Source of the DNA: Raillietiella orientalis
Lineage: Eukaryota
Reading direction: 5' to 3'
DNA length: 64,000 bases
Assembly (NCBI GenBank): GCA_036172245.1
Contig: JAYWIR010000112.1
Span: 62,001 to 126,000, forward strand
Position numbers and translations under genes: made by a program. Shown here piece after piece: positions 1 through 64,000 of this stretch (positions are counted from its first letter, which is position 1; each line of letters starts with the position of its first letter). The notes below the pieces were generated by a model. The model saw nothing but the letters and a program-made list of their open reading frames with translations, was not told where the DNA came from and did no database searches.

Positions 1-1530
1 GCAATGGAGCCGCACATCATTCCAATTTCTTTGTTGCAGTGGATCAATAAGAGGTTTCCTACATTTCATTATGATGGGGCACTTTTGACTCTGCGCTGTT
101 TCCATGGCAACCAGCGTCTTTATTAGAAAGCAGGTGTTTTCCTTCGATCTGATTTATTATGTGGTCAAAATTTACAACTTTTGTGAGCTGTAATCAATTG
201 CAAATCAAAACATTTCACCATTGCACTTTTGCTCTTTCTCGCGAAACATCCATTTGCAGTGAGCTGCCAATTCACGCAATTAAGCCGCACATCATTCCAA
301 TTTCTTTGTTTCAGTGGATGAATAAGAGGTTTCCTACATTTCATTATGGTGGGCCACTTTTGACTCTGCGCTGTTTTCATGGCAACCAGCGTCGGAATTA
401 GAAAGCAGGTGTTTTCCTTCGATCTGATTTATTATGTGGTCAAAATTTACAACTTTTGTGAGTTGTAATCAATTGCAAATCAAAACATTTCACCATTGCT
501 CTTGTGCACTTTCTCGCGAAGAATTTATTTGCAGTGAGCTGCCAATTCACGGAGTGGAGCCGCACTTCATTCCAGTTTCCTGGTTTCAGAGGATGACTAA
601 GTGGATTTCTACATTTCATTATACTGGGACACTTTTGACTTTGTGTTGTTTTCATGGTAACCAGCGTCGGAATTAGAAAGCGAATGCTTTCCTTCGATCT
701 CATTCATTATGTGGTCAAAATTTACAACTTTTGTGAGTTGTTATCAATTCTAAATCAAAAAATTTCACCATTGCACTGTTGCTCTTAATCGCGAAACATC
801 CATTTGCAGTGAGCTGCAAATTCACAGAATGGAGCCGCACATCATTCCAATTTGTTTGTTTCAGAGGATGAATAGGAGGATTCCTACATTTCATTATGGT
901 GGGGCACTTTTGACTCTGCGCTGTTTTCATAGCAACCAGCATCGGAATTAAAAAGCGAATGTTTTGCTTCGATCTGATTAACGATGTGGTCAAAATTTAC
1001 AAATTTTGTGGGTTGTAATTAATTCGAACTCAGGAGTTTAAGCCATTACTCTTTTGCTTTTTCTTGCGAAGCATCCGTTTGCAGTGAGTTGCAAATACAC
1101 GGAGTGGAGCCGAACATCAACCCAATTCCTTGGTTTCAGAGGATGACTAAGAGGATTCCTACATTTCGTTATGGTGGGGCACTTTTGACTCTGTGCTGTT
1201 TCCATGCCAACCAGCGTCAGAATTAGAAAGCGAGTGTTTTCCTTCGATCTGATTCATTATGTGGTCAAAATTCACTTTGGGAGCGTCAACTCCTTACCAA
1301 ATCAGGAAATTTCATCATTGCACTTTTTGCTCTTTCTCGCGAAACATCCATTTGCAGTGAGCTGCAAATTCACGGAGTATAGCCGAACATCATTGCAATT
1401 TCTTGGTTTGAGAGGATGACTAAGGGATTTCTACATTTAATTATGGTGGGGCACTTTTGACTCTGCGCTGTTTTCACGGCAAGCAGCGTTCGAAATAGAA
1501 AGCGAGTGTTTTCCTTCGATGTGATCCATT

Positions 1531-4500
1531 ATGTGGTATAAATTTAAAACTTTTGTTAGTTGTAATCAATTGCAAATCAGGACATTTCACCATTGCACTT
1601 TTGCTCTTTCTCTCGAAACAACCGTTCCTTGATGACATTGGTACCGAGGGGTTGAATTCTCGAATCCAACCTCACATCGCCTGCGGAGGATGACTAAGAT
1701 GATTCCTACATTTCCTTATGCTGGAGCACTTTTGACTCTGCGCTGTATTCAAGGCAACCAGCGTTTAAATTAGAAACAGAGTGTTTTCTTTCGATCTGGT
1801 TCACGAAGTGGTCAACATTTACATCTTTTGTTTGTTGTATTTAATTCGAACTCAGGAGACTAAACCATTGCTCTTTTGCTCTTTCTTGCGAAGCATCCAT
1901 TTGCAGTGAGCTGCCAATTCACGCAATGGAGCCGCACATCATTCCAATTTCTTTGTTTAAGAGGATGAATAGGAGGATTCCTACATTTCATTATGGTGGG
2001 GCACTTTTGAATCTGCTCTGTTTTCATGGCAATCAGCGTCGGAATTAGAAAGCGAGTGTTTTCCTTCGATGTGATTCATTATGTGGTAAAATTTTACAAC
2101 TTTTGTGAGTGGTTTTCAATTCTAAATCAGGACATTCCACCATTGCACTGTTGCTCTTTCTCATGAAACATCCATTTGCAGTGAGCTGCAAATTCTGAAA
2201 TGGAACCGCACATCATTCCAATTTCTTTGTTCAGAGGATGAATAGGAGGATTCCGACATTTCCTTATGCTGGAGCACTTTTGACTCTGCGCTGTTTTCAA
2301 GGCAACCAGCGTTTGAATTAGAAACCGAGTGTTTCTTTCGATCTGATTCACGATGTGGTCAACATTTACATCTTTTGTTTATTGTGTTACAATTCGAACT
2401 CAGGAGATTAAACCATTGCTCTTTTGCTCTTTCTTGCGAAGCATTCATTTGCAGTGAGTTGCAAATTCACGGAGTGGAGCCGCACATCATTCCAATTTTT
2501 TGGTTTCAGAGGATGACTAAGAGGATTCCTGGATTTCATTATGGTGGGGAACTGTTGAATCTGTGTTGTTTTCATGGCATCCAGCGTCCGGAATTAAAAG
2601 CGAATGTTTTTCCTTCGATCTGATTCATTATGTGGTCAAAATTTACAACTTTTGTGAGTTTTCATCAATTCTAAATTAGGATATTTCGCCAATGCACTTT
2701 TGGTCTTTCTCGCGAAGCAACCATTTGCAGTGAGCTGCAAATTCACGGAATGGAGCCGCACATCATTCCAATTTCTTGGTTTCAGTGGATGACTTAGAGG
2801 ATTCCTACATTTCCTTATGCTGGAGCACTTTTGACTCTGCGCTGTTTTCAAGGCAACCAGCGTTTGAATTAGAAACCGGGTGTTTTCTTTCGATCTGATT
2901 CACGATGTGGTCAACATTTACATCTTTGTTCATTGTATTTAATTCGAACTCAGGAGATTAAACCCATTGCTCTTTGCTCTTTCTTTGCGAAGCATCCATT
3001 TGCAGTGAGCTGACAATTCACGCAATGGAGCCGCACATCATTCCAATTTCTTTGTTTCAGTGGATCAATAAGAGGTTTCCTACATTTCATTATGATGGGG
3101 CACTTTTGACTCTGCGCTGTTTCCATGGCAACCAGCGTCTTTATTAGAAAGCAGGTGTTTTCCTTCGATCTGATTTATTATGTGGTCAAAATTTACAACT
3201 TTTGTGAGCTGTAATCAATTGCAAATCAAAACATTTCACCATTGCACTTTTGCTCTTTCTCGCGAAACATCCATTTGCAGTGAGCTGCCAATTCACGCAA
3301 TTAAGCCGCACATCATTCCAATTTCTTTGTTTCAGTGGATGAATAAGGAGTTTCCTACATTTCATTGTGGTGGGCCACTTTTGGACTCTGCGCTGTTTTC
3401 TGGGAACCAGCGTCGGAATTAGAAAGCAGGTGTTTTCCTTCGATCTGATTTATTATGTGGTCACAGAACAACTCTGCTGTGAGCTGTAATCAAATTGTTC
3501 AGCAAAACATTTCACCATTGCACTTTTGCTCTTTCTCGCGAAACATCCATTTGCAGTGAGCTGAAAATTCACGGAATGGAGCCGCACATCATTCCAATTT
3601 CTTGGTTTCAGACGATGACTAAGAGGATTCCTACATTTCCTTATGCTGTAGCACTTTTGACTCTGCGCTGTTTTCAAGGCAACCAGCGTTTGAATTAGAA
3701 ACCAAGTGTTTTCTTTCGATCTGATTCACGATGTGGTCAACATTTACATCTTTTGTTTATTGTATTTAATTCGAACTCAGGAGATTAAACCATTGCTCTT
3801 TTGCTCTTTCTTGCGAAGCATCCATTTGCAGTCAGTTGCAAATTCACGGAGTGGAGCCGCACATCATTCCAATTTTTTGGTTTCAGAGGATGACTAAGTG
3901 GATTCCTGCATTTCATTATGGTTGGACCCTTTTGACTCTGCGCTGTTTTCATGTCAACCAGCGTCGGAATTAGAAAGCAGCTGTTTTCCTTCGATCTGAT
4001 TTATTATGTGGTCAAAATTTACAACTTTTGTGAGTTGTAATCAATTGCAAATCAAAACATTTCACCATTGCTCTTGTGCACTTTCTCGCGAAGAATTTAT
4101 TTGCAGTGAGCTGCCAATTCACGGAGTGGAGCCGCACTTCATTCCAGTTTCCTGGTTTCAGAGGATGACTAAGTGGATTTCTACATTTCATTATACTGGG
4201 ACACTTTTGACTTTGTGTTGTTTTCATGGTAACCAGCGTCGGAATTAGAAAGCGAATGCTTTCCTTCGATCTCATTCATTATGTGGTCAAAATTTACAAC
4301 TTTTGTGAGTTGTTATCAATTCTAAATCAAAAAATTTCACCATTGCACTGTTGCTCTTAATCGCGAAACATCCATTTGCAGTGAGCTGCAAATTCACAGA
4401 ATGGAGCCGCACATCATTCCAATTTGTTTGTTTCAGAGGATGAATAAGAGGATTCCTACATTTCATTATGGTGGGGCACTTTTGACTCTGCGCTGTTTTC

Positions 4501-7500
4501 ATAGCAACCAGCATCGGAATTAAAAAGCGAATGTTTTGCTTCGATCTGATTCACGATGTGGTCAAAATTTACAAATTTTGTGGGTTGTAATTAATTCGAA
4601 CTCAGGAGTTTAAGCCATTACTCTTTTGCTTTTTCTTGCGAAGCATCCGTTTGCAGTGAGTTGCAAATACACGGAGTGGAGCCGAACATCAACCCAATTC
4701 CTTGGTTTCAGAGGATGACTAAGAGGATTCCTACATTTCGTTATGGTGGGGCACTTTTGACTCTGTGCTGTTTCCATGCCAACCAGCGTCAGAATTAGAA
4801 AGCGAGTGTTTTCCTTCGATCTGATTCATTATGTGGTCAAAATTTACAACTTTTGTGAGTTGTAATCAATTGCAAATCAGGAAATTTCATCATTGCACTT
4901 TTGCTCTTTCTCGCGAAACATCCATTTGCAGTGAGCTGCAAATTCACGGAGTATAGCCGAACATCATTGCAATTTCTTGGTTTGAGAGGATGACTAAGAG
5001 GATTCCTACATTTAATTATGGTGGGGCACTTTTTACTGTGCGCTGTTTTCATGGCAACCAGCGTCGCAATTAGAAAGCGAATGTTTTCCTTCGATCTCAT
5101 TTATTATGTGCTCAAAACTTACAACTTTTTTGAGTTGTAATCAATTGCAAATTAGGACATTTCACGATTGCACTTTTGCTTTTTCTCGCGAAACAACCGT
5201 TTGCAGTGAGCTGCAAATTCATAGAGTGGAGCGGAACATCATTCCAATTTCTTGGTTTCAGACGATGACTAAGATGATTCCTACATTTCCTTATGCTGGA
5301 GCACTTTTGACTCTGCGCTGTATTCAAGGAAACCAGCGTTTAAATTAGAAACCGAGTGTTTTCTTTCGATCTGGTTCACGAAGTGGTCAACATTTACATC
5401 TTTTGTTTGTTGTATTTAATTCGAACTCAGGAGACTAAACCATTGCTCTTTTGCTCTTTCTTGCGAAGCATCCATTTGCAGTGAGTTGCAAATTCACGGA
5501 GTGGAGCCGCACATCATTCCAATTACTTTGTTTAAGAGGATGAATAGGAGGATTCCTACATTTCATTATGGTGGGGCACTTTTGAATCTGCTCTGTTTTC
5601 ATGGCAATCAGCGTCGGAATTAGAAAGCGAGTGTTTTCCTTCGATGTGATTCATTATGTGGTAAAAATTTACAACTTTTGTGAGTGGTTTTCAATTCTAA
5701 ATCAGGACATTCCACCATTGCACTGTTGCTCTTTCTCGCGAAACATCCATTTGCAGTGAGCTGCAAATTCACAGATTGGAGCCGCACATCATTCCAATTT
5801 CTTTGTTTCAGAGGATGAATAGGAGGATTCCGACATTTCCTTATGCTGGAGCACTTTTGACTCTGCGCTGTTTTCAAGGCAACCAGCGTTTGAATTAGAA
5901 ACCGAGTGTTTTCTTTCGATCTGATTCACGATGTGGTCAACATTTACATCTTTTGTTTATTGTATTTAATTCGAACTCAGGAGATTGAACCATTGCTCTT
6001 TTGCTCTTTCTTGCGAAGCATCCATTTGCAGTGAGTTGCAAATTCACGGAGTGGAGCCGCACATCATTCCAATTTCTTGGTTTCAGAGGATGACTAAGAG
6101 GATTCCTGGATTTCATTATGGTGGGGAACTGTTGACTCTGTGTTGTTTTCATGGCATCCAGCGTCGGAATTAGAAAGCGAATGTTTTCCTTCGATCTGAT
6201 TCATTATGTGGTCAAAATTTACAACTTTTGTGAGTTGTAATCAATTGCAAATTAGGACATTTCGCCATTGCACTTTTGCTTTTTCTCGCGAAACAACCAT
6301 TTGCAGTGAGCTGAAAATTCACGGAATGGAGGCTCACATCATTCCAATTTCTTGGTTTCAGACGATGACTAAGAGGATTCCTACATTTCCTTATGCTGGA
6401 GCACTTTTGACTCTGCGCTGTTTTCAAGGCAACCAGCGTTTGAATTAGAAACCGAGTGTTTTCTTTCGATCTGATTCACGATGTGGTCAACATTTACATC
6501 TTTTGTTCATTGTATTTAATGCGAACTCAGGAGATTAAACCATTGCTCTTTTGCTCTTTCTTGCGAAGCATCCATTTGCAGTGAGCTGCCAATTCACGCA
6601 ATGGAGCCGCACATCATTCCAATTTCTTTGTTGCAGTGGATCAATAAGAGGTTTCCTACATTTCATTATGATGGGGCACTTTTGACTCTGCGCTGTTTCC
6701 ATGGCAACCAGCGTCTTTATTAGAAAGCAGGTGTTTTGCTTCGATCTGATTTATGATATGGTCAAAATTTACAACTTTTGTGAGTTGTCATCAATTCTAA
6801 ATCAGGACATTTCACCATTGCACTTTTGCTCTTTCTCGCGAAACATCCATTTGCAGTGAGCTGCAAATTCACAGAATGGAGCCGCACATCATTCCAATTT
6901 CTTGGTTTCAGACGATGACTAAGAGGATTCCTACATTTCATTATGCTGGAGCACTTTTGACTCTTCGCTGTTTTCATGGCAACCAGCGTCGGGATAAAAA
7001 AGCATACTGGGCACTTTTGACTTTGTGTTGTTTTCATGGTAACCAGAGTCGGAATTAGAAAGCGAATGCTTTCCTTCGATCTGATTCATTATGTGGTCAA
7101 AATTTACAACTTTTGTGAGTTGTTATCAATTCTAAATCAGGACATTTCACCATTGCACTTTTGCTCTTTCTCCCGAAACATCCATTTGCAGTGAGCTGCA
7201 AATTCACACAATGGAGCCGCACAGCATTCCAATTTTTTGGTTTCAGAGGATGACTAAGAGGATTTCTACATTTGATTATGGTGGGGTACTTTTGACTCTG
7301 CGCTGTTTTCAAGGCAACCAGTGTCTGAATTAGAAAGCGAGTGTTTTCCTTCGATGCTATTCATTATGTGGTCAAAATTTGCAACTTTTGTGAGTTGTAA
7401 TCAATTGCAAAGCAGGAAATTTCATCATTGCACTTTTGCTCTTTCTCGCGAAACATCCATTTGCAGTAAGCTGCAAATTCACGGAGTATAGCCGAACATC

Positions 7501-10500
7501 ATTGCAATTTCTTGGTTTGAGAGGATGACTAAGAGGATTCCTACATTTAATTATGGTGGGGCACTTTTGACTCTGCGCTGTTTTCATGGCAACCAGCGTG
7601 GGGATAAAAAAGCGAATGCTTTCCTTCGATCTGATTTATTATGTGGTCAAAATTTACAACTTTTGTGAGCTGTTATCAATTGCAAATCAAAACATTTCAC
7701 CATTGCTCTTTTGCTCTTCCTCGCGAAGCATCCATTTGCAGTGAGCTGCCAATTCACGGAGTGGAGCCGCACTTCATTCCAATTTCCTGGTTTCCGAGGA
7801 TGAATAAGAGGTTTCCTACATTTCATTATGGTGGGGCACTTTTGACTCTGCGCTGTTTTCATGGCAACCAGCGTCGGAATTAGAAAGCAGGTGTTTTCCT
7901 TCGATCTGATTTATTATGTGGTCAAAATTTACAACTTTTGTGAGTTGTTATCAATTCTAAATCAGGACATTTCTTTATTGCACTTTTGCTCTTTCTCGCG
8001 AAGCATCCATTTGCAGTGAGCTTCCAATTCACGGAATGGAGCCGCACTTCATTCCAACTTTCTTTGTTTCAGTGGATCAATAAGAGGATTCCTACATTTC
8101 GTTATGGTGAGGCACTTTTGACTCTGCGCTGTTTTCATGGCAATCAGCGTCGGAATCAGAAAGCGAGTGTTTTCCTTCGATGTGATTCAATATGTGGTAA
8201 AAATTTACAAATTTTGTGGGTTGTTATCAATTCTAAATGAGGACATTTCACCATTGCACTTTTGCTCTTTCTCGCGAAGCATCCATTTGCAGTGAGCTTC
8301 CAATTCACGGAATGGAGCCGCACTTCATTCCAATTTCTTTGTTTCAGTGGATGAATAAGAGGATTCCTACATATCATTATGGTGGGGCACTTTTGACTCT
8401 TCGCTGTTTTCGTGGCAATCAGCGTCGGATTTAGAAAGCGAGTGTTTTCCTTCTTTGTGATTCATTATGTGGTCAAAATTTACAAGTTTTGTGGGTTGTA
8501 ATTAATTCGAACTCAGGAGTTTAAGCCATTGCTCTTTTGCTCTTTCTTGCGAAGCTTCCGTTTGCAGTGAGCTGCAAATACACAGAGTGGAGCCGAACAT
8601 CATCCCAATTCCTTGGTTTCAGAGGATGACTAAGAGGATTCCTACATTTAATTATGGTGGGGCACTTTTGACTTTGCGCTGTTTTCATGGCAACCAGCGT
8701 CGCAATTAGAAAGCGAATGTTTTCCTTCGATCTCATTTATTATGTGCTCAAAACTTACAACTTTTTTGAGTTGTAATCAATTGCAAATTAGGACATTTCA
8801 CAATTGCACTTTTGCTTTTTCTCGCGAAACAACCGTTTGCAGTGAGCTGCAAATTCATAGAGTGGAGCGGAACATGATTCCAATTTCTTGGTTTCAGACG
8901 ATAACTAAGATGATTCCTACATTTCCTTATGCTGGAGCACTTTTGACTCTGCGCTGTATTCAAGGAAACCAGCGTTTAAATTAGAAACCGAGTGTTTTCT
9001 TTCGATCTGGTTCACGAAGTGGTCAACATTTACATCTTTTGTTTGTTGTATTTAATTCGAACTCAGGAGACTAAACCATTGCTCTTTTGCTCTTTCTTGC
9101 GAAGCATCCATTTGCAGTGAGTTGCAAATTCACGGAGTGGAGCCGCACATCATTCCAATTACTTTGTTTAAGAGGATGAATAGGAGGATTCCTACATTTC
9201 ATTATGGTGGGGCACTTTTGAATCTGCTCTGTTTTCATGGCAATCAGCGTCGGAATTAGAAAGCGAGTGTTTTCCTTCGATGTGATTCATTATGTGGTAA
9301 AAATTTACAACTTTTGTGAGTGGTTTTCAATTCTAAATCAGGACATTCCACCATTGCACTGTTGCTCTTTCTCGCGAAACATCCATTTGCAGTGAGCTGC
9401 AAATTCACAGATTGGAGCCGCACATCATTCCAATTTCTTTGTTTCAGAGGATGAATAGGAGGATTCCGACATTTCCTTATGCTGGAGCACTTTTGACTCT
9501 GCGCTGTTTTCAAGGCAACCAGCGTTTGAATTAGAAACCGAGTGTTTTCTTTCGATCTGATTCACGATGTGGTCAACATTTACATCTTTTGTTTATTGTA
9601 TTTAATTCGAACTCAGGAGATTGAACCATTGCTCTTTTGCTCTTTCTTGCGAAGCATCCATTTGCAGTGAGTTGCAAATTTACGGAGTGGAGCCGCACAT
9701 CATTCCAATTTCTTGGTTTCAGAGGATGACTAAGAGGATTCCTGGATTTCATTATGGTGGGGAACTGTTGACTCTGTGTTGTTTTCATGGCATCCAGCGT
9801 CGGAATTAGAAAGCGAATGTTTTCCTTCGATCTGATTCATTATGTGGTCAAAATTTACAACTTTTGTGAGTTGTAATCAATTGCAAATTAGGACATTTCG
9901 CCATTGCACTTTTGCTTTTTCTCGCGAAACAACCATTTGCAGTGAGCTGAAAATTCACGGAATGGAGGCTCACATCATTCCAATTTCTTGGTTTCAGACG
10001 ATGACTAAGAGGATTCCTACATTTCCTTATGCTGGAGCACTTTTGACTCTGCGCTGTTTTCAAGGCAACCAGCGTTTGAATTAGAAACCGAGTGTTTTCT
10101 TTCGATCTGATTCACGATGTGGTCAACATTTACATCTTTTGTTCATTGTATTTAATGCGAACTCAGGAGATTAAACCATTGCTCTTTTGCTCTTTCTTGC
10201 GAAGCATCCATTTGCAGTGAGCTGCCAATTCACGCAATGGAGCCGCACATCATTCCAATTTCTTTGTTGCAGTGGATCAATAAGAGGTTTCCTACATTTC
10301 ATTATGATGGGGCACTTTTGACTCTGCGCTGTTTCCATGGCAACCAGCGTCTTTATTAGAAAGCAGGTGTTTTGCTTCGATCTGATTTATGATATGGTCA
10401 AAATTTACAACTTTTGTGAGTTGTCATCAATTCTAAATCAGGACATTTCACCATTGCACTTTTGCTCTTTCTCGCGAAACATCCATTTGCAGTGAGCTGC

Positions 10501-13500
10501 AAATTCACAGAATGGAGCCGCACATCATTCCAATTTCTTGGTTTCAGACGATGACTAAGAGGATTCCTACATTTCCTTATGCTGGAGCACTTTTGACTCT
10601 TCGCTGTTTTCATGGCAACCAGCGTCGGGATAAAAAAGCGAATGCTTTCCTTCGATCTGATTCATTATGTGGTCAAAATTTACAACTTTTGTGAGCTGTA
10701 ATCAATTGCAAATCAAAACATTTCACCATTGCTCTTTTGCTCTTCCTCGCGAAGCATCCATTTGCAGTGAGCTGCCAATTCACGCAATGGAGCCGCACAT
10801 CATTCCAATTTCTTTGTTGCAGTGGATCAATAAGAGCTTTCCTACATTTCATTATGATGGGGCACTTTTGACTCTGCGCTGTTTCCATGGCAACCAGCGT
10901 CTTTATTAGAAAGCAGGTGTTTTGCTTCGATCTGATTTATGATATGGTCAAAATTTACAACTTTTGTGAGTTGTCATCAATTCTAAATCAGGACATTTCA
11001 CCATTGCACTTTTGCTCTTTCTCGCGAAACATCCATTTGCAGTGAGCTGCAAATTCACAGAATGGAGCCGCACATCATTCCAATTTCTTGGTTTCAGACG
11101 ATGACTAAGAGGATTCCTACATTTCCTTATGCTGGAGCACTTTTGACTCTTCGCTGTTTTCATGGCAACCAGCGTCGGGATAAAAAAGCGAATGCTTTCC
11201 TTCGATCTGATTCATTATGTGGTCAAAATTTACAACTTTTGTGAGCTGTAATCAATTGCAAATCAAAACATTTCACCATTGCTCTTTTGCTCTTCCTCGC
11301 GAAGCATCCATTTGCAGTGAGCTGCCAATTCACGGAGTCGAGCCGCACTTCATTCCAATTTCCTGGTTTCCGAGGATGAATAAGATGTTTCCTACATTTC
11401 ATTATGGTGGGGCACTTTTGACTCTGCGCTGTTTTCATGGCAACCAGCGTCGGAATTAGAATGCAGGTGTTTTCCTTCGATCTGATTTATGATATGGTCA
11501 AAATTTACAACTTTTGTGAGTTGTTATCAATTCTAAATCAGGACATTTCACCATTGCACTTTTGCTCTTTCTCGCGAAACATCCATTTGCAGTGAGCTGC
11601 AAATTCACAGAATGGAGCCGCACATCATTCCAATTTCTTGGTTTCAGACGATGACTAAGAGGATTCCTACATTTCCTTATGCTGGAGCACTTTTGACTCT
11701 GCGCTGTTTTCAAGGCAACCAGCGTTTGAATTCGAAACCGAGTGTTTTCTTTCGATCTGATTCACGATGTGGTCAACATTTACATCTTTTGTTTATTGTA
11801 TTTAATTCGAACTCAGGAGATTAAACCATTGCTCTTTTGCTCTTTCTTGCGAAGCATCCATTTGCAGTCAGTTGCAAATTCACGGAGTGGAGCCGCACAT
11901 CATTCCAATTTTTTGGTTTCAGAGGATGACTAAGTGGATTCCTGCATTTCATTATGGTTGGACCCTTTTGACTCTGCGCTGTTTTCATGTCAACCAGCGT
12001 CGGAATTAGAAAGCAGCTGTTTTCCTTCGATCTGATTTATTATGTGGTCAAAATTTACAACTTTTGTGAGTTGTAATCAATTGCAAATCAAAACATTTCA
12101 CCATTGCTCTTTTGCTCTTTCTCACGAAGAATCCATTTGCAGTGAGCTGCCAATTCACGGAGTGGAGCCGCACTTCATTCCAATTTCCTGGTTTCAGAGG
12201 ATGACTAAGTGAATTCCTACATTTCAATATACTGGGGCACTTTTGACTTTGTGTTGTTTTCATGGTAACCAGAGTCGGAATTAGAAAGCGAATGCTTTCC
12301 TTCGATCTGATTCATTATGTGGTCAAAATTTACAACTTTTGTGAGTTGTTATCAATTCTAAATCAGGACATTTCACCATTGCACTTTTGCTCTTTCTCCC
12401 GAAACATCCATTTGCAGTGAGCTGCAAATTCACACAATGGAGCCGCACAGCATTCCAATTTTTTGGTTTCAGAGGATGACTAAGAGGATTTCTACATTTG
12501 ATTATGGTGGGGTACTTTTGACTCTGCGCTGTTTTCAAGGCAACCAGTGTCTGAATTAGAAAGCGAGTGTTTTCCTTCGATGCTATTCATTATGTGGTCA
12601 AAATTTGCAACTTTTGTGAGTTGTAATCAATTGCAAAGCAGGAAATTTCATCATTGCACTTTTGCTCTTTCTCGCGAAACATCCATTTGCAGTGAGCTGC
12701 AAATTCACGGAGTGGAGCCGCACATCATTCCAATTTCTTGGTTTCAGAGGATGACTAAGAGGATTCCTACATTTCATTATGGTGGGGCACTTTTGACTCT
12801 GCGCTGTTTTCATGGCAACCAGCGTCGGAATTAGAAAGCGAGTGTTTTCCTTCGATCTGATTTATTATGTGGTCAAAATTTACAACTTTTGTGAGTTGTT
12901 ATCAATTCTAAATCAGGACATTTCACCATTGCACTTTTGCTCTTTCTCGCGAAGCATCCATTTGCAGTGAGCTTCCAATTCACGGAATGGAGCCGCACTT
13001 CATTCCAATTTCTTTGTTTCAGTGGATCAATAAGAGGATTCCTACATTTCGTTATGGTGAGGCACTTTTGACTCTGCGCTGTTTTCATGGCAATCAGCGT
13101 CGGAATTAGAAAGCGAGTGTTTTCCTTCGATGTGATTCAATATGTGGTAAAAATTTACAAATTTTGTGGGTTGTTATCAATTCTAAATGAGGACATTTCA
13201 CCATTGCACTTTTGCTCTTTCTCGCGAAGCATCCATTTGCAGTGAGCTTCCAATTCACGGAATGGAGCCGCACTTCATTCCAATTTCTTTGTTTCAGTGG
13301 ATGAATAAGAGGATTCCTACATATCATTATGGTGGGGCACTTTTGACTCTTCGCTGTTTTCGTGGCAATCAGCGTCGGATTTAGAAAGCGAGTGTTTTCC
13401 TTCTTTGTGATTCATTATGTGGTCAAAATTTACAAGTTTTGTGGGTTGTAATTAATTCGAACTCAGGAGTTTAAGCCATTGCTCTTTTGCTCTTTCTTGC

Positions 13501-16500
13501 GAAGCTTCCGTTTGCAGTGAGCTGCAAATACACAGAGTGGAGCCGAACATCATCCCAATTCCTTGGTTTCAGAGGATGACTAAGAGGATTCCTACATTTA
13601 ATTATGGTGGGGCACTTTTGACTTTGCGCTGTTTTCATGGCAACCAGCGTCGCAATTAGAAAGCGAATGTTTTCCTTCGATCTCATTTATTATGTGCTCA
13701 AAACTTACAACTTTTTTGAGTTGTAATCAATTGCAAATTAGGACATTTCACAATTGCACTTTTGCTTTTTCTCGCGAAACAACCGTTTGCAGTGAGCTGC
13801 AAATTCATAGAGTGGAGCGGAATATGATTCCAATTTCTTGGTTTCAGACGATAACTAAGATGATTCCTACATTTCCTTATGCTGGAGCACTTTTGACTCT
13901 GCGCTGTATTCAAGGAAACCAGCGTTTAAATTAGAAACCGAGTGTTTTCTTTCGATCTGGTTCACGAAGTGGTCAACATTTACATCTTTTGTTTGTTGTA
14001 TTTAATTCGAACTCAGGAGACTAAACCATTGCTCTTTTGCTCTTTCTTGCGAAGCATCCATTTGCAGTGAGTTGCAAATTCACGGAGTGGAGCCGCACAT
14101 CATTCCAATTACTTTGTTTAAGAGGATGAATAGGAGGATTCCTACATTTCATTATGGTGGGGCACTTTTGAATCTGCTCTGTTTTCATGGCAATCAGCGT
14201 CGGAATTAGAAAGCGAGTGTTTTCCTTCGATGTGATTCATTATGTGGTAAAAATTTACAACTTTTGTGAGTGGTTTTCAATTCTAAATCAGGACATTCCA
14301 CCATTGCACTGTTGCTCTTTCTCGCGAAACATCCATTTGCAGTGAGCTGCAAATTCACAGATTGGAGCCGCACATCATTCCAATTTCTTTGTTTCAGAGG
14401 ATGAATAGGAGGATTCCGACATTTCCTTATGCTGGAGCACTTTTGACTCTGCGCTGTTTTCAAGGCAACCAGCGTTTGAATTAGAAACCGAGTGTTTTCT
14501 TTCGATCTGATTCACGATGTGGTCAACATTTACATCTTTTGTTTATTGTATTTAATTCGAACTCAGGAGATTGAACCATTGCTCTTTTGCTCTTTCTTGC
14601 GAAGCATCCATTTGCAGTGAGTTGCAAATTTACGGAGTGGAGCCGCACATCATTCCAATTTCTTGGTTTCAGAGGATGACTAAGAGGATTCCTGGATTTC
14701 ATTATGGTGGGGAACTGTTGACTCTGTGTTGTTTTCATGGCATCCAGCGTCGGAATTAGAAAGCGAATGTTTTCCTTCGATCTGATTCATTATGTGGTCA
14801 AAATTTACAACTTTTGTGAGTTGTAATCAATTGCAAATTAGGACATTTCGCCATTGCACTTTTGCTTTTTCTCGCGAAACAACCATTTGCAGTGAGCTGA
14901 AAATTCACGGAATGGAGGCTCACATCATTCCAATTTCTTGGTTTCAGACGATGACTAAGAGGATTCCTACATTTCCTTATGCTGGAGCACTTTTGACTCT
15001 GCGCTGTTTTCAAGGCAACCAGCGTTTGAATTAGAAACCGAGTGTTTTCTTTCGATCTGATTCACGATGTGGTCAACATTTACATCTTTTGTTCATTGTA
15101 TTTAATGCGAACTCAGGAGATTAAACCATTGCTCTTTTGCTCTTTCTTGCGAAGCATCCATTTGCAGTGAGCTGCCAATTCACGCAATGGAGCCGCACAT
15201 CATTCCAATTTCTTTGTTGCAGTGGATCAATAAGAGCTTTCCTACATTTCATTATGATGGGGCACTTTTGACTCTGCGCTGTTTCCATGGCAACCAGCGT
15301 CTTTATTAGAAAGCAGGTGTTTTGCTTCGATCTGATTTATGATATGGTCAAAATTTACAACTTTTGTGAGTTGTCATCAATTCTAAATCAGGACATTTCA
15401 CCATTGCACTTTTGCTCTTTCTCGCGAAACATCCATTTGCAGTGAGCTGCAAATTCACAGAATGGAGCCGCACATCATTCCAATTTCTTGGTTTCAGACG
15501 ATGACTAAGAGGATTCCTACATTTCCTTATGCTGGAGCACTTTTGACTCTTCGCTGTTTTCATGGCAACCAGCGTCGGGATAAAAAAGCGAATGCTTTCC
15601 TTCGATCTGATTCATTATGTGGTCAAAATTTACAACTTTTGTGAGCTGTAATCAATTGCAAATCAAAACATTTCACCATTGCTCTTTTGCTCTTCCTCGC
15701 GAAGCATCCATTTGCAGTGAGCTGCCAATGGAGCCGCACATCATTCCAATTTCTTTGTTGCAGTGGATCAATAAGAGCTTTCCTACATTTCATTATGATG
15801 GGGCACTTTTGACTCTGCGCTGTTTCCATGGCAACCAGCGTCTTTATTAGAAAGCAGGTGTTTTGCTTCGATCTGATTTATGATATGGTCAAAATTTACA
15901 ACTTTTGTGAGTTGTCATCAATTCTAAATCAGGACATTTCACCATTGCACTTTTGCTCTTTCTCGCGAAACATCCATTTGCAGTGAGCTGCAAATTCACA
16001 GAATGGAGCCGCACATCATTCCAATTTCTTGGTTTCAGACGATGACTAAGAGGATTCCTACATTTCCTTATGCTGGAGCACTTTTGACTCTTCGCTGTTT
16101 TCATGGCAACCAGCGTCGGGATAAAAAAGCGAATGCTTTCCTTCGATCTGATTCATTATGTGGTCAAAATTTACAACTTTTGTGAGCTGTAATCAATTGC
16201 AAATCAAAACATTTCACCATTGCTCTTTTGCTCTTCCTCGCGAAGCATCCATTTGCAGTGAGCTGCCAATTCACGGAGTCGAGCCGCACTTCATTCCAAT
16301 TTCCTGGTTTCCGAGGATGAATAAGATGTTTCCTACATTTCATTATGGTGGGGCACTTTTGACTCTGCGCTGTTTTCATGGCAACCAGCGTCGGAATTAG
16401 AATGCAGGTGTTTTCCTTCGATCTGATTTATGATATGGTCAAAATTTACAACTTTTGTGAGTTGTTATCAATTCTAAATCAGGACATTTCACCATTGCAC

Positions 16501-19182
16501 TTTTGCTCTTTCTCGCGAAACATCCATTTGCAGTGAGCTGCAAATTCACAGAATGGAGCCGCACATCATTCCAATTTCTTGGTTTCAGACGATGACTAAG
16601 AGGATTCCTACATTTCCTTATGCTGGAGCACTTTTGACTCTGCGCTGTTTTCAAGGCAACCAGCGTTTGAATTAGAAACCGAGTGTTTTCTTTCGATCTG
16701 ATTCACGATGTGGTCAACATTTACATCTTTTGTTTATTGTATTTAATTCGAACTCAGGAGATTAAACCATTGCTCTTTTGCTCTTTCTTGCGAAGCATCC
16801 ATTTGCAGTCAGTTGCAAATTCACGGAGTGGAGCCGCACATCATTCCAATTTTTTGGTTTCAGAGGATGACTAAGTGGATTCCTGCATTTCATTATGGTT
16901 GGACCCTTTTGACTCTGCGCTGTTTTCATGTCAACCAGCGTCGGAATTAGAAAGCAGCTGTTTTCCTTCGATCTGATTTATTATGTGGTCAAAATTTACA
17001 ACTTTTGTGAGTTGTAATCAATTGCAAATCAAAACATTTCACCATTGCTCTTTTGCTCTTTCTCACGAAGAATCCATTTGCAGTGAGCTGCCAATTCACG
17101 GAGTGGAGCCGCACTTCATTCCAATTTCCTGGTTTCAGAGGATGACTAAGTGAATTCCTACATTTCAATATACTGGGGCACTTTTGACTTTGTGTTGTTT
17201 TCATGGTAACCAGAGTCGGAATTAGAAAGCGAATGCTTTCCTTCGATCTGATTCATTATGTGGTCAAAATTTACAACTTTTGTGAGTTGTTATCAATTCT
17301 AAATCAGGACATTTCACCATTGCACTTTTGCTCTTTCTCCCGAAACATCCATTTGCAGTGAGCTGCAAATTCACACAATGGAGCCGCACAGCATTCCAAT
17401 TTTTTGGTTTCAGAGGATGACTAAGAGGATTTCTACATTTGATTATGGTGGGGTACTTTTGACTCTGCGCTGTTTTCAAGGCAACCAGTGTCTGAATTAG
17501 AAAGCGAGTGTTTTCCTTCGATGCTATTCATTATGTGGTCAAAATTTGCAACTTTTGTGAGTTGTAATCAATTGCAAAGCAGGAAATTTCATCATTGCAC
17601 TTTTGCTCTTTCTCGCGAAACATCCATTTGCAGTAAGCTGCAAATTCACGGAGTATAGCCGAACATCATTGCAATTTCTTGGTTTGAGAGGATGACTAAG
17701 AGGATTCCTACATTTAATTATGGTGGGGCACTTTTGACTCTGCGCTGTTTTCATGGCAACCAGCGTGGGGATAAAAAAGCGAATGCTTTCCTTCGATCTG
17801 ATTTATTATGTGGTCAAAATTTACAACTTTTGTGAGCTGTTATCAATTGCAAATCAAAACATTTCACCATTGCTCTTTTGCTCTTCCTCGCGAAGCATCC
17901 ATTTGCAGTGAGCTGCCAATTCACGGAGTGGAGCCGCACTTCATTCCAATTTCCTGGTTTCCGAGGATGAATAAGAGGTTTCCTACATTTCATTATGGTG
18001 GGGCACTTTTGACTCTGCGCTGTTTTCATGGCAACCAGCGTCGGAATTAGAAAGCAGGTGTTTTCCTTCGATCTGATTTATTATGTGGTCAAAATTTACA
18101 ACTTTTGTGAGTTGTTATCAATTCTAAATCAGGACATTTCTTTATTGCACTTTTGCTCTTTCTCGCGAAGCATCCATTTGCAGTGAGCTTCCAATTCACG
18201 GAATGGAGCCGCACTTCATTCCAATTTCTTTGTTTCAGTGGATCAATAAGAGGATTCCTACATTTCGTTATGGTGAGGCACTTTTGACTCTGCGCTGTTT
18301 TCATGGCAATCAGCGTCGGAATCAGAAAGCGAGTGTTTTCCTTCGATGTGATTCAATATGTGGTAAAAATTTACAAATTTTGTGGGTTGTTATCAATTCT
18401 AAATGAGGACATTTCACCATTGCACTTTTGCTCTTTCTCGCGAAGCATCCATTTGCAGTGAGCTTCCAATTCACGGAATGGAGCCGCACTTCATTCCAAT
18501 TTCTTTGTTTCAGTGGATGAATAAGAGGATTCCTACATATCATTATGGTGGGGCACTTTTGACTCTTCGCTGTTTTCGTGGCAATCAGCGTCGGATTTAG
18601 AAAGCGAGTGTTTTCCTTCTTTGTGATTCATTATGTGGTCAAAATTTACAAGTTTTGTGGGTTGTAATTAATTCGAACTCAGGAGTTTAAGCCATTGCTC
18701 TTTTGCTCTTTCTTGCGAAGCTTCCGTTTGCAGTGAGCTGCAAATACACAGAGTGGAGCCGAACATCATCCCAATTCCTTGGTTTCAGAGGATGACTAAG
18801 AGGATTCCTACATTTAATTATGGTGGGGCACTTTTGACTTTGCGCTGTTTTCATGGCAACCAGCGTCGCAATTAGAAAGCGAATGTTTTCCTTCGATCTC
18901 ATTTATTATGTGCTCAAAACTTACAACTTTTTTGAGTTGTAATCAATTGCAAATTAGGACATTTCACAATTGCACTTTTGCTTTTTCTCGCGAAACAACC
19001 GTTTGCAGTGAGCTGCAAATTCATAGAGTGGAGCGGAATATGATTCCAATTTCTTGGTTTCAGACGATAACTAAGATGATTCCTACATTTCCTTATGCTG
19101 GAGCACTTTTGACTCTGCGCTGTATTCAAGGCAACCAGCGTTTGAATTAGAAACCGAGTGTTTTCTTTCGATCTGATTCACG
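1531..19182. repeat. Higher-order-repeat (HOR) core of the satellite; variant 13-, 18- and 19-monomer units
   Basis: The diagnostic monomer ATGTGCTCAAAACTTAC...TGTATTCAAGG lies at 5106, 8742, 13692 and 18908, with a variant at 1531. Spacings are 3575 (13x275), 3636 (13x275+61), 4950 (18x275) and 5216 (19x275-9). Corresponding monomers of successive units are near-identical, while neighbouring monomers differ. Confidence 0.9.
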
Positions 19183-21106
19183 AAGTGGTCAACATTTACA
19201 TCTTTTGTTTGTTGTATTTAATTCGAACTCAGGAGATTAAACCATTGCTCTTTTGCTCTTTCTTGCGAAGCATCCATTTGCAGTGAGTTGCAAATTCACG
19301 GAGTGGAGCCGCACATCATTCCAATTTCCTGGTTTCAGAGGATGAATAAGAGGTTTCCTACATTTCATTATGGTGGGACCCTTTTGACTCTGCGCTGTTT
19401 TCATGGCAAATAGCGTCGGAATTAGAAAGCAGGTGTTTTCCTTCCATCTGATTTATTATGTGGTCAAAATTTACAACTTTTGTGAGCTGTAATCAATTGC
19501 AAATCAAAACATTTCACCATTGCTCTTTTGCTCTTTCTCGCGAAGCATCCATTTGCAGTGAGCTGCCAATTCACGGAGTGGAGCCGCACTTCATTCCAAT
19601 TTCCTGGTTTCCGAGGATGAATAAGAGGTTTCCTACATTTCATTATGATGGGGCACTTTTGACTCTGCGCTGTTTCCATGGCAACCAGCGTCGGAATTAG
19701 AAAGCAGGTGTTTTCCTTCGTTCTGATTTATGATATGGTCAAAATTTACAACTTTTGTGAGTTGCTATCAATTCTAAATCAGGACATTTCACCATTGCAC
19801 TTTTGCTCTTTCTCGCGAAACATCCATTTGCAGTGAGCTGCAAATTCACAGAATGGAGCCGCACATCATTCCAATTTCTTGGTTTCAGACGATGACTAAG
19901 AGGATTCCTACATTTCCTTATGCTGGAGCACTTTTGACTCTGCGCTGTTTTCAAGGCAACCAGCGTTTGAATTAGAAACCGAGTGTTTTCTTTCGATCTG
20001 ATTCACGATGTGGTCAACATTTACATCTTTTGTTTATTGTATTTAATTCGAACTCAGGAGATTAAACCATTGCTCTTTTGCTCTTTCTTGCGAAGCATCC
20101 ATTTGCAGTCAGTTGCAAATTCACGGAGTGGAGCCGCACATCATTCCAATTTTTTGGTTTCAGAGGATGACTAAGTGGATTCCTGCATTTCATTATGGTT
20201 GGACCCTTTTGACTCTGCGCTGTTTTCATGTCAACCAGCGTCGGAATTAGAAAGCAGCTGTTTTCCTTCGATCTGATTTATTATGTGGTCAAAATTTACA
20301 ACTTTTGTGAGTTGTAATCAATTGCAAATCAAAACATTTCACCATTGCTCTTTTGCTCTTTGTCGCGAAGAATCCATTTGCAGTGAGCTGCCAATTCACG
20401 GAGTGGAGCCGCACTTCATTCCAATTTCCTGGTTTCAGAGGATGACTAAGTGGATTTCTACATTTCATTATACTGGGGCACTTTTGACTTTGTGTTGTTT
20501 TCATGGTAACCAGCGTCGGAATTAGAAAGCGAATGCTTTCCTTCATCTCATTCATTATGTGGTCAAAATTTACAACTTTTGTGAGTTGTTATCAATTCTA
20601 AATCAGGACATTTCACCATTGCACTTTTGCTCTTTCTCCCGAAACATCCACTTGCAGTGAGCTGCAAATTCACAGAATGGAGCCGCACATCATTCCAATT
20701 TTTTGGTTTCAGAGGATGACTAAGAGGATTTCTACATTTGATTATGGTGGGGCACTTTTGACTCTGCGCTGTTTTCAAGGCAACCAGTGTTTGAATTAGA
20801 AAGCGAGTGTTTTCCTTCGATGCTATTCATTATGTGGTCAAAATTTGCAACTTTTGTGAGTTGTAATCAATTGCAAATCAGGAAATTTCATCATTGCACT
20901 TTTGCTCTTTCTCGCGAAACATCCATTTACAGTGAGCTGCAAATTCACGGAGTATAGCCGAACATCATTGCAATTTCTTGGTTTGAGAGGATGACTAAGA
21001 GGATTCCTACATTTAATTATGGTGGGGCACTTTTGACTCTGCGCTGTTTTCATGGCAACCAGCGTCGGGATAAAAAAGCAAATGCTTTCCTTCGATCTCA
21101 TTCATT

Positions 21107-24100
21107 ATGTGGTCAAAATTTACAACTTTTGTGAGTTGTAATCAATTGCAAATTAGGACATTTCACCATTGCAATTTTGCTTTTTCTCGCGGAACAACCA
21201 TTTGCAGTGAGCTGCAAATTCACAGAGTGGAGCCGAACATCATTCCAATTTCTTGGTTTCAGACGATGACTAAGAGGATTCCTACATTTGATTATGGTGG
21301 GGCCCTTTTGACTCTGCGCTGTTTTCAAGGCAACCAGCGTCGGAATTAGAAAGCGGGTGTTTTCCTTCGATGTGATTCATTATGTGGTCAAAATTTATAT
21401 ATTTTTTTGGTTGTAATCAATTCCGAATCAGGAGATTTCTCCATTGCACTTTTGCTCTTTCTCCCTAAGCATCCACTTCCAGTGAGCTGCAAATTCACGG
21501 AGTGGAGCGGCACATCATTCCAATTTGCTGGTTTCAAAGGATGACTAAAAGGATTTGCACATTTCATTATGGTGGGGAACTTTTAACTCTGTGTTGTTTT
21601 CATGGCAACCAGCTACGCAATTAGAAAGCGAATGTTTTCCTTGGATCTGATTCATTATGTAGTAAAATTTACATCATTTTTGGGTTGTAATATATTCTAT
21701 ATCAGGAGATTTCACCATTTCACTTTTGCTCTTTCTCGCGAAGCATCCATTTGCAGTGTGCTGCAAATTGACGGAGTGGAGCCGCACATCATTCCAATTT
21801 CCTGCTTTCAGAGGATGACTAAGTGTATTCCTACATTTCATTATGGTGGGGCACTTTTGACTCTCCGCTGTTTTCATGGCAACCAGCGTCGGAATTAGAA
21901 AACGAATGTTTTCCTTCGATCTGATTAATGATGTGGTCAACATTTACATCTTTTAATGGTTGTAATCAATTCGAAATCAGGACAATAACCCATTGCGCTT
22001 TTGCTCTTCCTGTGGATGTATGCATGTGCCGTGAGCTGCAATTTCACGGAGTGGAGCCGCACATCATTCCAATTTCTTGGTTTCAGAGGATGACTAAGAG
22101 GATTCCTTGATTTCATTATGGTGGGGAACTGTTGACTCTGTGTTGTTTTCATGGCAACCAGCGTCGGAATTAGAAAGCGAATGTTTTCTTCCGATCTGAT
22201 CCATTATGTGGTCAAAATTTACATCTTTTGTGGGTTGTTATCTATTCCAAATCAGGAGATTCCACCATTGCACTTTTGCGCTTTTTCGCGAAGTATCCAC
22301 TTGCAGTGAGCTGCAAATTCACAGAATGGAGCCGCACATCATTCCAATTTCTTTGTTTCAGAGGATGAATAGGAGGATTCCTACATTTCATTATGGTGGG
22401 GCACTTTTGAATCTGCTCTGTTTTCATGGCAATCAGCGTCGGAATTAGAAAGCGAGTGTTTTCCTTCGATGTGATTCATTATAAGGTAAAAATTTACAAC
22501 TTTTGTGAGTTGTTATCAATTCTAAATCAGGACATTTCACCATTGCACTTTTGCTCTTTCTCGCGAAACATCCATTTGCAGTGAGCTGCAAATTCACAGA
22601 ATGGAGCCGCACATCATTCCAATTTCTTGGTTTCAGAGGATGACTAAGAGGATTCCTACATTTCATTATGGTGGGGCACTTTTGACTCTGCGCTGTTTTC
22701 ATGGCAACCAGCGTCGGAATTAGAAAGCGAGTGTTTTCCTTCGATGCTATTCATTATGTGGTCAAAATTTACAACTTTTGTGAGTTGTAATCAATTGCAA
22801 ATCAGGACATTTCACCATTGCACTTTTGCTTTTTCTCGCGGAACAACCATTTGCAGTGAGCTGCAAATTCACAGAGTGGAGCCGAACATCATTCCAATTT
22901 CTTGGTTTCAGACGATGACTAAGAGGATTCCTACATTTGATTATGGTGGGGCCCTTTTGACTCTGCGCTGTTTTCAAGGCAACCAGCGTCGGAATTAGAA
23001 AGCGGGTGTTTTCCTTCGATGTGATTCATTATGTGGTCAAAATTTATAAATTTTTTTGGTTGTAATCAATTCCGAATCAGGAGATTTCTCCATTGCACTT
23101 TTGCTCTTTCTCCCTAAGCATCCACTTCCAGTGAGCTGCAAATTCACGGAGTGGAGCGGCACATCATTCCAATTTGCTGGTTTCAAAGGATGACTAAAAG
23201 GATTTGCACATTTCATTATGGTGGGGAACTTTTAACTCTGTGTTGTTTTCATGACAACCAGCTACGCAATTAGAAAGCGAATGTTTTCCTTGGATCTGAT
23301 TCATTATGTAGTCAAAATTTACATCATTTTTGGGTTGTTATGTATTCTATATCAGGACATTTCACCATTTCACTTTTGCTCTTTCTCGCGAAGCATCCAT
23401 TTGCAGTGTGCTGCAAATTGACGGAGTGGAGCCGCACATCATTCCAATTTCCTGCTTTCAGAGGATGACTAAGTGTATTCCTACATTTCATTATGGTGGG
23501 GCACTTTTGACTCTCCGCTGTTTTCATGGCAACCAGCGTCGAAATTAGAAAACGAATGTTTTCCTTCGATCTGATTTAAGATGTGGTCAACATTTACATC
23601 TTTTAATGGTTGTAATCAATTCGAAATCAGGACATTAACCCATTGCGCTTTTGCTCTTTCTGTGGATGTATGCATGTGCCGTGAGCTGCAATTTCACGGA
23701 GTGGAGCCGCACATCATTCCAATTTCTTGGTTTCAGAGGATGTCTAAGAGGATTCCTGGATTTCATTATGGTGGGGAACTGTTGACTCTGTGTTGTTTTC
23801 ATGGCAACTAGCGTCGGAATTAGAAAGCGAGTGTTTTCTTCCGATCTGATCCATTATGTGGTCAAAATTTACATCTTTTGTGGGTTGTTATCTATTCCAA
23901 ATCAGGAGATTCCACCATTGCACTTTTGCGCTTTTTCGCGAAGTATCCATTTGCAGTGAGCTGCAAATTGAAGGAATGGAGCCGCACATTATTCCAATTT
24001 CCTGGTTTCCGAGGATGACTAAGAGGATTCCTAGATTTTTTTATGGTGGGGCACTTTTGCCTCTGTGCTGTTTTCATCACAACCAGCGTCGAAATTAGAA

Positions 24101-24130
24101 TGCGAAGGTTTTCCTTCGATATGATTCATT
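21107..24130. repeat. Diverged 6-monomer HOR (~1650 bp, ~2 copies) at the array edge
   Basis: Distinctive monomers pair at 21107/22756, 21931/23581 (TGTGGATGTATGCATGTGCC) and 22206/23856, spaced 1649-1650 bp. Confidence 0.88.
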
Positions 24131-25390
24131 ATGCGGTCCAAATTTACATCTTCTTTGGGTTGTAATTAATTCGAAAAGAGGAGATTGAACCATTGCTCTT
24201 TTGCTCTTTCTCGCGAAGTATCCATTTGCAGTGAGCTGCAAATTCACGGAATGGAGCCACACATCATTCCAATATCCTGGTTTCAGAGGATGACTAAGAG
24301 AATTCCCACATTTCATTAGAGTGGGGCACTTTGAACTTTGTGTTATTTCCATGGCTACCAGTGTTGGAGTTCAAAAAGGTATGCTTGCCTCCGATCTGAT
24401 TCTTTATGTCGTCTAAATTAGCATCTTTGGTGGGTCGTAATCAATTCGAAATCAGGAGATTTTACCATTGCACTTTTGCGCTTTTTCACGAAGCTTCCAT
24501 TTGCAGCGAGCTGCAAATGCAAGGAATCGAGCCGCACATCATTCCAATTTCCTTGTTTCCGAGGATGACTAAGATGATTCTTACATTTCATTATGGTGGG
24601 GCACTTTTGTCTGTGTGCTTTTTTCATGGCAGGCAGCGTCGAAATTAGAAAGCGAATGTTTTGCTTCGATCTGATCCATTATGTGGTCAAAATTTACATC
24701 TTTTGTGGGTTGTTATCTATTCCAAATCAGGAGATTCCACCATTGCACTTTTGCGCTTTTTCGCGAAGTATCCATTTGCAGTGAGCTGCAAATTCAAGGA
24801 ATGGAGCCGCACATCATTCGAATATCTTGGTTTCAGAGGATGACTTAGAGGATTCCTAGATTTCTTTTGAGTGGTGCGCTTTGCACTCTGTGTTGTTGTA
24901 ATGGCTAAAAGCGTTGGAGTTTGAAAGGGTATATTTTCCTTCGATCTGATTCATTATTACGGCTAAATTTGCATCTTTTGTTGGATTGTAATCAATTCCA
25001 AATAAGGATGTTCATCCATTGCACTTTTGCGCTTTTTTAGGAAGCAACTTTTTGCAGCGTTAGGCAAACTACCGTTAAGGATCACCGCACAACCTTGCAA
25101 TTTCCTGGTTTCAGAGGTGGAATAAGTCCGACATTTCATCTCGGCGGGGCACTTTGTAGGCTGTGTTCGTTTCGTGGCAACCAGTGTTGCAGCTAGAAAG
25201 CGATTGTTTTCCTTCGATCTGATTCATTATGTGGTCAAAATTTACATCTTTTGGTTTGGATTGTAATTAATTCTAAATCTGGATGTTCATCCATTGAATT
25301 TTTACGCTTTTTCACGAAGCATCCATTAGCAATGAGCTGCAAATTCACGGAGTGGAGCCGGACATCATTCCAATTTCCTGGTTTCAGAGG

Positions 25391-26560
25391 TCGACCCGAA
25401 CTTCGAATCCCATTGTTCCCGCCTTTATCGGGGGCCTCCGGTTTAAACCACCGCCGGTGCCACGCCTGAATTTCTCGGCCTGCCAGCGGCATTGCAGGAG
25501 AAAATCGGAACTCGGCGACGCAGTGGCGTCAGAGTTTCTGCCTAAATATTCGAACTCGCGACGCGTGCTTCCACATGCAGAAGCCTTAACCACAAGGTCT
25601 TCGACGCGGGCTGTTTGTTGTTTTAAGCAGCTACGAAAAGATAGTTAGATAACGAATTGCGGAATTAGCAATTACGGCTTTTTCTGGAAATGTGAGGTTT
25701 GAAACAAGAAACCGCTCCGGAGGCTCATTCCTCACTGTCTGAAGCGAATGTTAGAAGGAGAAGGAGAAAGAGGTTTTGCAAGTCGACAACCCTCGCAGTC
25801 TCCGTGAAGGCTCAGCGAGTGGAGGTCAGCTGGCCGGGTGCCAAGTCGAACGGATCCCCTTCGCCCTACGGAATGCCTCCTATCCAAAGCGGGAGGAAGT
25901 CACCCGAGGGTGTTGCCGCTGCGACGCCCAGAGCCGTCCGCGCACCGGCTGCTAGCGCCTAGAAGACCCGCTGCTGGACTTGCCATTCCGTTGCCGGGCA
26001 CCGATATAGCCCCCCCAGCCTCGTGAAACGACGGCCTGGTGGAATCCGAGACCTTTTCCCCTTCCTCTTTTCGGTGCGGGGCGAATCGAATCAAAGAGAC
26101 AGCACGGAATGCACCGCTGCTGAACGGCAGCGACACGCATTCGTTCCATGAACATGGCCGCGGCACCAACGTTGCGGCCCCTCCTCTGCCCCCCCTTCGC
26201 CACTCTGATCAGCCAATGATCGCGCAAGCCTTTCCGTTCGTCGCCATCTTTTGATGGCTTCTCTTCTAGAAGGTTCTCCAGGACGGCTTTCTTTGTTTCC
26301 GCGGCAAGCTGCCTCCCGAAATCCAGGAGTGTTACCAGTCGAGACTGTGCAGCCTCGGCAGCGGATCGGAGGGCGATGTTTCCTGCACGTGCGACACTTC
26401 GGGTCGGCGGATGCCCCGTCAGGCGACCTATTGGCAGCCACAAGGCATCCCATGGGTATCATCATCATTGGGCTCGGCGACGTTTCCCGGACGAATCGTC
26501 CCTGCAAATCGGGAAGAAAGGATCGGACTGCCAACGTAAACATCAATTTAGTCATCTGAA
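25391..26560 (-). mobile_element. GC-rich decayed retroelement-like fragment (possible ORF1/gag remnant) abutting the satellite
   Basis: GC rises abruptly at 25391. Minus ORF 26091-26555 contains CRTCRKH...CRGC, resembling eroded tandem zinc knuckles, followed by K/R/E-rich sequence. No confident alignment to the other elements by eye. Confidence 0.35.
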
Positions 26561-26759
26561 AAACTCATTCGTGAACGTGCGTGTTTCTCAGTTGGCCCAT
26601 AGGTCGTGAGTGTTCTGACCAGGAGGAAGGAGAAGGTCACAGTTTCTACTGCGTCTTCGTTTCGCAAATCTGCGGGAGCGCGCCACGCTGCCTTTCGTGG
26701 GGCCAGGACGATGATGGAGATGGGTGGAGACCTGTTTGCGTGCAACGACCCCTCACGCT

Positions 26760-27650
26760 ACGATAGGAGTTAGAAAACCCTCAGAAACGAATATTTTGTC
26801 ACCGCTTATAGACCACCTGGACACAAACACTGCGGAGGCATGGGAACTTTAAAAAAAAATCTCGAATACCGAGAAAAGGATCGCAAAATGGAAATCGAAA
26901 AATCTCTGCAATATTTTGTCTAGGGTTACCACTCCTTTTAGACATTTGGGCTGGGACGGGCTTCTGAAAGTTCCGTTGGAACAGCTGATGAGGCCTTCTG
27001 TTTTATTGGACACTCTTAGCCCTTCGTTGAAGTGGCAGGAGTCGGCGCTCGTGGGGTTGCACTGGGTTCTTCCGTGCAGCGCCCTCCGGCCCCACTGAAC
27101 ACTGGTATCGGTGAACACAAATGATTTACGGTGTAGCGAGCGTGAACCCACTGCCAACCTCTTTCAAGATTGTGTTGCCCTGGGTCCCCATTGGAACAGC
27201 GCTGCCGCGGCCCTCGGAAATCCCGGCGGCAGCCGCGGAGAGAGAATTGAAACCTTCTTCAATTGCGACGCTTTCCGGACAGCAGCTCCGTTAGCAGCCC
27301 TGTGCTGCTTCCATCAAATAGTCGCTGCTTGGAGAATGGCAACTGCAAACATGCGATAAGGGTGCCATCCTCTGTGGCGTCGAATTTCTGAGAAACGGCG
27401 GAAAGGATAGCCATACCTGGACACCCAAATGAAAGAATAGCTTGCCGGCATCTTAGGAAGAATGTAACGGCACCCGTGCTCACTGTAATCTCTTCCGTTT
27501 CCTGTCAGATGTTATATTCCAGTTGTTTTTTTACTTTGATTTTAATTTTTTTTCTGAACCAATTTTGCTGTGGTGGTGGCCCGAACCGGCCTGCAAACCG
27601 GTGACAAGATAGGCTCTGCGTTGTTTCTGCGTAGCTAGATTACAGGTTGA
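26760..27650 (+). mobile_element. Element J: decayed 3' part of an L1/Tx1-like LINE (ORF2 C-terminus plus part of the 3' UTR)
   Basis: The translation WDGLLKVPLEQL...LKWQESALVGLHWVLPC...RCSERE...LFQDCVALGPHW...AALCC matches the ORF2 C-termini at 56790-57330 and 51482-52060. The following T-rich tract and ACCGG..CCGGT hairpin match the element G UTR. Confidence 0.8.
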
Positions 27651-27714
27651 GCCTCAGATTTTCCATGTTTGATTCGAAGGAATGAACGCCTCGGCGCATC
27701 CGGCTGAGAAGCTG

Positions 27715-28960
27715 CATCACTTATGTAGAAGCAGCGGATTTACCGGTGGAACTGCTTCGCCGCCTCCAGATGGCTATGTCCGTGCTTAGGCATCCACCAA
27801 ACACGAATCGGATGTCCCTTGAAAGGCGGAATCATCTCGAACTCGAGGCTGTTATCTTCTGAAAGAACCGACGGCCTAAAATCTCTTCGACCCACTCGAG
27901 ATAGTGAGTGTTCCTCGAGGAACACATGGTACCTCCATGCCGTCATATCAGGGTCGATAGAAAGCAAGTTGCATGCCTTCATGGACGCGCATATCTCGTC
28001 AACCACCGACCTTTTTCTTTTGTAGGAGCTTTTCTCGCAAAGCAGGTGGAAGCAGCAATGAGATGCCCCACCGTAGGGTTTGCACGAGTGAGCAGCTAGC
28101 TCATAACGCTGCCGAACATCTCAAGTTGTACAGCCCAACGAACGGCACCGCTCGCCGCGTACACTTGGGTACGGCCAGGACGAACCTGTCGTAGCCCTTG
28201 AGTGCAAGCTGTTCCACTCTGCCATCCGCTTCCCAGGGAGCTTTGCCAGCGCTCCTGCCAAATTTGCTCGCACAAGGGAAGCCACGCCGCACGTATGTGC
28301 GACGTCGCGACGCCTCAGTAGAGCTCCGCATGAGCGCTGTTCGATTTCGCCAGCCTACCCATTGAGGAAGGAGAATCTTCTGCAGGAGCATTAAATCGAT
28401 GGCGCACACAGCGCTTGCTGCTTGTCGCCTCCAGTCGTCGTGCTGGAGACCGTTCAGTTTCCTGCACGCCACGGCAACACGACGAGAAGCCGCGATTGCT
28501 TTCATAACGACTGACAAAGCGAGGCTGTGGTGTACGTCTCACTCAGCAAAAAGGAAGTGAGCAGTACGACGAGCTGTAGGGCGCAATCGCCACCTGGCTC
28601 CACCGCGCTGCACGCCATCGAGGGCTCCTCCCCGGGTACCGAACCTGTGGGTTCCGGGTGGAGCGCTCGCCGTTCAGCGAAGAAAGTGTCACGCCAGTGG
28701 AGTTGCAAGTGCTCAGGGATGAAGTTTGCCTTCTATTCTTTTAGCACTTGTCATTTCACCGCTCCACAACCTTCCATTCGCCTTTGCATTTTCCTGCAGC
28801 ATTCTCCACTTTGTTCGTAGGGAGACTCTAGTTGACTCGTCACGGCCTCCTGGGCGTTCCTTTCGCTTTGCCTCTTATACTTGGAAATGGGGAATCCTTG
28901 ATGCCAGTCCCGAAATTCTTCTCCTTGTACAGCGTGAAGGATGCGGCGGCTTAGTGCGTC
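27715..28960 (-). mobile_element. Element K: decayed internal fragment (ORF1 tail plus ORF2 endonuclease) of the D lineage
   Basis: MKAIAASRRVAVACRKLNGLQHDDWRR..DLMLLQKI and HVFLEEHSLSRVGRR..SVLSED align with element D ORF2 (61322-62005). 28527-28700 matches 62024-62190. Confidence 0.88.
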
Positions 28961-31900
28961 ATGTGGTTTTTAAAATAACACGCAAACTTTCGTAATGCTG
29001 ATTAGCATTCATGGAAACGCTCTGAACTCTTTTTCTTTTTAACACATCCCCTTAGAGTTATAAGTGGATAGAATAGCTACCAATGAAGGATTTGATGTTC
29101 GGAGTAAAATAAAGTTTCTTCTGGAACGATACCTTCATTTTGAAGAGAAATGTGTGCGTGGAAATCTCTCTAAATACAGAGTCCATCCGCTCCTCCCCTT
29201 TGGTGTTCGAATGCATCCTTGCACACCCCTCTAAGTGCCTATTTATTTGCAGCACCGAAATTGAAATTTTCAATCACCCCATTCCTTTGAATACTCCATT
29301 TTGTCGTTGTGATTTCAAACCTTTCAAATAAGAATTCAACATTAAGAACACACCACTATTCCTACCAACACATCTGAACGCCTTATAGGTATCTTTACGA
29401 CTCTCATCCTCAAGAACATCAATACCAGCATACAGAAAACCTTTATGAGCAATGCAATGAACACACGGATGATTTTCCTTGTTTAGATTGGAATGCTGTA
29501 CTTCTGTGTGCTCGCACTGCCAAGGGAATACTCGGTTTACAGTGCTGCTTGCGTGCGTATTACTGATACGTTCACAGATGGGCACATTCAGCACAAAGTG
29601 CGCATTCGTCTTTAAAATGCACACAGACATAGTTGCATGTGTTTCTGAAAAAATGATTCGAGAAATGTATTTTTATATGCACATTTGTGAGTAATGTTTC
29701 AACACAATCTGATTCGTGAAATTCATGTTCCTTTTTGGAAAGATTTGATACGTACTGAACAGGGATTGATGCAGCACCAGAAGAAGTGGAATCGAGTAGT
29801 CACTCTTTGTTTCCTTGAGTCTTCCTTTTGGAATCGCCTGCGCTTAACTGACCAACTTCTCCGGTGATACAGTGAACCAGGTGAAGCTAGTTGATGACAC
29901 AACAGATTTAGCCTGTGAGGGTAAAGTAGAAAGTAGAAATTATGCATCTCCCAACCTTTCAAAGAATGGCCTACAGCACGGGATGGCTGATGAGATTGTT
30001 CATAGCTCATCAGATGGACCATCACCTAAAGCGAATACTCAATTCAAGATCTCTGTGAAAACATCGTATTAGCAAATTTTCTTCCTCGGGTGTAATCATA
30101 CAAGCAGCACATTCGCACCAACGAATTTATGGTTGACGAAATTACAAAGCTTGGATTTTGGATTTTCACTTATTCATTCGGGGTCGATGAGGCTCGTGAT
30201 CGTTTCTTGCAGTACGTCCATTTTAAAAAGCAGATTGAGAAGAAGCTTAGAAGTGTACCGTATGAAGGGAAGCAAAGAGGTTGCAGATAAAGTGTAGGCG
30301 TCCAATTTGCCCAATTTTAGACGTCTCACACGCAGACTTGCTGTGACGCTGGTACACAATCTCAAGGCAGCCAGTTTTCCAGCTTTCAGTCGCCGACCAG
30401 CCGATCAGCAGGCGAGAAACGCTTGTAACCAGTAGTAAGCTTTATGCTTTTTTTTGAAAGAAATTGCAGTCCATCCTTTATGGGATCACTTTGGAATATT
30501 CTGTTGTCCACCAGTATAGCCGATGAGGGAAGGAATTCTTTTCGATGAACATGAATTGCTCTCAGTGCTGCCTCACCACGAAGCCTTCGTGATACGACGG
30601 AGCAAACAATTCGCCGTCAGACCTTTGGCAGGCCTGCGGCACCGTCTGCCAGGTTTGTTCTGTCACCGGAGCCGTGAAAAATCAAGCTGCCCTCCAGGAT
30701 CGCGGTGTTGCAAGACGCTTTCCTGACACGCTCCTTTTCCACAAGACCAAAAATGGATGAGAAGAATGCCACCAACACGGAATCTTTGTGGTCCATCTCA
30801 ATCCATGACCGTGTCGATGGAACATCCGGTCGGGATGGTTCGGAGTTCCTCTTCCCGTTCCGAGGGCTGATCCGGCCTTGGGACGTGCTTCGCATCTTCT
30901 CAACAGTAGCTTCATGAAACTCTGTGATATCACAACGGTAGGCTTCGTATGTTGTCGTCAACCCATTCCCGCACAGAGGTCCGCACAGGGGCATGCGTGG
31001 TCGAGGGTGCCGGACCTGACACGCTTCTCGACCCACGGATTAGTGACATGCACCCCACACATATCGTATTGACTTTTCGGCGCAGACTTAGAAAACGCTC
31101 CGTCTAAATGCAGACAAATCAGAAAGGATTTTGCCTCCTGTATGGTGTCATCCTACAGTTCGATAGCTGCAATCGCGGCTCACACAACCCCTTTTCAAAG
31201 TCAACTTTGTTTCGATAGTTATCACAGTTGAAGGGAGCGTACGCGTTGGTCATGATCAGGTTCATTGTGACAGGTCACTTGAACGCCGGTGACCTATCCG
31301 ACTTTCCTCTTCGGAGAAAGCAATTGGCTTTCCCAACTCAGGTGAGGAAGGGAACATGCGATTCCAAAAATGTATGCAAAATCCCAATTCTCCTCCAAGG
31401 ATTGCTTCTCAGGACTGTTCCACGTCGCAAATGATCTGCATGGTGAAAGAGAGCACCTCCTTCACAAGCAGTAGGTCGGCCACTGAGGTTCCACGCACTT
31501 TCGAAGGTTGTGTTCATGGTGGTTTTCCACCTGGATGCGCTAGGTATGTATTTATTTTCTTCTTTAACAGGAAAGCGCACCGAAACGTTCCAAAGTGGCT
31601 CGGATCTGCCACGTTTATTACATGCAATACCTGCCGACATATCGGGATGCACACGAGGGAAAAAACCTCGGCAGATTAGGCATAAGGGGAAGGAAAACCA
31701 AACGAAAGCTACAAAAATGTAAATCTAAGTTACATATGCGAATGGATCGGAAAGTGACAGTTACAAGTGCCCACAGATTCTGATCTTCTCATTGTGCCTG
31801 AGAAGAGGACTCCGTGTTCCACGCTTATCTACCTGGAGTGGCAAATCGCACAGTAGGAGGAAAAATATTAATCAGGAACTCATCTTCAAATACTGTGGCT

Positions 31901-34900
31901 GAACACGGTTCCCTGTGCTTTCCTTCAGATACTCGTCAGCTTCCCAACTCTTCGTCACTGGAAATTACTTTCCCTTTAAAAACTCTGGAATGCCTTCCTC
32001 CGTTCGATCCAAGTAATTTTATTGCGCGTACTTCGTTTCGGCATCACAAGTGGTTATTTGATACTCTAAATCCCGTTAGGAACTTTGCAAAGACCTGTGA
32101 CCCTTCGAAAGCTACAGGTCCGAGAACGTTATGTCATGGAGAAAGGTGTTACTAGTCTCTAGACAAATAGGAAGCCGCAATCCTCCTTAGGCGTCGTCTT
32201 GGTCACTGAGACTGCTCTTGGTATTGCACTTTCCTCCATTGTGTTCTTCTCGGTACCATTTTCTTCGTAAGCAAAGCTCCTTCTGGTACGCTTCTGGCTT
32301 TTTTGTGCCCAAGATCTTTTTGCGAGGACTTGTCCTTGTCGTGCACCTATTTCAGTTTCATTAGTTTGACACGTTGCCTACAAATGAAAAATTTTCGCGG
32401 CTTTACTGCAGCGGGAGAGCCTGATGTTCGTTTCCTTTGACCTTACAGAGTGCACAACTTTGGGCCTGACGAAGTAAAACCTGACGATTTCTTTGTTACG
32501 GCATAGTTCCTCTAAGATGGGTGACGTATTCGCTGCACGCGTACGCATTTCTTCCAGCCCACTGTACGTGCTGAAAGCCTGGTGTAACACTTTCTTGGTG
32601 GCGACCATCATGAACAGCACCGAACTATGATAGTTTGGTCGCCACCGCAACTTTCTGCTTATCGGCAGCAATCCTCCTAAATGGTGCAACAGGAAATCGC
32701 CCTAGGGATAGAAGAGGTCACATCTCACCTTTCTATATACATTGATTTCTTTAGTATGCAGTGTACCAACGCTGTAGTTATACTGCAGGGCTCGATTAAA
32801 GTACCGCTACCAGCCCTTACCAGCACTCTTCAAGCTCTCTGGAAAACGTTGAAATTCCTGAAGGATCGAAATGGAAAAGGAGTTTGATACCTGATGTACT
32901 TGTATTTAAGAGGAACTGTTGCATCCATGGACCTCAAGACCAAAAGAAGTCCTGGTCAGCAGGCATATGTTTTTATCCCTGCTGATTGAGGCAGCCATGA
33001 CTTTCAAAGGCATCTCCAATGAAGCTTTTGTCACAAGGAAATAATCGGACCCAACTATTGAAGAGTCAGTTCATGTTCAGGGCTCATCGGAAATGTGAAA
33101 CCTCTCTTTGCCATCCAGGCCTCACTTGAAATGAAAAGCGTTGCACACCTGTAGGATCAGCCGACCAACATGCGCACAGAGAGGGCGACAGACACCATCG
33201 TCTCTTTGGCTCAACCAGGAGAGAAGACATTTCTTGTAGAGTACGTACCAATTTACCTAACCACCAGAGGGGATGTTATTGCCCTAGAATGTGGACCTGC
33301 AGCGTTTTTCTGCTCGCTCGCTCGGCGACTGAGCTGCTTCCACACCTTGCAACATTCGAAAGAGCTACTTCCCCTCCGGCTGAAGTTCTTCCTCTCAGAG
33401 TAGACAGGGCTGTGAGAAGCTTTCGCCTAAGTGATCGAGGAGAAAGCTTAACTAGAAAGGTTGATTGTCATCGAGAAGAATTTCCGAGCCAGCGACGTGA
33501 ATCCCGAAAGAGAAGCCATCCACCTCCCCGATGTGCGTAGCGTCTGGTCTGCTCCTGTTGAAAAGAGAAGACGTCGCTCAGCGAGCTCCAGAACTTCAAA
33601 GCACTCGTGTGATCGTAAGACCTCACAGTGGATTGACTTGCTAAATACTTATTATGCGGAAAAAAATACTCCCTTCTATTTGAAAGAGATTGCATGAGAA
33701 CAAAATGGAAGCGGTTGCCAATACGCGGTGATTCCTTTTTTTTTCCCGCTACCTCATTGCAGCGAACCAAATGTGCTCGAGCCATCCCGTAACAGTATGA
33801 TCTACAAAATCCATGTGATTTACTGCGGAATAGGAATGACTTCAAAACATATGTTCTTGGTACGTAAGGCGGAATTCCTCTTTATCTTTGATTACCTTGT
33901 ATTTGGATTTTGTTTGAATGAGTTGCTGCTTTCAGGGAACATGTAAGGGCAGGCCGGCTTCCAGGCTCTTTCAGGCAGTTTTATCTGACCAACTACGAAA
34001 CGGTGTGCAGCTGTCTACCCGAAACCTTTGCGATATTTCTCTCCGGCGAGGAACGAATGCGACCTAGAAAATGGGATTGCCATCTGTGAGGATATTGCCG
34101 GTTTTCTTTTTCAGCACTTGCGTCTAGGTTTGAGGATTTCGTGATAACTGAATGTGGGCTGACCTAATTGTGTAGCCGGAAACACTTGTTCAACGGTGGA
34201 ATCTGCATTTATGCTCAATAAATAGCTCTCACCTTGCTGTTCACCATTACAGCTTACGTGGCGTCTTGTTGCCGCATCGAAGTCTCCAGTGGGCATCAGT
34301 AGGCAATCCACAGAAATCCGGCGAAATGATTCTTCCTAGGATGCAAATGGTGAGAATATTTTCAATCCTTCTCTCCTCAGTTAGGCGGACGGTAATAACA
34401 TGCGTGCCCACTCTTTAGTGGAACTAGCGCATAGTGGCAAAGCTTCGACCGGTCGACTTGTTTCCTTCAAAGTTTTTCTCCTCCTTCACAACACAAAGTC
34501 GGCAACTGAGTGCTCCTCGGCCTGCATCTTTGGATGCTTGAGCAGTCAGTCTTCTACTTCCACGGTTGCCAACCGCGATTCGAGACTCCTGGCAGTTCGT
34601 TCCTTCTATGCGGATTGGCACTCCTAATCGTTTCTCGAACCGCTGTGGGATGCAACACGCGCGTTGCCACTACTCACAGATAGCACCGTTAGATGCGGGT
34701 TGTGCTCAACTTTGATCCTACCTTGCATCATTACGATCAGAATTTTGATACTATCCTTTCGGATGACATGACGACGTTATTTGTTAAACTCTCAAGCTAA
34801 TGCGGAAACGCGCTTGCGGGTCCAAAAATGAAGACTCCTCAGGTAAGATTTCATCATCAGAAGACTCAAAGCTATGCAGTGCGATGCTGAGGACGCCTTA

Positions 34901-37900
34901 CCAGTGAAGTGTGAAACTTCAGAAGGCTTCCGATATTGAAATGCATCTCGGGATGACATGGCAGCATTCTATTAAGCGCATAGACAAGGAACTGTACATC
35001 TCAGCAAGAATCCTTGCGTTGTTCTAATGTAACCGCAAGGAATGAGCTGCGCTGTAATATCGAGAAACACTGTTTGTTTCTGACGAAGACACCCACGCGC
35101 GTGGGGAATCGAGGTGGGTTCATGCCAATTGGGTTCTTTTGGTACATCGAATCCTGGATCCTTCCATGGATCAAGCACAACGTTGAAAAATTTTTGCAAA
35201 AAGATGGATCGTACATTTCAGCTGCTCCTGCAGGCGCCATTTCTTCTCTTGGAAATCAGCATGTCTGCCGCAAACGATTTGAGGTTGCACGTGCCCTGGA
35301 ATCATCTCAAATTCCGGAATTCCACTGGAAACTGTTCGTTCACCTTGCAAATTCAAAAGCAATACGGTGCGTATGTGGATGTTTGCACGCTAGGATGGGG
35401 ACCCGATACACGGCCAACGGAAAGTGAAGAACGATGCTCCCTCGGTGTCACGGTAAGATAACAATACGCTATGAGAAATTTGGTATCGCATTTCACAGAC
35501 AGACGGCGATGTCCCGAGGGATTTAAGTGTCTATTTCAAAGGAAGTCCATGTAATCGTCATGCTGTTTGCAGATTCACACCTCAAAAAGGGTAAGAGACC
35601 TTCCTATTTCGGCATAGGAGCATGCACGCTGCTTTCCCTCCTTTGCATTAATATTTCCTCACGAATACGACATGCAATTCAAATTCGGACTTCTGTTCTG
35701 CGCCTCGATGAGATTTTCATGACAGGATAAACGTGCAACTCTTTGCTTCTTAATTTCCTCATTTTTAAAGGAACGAATGCATGTCGATGATCAGCGATGC
35801 TTTGTTTTCGTGGTGCTTTCATCACTCCTGATAAACCTGCAAGGAAATGGACCCTCGCAACTGTAAAAAAGTTGACTGCGTGGCTCGGGGCGGCAAACTT
35901 CACATTACGATTTTTCCCGATCTGAACACAGTTTTTGAAATGCAAATGAGAAAGTACAAATGCAAACTTCTCATGAGAATGATTCAATGCGTTCGCCAAA
36001 CACGCGGAATGAGAGCATCCAAATCCAACATTGCTGGACAGACTTCTTTTTCAATGAGCTTTTATTTTATTTTATCAAAACTTCATTTATTTCAGTAACC
36101 CTGAAGAGTTGGAGCATACCCTGCGAATATCAACTCCGTTCAGTGTATCATGCGATTTTCATAAAAACTCCTCATGCTGGCTGGAATTTAAGCCAGATGG
36201 AATATAGTCAGGTCCAGACAATGGCGTGGAACATTACCCTGAAGTATACCCTGCAAGCAACCGATAATGAGAGAAAAACCTATCTTCTTTGGCTTTGCAA
36301 TGAGGAAATAAACCGTTTACCGATCTTATTTATTGCATTTTCTAATTTGGCTGAACCATCGAAGAAGCCCATCAATCCACAGAGTATTCAAACGTAAGAC
36401 CACCAGGTCTGTGCCTTACGTTTCTAGTCCCAAGTAACTGCAGTGCACACATTGATGGCAGTTCGCGAGTGGGGTGCGTCCGGAAGAAAGATCATCTGAT
36501 CATCTGACCTGCTTGCGGACACCTTCAGTGCTCTTTCTGGAAGTCATGCAGATGCGCCCAATTGATGGCTCCCTACGCAGATATTTCTCGGCAGAGGCAC
36601 AGCATGCTGCTTCATGAATGGGGAGCGAACTCGCTGCTTCGCCGTTTGAAAGCATTCGCGGCGATGGGTGGGTTTCCAGAATCTCCCGTCTGCGGCAAGC
36701 AGCCCAATGGCTATCAATGCACGGAATCGCACGCAACCGACCAGCCAAGTTTACGCCCGTCAGGCATAAGCAATCACGGCTTTACGCTGCTGCTATGCGT
36801 GTCCGAAAATTGGTTAACTGATACGAGAAGCGCGAATGTTGCACCTCATAATGGAATTGTGATCGTAATCTGCACACCAATCCCGAGAATCATAGCGTTG
36901 CTTCCATATTCCGTGTGATTCAGCTAAGTCTGAGATGAGCACGTGAGAACCTCTCCGGAGTTTTTGTATGCAACCTGGAATCGCATCTGCGAAATTATAG
37001 CGAGAATTGCAAGTATTCTTCAGCTTCTGGATCACTTGGATGAAAACAACCAAAGTTATGTGTCTCAATGGAGCATTTGTCTGCATTCTCCGGAATGCAA
37101 CCTTGAGATGAGATAGAATGAGCTTCCTTTTTGAGTTGCACGTATACTACTCTCAGAAGTGTGCCTAAACAGAAAGTTCTGGATTTGACTCCAGTAATCT
37201 CTTCTGTTTCGAGCCAGACTTGAAGTCAGCACTCGGGAAATGATGAAGGTTTTGCCAGGCTTCTGCAGCGCTCACCTTAGTTCTTGCAGTGAGATGATCC
37301 CCATTCAGTTTCTGCTTGAAACTTGCGAGTTCTTCTGCAGATCATGCATGGGAAACATCGCGAGCACGACTGCTCCATCTTCCATACTTCCTACAGAGGA
37401 TGCATCGTAGGCGTCTTCGCGGTGAATTGGAAGAATTCGCGCATCTACTGTGTTTCTGGTGGAAAAACTTTCGATGGAACACGACGACCTACCCCCATTC
37501 CTTCTTACCAAGTTCTCGCCAGCTGGGAATTCCAGGGGCGATGGAGACGTTTCGCGTGCCCTGCGTACCCCAGAGATAAGCAGAGGCAATCTGTCACCGA
37601 TTCTTCATTCCCATGAATTCTCTGAAGTATCTCCAAAAATCTTCTTCGCTCTATTTTCTGCTTCCTTGTCTCCGGCCACCTGCACCATAAACAGTCTCGC
37701 CACCTAATGTCCTCTCCTTCCCTTGATGATTCACCATCCCATTGCGAACTTTAATACAACTATCTCCATCCATCACATTTCTTCAGTCTTACTTACCCCA
37801 TACACGCAATATGGAAACGAAAGACATCGTCTCCTCTCCCTTCACTTACCAAAACCATAATTCTCAAAGTTCAATCCATGTGGTTTCATCAAGGTCACCC

Positions 37901-38829
37901 ATGGAAACATTCTCTCTTTAATATTCCAAAATCGGCCCATCATTCTCACACCTCCATTTCCACGTGTTGCCATGGAAGCAGCTGTAGGACTTATTCAAGG
38001 TTATATAGCCTTTCTACCCGAAACTCTCAACGTACAAAAGTTTTTTCGATATCAATACACCCACTGCCTGTTTTTAACCCTTGAAGCAGAACTCAGCACT
38101 CACACTTTCTCAGCCCCACCAAAAATTCTTTAACTAATCTTTACATACGCATGAAGACACTCTTTTTTATGTCACAAATTTAGGTACATTTATCCAGCAG
38201 AACAGCAGTTTGAATTTCTGTGTATATTTGCAAAAATTAAAATTTGCACCCAACACTGCAACATTCAAATCCATTCTGTGAAGAGCTGTCTTACCCATTG
38301 CTTTCTTTTGAACATTCCTCAATGTTGGATTGAGGGAAAAGTGAGAATTCACCTTCTGCAAACCCTCGTTTAACAGAATTTCTATGGATGAGATGCAGTG
38401 GTCTTTGCTCGACAGTATTCACGGCTATGGTATTCCGAAGTACTTCAGTAATTGCTTAGCTTCTTTGTTTTACTCTCATTTTATTTAGAATTTTATTTTT
38501 TCACATACCCATATCCACTGTTTTTTCCTTGAGGTCTCTCTGCGTAACTCACACATCATCGATGTCGAGTGAGTGTTCCTCCTTCCAATTCTATGTTTAT
38601 GATCATGTTGAATTTCAATATATAAGTTTATTACTAAGAAAGAATAAGCCGCACCCTTAATATAACATAGAAAGCACACATTTACTATTTAAAAGGAACA
38701 CCCTCAGACAAATTTACAACTGATTTGAACTCAGGCATACCACTGTTAAGGCTATTCATTTCCTCAAATCAAAACACCTCAGAATTTCAGTAGACTGTCC
38801 TTCAGACTGCTTGGCACTTTGAGAATTTC

Positions 38830-41039
38830 GTCGCAATGGTAAGCTCCCAGGAGAAATTCAATACTGAATAGTAAGTAAAGATCATTCGGATCGGCGTTCG
38901 CGAGGAACCTTTTGCCATACTGCCTGCGGGCAGGATTGAATATACGAAGACACGGTACTCAAACGCGGCACTCGTGCTGCGTCTTCGGGGAGGGAATGCC
39001 CCTCACCGAAGTTCCTTTATCGCAAAGATTCCGGACACAGAAGAATGAATTGCCCGGAACTTGCTAGAAATTGGTTCCCATCGGCACTTTCACATGGTCA
39101 AAGAGACCACAGCAGAAAAAGTCGCTGCCCCTCAGAAGGAGTCGGGTCCGCGAAGACAGCCAAACAGCGGAGCAATGCGCGGCTATTGAAACAGGCATCC
39201 TTGTCGGAAACGCCCTGAAAGGACGAAATCGCGGCGGGGAAGCCAACAAAGAAGGGCGCAAGGGCTTGGCTGTTACCGGCCCCGCCCCCGCCACCGAACG
39301 CGGAAACAGCACTCTGCGCGAGATGTCAGAAAACTGCGGGAAAGTGATGCACAGAAAGGCGGCACCAATGGGAAAACTTCTGGCGCCGTTCCGTTGTCCG
39401 CTTTGGCTGCTCCGAAACCCCGAAGCATCGCATAAGCCGCGCACATGGAAAACAAAGCCGTAAGCAGAGGATGGGAAAAATACGCCGGAGGACGCCGCTG
39501 CATCTCTGTCGCGGCAGAAGGAGAGCAATCTCCCAACTGCTACCGAGATGTCGCAATTGCCAAATTTAAAAAGTAAGCCGACCGCAACACCCCAGGAGGA
39601 AGTGGCGACACACCTAGAGTCTCCCGCATTGAAAGTCGCAAAAGCTTTAGGAAAATGTAAAGGCGCATGGAAGGCTGTAGATTAGAGAAAGGAAAAAACT
39701 CCAAAAAAATACCTGCAACATCCATCCCTGAGTACTTGAAAAGCAAGGAACAGCTGTTCAATTAAAAGCACTCGTGCAGTGGCTCCTCCTGCCTTTGTAA
39801 ACTCCAGCGCCGCCAACGGGTGTAATTGCACTGTGAGCGCAGGCAATACAATTCCGGTGAAAGCAGGCGGAGGCGAACGCACGTTGTTCAGAGAGGATGA
39901 GACTCCGTAAAGTGGTTCGATAGTGCCTCTAAACGACGCGTTACGCTCACTGAAGCGGAAGTCTGCAAAGCTGAAGTCTTCAGAAGTGAAGCACTTTCCG
40001 CAAAATGGTGAGGGCACACCCTGGAACCCAAAGATTCGCTACCCGGGTAGGAGCACTCGAGCACGTGCAGCACTGTGAAGTCCCTTGGCGACCGTGCCCT
40101 TCAACCCGCCGTGCTGCTTACTGCCCGTTCTTCCGACGGGGCAAGCACCACGGCCTCTCATTCCCAAACATACTGAAGGCATTTGCGCCTTCTCGACGTG
40201 TTGCCGTGGCGTCTTGGAACGTCAACGGACTCCAGCACGACCAGAATAGGCGTCTAGTGGCAGGAGCTCAGCGCACCTTCGACTTAACGCTCCTGCAGGA
40301 GATTCACATCATCTCCGACGAGCAGGCCGCGAAAATGAAACGGCCCTCGGGCATGAAGCTTCTTTGGCGGTGCGGCGTCGACATCCTCGTAGGAGGAACT
40401 TCGGCGAGAGCGGTGCACAGTGCTCTCTTCGACATGGAAGGCCAACTGGGATAGCCCGTACGCAATTGGTCCTACTCAGTCGACCTGGTCGTATCGAACG
40501 TGTGCTCGACGAGCGGTGCTGGACAATGGGCCGGAAGGATTGACATCTGCAGTACCCTTCAGAGCCACTGGCTTCCTCTTTCTCACCCTAGAGTGGCTCA
40601 TCTCATTTCTGGGTACTTGAACGTCCACCAGCTTTCTGAGTGGGGCTTACACAAATGGGAAATGTTGCATGAAGACGAGATGTGCAAGTCCATGCACGCG
40701 TAGAACTTGCTCGCTCGCTACTCTGATATGGCGGCATTGCCGGACCATGTTTTCCTCGATGCTTTCTCGTGTGGGTGGGAGAGGTCCCATGCCGTCCGTG
40801 CTTTCAGATCACAACAGGCTCAAGTTCGAGTTGCTCCCGCCAAGCAAGGGGCCTCCGAACACTGTTAGAAGGATGGCGAAGGACTGGCCTAGCCACCCGG
40901 AGACGGCGCAGTATCTCCACCAGTAGCTTCACGGCATCGCCATAAAGGAGCTCTCGGACTGAGACGATGTGAAAAGATCGATTCGCTAGTTCTGCTGCTG
41001 GTTTTCCTTGTGCAAGCTACCGCGTTGCTTCGGAGAGGG
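38830..41039 (+). mobile_element. Element I: decayed, internally deleted LINE of the D lineage (ORF1 remnant plus endonuclease)
   Basis: 38888-38985 matches D ORF1 RIGVREE..PAGR..TK.R..NAALV.RL, then jumps to the second knuckle. 40170 onward reads SRRVAVASWNVNGLQHD..FDLTLLQEIH..VLSDHNRL. It is cut at 41039 by element H. Confidence 0.88.
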
Positions 41040-41412
41040 TTTTTCACCCGGGTGAGCCGGGGCTTTTATTATGAAAAATTTTACAAGAAAATTTTATAAA
41101 AAAGTCTTAATTTTTGCCACGTAAAGTTTTCCCTTGTTTTGTTTTTCAGTCGGGACACATGGTCCGACTGTCTTGAGGCACTTGTCCTTACCAACCCGCA
41201 GGCCGATAAGGTCCTCTACACTGGCTCAGGGGCAGAAAAAACAGAAATAAAACAAAAAAAAAGAAAACGCCTGGGGAGACAATGTTTTTGGGAGGGAAGG
41301 GGGAAGGGAAGGGATCACGGTACGCCATGAGGAGGCCTCTGCATCCGGTTCCGGATGAGAACAAGTGCCGGTAAATGGTGTTGAAGTCAGCGCCAACGGC
41401 AGGCCTTCTCCC
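41040..41412 (-). mobile_element. Element H: antisense 3' end of a LINE (last ORF2 codons, 3' UTR, terminus), E lineage
   Basis: The reverse complement matches 44730-45116 and ends AATAAAAGCCCCGGCTCACCCGGGTGAAAAA. Confidence 0.9.
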
Positions 41413-43989
41413 CATGGAGGTGAAGGCACCTACACCGAAAGCTCCGGCTCCCGCGCCAGCGAGGGACTACAGCGCCGTGGTCGCCGCACCATCTGCAGCG
41501 GCCATGGCCGAGACCCAGGCTCACAAGGCCTACAACTACAATCCGAGCCTGGTGTATAAGGTAGGCCGGGTGTTCGATGATCGTGTGGCGCGCTCCTTCG
41601 AGCAAGAGCTGCACCGTTTGAATGTTAACAAGGATGATATGTTGAGTCTCTCCATCCGCAGCGGGGGCAGCATTTCGATCTGACCTGCAAAGAAGCAGGG
41701 TTGGCACAAAGACTGCTGCGGACCCCCGTTAGGATCGAAGGCCGCCAGATCTTCCCTGTCCCGTTGGACAACTCAATAGTAGTCCACCTCCGCGGAATCA
41801 CCCTACGGATGCACCCGAGCGCCGTCAGGGCTGAACTGAGCGAATTCGGCACCGCGCACGCACTGTGGGCGAAGCCCAACAGACTCCGTACTTATGACGG
41901 ACTTCTAAGCGGGCTCGCTGCTGCGCGCATCACGGTAGCCAAGGACGTGGGGATTCCCCACAAACTGGTTGTCGACGGAGATATTGTCCACATCTGGTAT
42001 CTGGGGAAACACAAATACTGTGATGCTACAAGGCACGTGAAGAAACGCTGACCCAACATCACCTGCCGCAAGTGCGAGGCAACCGGGCACACGGAAGAAG
42101 TGTACCCTAAAAAGACTCCGCGCGCGCTGGCTGCTGCCGCAAGCGGCACCAAAGGGAGTAAAAAGAAGTCTAGCAAGCCCAGGCCGTCGGCTGAAAAAAG
42201 GTTGACGCAGAGCCAGCTGAAAAGGCCGTGCCGACCACCCCGTCTGCGGAAACGCAGGCAAATGGGGTGGAAGGAGAAGACCCTAACTGACATAAGGTTA
42301 GCAATAGAAGAGAGAATTTAAAAAAGAAGAATAAAGTCCCTACAAAAACCGCGAAACCCGCGATAAAGCAAGGACTGAAAAAATGCACGATCTCACTGAA
42401 GCGTCTTACAAACGCTGAAGTGCCGTCCGAACAGTCCGTTGCCATGTGCAACAACGCTGACAGCCCCGTTCTCTGTGCAAACAGCGGTCGAGAGCTGCGA
42501 CGAGGGGGAGAGCCGCCAAGACGCGGACTTTGCAAAAGCCGCCTCCGAGCTCGCCGCCTCCGAGCTCGCCGCCGCCGTTCCGCAATCACCTACAAAGGGC
42601 AGGAAGAAGGCCGTTCGACGTCTGGCCGAAAGGAGGGGGACCGGGACCTCGTACTCGGACCCGGGGGCCGGACACGCACCATCCGCGTCTGCACCCCCGA
42701 GGAAGACCGGACGGAAAATCCGTAACCCGAGGAGGATCGTCTCCTCTGAGTAAGGGGAATCCTCCGAAAAAGAGGGTGCGGCGAGCGTGGGAGAAATGGA
42801 CACGAGTCCTGAACTCCTACGCCCGGTCGAGACGGAGCCGATGGAGGCGGAGGGGGCCGTTGAGGTGCCCCCACCGCAGAGGAAAAAGAAAGCATCCCGC
42901 CCGATAGTGAGGCGGGAGACGCTGCCTCACTTTCCCAGCAGTAATGCCGGGACTCGCCACCTGCCGTCAAATCCGCATCGCCAGTTGGAACGTCAACGGG
43001 CATTGCGATGACGGCAGGAGACGAGACATAGCTGCCACCTTGCAAGCCTTCGACCTCGTGTTGCTGCAGGAGATCCATCAGATCTCCGCAGAACATGCGC
43101 GGGAGATCGAAAGGATGGCAGGTGGTCAGCTTATGTGGCGATGCGGTCACCGCCGTGCGCGCGGGGTCGCTTTCCTTCTGAAGTCTGCCTTACAACGTGC
43201 GGTGCGGAAAGTTCGTTTCGATGAGACAGGTCGAGTCGAGCAAATCATCTTCAGATAGTCCGGCTCGATCGATCTCGTCGTCACGAACGTGTACGCGCCG
43301 AGCGGCGGTCACGCGCGAGTGGCACGGACGGCATTCTTCCGTGCGTTCAAGCGCGACTGGCTGTCGGAGGCAGGCGTGCGAAGGCCGCACCTAATAGCAG
43401 GCGATTTTAATATTCGTCTGCTATCAGGTGCCGCGAGAACAGAGGCCACCCCGGTTAGAGATAGCGCCGGTGCATCGCTGTTGGCGGGGACGCCGGGATG
43501 GAGCGGAGCGTGGACCACGTCTTCCTCGACGATCACCTGCACTGTCGCATGGGCAGGAGAAGTAAGATACAGTCCGCTGTCTCCGATCATTCCCGTGTGG
43601 AATTCGTCATACGCCCGCGCGACAGAGGGCCCCCCTCGCAGGCGTGGCGTTAACCAGGGGACTGGCTGACGAAACCAGGCGCAGCGGAACACTTCCGCGC
43701 GTACTTGCAAGGTTTCAGTCTGCAGACTCTCGACGACTGGGACGATTTGAAAGTCTCGGTCCAAGAGTTCTGCCAGCAGTCCCCTATGGACCGTCTTTTG
43801 AAAGGATTTGGAGAAGTTGTTCGGAGCGAGAGGGCTTACCTGCAGGCCCGTCGTTACACGCGAACACACGACGTCCGAAGACTGGCGGAATTTAAAGCTG
43901 GGGCAGAGCGGCAGGCATAGCAATCCGGGTCTGCCAGCTTGCTGGACCACCAGGATCGGGAGCGCTCGGCCCCAACCGCGATCAGGCAC
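41413..43989 (+). mobile_element. Element F: 5' half of a LINE (ORF1 41414-42944, ORF2 start 42944-43989), disrupted
   Basis: ORF1 MEVKAP..PSLVYKVG..VHIWYLGKHKYC is homologous to B ORF1. A TAATG junction lies at 42942-42946. ORF2 reads IRIASWNVNG..DLVLLQEIH..NVYAP..LIAGDFN..WDDLK, with stops and frameshifts, and breaks off at 43989. Confidence 0.92.
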
Positions 43990-44200
43990 CGACCTCTGGT
44001 AAGTGGGGAAACCCCGCTATTGTGGCTACTTCAACGCAGTAGGGCATTTGCGCAAGCAGTGCGCTATCATTCAGTGCCACTTGCGCGGAGTTAAGGGACA
44101 CGTTCGTCGTGTGCGCCATAAACGTCTCACCCTGGTGCCACCTGCAGCCAAAATGGCGCAAGTGAAAAAATCGAGAAAGGCCTAAATACCCAAAAGAGAA
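43990..44200 (+). mobile_element. Element C segment 1: ORF1 zinc-knuckle region (5'-truncated)
   Basis: DLW*VGKPRYCGYFNAVGHLRKQCAIIQCHLRGVKGHVRRV matches B ORF1 DLWYLGKPPNCGYCNTVGNLRKRCPNIQCHLCGEKGHVRRV. Its assignment to the same copy as segments 2-3 is inferred from colinearity. Confidence 0.8.
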
Positions 44201-45116
44201 ACTGGCCCGCCCCAGCCGCCATCTCCTCTTCTGGACGTCCCGGGAACTAGCGGACGCTAGTACCCTGAGTGTCCCGCCGAATGGACTTTCACGCTGGGGC
44301 GCGCTGCTCGAAGTACCTCCGGAGGAGGTGAAGTGGCCCTTGGCGTCGTGGGATAACGGCACCCTTCCCCTGCAGTGGCAGGAGACGGCGTTGCTTCTGC
44401 TCCATTGGCGACTGTTAAGCAGAGCGCGCTTGTCTCGCTGGACACCGGGGAGTGTGGATGCTAATCGCACAGACTGTGGGGAAAGAGAAACTTTCCTCAC
44501 TTGATCATTGAGTGCGTTGCCCTTCGCGATATGTGGGACCGACCCTCGTCGATCTTCAACATTCCGTGGGGCGACCCGAAGAACATTTTCCGACTACCGA
44601 TGCGGGACTCCCTGCTAGCTTCCGGGTGTGTAGCAATGCTCTGTTGCATACGCGGAATACTGGACAAGTGGACCGCGTCAAGGAGAGGACATTCCAGTCG
44701 GAATGCCATCCACTGGGCAACCATCTCCTTGGAGAAGGCCTGCCGTTGGCGCCGACTTGGAAAACATTTACAGGCACTCGTCCGCATCCGTGACCGGATA
44801 AAGAGGTATCCTCACGGCGTACCGTGATTCCTTCCCTTCCCTTCCCTTACCGAAGGAGATATTCCCCCAGGCGTTTTCTTTTTTTTTGTTTATTTTTGTT
44901 TTTCCCCGCCCCTCCACCAGTGTGGAGGACCTTATCGGCCTTCGGGTTGGTAAGGACAAGTTCCACAAGACATTCGAACCATATGTTCCTACTGAAAAAC
45001 AAGAACAACAACAAAAAAAAAACAAAAAACAAATCATGACTTTATTATGAAATTTTTGTTTGTGTGTATTTTGAAAAATTTTAATAATAAAAGCCTTGGC
45101 TCACCCGGGTAAAAAA
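44200..45116 (+). mobile_element. Element E: 5'-truncated LINE (ORF2 C-terminus to TGA 44825-44827, 3' UTR, terminus)
   Basis: WTSRELADAS..WGALLEVPPEEVKWP..DCGERETFPHLIIECVALR; T-rich UTR; ends AATAAAAGCCTTGGCTCACCCGGGTAAAAAA. The left boundary is uncertain by about 25 bp. Confidence 0.9.
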
Positions 45117-45250
45117 CCCACTGTTGAAAATGTTAGCGTGGGGAGCGAACCGGCAGAAGCGTACGTCATCGAGACCGTGATCGATGACGCCGCCTTCGAG
45201 CGTGCGGCGGAGGAACTCGCTGCATCGTTGCAGCCAGACCCCTCCAAGGC
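45117..45250 (+). mobile_element. Element C segment 2: ORF1 tail up to the B insertion site
   Basis: DDAAFERAAEELAASLQPDPSKA matches B ORF1 GDAAFAQAAEELAATL and continues in register at 57541 (KAGKKAVRRPA). Confidence 0.85.
45241..45250 (+). repeat. Left target-site duplication of element B (partner 57541-57550)
   Basis: CCTCCAAGGC vs CCTCGAAGGC (9/10). Removing B restores the C ORF1 frame. Confidence 0.85.
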
Positions 45251-45280
45251 AAGTTGGAGGACGTGTTTTTCCTTCACTCC
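45251..45280 (+). promoter_or_regulatory. Conserved LINE 5'-end motif GGACGTG + pyrimidine tract (putative internal promoter); second copy 47539-47568
   Basis: AAGTTGGAGGACGTGTTTTTCCTTC (B) vs GAGTGCGGACGTGCTTTTCTTC (A), each directly inside the TSD. Function is inferred. Confidence 0.5.
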
Positions 45281-45344
45281 TCAAAGAGTAGTTGGAAAGA
45301 GGTTTTTCTTGTGTGTGGTGCATTGTGTACATCGTCGGTGTCCA

Positions 45345-47070
45345 ATGGCCACGATGCCAGAGGACACCGCGATGGAGGTGGGCGTGGGGGAGACTAGTTC
45401 ACCCCCACAGCCTACTGGAGCAGGGGCAGCCGCCCCGGAATCATCCATGGCCACGCCGAGGACATGAAGCGCGATGGTGGCCGCGCCCTGTGCGGAAGCC
45501 ATGGCAGAGATGGCCGCATACAAGGCCTCCGTGTACATGCCATCGCTTGTCTACCAAGTAGGCAACTTGTTTGACGCATTTAGCAGGGCCCTGCAGGAGG
45601 CGAATATACTAGAAAAGGAACTTGACGGCCCCTCCGTCCTCAGCAGCGGGCAGCGGGTCGAGGTGGTGTGTGGGGACGTCACCTTGGCTCACCGCCTGAT
45701 TCATGCGCCGCTGAACGTTAACGGCCGCAAGATCCTGCCAGTGTCAACGGACCACTCCGTGGAGGTCCACATGACCGGCATTAGCAGCCGCATGGCTCGC
45801 TCTGCGGTCGGAGAACTACGAAAGTTCGGGGAGGTGCACGCACTGTGGCCCAAACCCACCATTTTTGACGGCTACGGTAGCCTTTTTGGTGGTCAGGCTG
45901 CAGCGCGGGTGACCGTAAAAGAAAATTGTGGACTTCTCCACAAACTGAAGGTCGCGCAAGAAAGCGTGGACCTTTGGTACTTGGGGAAACCACCAAACTG
46001 CGGATACTGTAATACCGTGGGAAACCTCCGTAAGAGGTGTCCTAACATCCAGTGCCACCTGTGCGGGGAAAAGGGCCACGTTCGGCGTGTGGGCCCCAAG
46101 TACCCCACTCCAAATCCCCCTGCCGCAAAAAAAGCGCAGGGGAAACGTGGCTCGAAGGTCGCAAGACCTAAGGCGGAAAGTGTCCGGCAGAAACTGCTAG
46201 CACCTCAACTTCCGGCGCCAAAGCCGGAGGATAAACCTTTCGAAGTAATGGAACGGGAAGAGGGCGTGCAACTTGTTGCTCCCAGAAAAGCCAAGAAAGG
46301 CCCATCCGCGAAGAGCGTAAGCCGGTAGGTAAGCCGAAAAAACCCGGTCCTCGCTCGAAGACTCTGCGCGAGTGCACGGTGGCACTGGAACGAATCGTCG
46401 TTTCCGAGGCTGCCACCCGAAGCGACGAGCCTCCCCTCGCCGTTTCCGCCGCTCCCGAGGTTCGCGACGTCGAACCCTCTGATTATACAGAGGGTGAGCC
46501 GCGCGACATAGCGCCGGTCGAAACCGGGGACGCTGCGTTCGCGCAGGCGGCGGAGGAGCTCGCGGCAACACTGGCCGAGCGTGAGAACCCCTTGCGCAAG
46601 GCCGTGCGAAGGCCGGCTCCGTCGAAGAAGGCCCCCACAGGTGAGTGCGACCTGGGAGACGGAAGCACATCCTCCTCCTCGGAGGCACCCCCAGGAAGTC
46701 GGGACGCAAGTCCCAGAAGCTCAGGAGGCGCCTCCACTCCACCAGCGAGGAGGAGAAGACGGAAGCCGTTGCCAGCGTGGGAAGTTCGGATGACGAATTC
46801 CCACGCTCGGAAACCGTCGATCCGGCCACCCTCATGGAGGAGGGTGAACAGGGGGGTGAAGTCCCCTCTGCAGGCGTCGACCCTGAACAGCCCGCCCCCA
46901 TGGAGGAGGGTGAACAGGTAGGCGCGACCCCACCTGTGGGTGACCCGCTCGACGCGCCGTTACCTATGCAGGAGGGGGACCAGGTGCCATCAGCACCTGA
47001 CCCTCCTCCTCCACCTAGCGTCCCGCCTCACCAGTTGGCGGACGCCGCTTCGCCATTTTCCCAGGAGTAA
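45345..47070 (+). pseudogene. Element B ORF1 (RRM-like region + two CCHC-type knuckles + acidic/Pro-rich tail), disrupted
   Basis: ATG at 45345, in-frame TGA at 45465, ORFs 45474-46328, 46379-46921 and 46645-47070. Knuckles read CGYCNTVGNLRKRC and CHLCGEKGHVRRV. Confidence 0.85.
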
Positions 47071-47538
47071 CACCTGGGCTCGCCAGTCGGCTTCGGATTC
47101 GCGCGGTCTCTTGCAATGTTAACGGTCTGCGCGACGACGGTAACAGGCGAGATACAGCTGACACCCTGAGGGAGTTCGACCTCGCCCTGTTGCAGAAGAT
47201 CCATGTGATCACCACGGCAGACGTGGAGGAGCTCGAGACGATCGCAGGCGGTAGGCAGTACTGGCAATGCGGCATCCGCAACACTTGCAGGGACGCGTTC
47301 TTCGTGAAGCCGGCCATCGACGCTGCCGTGAAGGGCGTGCGCTTCGATGACGACGGTCGGGTCGGTCAGCTGATTCTCGGCTGGTCCGACTCGATCGATC
47401 TCATCGTTACGAATGTGTACGCCCCAACCGGTCAACAGGGATACAGCAACCGTACCAGGTTGCTTGAATCCCTGAAGCGCGAGTGGTTGGCGCACACGAG
47501 CGTGCGAAAGGCTCACCTGATAGCGGAATATTTTAATC
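47070..47538 (+). pseudogene. Element B ORF2, N-terminal endonuclease part
   Basis: VSCNVNGL..FDLALLQKIH..NVYAP..HLIAEYFN; the GDFN-equivalent motif is cut by element A. Confidence 0.88.
47530..47538 (+). repeat. Left target-site duplication of element A (partner 54201-54209)
   Basis: ATTTTAATC vs ATTTCAATC (8/9). Removing A restores B ORF2 ..HLIAEYFNLRL.. Confidence 0.82.
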
Positions 47539-47616
47539 GAGTGCGGACGTGCTTTTCTTCGCTCTCGTCTCCGTGCTTTAATCCGCTTCATCTTGGCGTC
47601 GTACATTTTGACGACG

Positions 47617-49546
47617 ATGTCGACCCAACTTGAAGCTACTGAAGTTGGAGGAAGGGCATCCGAATCTGCAATCGCGAAACCAACGGCCGCCTCCACTTCG
47701 TCTATCTCGCCAATGGAGAAGAGTTTTGCTGACGTTGCTGCCACAGCAGCCGTCAAAGGGAAACCACTCGACGAGTCGGAGTTGCGGGCATACGTAGCCC
47801 AAGGCTATAGACCTGCTCTCCGATATGAGGTGAGTGGTTTTCTTTCTGCGCGCGACGGGAATCAGTTCAACGATGAACTGACCCGTGTTGGCGTGCGGGA
47901 GGAGGACCTTCTCGCCATTATGCCCGTAAAAGACATGGGCTATTTCAAGGTGCGTTGCAAAGACGCTGCACTTGCGCAACGCTTACTGCGCACCCGGTTG
48001 TCGATCCGTCGCCAGAAGGTCTTCCCGGCCGCCATGGACGACTCATTTGTGGCGGAGATTTTCGACATCGAGTTGGAAATCTCCGATATTGATATTCGGA
48101 ACGCGTTGGCGAAATTCGCCACGGTCCATGCGCTGTGGAGGGTGCGTAGCAACCGCAAGGACTTCCCGTCCATACACAGCGGAGTCGCTGGAGTCCAGCT
48201 TACAATGCCGGACTGCCGTCTGCTGACCACCAAACTACAGGTGAAAGACACGTTCGTTCACCTGTGGTTCGTGGGCAAAGTAAGAACGTGCGAGCAATGC
48301 GGGAAGGAGGGGCATTGTTTGGATAAATGCCCCTCTGGAAAATGCCTTTATTGCAAATTATCCGGGCACCAATTGAAAAATTGCCCGGATCTTTTGCGAA
48401 AAAAGGCAGCCGCGGAGCTTCATTTTAAAAAACAAAGCGCGGATAAAAAGAAAAAATCTGCGAAAACCTGGAGAATCCACGGAAGAAATTCCGAAAAAAC
48501 GCGAGGCGGAATGTCGCCCCAAAGCAGCAGGAAACCTCGCACGCGAAGCCCTGCGCGCCCCCTCTCGCTGCAGGGGAGCCGCAAAAGAAAGGGTGCGGGG
48601 AATCCGGGGCAATAATAAGTCCCCCTAGGCGCAATAGCGGTCCTTTCCAAGCACGCCCGGCTCTCTCGAAGTTCGAGCAATCGAGCAACCGGCGGGGACG
48701 ACAATGGACAACGGCGGTAAGGAAACTTCCAGTACCGTCAGATCCATTCCTTCACCTCCTGCAGTGGCTGAGAAGCCCAAATCGGGTAAGAATGGTTGTG
48801 CCGTGTCGACTTCGAAAGTCGGCAAAAAAAAATCCGCGTCGCGAAACAACGCCGCGAAAGCGGAGAAAAATCTCAAGCCGTCGCAGTCGGAGAGCAAGCT
48901 CTCGACTGGCGCGGATGCCATGCCAACGAAGGGATTGAAAGCCATTCCGAAGGCAACGTCCATGACGAGCGTGTCGAAGCCATCCAAAGTGCTCCCGTCC
49001 AAAGACGCGGATGGCTTCAAAGATGGCAATGGAGCACAATCTCCATTTACGGCGCCACGCGAAGTGAGGAACCGTAATGAAGTAAAGAAGACTTCAGCAA
49101 AGGTCCTTCGTGCAACTGCGCGTGAGCACGCTGAAAACGCGCGCGCCGGGAAAGCAGCCGTCACCAAAATCGATGCTCTGGAGACGGAAAAAGACAACAA
49201 GACAGCTGTCAATCCAGCAGAACCTGTCACTACTTCGCGGAAGGCCGGAACCCGATCGAACATGCGCCGGTCGGACTCCGAAATGGATGCCGTTCCGATC
49301 ACCGAAACGAGGACAACTCGTTCGAAAGCGTGTGCGCGCCGATCAAAAGTAGGCAGCCAGGCAACGCTCGCCGCGAAGCCACGCGAAGTCTCCACGAAAC
49401 CCGACGGGGTTAAGCCTGGCGTGGAGGCATTTCATGCATGCAGCACGACAGAGGACGGTGGCGAACGTCCCCTCCAGCCAGTCGTGCTGCTCGCCGTCTG
49501 CTCGCCGGATAAAGCGAGCAAAAAGCCGCCACCTTCCCAGCAGTAA
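47617..49546 (+). pseudogene. Element A ORF1 (RRM-like + 2 CCHC knuckles + long K/S/A-rich tail), frameshifted
   Basis: ORF 47593-48615 has intact CEQCGKEGHCLDKC and CLYCKLSGHQLKNC. The tail continues in ORF 48704-49546. Confidence 0.9.
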
Positions 49547-52500
49547 TGCGGGGAATCGCTTCTTCTCGTCGTCTGTCCGTAACGTGTTGGAACGTGAACG
49601 GACTACAGAACGACGAGAAGAGGCGATTCGTAGCCAACGCCCTGCGCCCCTTCGACCTCGCGCTCCTGTAGGAGATTCACGTAATCTCCGACGAGCAGGC
49701 AGCCTAAATCGAGGAGCGCGCAGATGGAACGCTACATTGGCGGTGCGGCGGCGCACACACGTGCGGCGTCGAATTCCTCGTAAGAAGAAAAATGGCGGAA
49801 GCGGTGCGTAGTGTTCGTTTCGATGATGACGGACGGATAGGCCAGCTTGTCATCAAGTGGTCCGAGTCCATCGATCTCGTCGTTACGAACGTCTACGCGC
49901 CGAGTGGCTCTCGCTACCTCGAAGAAAGAGTAGCCTTCTTTGGTGAGGTGCAGTGCCACTGGCTCAACAACTCCGGTTTCCAAGTGGCGCACCTCGTCGC
50001 CGGGGAGTTGAACGTCAGCCTGCTCTCCGACGATTGGAGCCGCCCGAGGGAGCGCGCGCTGCCCATCGAGATGTGCGCGTACGTGCACGCCGCCAACTTG
50101 AAGGTAAGCGAACCTGGAATGGAAAGATCGCTCGATCACGTTTTCCTCGATGAAAACCTGCATTCGCGTGTGGGTAGGAGAGGAAGATTGTTGACTAGGC
50201 TTTCTGACCAACACAGGTTGGAGTTTGAGATCCTTTCGCCATGCAGGGGGCCTCCCTTGCAAAACTGGAAGATGCAAGTGGATTGGCTTAGCCAACCGGA
50301 GGCTGCGGAGCATCTACGTGGATACCTCCGAAGCTTTGCCATTCAAGAACTTGCGGACTGGGACGATCTCAAAAGATCTGTCCGCGAGTTCTGCTGCCAA
50401 TTCCCCTTGCACCGGCTTCCACGCGGTTTCGGAAAGGGCGTGGCCAACAGTAGAGACTTTCTGCAGGCCCGCACGTTTTCAAGACGCGCGGATGTCGGGC
50501 GTCTCCCAGAGTACAAGGCGAGGGCCGAGCGCCAGGTCTGGCAGTCCGGAGCAGCATGCCTGTTGGACGACAAGGACCAGGAATGTTCTGCCCCAGCCGA
50601 AGTACGCCGCATTGTGAGACGCTACTACTCCTCGCTGTACGCAAAATCTCCGACATAGTTTATTCTCTCTGAGATACTCCTGTCTCAGGATGCTCGTGCT
50701 GTCGGCGAGGAGGTACGCGAACGTCTCAACGAGCCCTTCACGGCGGATGAATTTTCGTTTGCCATCGCTGGGCTGAAGAGACGAAAGGCGCCAGGCGAGA
50801 ATGAGCTCCCTGCAGAGTTTTATCAGTGCTTTGAAGTGGAGCTCATTCCCTTGATGCTGAGACTCGGGACGCTGATGAGTGAATCCGGGAATGTCCTGGA
50901 TTCTTTCCGCTCAGCGAAGGTGCGTCTCCTGCCGAATGGCGGAGACTTGCGTCAACTCAACAACTGGCGTCCGATCACCTTGGTGAACTCGGACGTCAAG
51001 TTGTTTTCCAAGCTGTGGGTCGCGCGGTTAGGAAGTATCGCGGAATCTGTGGTGAGCCCGGAACAAACCTACGCGGTTCCGGGACGATCCGTAAAGGCGA
51101 ACATCCTTTTCGCGCGTACATGGATGCAGCTTCAGGAAGTTGTGGCGCAGCAAAGCCAGGCTGCTGAGAAACTCACTGCCGCAGGCAAGAAGAACAGGCG
51201 CCGACGGCAGGAGGGAACGCCAGGTGCCTTGGCGGTCGCGGTCGATCTCCACAAGGCGTTTGATTTTCACGCGGATTTGTCCGAGTCGTTTATGAAAAAA
51301 ATAAACTTTGTAAACAAATTATTAATGGCTGTGACAATGCTCCAGCCAGAGGCTAAGAACCACGGTGCATGCCAATTCACCGGTTAATTGACCGGTACGG
51401 TCCACCAAGGCAGCAGGGGAAAGGGGAAAAACAAAAAAACTAAACAAAAAAAAACAAAGTGTGGGAGGGAACGGGAAAGGATCACTGTTGCTGCTGGGGC
51501 CGCATCATCTTTCTCAGGATGCTGGCAAGCTCTTGTTTGTTGTGAACATCCAGATGGGGCCATCGCAACCCACTCCTTAGGAATTCGGAGGCGCACTGGA
51601 TGGCTTCCTGATCGCTAGATCCTCCCGTCGCCGTGCTCCAGGCGGCGACGATCCCACGAAGGCAGCACAAGGCTGCTATCGAGGACGCTGGCCGCAGGGC
51701 GTCGGCAACGAGGAAGGCGTTTAGTGGGTCCCTGTGGTTGCTGCAAGGGATACCGATGGCCGCATCAAAGCGGAACCCAAGGGGACGAAGGGCAACACAA
51801 TCCACTAGGAGGTGGGGGAGGGAATCCCGTTCCCCGCACCTTACACAATTGGGATCCACCGCTCCCCAGGTCCAGTGGTGTCGACGGTCGTTGCAGGGGA
51901 GTCTTCAGTGCTGCAACAGGAATGCCGACTCTTGCCATTTTAGGGGGAGGATGGAAGTGTTCATAAGAATCGGTGGCCACTTCAGATGTTCAATCGGAAC
52001 ATCCAGCAGCGCTCCCCAGCGCAGAAGTCCATTAAGAGGCGTACTCGGGGTCGCAGCATCATTTACTCAACTCCTGCTGTATTTGCGCGCGTGCTGGCGC
52101 CACGCGCTAACCTGCATCACTTTCAGCGGCTGCCGCGTGTATGGTATTCCCGTGCGTAGGGGCATCCAACAGCGCGACAGCTTAAGCCCGTTGCTCTTCA
52201 GCATCCTCTTTGAGTTGGTGCTTAGAGCATACAGGCTGACGCTGTGTCACTTGCCAAGCCCCTGCCCGGGAACGCCGGCCGTTGCCGCCTACGCTGATGA
52301 CCTGCTTCTTCTGCTCCCCATGTCCACCCCGGCGTCCAGTGTCGAGGATTTCTTCGACCTGATTCGTCGGAGAGCGGGCGTGAGCGTGAACAGAGAGAAG
52401 AGCGTGGTCGTTCCTGTGGGTACGACGTGGGAAAGGCAGTCCGACTGGATCCGCCTGGGGATCCCCACAAGCGGGTACTTTAAGTACCTTGGCGTTCCGT

Positions 52501-53887
52501 TGGGCGCTTTCGGCGCAGCCGAAGCGTGGGCGGACTGTCTTCAGAAAGCAGAGTTGGCCATCAGCCCGTTCTTTAACGGCAAGTTTACCTTGCAGGAACG
52601 GGCGACTATTTGGAACACCTTTGTGGCCCCCCTCCTCCGTCCCCTGTTTTTTGTTTTGGACCCCCCCTATGCGGCAAAACAGCGGGCTAAACGCCTGCTG
52701 AGGAACGCTCTCTGGTGTCCGGCGAGATTCTGAATCCGCCTGAATGATTTGTTAGCTCCGCGTTGGGATGCTGGTTTGGGTATCCTGACAATGGAGCGAA
52801 TCGGACTGCAGGTGCAGTTCCGACTGCTGGCACTGTGTGCCCAGCTATGGACATCCCCCCTGTGTGTGCCAGCCCGCATTCTCCTGCGGAGATGCGCCGG
52901 CAGCGGAGGATTTCTCTCGCTTTTGCCGGGCACTCAATACAGGAAGCGGGGTTTCGGGTTTCCATTGCGGCAGTTGACCGCACTTCTGGAAGCTTACTCC
53001 TGGATCTCCTGCTGCCCAATGAACTTTGAAGCTTGGCGTCAGGAGTCTGTTGAATCCTGGGCGGCGTTCCAAGGAATACGCTCTGAAGGTCTTCGCCCCT
53101 GCGCCAATTTTTTCCACGATGCTTGGAAGAAGTACTGCAGGACGAGGTGAAGTTTTCTACCCTGGCTGCCACGCCTCTTGCCGCAGCGCTGTCCGCCCTC
53201 AGTGCAAGAAACGACAGTTACCAACCGGCGAGGTGGGAGGTTTTTTGCACGATAGCGGGAAAAACCAAACTCCTTGGCGCCTGGATGACGAGTGAGCTGG
53301 CGGACGCCGCCACTCCTCGTGTTACTGCCAAGGGACTCCTCCGGTAAGCAGAAGAACTTGCTGTCACCTCCGAAGAACTTGTGGTCCCTTCACAGTGTAT
53401 TAAAATTTCGCCGCTCCCCCTTGCTTGGAAACAATCCGTGCTGCTTTTCGTTCACTGGGGTTTTCAGTGCAACGTGCGTTGGCATCGTGACTCCGGGGAA
53501 CTTGCGTCTGCGAACTGCGTTCGGTGCGGATCGACGGAGTCGATTCTGCCCCTACTTCTGGACTGCGATGTCCTACAAGGACTGTGGCGTAGGCTGGCAA
53601 CAGCACTAATGCATCCCGTGGACACCGCAAGAGACTTGCTGCGACGATTCTTCACGCCAAGAGGGCTGTCCCTAAGAGCAAGGATTGCAACCATCGGTTG
53701 CATACGCGCGATAGTTTCCGTCCTCCAGGCGTTAGTAATCAACGGACAGCACCAAGAGGTAATCAGCAAAGCATCCTTCTACATGAGAGCATCCGCTAGA
53801 TGGCCTCATTTAGCAGAGGAGACAAAAAGGAATCTCGCCGCAATACACCGCCGGTTTACACACGCTCAGCAGTGGCCAACCCGGTGA
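49546..53887 (+). pseudogene. Element A ORF2 (APE endonuclease, reverse transcriptase, C-terminal finger), disrupted and split by G
   Basis: Motifs in order: WNVNGL, NVYAP, AGELN, LDHVF, SDQH, WRPITLVNSDVK, DLHKAFD | insertion | GIQQRDSLSPLLF, AYADD, YLGV, CVRCGSTES..DC. Several stops and frameshifts are present. Confidence 0.92.
51264..52060 (-). mobile_element. Element G: antisense 5'-truncated LINE (~800 bp; ORF2 C-terminus + 3' UTR) inserted in the RT of A
   Basis: The minus strand reads DAATP..RWGALLDVPIEHLKWP..DPNCVRCGERDSLPHLLVDC and ends CATAAACGACTCGGACAAATCCGCGTGAAAA. Confidence 0.9.
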
Positions 53888-54200
53888 TCATTGCCCTACC
53901 CTCCATAAACTAATTTTGTAGTTTCTTTTTACACCCGCGTCTCCATAGGCTCCGTAACATTTTAGGTGCTCATCGTTTAAATCCCCGTGAGTACGGAGCC
54001 TAACCAAAAACCCGTTATCCTTCCCTCCAGTTTTTTATTTTTGTTTGTTTCCCCTTATTCCTCCCACGCTGCGAGCGGTTTGTTTACCAGGCCTGCGTGC
54101 CGGTAATTTTTCTATGTTCTCTGTCGTTCTGTTGGTTCGGGACATTGTCCCTGACCAGTTTATTATTATTACTAAACGCCCCGGCGTGACCGGGTGATAA

Positions 54201-57200
54201 ATTTCAATCTCCGTCTGCCAACAGGTGAGCCTGAAACACAAGTGAACGCGATGAACGAGTTGTGCGCCGCCAAGCGTACGCGCAACTTGATCGAGGGTGA
54301 GAGTGGAATGGTCCGCAGCATCGACCACGTCTTCAGCGACGCTGACCTGTGTTCACGGGTCGGCAAACGGGGGAAGATGGCGTCGACGCTGTCGGACATT
54401 TCCCGGCTAATTTTCGAGATGCAAACTCGCGAGAACGGATCCCCATCCAGGGAGTGGCGTCTGCCGGGGGACTGGACGCGACTCTCAAGAGCAATGGAAC
54501 ACCTTCGCGAATTCCTGAGAGGCGTCACGCTCCAGAGTCTTCCAGATTGAGACGTTTTTAAGGCCTCGGTACGGGATTTCTGCTAGCAGTTTCCCTTGGA
54601 CCGCCTGCCTCTTGGATTTGGTGATGGCCCTTGCAACCATCGGGCCTATTTACAGGCCGGCAGGAACGAGAGAACCCCTAATGTCCGTCGCCTGGCCAAG
54701 TACCGCGCCGGGTCCGAACGGCAAGCCTGGCAATTCGGGTCGGCCAGCTTGCTGGTCGACCAGGGCCGGGAATTTTCGTCCCCGGCGTCGGTACGGAATC
54801 TCGTGCGTTGTTTTTATTCCTCCCTTTACGCCAAAACACCACTCGAACAAGACGCCTCGCGGCGATTGCTCATGAGTGGTTCCGTGGCGATAGGGGAGGA
54901 GGAGAGAGAAAGCCTCGATGAGCCTTTCACGACCGGTGAAATTCTCGCCGGTATCAAAAGACTCAACAGGCGTAAGGTGCCAGGGGAGGACGGCTTGCCC
55001 GCGGAGTTCTTTCAGAGTTTCGCGGAAGGGCTGGCACCCCTGCTGGTTCAGCTGACAAAACTGATCGGAGACGAAGGCCATGTTCCCGCCTCGTTTCGGT
55101 CAGCCAGAGTGAGGCTCCTTCCGAAAGAAGTGACTTTAGAAATTTGAACGACTGGCGTCCGATCACGATTGTGAATACGGACGCCAAGTTGGTTGCCAAG
55201 CTATGGGCTTCGCGTCTGAGGCAGGTGGCAGAATCCATAATTAGCCCGGAGCAGACATATGCTGCTCCCGGGCAAAGTATGGATGCCAACCTCTTCCTCG
55301 CGAGCACATGGATGCACGCGCAGAGATGTCAGAAGGAAGGGGAAGGAAAAATCGGCAACTTCACTTTGGGGCCGCCAGCAAAGGAGGGAATGGAATCCCG
55401 GGCGGGGAAGGGGGCCATAGCGCTCGGCGTCGATCTCCATGAGGCATTCGACTGTGTTGACCAGGAACTCCTATTGGAGCTCCTGGTTCGCATGGGCTTC
55501 CCGCCCTCCTTGATTACCTACCTGCGCTTTTGCTGGCGAAATGCGATTATCTGTATCTTTTTCAGCAGTCAAAAGGTGTATGACGTGCCGGTGCGGTGGG
55601 GCATCAGGCAGGGCGATAGCCTTAGTCCCCTGCTCTTCAGCACCTACTTTGAGTTGGTGCTGCGAGCATATAGGGTGACTTTGGTCTCCTTGCCGAGCTC
55701 GTGCCCCGGCACGCACGCCGTATCGGCCCATGCCTACGACCTTCTGCTCCTGTTACCTATGTCCACACCGGCGAAGGCGGTGGGAGACTTCTTCGATCTG
55801 CTCAGCCGTGGGACCGCACTGCAGGTCAAAAGGGCGAAGTCGTCGGTGGTGCCAGTAGTTGCGGCGTGGGCAGGGCAGCAGGACTGGTTCCGTCTGGGGA
55901 TCCCCACGGCGAGGTGCCTCAAGTACCTTGGTGTGCCGTTAAGAGACTGCTCCCCTGGGGAAGCGTGGTCCAGCTGCCTTCAAAAAGTTGAGACGGCAAT
56001 CGGACCGTTCCTGGAAGGCAAGTTTCACTAGACGGAACGGGCCGCGGTTTGGAACGCTTTTGCCGCCCCTATACTCCGCCCCTTCCTTTTTGTTTGCCTC
56101 GCCCTCAGAGATTGTAAAAAGAGGACAAAGAACCTCCTCCGCATAGCCCTTTGGGGCAAGGGGAGGCTCCGAGTCCCTCTGTAGGACTTGTGCGCTCCGC
56201 GTCGGAACGGCGGTCTTGGCCTCCTGACGCTGGAGCGCGTGGAAATTCAGCTGCGGTGGCGAACCCTTGCCATCGCTGCGAAGATGTGGAGCACCCCTTG
56301 GTGCGTTCCGGACCGCCTCCTCGCCAGGCAATTGTCCTGATGCGAAGGACTCGCGTCGTTGCTTCTGTTCTCTGGCCGGAAGATTCGAAGATGCGGCCTT
56401 ATGCTCGGACCAATAGCAACCCTGGAGAAGGCTAACGCTTGGATGGTTCGTGGCTCCGCCAACTCCTCCGCCTGGCTGCACGGAACTGCTGGTACCTGGG
56501 CCAAGCAGAACCGGAGGAGAGAAGAAAATATAAACTGCCTGCGAATCGGCCCATACGCTAACCGCACCCTGCGGAAAATACTGGAATTTCCCCGGAGTCG
56601 CCGGTGAGCGTTGACGACCCCTCTTGCTCCGGCGATGCCTCACCTCCTAAGGGAGATTCCGGACCGCCAGAAGCCGAGGTGGCAAGTTTCCTGCCGGATT
56701 GCTAGGAGAAAGATGTTAAGCGGCTAGACAACTGGTGAACTGGCGGACGCCACGACCCCGAGCGTCCAGCCGCATGCATTGATGAGATGGGGCGAGCTGC
56801 TTGCCATCCCTATGGATGTGCTGAAGTGGCCCCCGGTACTCAAGGAATCCAGGATCCTGCCCCTTAAGTGGCAATAGTCGGCGTTGCTACTGTTGCATTG
56901 GGGATTACCCTGCAACGCACGCCGCTTCCACTGGACACAAGGTGCTTTGGATCCTGAGTGTGTCAGGAGCGGAGAGCGGGAATCGCTCTCTCACCTTATT
57001 GTGGACTGTGCTGCCCTCCGTCCCCTCTGGGAACGGTTCGGGACTACCCTCGGGCTCCCTACGGGCAGCACCCCCAGAGACGTTCTTCGGCCCCTCTTCG
57101 TGAAGGACGCACTGCAGCCAGCCGCAGCCATCGCAGCCTTGTGCTGCGTCCGTGGCATCGTGGCAGCATGGAGCGACGCCAACAACGCAGGAGTGGGTCC

Positions 57201-57330
57201 ACACGCGAGGGATGTCATCCCAGACGCCCAACGCTTCTTGCGGAGAGCTGCCGGATGGGTCCATCTGGGGGATATGCGGATGGACCATGAGGGCTTCCTT
57301 CAACGGATTGGCTCTCCTCACAGCGAATAG
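54201..57330 (+). pseudogene. Element B ORF2 remainder (end of EN, RT, C-terminal finger), disrupted
   Basis: Resumes FNLRL..SIDHVF..LSD. ORFs 54596-55147, 55144-56031 and 56884-57330. The catalytic YADD is eroded to HAYD. Confidence 0.92.
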
Positions 57331-57509
57331 TGATCCCTTCCCTGCACTCCAACTTCTTTTGTTTGTTTAGTTTTTATTTTTCTTTTTGTTTTATTCTCAT
57401 CCTCCTTCGCTGCTTAGGAACGCTACGCTGGGCTGCGTCCAGGCGTCCCGGAAGGTCCCGTGCGTATAGCCGTGAGAGGAACCTTGTACCGCGGATGTAG
57501 AGTTTTAAC

Positions 57510-57540
57510 AATAAAAGCCCCGGGCGTACACCGGTGTAAA
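57510..57540 (+). terminator. LINE 3'-terminal signal: AATAAA + GC stem-loop + short A tail (representative of six copies)
   Basis: The same arrangement occurs at 41040-41070(-), 45086-45116(+), 51264-51294(-), 54171-54200(+) and 58084-58114(-). Confidence 0.75.
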
Positions 57541-58083
57541 CCTCGAAGGCTGGCAAAAAGGCAGTTAGGCGTCCGGCCTCCACCGAGGAGTCGGTAACTT
57601 CCGATCCCGAGGCGCAGGCGGAAACGAAGTTTCCATCTCCGCATCACATCGCCGGAAGGCTGGAAGGAAGTCCAGCAAACCCCGGAAAGCCCTCCTCCAT
57701 GCCTAAGGCGTGGAGATGACTTCCGACCTTCAGATAGCCATGAGCGTGGGAAAATCCCAGGAATCGTCACCCGAGAGACCACCACGCACAGACACGGAGG
57801 AGATGGAGAGGACTGAAGCCGAAAAGGTACGCAAGGTGCCTGAGGACGCCAAAACCCTAATGATCATCTCACCCGCCTCGGAAGATGCGAATTCCCCCAC
57901 ACCGTCACCTTCCCGGCAGTAATGCGGCGAATCTCCTCCCGCCGTCGTCTGCGCATCGCCCTACAAAACGTAAAGCCATGACAGAAGCCAGCAGGAGACG
58001 AGACATAGCAGCCATTCTAGGATCGTTCGACCTTGCGCTGCTGCAGACGATCCATGTGATCTCTGCAGAACAAGCGCAACAGA
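57541..58083 (+). mobile_element. Element C segment 3: ORF1 end, TAATG junction (57920-57924) and start of endonuclease, cut by element D
   Basis: KKAVRRPA..PSPSRQ* followed by MRRISSRRRLRIA and RRRDIAAILGSFDLALLQTIHVISAEQAQQI. Confidence 0.88.
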
Positions 58084-58419
58084 TTTCTCACCCGGTCACG
58101 CCGGGGCGTTTATTCCGTATAACATAACCAAAAAAAGCAATTATACAAAATAAACCAGTTGAAAACCAAACTCCCAGCCGACGACTGAACCAGAATAAAG
58201 AGAATATTGCTGGCACGCAGGCCAGAGTAACAGTTTTGCGAACGGTGTGGATGGTCGGGGAACACAAAGAAACCAAAATAAAATAAAAACAATGAATAAG
58301 GAGGACGGGATAAGGGTCTTTGGGATCGCTCTGGAAGACACGGCGATAAAAGCATGGGCACCGGAAATTTTACCGAGCGAACGGGGACGGGGTATGGGTG
58401 GGCGAGAGGTCGCAGGGGT

Positions 58420-61400
58420 CACCGGATAACGCCGTTCTGAAAGGTTTGTAAACCGGCGATGTATGAAGGTGATGTCCTCATTCACCTTGTCACGAAGATG
58501 AGACCACCTTGAAGCCTTCTCCATGAATTGAGCTGCAAGCAGGTGAGCCTCTATTCGCTGCGCTGACAACTCCAGGGCTTAGCGAGCCTTCACGATGGCG
58601 CGAACGCAACACATGGTTGCGACAATCGCGCCAACCGAAACTCCATTTCTGCTGAAGAAGCGCCGCAGCGCATCAATGGCAGTGCCTCCTTGTGGCATGA
58701 TGGCCCAAGTGAGCCTTCGCCACAGTTCCCGGAGGTAAATGCAGTCCAGCAAAAGGTGCGGAAAAGACTCGATCTCTCCGCACCTTAATCAGTTTGGCTA
58801 AGCAGCTCCCCCAGAAACGATGCTTCGCTGCCTATTACAGTGTAATGCACAATGTAAAAAGAGCAGCACATCTTGTTTCCACTTTAGGGGGAACACGGAG
58901 CTATCCAAACAAATGGGGGAAACCACTATCTCTCCGGGGTCACACTTAAATGTTCGCCCCACCGAAGCAGGCCCTTCGCCCGATTCCGAGGAGTGGCGGC
59001 TTGCACCAGCTCCTTTGTCGTCCAGCTGCCGAGAAGCTTACTGACTCAAGCTATTTTGCAGGAGAACTCCCATTCCGCCGGTAGGCAACAGTAGTTGCTT
59101 GCCCTGAGAGCAGACAGCGCTGCGGAGAGTGGTATGGCGGCCAAACGATCCGACAACTTCTTATCCTGCATGACTTCGTCCATTTGATGACTGAGGAGAA
59201 GTCGCAGGCGTCGAAGATCTTTTGGGCGCGTTCCTTCGGAAGCTGCCCACGATGAAAAAGATTCCTGCCGCCATGCATTAATGTTCATGGGGCGGCAGGA
59301 GATCCGGCTTTGGGCTTCCAGCAGTGAGGACAGCTGCCTCAGCGGTAAGCCAAACTCTATTCTGGTGTGCCGAAAGTGGGGTAGCAACGAAAGCAGTCCT
59401 TCGGATCCCGTGCAGCGCCTCAGCGTGCGGGTAAGCACCACAGCGTACACCACAGCTTGGCACAGTGCCGCAGCATGTGAAACTGAACCTGCAGTTCGAT
59501 GCTGTTTAAGTCGAGGATGCCCAAGCCTGCATCCTGACGCGGCGCCACCAAGTCTTTAAGTCTAACACAAGATCTTGCAGCGCCCCACAACGCTTTGCGT
59601 AGAAGGCGCTGCGCCCAGACTTGGACTTCCTGGGGGAGTGGACAAACAAAAAACAGGGGGCGAAGGAGGGGGGCAAAGAAGGTGTTCCATAAGCAGGCTC
59701 GTTCCGGCAAGACGAACTCGCCTCCTGAAAACGGGCCAAGTGCACGCTCTGCCTTCCGAAGGCAGTCCGACCACGCTTCTGAGATGCAGAAGTCGCCCAA
59801 CGGCACGCCAAGGTACCTGAGGTACCTAACCGTGGGGATCCCCAGGTCGATCCAGTCGGACTGCCCCTCCCACGTCGCACCCACCGGAACAACCATACAC
59901 TTACTCCTGTTAACGCTCACGCCCGCACCGCGACGAATCAACTCAAAGAAGTCTTCAAGCGATGTCGCCGGGGTGGAGATGGGCAACAGGAGAAGCAGGT
60001 CGTCGGCATAGGCTGCCTCGGCCGGCGTACCTGGACAGGAGCTCGGCAGGTTGGCTAGCGTCAGCCTGTAAGCCTCCAGCACCAATTCAAAATAGATGCT
60101 GAAGAGCAGTGGGCTTAAGCTGTCACCCTGCCTAATTCCTCGTCGTACCGGCACGCCGTACACGCGACAGCCACTGAAAACAATGGATGTAATCGCTTGG
60201 CGCCAGCAGGAGCGCAAGTACGCCAACAGGGATGCCGGAAGACCCATACGTTCCAAAAGCTCAAGAAGAAGCTTTTGGTTCACGCAATCTAAAGCTTTGT
60301 GCTGATCGACTGCAACCACCAAGGCTCCCGGTGTCTCTCTTTGCGTCTCGCGCCTCCGTCGGTAAGAGATCGCACGTGTCGCTTCCGCACGACGATCCAC
60401 CGCCACACGATGCTGCAATAGCAGCCATGTGCGGATGAACAAGAGATTCGCGTCCATGGACCGCCCAGGAACAGCTTATGTCTGCTCCGGACTTACCAAG
60501 GATTCCGCAATGCTACCCATCCGCGTTACCCAAAATTTCGAGAACAACTTGACGTCCGAATTCACTAATGTGATCGGACGCCAATTGTTCAGTTGGCGGA
60601 AATCACCGCCTTTCTGCAGGAGACGCACCTTCGCTGAGCGAAACGAGGCGGGGAAATCGCTCGCGTCTAGCATCAGCGACGATAGTTGAAGCACCAGGGG
60701 GATGAGCTCCGCGGCAAAACACTGAAAGAATTTTGCGGGGAGCCCATCTTCGCCTGGCGCTTTTTGTCTCTTGAGCCCCGATATGGCCGATGAAATTTCC
60801 TCTGCCGTGAAGCGCTCATCAAGACGCGCGCGTTCGTCCTCGTCTACAACAGGTGTATCAATCGGCAGAAGCACCCGGGAGAGGCTGCGTTCCGTCGGTG
60901 CCTCTGCATACAGAGAAGAGTAATAGCGCCTGACTATCCGTCGCACGTCGGCTGGAGCCGACCATTCCCGGTCCTGGTCGTCGAGCAGAACTGTCGCCCC
61001 TGACTGCTAGACCTGGCGCTCAGCCTTGGCCTGGTAGTCGGATTATCGACCAACGTCCGCGCGCCTGGAAGAAAGGCGGGCCTGCAGAAAATCTCCGCTG
61101 TTGGCTACGCCCTCTCCGAAGCTGAGCGGAAGCTGGTGCAAGGGAAACCGGCAGCAGAACTCGCGGACCGATCTTCTCAGATCGTGCAAGTCCTGGAGCT
61201 AACTTATGGCAAAGCCGAGGACGTACTGGCAAAGATGCTCAGCCGCCTCAGGGTGGCTTAGCCAGTCTGCCGGAATCCTCCAAAAACAGTTTGGAGGCCT
61301 CTTTCCTGGCGGAAGCAACTCTCACTCGAGCCAGTTGTGGTCTGAAAGCACGGACGGCACAGGACCTGTCCGACCCACTCGAGAGAGCAGGTGTTCATCA

Positions 61401-62002
61401 AGGTATACTTCGTCCGGCGTTGCTGGCATAACAGGGTCGCTAGCGAACAAGTTGCACGCGTGCACGGACACGCACATCTCTTCCGCTAGCAACTTTTCCC
61501 TTTTGTGGGATCTATTCTCGGAAAGCAGGTGGACGTTAAAGTCCCCCGCAATGAGATGGGCCACAGTAGGGTGAGATCGAGTGAGCCACTGGCTTTCAAG
61601 GGTACCGAAGAACTCAATCCTTCCGGTCCATCGTCCAGCACCGCTCGTCGCGTACACGTTGGTTACGACAAGGTCGATCGAGTAGGACCACTTGAGTACA
61701 AGCTGTCCCACTCGGCCTTTCGTGTCGAAGCGAACGCTGCACACCGCTCCCGCCAAAGTTCCTTGCACGAGGAAAGCGACGCCGCACGTACGTGCAACGC
61801 CGCACCTATAAAGTAGCGTTCCGCCCGCGCGCCGTTCGATTTTGGCAGCGTGCTCTTCGGAGATGCTGTCAATCTCCTGCAGGAGCTTCAAGTCAAAGGC
61901 GCGCAGAGCGTCAGCCACTAGTCGCCTCTTCTCCTCGTGTTGGAGCCCGTTGACGTTCCATGACGTTACGGAAACACGACGAGAAGACGCGATTGCCCTC
62001 AT
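58420..62002 (-). pseudogene. Element D ORF2 (EN, RT, C-terminal finger), disrupted
   Basis: ORFs 61322-62005 (SWNVNGL, LLQE, AGDFN, SDHN), 60476-60946 (PGEDGLP, WRPITLVNSDVK) and 59420-60457 (GIRQGDSLSPLLF, AYADD, YLGV). The 3' limit is approximate. Confidence 0.93.
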
Positions 62003-63884
62003 CACGGCTGGGAAAGCGAGGCCGTGGTGCTCGCCTCACCCGGCGAGCGGGCAGTAAGCAGCACGACGGGCTGGAGGGCACGGTCGCCACCGGCCTCAAC
62101 TGTGCTGCACGTAATCGGGTGCTCCTCCCCGGGTGCAGAACCTGTGGGTTCCGGGGTGAGCACTCGCCGTTCCGCGGCGAGTGTGTCACGCCTCAGGGTT
62201 TCAGCCCTTCGGGCGCTCGCTCCCTCGCGAGTAACGCGTCGTTCAGCGGCCCTATCGGACTCCTTTGCGGAGTCTGATGCTCGCACGATGGACGTGCGCT
62301 TGCATCCGTCCGATTCCACCGGGATGGTCTTCTCGGCGGTCACATAAGCAAACTTGCACGCGTTGAAGGCGCTGGCTTTTTCCTTGGAAGAGGCACAAGC
62401 CGCGAGTGTTTTCGTATTCCCACGACTGCTTTTTCCCTTGGAAGAGCTCAGGGATAAATGTTGCGGAGCTTTTTTTGGAGATTTTTCTTTCCTGCTCTCC
62501 ACAACCTTCCATTCGCCTTCGCGATTTTCGGAGGCTTCCGCGACAGTAGTTGCGGAAACCTCCGGGATTTTCGCTGCGTTCTCTGGGGGCGTTGCTTCAT
62601 CTACGCCTTTAAAAGGCGGCAACGGAGTCACCTTCTTGACAGTCGGGAGATTTCTCCTCTCTTGCCGAGTCGGAGATGGGGCGACTGCATTCAGCGTCCT
62701 TTTGCTCGTCGCAACGCTGCTTTTTACGGCTTTCGTAGCCATTGCAGAGGGGTCTGCGCTGCAGTGGGGCTTCCGGAACTGGGTAGGGACAACGGAACGG
62801 GGCAAGAATTCTTAGCACTGTTGCGATCTTCCTGTTTTTCCATCTTTCCATCCAGGGTGTTACGGAGATTTCCTGGTTCCTGGCTAGAAGAGGTGCTTGC
62901 GAGTTCGGCAGAGAGAGAAGGCACGGCACACGTCAAACCCTTGCGCCCCTTTTTAATTGGCTTCCCCGCCGTGACTTTCGCCTTTCTGGGCGTTGCGGTC
63001 GGGGATGCTTTCTTTTCATCCGCGGATCGCTCGTGGTTTTTTGCGAGTTTCTGTGGACGAGGTTTTTTATTTGCCGCTGCGGCTTTTCGTGCAGTGGTCT
63101 CTTGAACCCGACGAATTTCCGCTGCGGCTCTTTTTCTTGCAAGTACCGGTCACTTTTTGATTTCGTGCCCGGAATCTTTGCAATAGCGGCATATTGGAGA
63201 GGGGCACTCTTTAATTCGGTGCCCATCCTTTACGCAATGCTCGCACTCGCGAGTCTGGCGTAAGAACCACAGGTGAACGACCGTGCCGTTCACCTGCAGC
63301 TGCTCAGGCACAACACGCCTGTTCGCGACGGTGATCCGCGCGGAGGCTTGTCCAATGTGGACAGAGGGGAAATCCTTTAGAGGATTTGGCCTCCTCCACA
63401 GAGCGTGCACGCTGGCGAACTTCGCAAGCACACTTACGACATCGCGGTCGGAGATTTCCGGTTCGATTTCGCACAATTGAACGACAAAAGAGTCGTCCAG
63501 CGCGGTAGGTAGGACTTCCTTGCCATTGATGGTCAACGGCGTACGGAGAAGGCGCTGCACAAGTGCTGCGTTCTTGCACCGAATCTTCGTATATTTCATC
63601 CTGCCAGCAGGCATTATGCTAAGGAGTTCCTCCTCGCGAACGCCGATCCGGACGAGCTCATCATTGAGCTCACGACCGATTCTCCCGTTAAGGGGCCCAC
63701 TGACCTTATTACGGAGTGCAGGCATGTATCCTGATGACACATATGCCTGGAACTCCGCATCGCAGGGTCCTGGTCTTGAAGAGGTAACGGCGGCGTAACT
63801 CCTAACCGGGGGCGAGGAAACCATTACGGAGGATGCGGCCACTTCAAGTGCAGCTGAAGTGCATCTAGTGGCTTGCTCCTCCAC
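62002..63884 (-). pseudogene. Element D ORF1 (RRM-like + 2 CCHC knuckles + basic tail), frameshifted
   Basis: ORF 63150-63884 has CEHCVKDGHRIKEC and CRYCKDSGH and aligns with A ORF1. The tail is ORF 62002-62805, ending in a TGATG overlap. Confidence 0.9.
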
Positions 63885-64000
63885 ACTATCCTGTGTACTG
63901 GTGATGTTGCACTATGCTACTTGGCAGATTGCACAGGAACACACAAGTGCGAGCGAAAACGCAGGCACAAAGTTGGCCGACCGTTGCCGCGGATAGACGT

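Follow-up and report, generated by a model that had tools for sequence, protein, structure and literature searches.

Nested L1-group LINEs of Raillietiella orientalis and the fixed sites that their families use inside one another

The window analyzed here is a stretch of 64,000 nucleotides from Raillietiella orientalis (contig JAYWIR010000112.1), in which a long satellite array and a dense cluster of LINEs lie 13 kb apart, the gap being occupied by older LINE remnants and by a non-LINE block (Table 1). In the cluster, 25,167 of the 25,171 bases are covered by LINE copies from elsewhere in the genome or in the contig, and both RT and APE domains are detected, in agreement with the preliminary description of this DNA, which had recognized only L1/Tx1-like sequence there. 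An old 9-kb duplication is also present inside the contig.

Table 1. Features of the window and of its immediate extension; positions above 64000 are extended coordinates.
Feature	Positions	Strand	Remarks
275-bp satellite array, neighbour outside the LINE system	1..25390	.	continues to contig start, ~87 kb; ~318 copies counted from contig start
Element I, old 5'-truncated A/D-like copy	38830..41033	+	ORF1 pieces and ORF2 residues 1-307, remainder missing; best outside copies 71-76%
Element H, 3' end of E/H family	41034..41411	-	terminal hairpin toward I; one-sided junction
Element F, ORF1 and ORF2 residues 1-362	41412..43985	+	without 5' end and 3' half; breakpoint at the position of antisense insertions at three other loci
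Zinc-knuckle fragment of ORF1, from a B-like family and not from C	43986..44240	+	81% match
Element E, 3' 870 bp of E/H family	44241..45113	+	3' end meets C ORF1; one-sided
Host C ORF1, left of B	45114..45250	+	terminates in B left duplication CCTCCAAGGC (45241-45250)
Element B, 5' part	45251..47538	+	5' motif GGACGTGTTT, ORF1, endonuclease up to residue 167; terminates in A left duplication ATTTTAATC (47530-47538)
Element A, 5' part, ORF1 and ORF2 up to residue 582	47539..51263	+	RT motif DLHKAFD
Element G, 5'-truncated C/G-family copy	51264..52067	-	antisense in A DLxKAFD codons
Element A, 3' part	52068..54200	+	AATAAA-hairpin terminus
A right duplication and element B 3' part with terminus	54201..57540	+	right duplication ATTTCAATC (54201-54209)
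B right duplication and host C segment	57541..58084	+	right duplication CCTCGAAGGC (57541-57550); ORF1 end and endonuclease up to residue 66; to D duplication (58073-58084)
Element D, full length	58085..64000	-	antisense in C endonuclease; 5' end at extended 64022
C beyond D	from 64035		to ORF2 residue 685

Four levels of nesting are established on both sides, with G in A, A in B and B in C, and D is also inserted in C. In particular, A interrupts the endonuclease of B, and B the ORF1 of C, each between the target-site duplications already recognized in the preliminary description, and the host reading frames are regained when A, B and likewise D are deleted in silico, each with one duplication, as had been claimed for the first two. 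G does sit in the RT of A; it has no duplication, 55 bp of A are gone and the frame of A is shifted. Empty sites have been found for A, B, D and G. The nest is real but shallower than the first reading, which had counted at least five levels and, by placing F in H and H in I, up to seven: the outer junctions are one-sided and look like deletions. Missing halves had been expected further to the right, and C resumes there directly past D, whereas those of F, H and I were not found in the remaining 30.9 kb up to the contig end, where the best matches are at 70% for the 3' half of F and at 74% for an H-type upstream part. D and E had both been described as interrupting C, which holds for D only. 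The fragment between F and E, once taken as C abutting the broken ORF2 of F, was ruled out as part of C, having no match to the C-family ORF1; C thus does not adjoin F, and E is joined to C only on its own 3' side. The evidence base is one assembly, without long reads. Among the sequencing runs, none of RNA was listed as containing these sequences; a single DNA run made up of short contigs (share 0.19) contains the joints of empty B and G sites, yet nothing in it spans the nest, so that it is no test of the assembly.

The elements fit the L1 group (L1/Tx1) in their ORF2, ORF1, duplications and 5' truncation. ORF2 carries an N-terminal APE, an RT and a C-terminal cysteine/histidine motif (Pfam Exo_endo_phos, RVT_1 and a weak zf-RVT), ORF1 contains zf-CCHC, target-site duplications are of 9-14 bp, and truncated copies are present. 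L1 ORF2p is the top match in fold comparison, and the human protein (PDB 9k6i, 8uw3, 1vyb) is the best match in both sequence and fold, with an identical order of EN, RT and C-terminal zinc motif, although identity is ~20% and its T192-S202 hairpin region is missing locally. Atlas neighbours of ORF1 are CCHC and ZCCHC3-type RBD families, which we mention as a lead only. ORF2 frames of 1,199-1,312 residues are free of stops under the standard code, and a non-standard genetic code is thus unneeded. Methylation-type decay of D is flat by context (C-to-T 3.8% in CG, 3.2% in CHG and 2.6% in CHH). Nucleotide identity from family to family is 64-79%. In a quick RT tree, in which the outside set was without a labelled Tx1 reference, the 33 local RTs group together as a separate clade (SH-aLRT 100), apart from 45 outside proteins. 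Of the outside proteins found, only two are close (74 and 66%), metagenome loci reach 22-51% identity, mostly over short matches, and none of the listed protein matches is named Zepp.

Genome-wide, insertion is sequence-specific, each family entering one host motif at the same nucleotide and leaving a duplication of 9-14 bp. For six families, 338 of 394 listed 3' ends occupy the single fixed site of their family or follow in tandem on its own 5' duplication. Counts by tail pattern, which do not depend on copy length and in which flanks were classed by eye, place on target or in tandem 55/62 ends of D, 78/84 of A, 39/44 of B, 110/142 of G/M (the sum of two complementary patterns differing in their final base), 11/13 of F and 45/49 of X; six of the eight patterns omit one final base (about a quarter of random flanks). 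Queries free of flanks gave 27 (D), 29 (A), 25 (B) and 26 (G) of 29 other copies, two short flanks being classed by eye and one G copy having no flank. Specificity is thus 77-93% in six families, to be compared with the criterion of >20% of one flank type in the available text of PMC4494074, and E/H falls below it. In fact, no fixed site was found in this sister family, used as a control, 18 of 18 flanks differing beyond CC; three E loci have identical flanks. D enters the endonuclease of C/M and that of X, F a fixed site in X, and X a fixed site in B-like elements; A goes into the B endonuclease, B into the C/M ORF1, and C/G into the DNA that encodes DLxKAFD, a conserved RT motif, in numerous sister families, the hosts of G being A, F, C/G- or X-like and B-like elements. 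C4 matches V at 90% and G matches V at 89%, and C ORF1 is found downstream of a G-type 5' end in two loci; judged from these sequences C and G are evidently one family, which closes the loop of this target web (C/G in the RT of A, A in the endonuclease of B, B in the ORF1 of C/G). The duplication at the 5' end of an element is also reused, producing head-to-tail tandems (10/62 for D, 21/84 for A), and most insertions are in other families. A target mimic built into the 5' end of D was rejected, since its 12-bp duplication explains the match. Off-target ends of G/M (25/142, with 7 further ambiguous) mostly have TCG(A) alone in common, and those of D and G mostly retain the first 3-5 target bases. 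Among 21 tail motifs, mostly isolated matches on contigs C1 and C2, a LINE ORF stands directly at the junction in only 2, and the majority represent other families, which are dispersed.

Host subfamilies that receive inserts at one and the same site differ from each other much more than the inserts do. D copies 98.0% alike occupy two host clusters 77.0% alike, and B copies 96.1% alike occupy hosts 76.1% alike, which indicates that insertions recurred independently; furthermore, 15 G copies are spread over 8 host clusters in both orientations. Alternatively, each junction could go back to a single event or a small number of events, with later copies produced through segmental duplication or retrotransposition of a compound unit. 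Of the five host clusters, three do show a correlation between element and flank distances (Mantel r 0.66, p 0.025; 0.41, p 0.031; 0.70, p 0.076), so that some junctions were co-amplified, and both the 9-kb duplication and the three identically flanked E loci would suit such copying. However, only one pair in the five host clusters tested is 99% alike on both sides, in three paired loci the 12-bp duplication of D takes the form of the host variant found there, and host copies carry differing subsets of inserts; this account is improbable, and co-amplification as sole cause is refuted by the cross-host data. Misassembly, or recombination between related LINEs through their conserved coding motifs, is scarcely credible as the origin of the junctions: targets frequently lie in conserved motifs (GDFN, DLxKAFD) and the outer junctions of the window resemble deletions, but the junctions bring a 3' terminus against an internal motif, for the most part in antisense orientation, flanked by duplications at either end and with frames that can be restored, and the same junction types are found on many contigs.

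The claim of nested, self-accumulating clusters is supported by the distribution of the ends: 125 of 293 on-target ends are within 20 kb of another family's end, versus 4.7% expected, while off-target ends, with 4/45 within 20 kb and 5/45 within 50 kb, compare with 4.5 and 10.7% expected from uniform placement. In this contig-level assembly, in which centromeres are unmapped, 38 clusters of at least three ends were counted, four of them on contig C26 and two each on C1, C33 and C76. The preliminary description attributed nesting to targeting of chromatin or region rather than of sequence, as in the centromeric clusters of Zepp; insertion into LINEs would then be a by-product of local density. 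The strong clustering, the presence of 158 of 345 ends on contigs with numbers higher than 60 and the proximity of the window's cluster to a satellite are in keeping with this idea, which is nevertheless very improbable, given that each family's target recurs genome-wide exact to the nucleotide, off-target ends are not enriched near clusters and one contig may hold up to four of these. The junctions of the window are unlike one another because each family has its own target. The comparison with a Zepp-like centromere cluster is not borne out, with several clusters per contig, no poly(A) and a satellite 28-mer whose exact matches, in the first 100 listed, lie on just five contigs. A regional bias may act on top of sequence targeting.

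All families lack a poly(A) tail and share a terminal hairpin, past which the five families read carry 2-5 A residues; AATAAA is located ~25 nt upstream of the element end, and poly(A) is not copied. In L1, priming is on poly(A) at T-tracts. In every local family aligned, the endonuclease retains its catalytic residues and lacks ~20 residues before the second catalytic Asp, a segment spanning the L1 specificity hairpin, so that the Asp-Asp spacing is 41-43 residues versus 59-73 in 108 of 109 outside relatives. The endonuclease model has a strand-short helix-strand in place of the hairpin (local pLDDT 59-81; a single-sequence model with pLDDT 44 was left out). The ‘protruding beta-hairpin loop’ listed for the Tx1 clade, as in L1, Tx1L, R1Bm and TRAS1, is therefore missing here, and in L1 its deletion leaves 10% nicking and abolishes retrotransposition (PMC1950540). 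These features, together with the uncopied poly(A) and the target bases kept at off-target D and G ends, would also suit a version of the same targeting web in which the site is chosen mainly by RNA, read-through 3' ends that include part of the parent target pairing to DNA at nicks made by an endonuclease of loose specificity and without the hairpin. We regard this version as unlikely: flanks match variant hosts from the first duplication bases (A on contigs C57 and C76, and many synonymous variants under G), so that little parent sequence is copied, and a nick-site preference accounts for the off-target cores equally well.

The reading that we favour, with a probability of roughly 0.8, is a lineage-specific radiation of the L1/Tx1 group in which several families have each settled on a single short sequence within a sister family. 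The site would be picked by ORF2p, most likely by its endonuclease despite the missing L1 hairpin loop, perhaps with the assistance of 1-5 nt pairing of the RNA end, and target-primed reverse transcription would begin just past the common 3' hairpin. Every new copy adds new sites, so that piles build up around any first copy, and deletions afterwards strip their outer halves. The habit would persist because other LINEs are harmless landing sites. A more far-reaching possibility, advanced tentatively, is a self-sustaining, non-transitive (rock-paper-scissors) web in which a hairpin-less endonuclease has been repeatedly retargeted onto essential coding motifs of rivals, each insertion being both a safe landing and a competitor knockout, with something other than the canonical APE loop deciding the site.

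Mutual targeting among LINE families is not described in the literature searched, which did not include subscription journals or Repbase Reports. Tx1-clade elements share with the local families an APE-type endonuclease and RT, a zinc-knuckle ORF1, sequence-specific entry into other repeats and tandems around the duplication, with Tx1L entering Tx1D, Tx1-Mar entering Mariner-N4, and Tx1-8_Crp and Tx1-4_AMi entering LTR elements (PMC4494074). The targets given in the available text of that paper are DNA transposons, LTR elements, RNA genes and microsatellites, whereas the local families enter coding sequences of sister LINEs, each at a single site and in a cycle; moreover, Tx1L has the endonuclease hairpin (L1-EN paper) that the local families lack. 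Zepp of Chlorella and Coccomyxa and ZeppL of Chlamydomonas, L1-clade LINEs, also insert into copies already present and build up nested clusters with abundant 3' ends, but as far as these sources describe them they are single self-nesting families with one centromeric cluster per chromosome (PMC3446292, PMC8226300, bioRxiv 2025.03.28.645958) and with poly(A) ends (PMC3747384, Table 3 note), in contrast with the at least six mutually targeting, poly(A)-less families, several clusters per contig and dispersed sister families found here. Repeated site-specific homing into related retroelements is also described for group II twintrons of Methanosarcina acetivorans, up to five deep, balanced by deletion and providing a perpetual safe homing site; these are archaeal self-splicing introns guided by RNA pairing (PMC4424553), whereas the local LINEs do not splice, so that each insertion disables its host element.

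These families indicate that large nested LINE blocks can self-assemble by sequence-specific rules alone, which are given here, with no need of a chromatin cue. That C/G aims at the DNA of a conserved RT motif across sister families is plausibly a case of transposon-transposon conflict. Since reading frames are intact in several families, these claims are testable. At least six close relatives with distinct 9-14 bp targets, together with a non-specific sister, constitute a comparative series for the integration specificity of APE-LINEs and a natural set of enzymes with differing target sites, whose value is sharpened by the loss of the very loop thought to govern specificity.

Copies of L1/Tx1-group LINEs from elsewhere match 25,167 of the 25,171 bases of the nest that closes the window, which spans positions 62001-126000 of contig C112 (156,909 bp; genome of 210 Mb in 491 contigs). 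Comparison with copies whose sites are empty shows A, B and D to be insertions flanked by duplications, as the preliminary description had proposed for A in B and B in C, and excision of any of the three restores the host frame, which it had also stated for A and B. Excision of G does not restore the frame of A, because 55 bp of A are lost there. Four levels, G in A in B in C, are proven on both sides of each junction. The outer levels of the at least five originally claimed, and of the up to seven then suggested, had to be abandoned: the junctions of E, H and F are one-sided, the piece at 43986-44240 thought to bring C against F is not C, and the distal halves of F, H and I, expected further to the right, were not found in the remainder of the contig. 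These halves may have been removed through deletion. Identity to the best outside copy is about 95% for the inner A, D and G, and, among the outer elements, 91-92% for B, 90-93% for C, 89% for F, 85% for H and 76% for I.

Features of the locus and insertion sites of the LINE families (window coordinates; "extended" ones run past the window end, up to 94909, and include the remainder of the contig)
Feature	Coordinates	Site or host	Remarks
275-bp satellite	contig start to 25390 (window 1-25390)		
Older LINE remnants	26751-28956		both orientations; 1.4 kb from satellite edge; decayed 3' terminus at 27706
Non-LINE block, ~9 kb	29803-38900		
Second copy of block	extended 77387-86575 (L007/L008)		47 kb off; 88% identity
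LINE nest	38830-64000		
Break of F	43973-43986	ORF2 residue 362-363	
Insertion A		endonuclease of B	9-bp duplication
Insertion B		ORF1 of C	10-bp duplication
Insertion D		endonuclease of C, antisense	12 bp duplicated, with 2 mismatches; C continues from 64035 (extended)
LINE pile beyond window	to extended 77387 (L006:1890-10000, L007:1-3400)		
Second LINE pile	to contig end (L008:5200-10000)		
Family C/G		RT of A, F, C/G- or X-like, B-like elements and others	
Family A		B	
Family B		C/M	
Family D		C/M and X	
Family F		X, residue 1072	
Family X		B-like elements, residue 278	
B-like family	L035:1810-7390	X, residue 305	3 of 3 loci
Motif GGACGTGTTT	e.g. 45258, 47544, L006:13	~10 bases inside each intact 5' end	all families

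Pfam offers no convincing match for the ORFs of the non-LINE block. Each of its two copies gives way to one and the same truncated beginning of element I, after which the LINE piles differ. In the piles beyond the window, the junction of G at the DLxKAFD codons recurs twice and that of D in C once, with other copies.

Flank-free queries, the 500-base 3' ends of D, A, B, G and E, were run against the genome, and the flanks of 30 loci each were inspected; the window's own copy is omitted from the counts, and residues are numbered on an intact ORF2 (1,199 residues) of family F (L033). Each family except that of E has a fixed site. D lies antisense at host residue 67 in 23 of 29 loci, with 4 in tandem on its own 5' end and 2 elsewhere; A at residue 164 of B in 19, with 10 tandems; B in ORF1 of C or its subfamily M in 21, with 4 tandems and 4 elsewhere. 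G lies antisense at residue 583 in 14 loci and sense at 574 in 2, both within the DLxKAFD codons, the others being 10 tandems, 2 elsewhere and one without flank. Among the loci of E, only 5 share one site. Since such searches favour long, young copies, the ends were recounted with tail patterns independent of length, 15-25 flank bases being classed by eye. On target or in tandem were 55/62 ends of D, 78/84 of A (2 of these D ends and 3 of these A ends lie in another host, at what seems to be the same motif), 39/44 of B, 11/13 of F, 45/49 of X (an additional family found in other loci) and 110/142 listed of G/M (145 found; 25 elsewhere, 7 ambiguous). Pooled over the six families this gives 338 of 394 listed ends. 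Every pattern but that of G/M omitted one last base and thereby conceals about a quarter of the off-target ends. The sister family E/H serves as internal control: all 18 hits have differing flanks beyond a common CC. The RT motif targeted by G carries TCGA at both ends, and G also enters in sense at the upstream one (L136, L155). ORF2 residue 362-363, where F breaks, is a shared hot spot, being the antisense target of at least two other tail types (L028:4310, L174, L186).

Insertion at these sites arose repeatedly and independently. The comparison covers on-target loci, including those of the window, whose flanks are complete (D 22, without L063, whose host piece is short; B 22, G 15, A 20). 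Copies of D share 98.0% identity between two host clusters that share 77.0%, copies of B 96.1% against 76.1% for their hosts, the 15 copies of G spread over 8 host clusters, and copies of A, at 96.7%, postdate their hosts, at 92.5%. The D duplication matches the local host reading in three paired loci. Part of the junctions were nevertheless copied together, since distances of element and flank correlate within 3 of 5 host clusters. Tandems arise because the 5' duplication retains the target and, because C and G are a single family, the four levels of the window are one turn of a cycle. The B-like family, 76% identical to B, uses a target unlike that of B, likely a switch between close relatives.

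For 125 of 293 on-target ends an end of another family is found at most 20 kb away, where uniform placement expects 4.7%, and 38 clusters of at least 3 ends, up to four per contig, hold 152 of 345 ends. Off-target ends (4/45) do not cluster, which, with the fixed sites, argues against the targeting of chromatin or region that had been preferred after sequence was dismissed. The observation was real and partly over-read, and sequence targeting is its more interesting point. The AATAAA-hairpin 3' motif has 1,472 exact matches genome-wide, 75 of them along contig C1; many stand alone and belong to additional families, and among 21 chosen tail motifs, mostly isolated ones, only 2 have a LINE ORF at the junction; the wider radiation thus also includes dispersed families. 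A satellite 28-mer has 891 matches genome-wide, and spacings of 550 and 1100 bp occur among exact ones, a hint of higher-order structure; the first 100 listed are confined to contigs C23, C112, C134, C138 and C203, and no link of the LINE clusters to satellite or centromeres emerged.

The way of working recalls target-specific Tx1 elements (PMC4494074), the self-nesting Zepp (PMC3446292, PMC8226300, bioRxiv 2025.03.28.645958) and the logic Methanosarcina twintrons (PMC4424553). The earlier analogy with centromeric Zepp is not borne out: unlike Zepp (PMC3747384), the local families do not form one cluster per chromosome and have no poly(A), and no centromere tie appeared. In the literature searched, no description of LINE families that target each other came up; Repbase Reports, the original publications on Zepp and supplements may be relevant to this point.

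By Pfam, ORF1 carries zinc knuckles and ORF2 an APE, an RT and a C-terminal zinc motif; the ORF2 model (pLDDT 80) resembles human L1 ORF2p. In a quick tree the 33 local RTs group together on a single long stem, separate from 45 outside proteins, and only two of the best 150 representatives exceed 36% identity. The motif close to intact 5' ends is a candidate internal promoter. The endonuclease retains its catalytic residues, with 41-43 residues between the two aspartates in eight local variants, whereas the median for 109 outside relatives is 63. Judging from alignment and from a model that is moderately confident in this region, the gap appears to match the loop of the L1 T192-S202 hairpin, which, according to PMC1950540, influences target choice and whose deletion abolishes L1 retrotransposition. 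All five families examined terminate with AATAAA followed by a CCGG hairpin and 2-5 A, without poly(A), and target-primed reverse transcription would begin directly past the hairpin. Pairing of this RNA end may largely decide the site, a reading we hold to be rather improbable; that ORF2p itself reads the site is favoured, at roughly six chances in ten. Piles would grow because every copy adds new target sites, and the families would persist by finding in other LINEs a safe haven.
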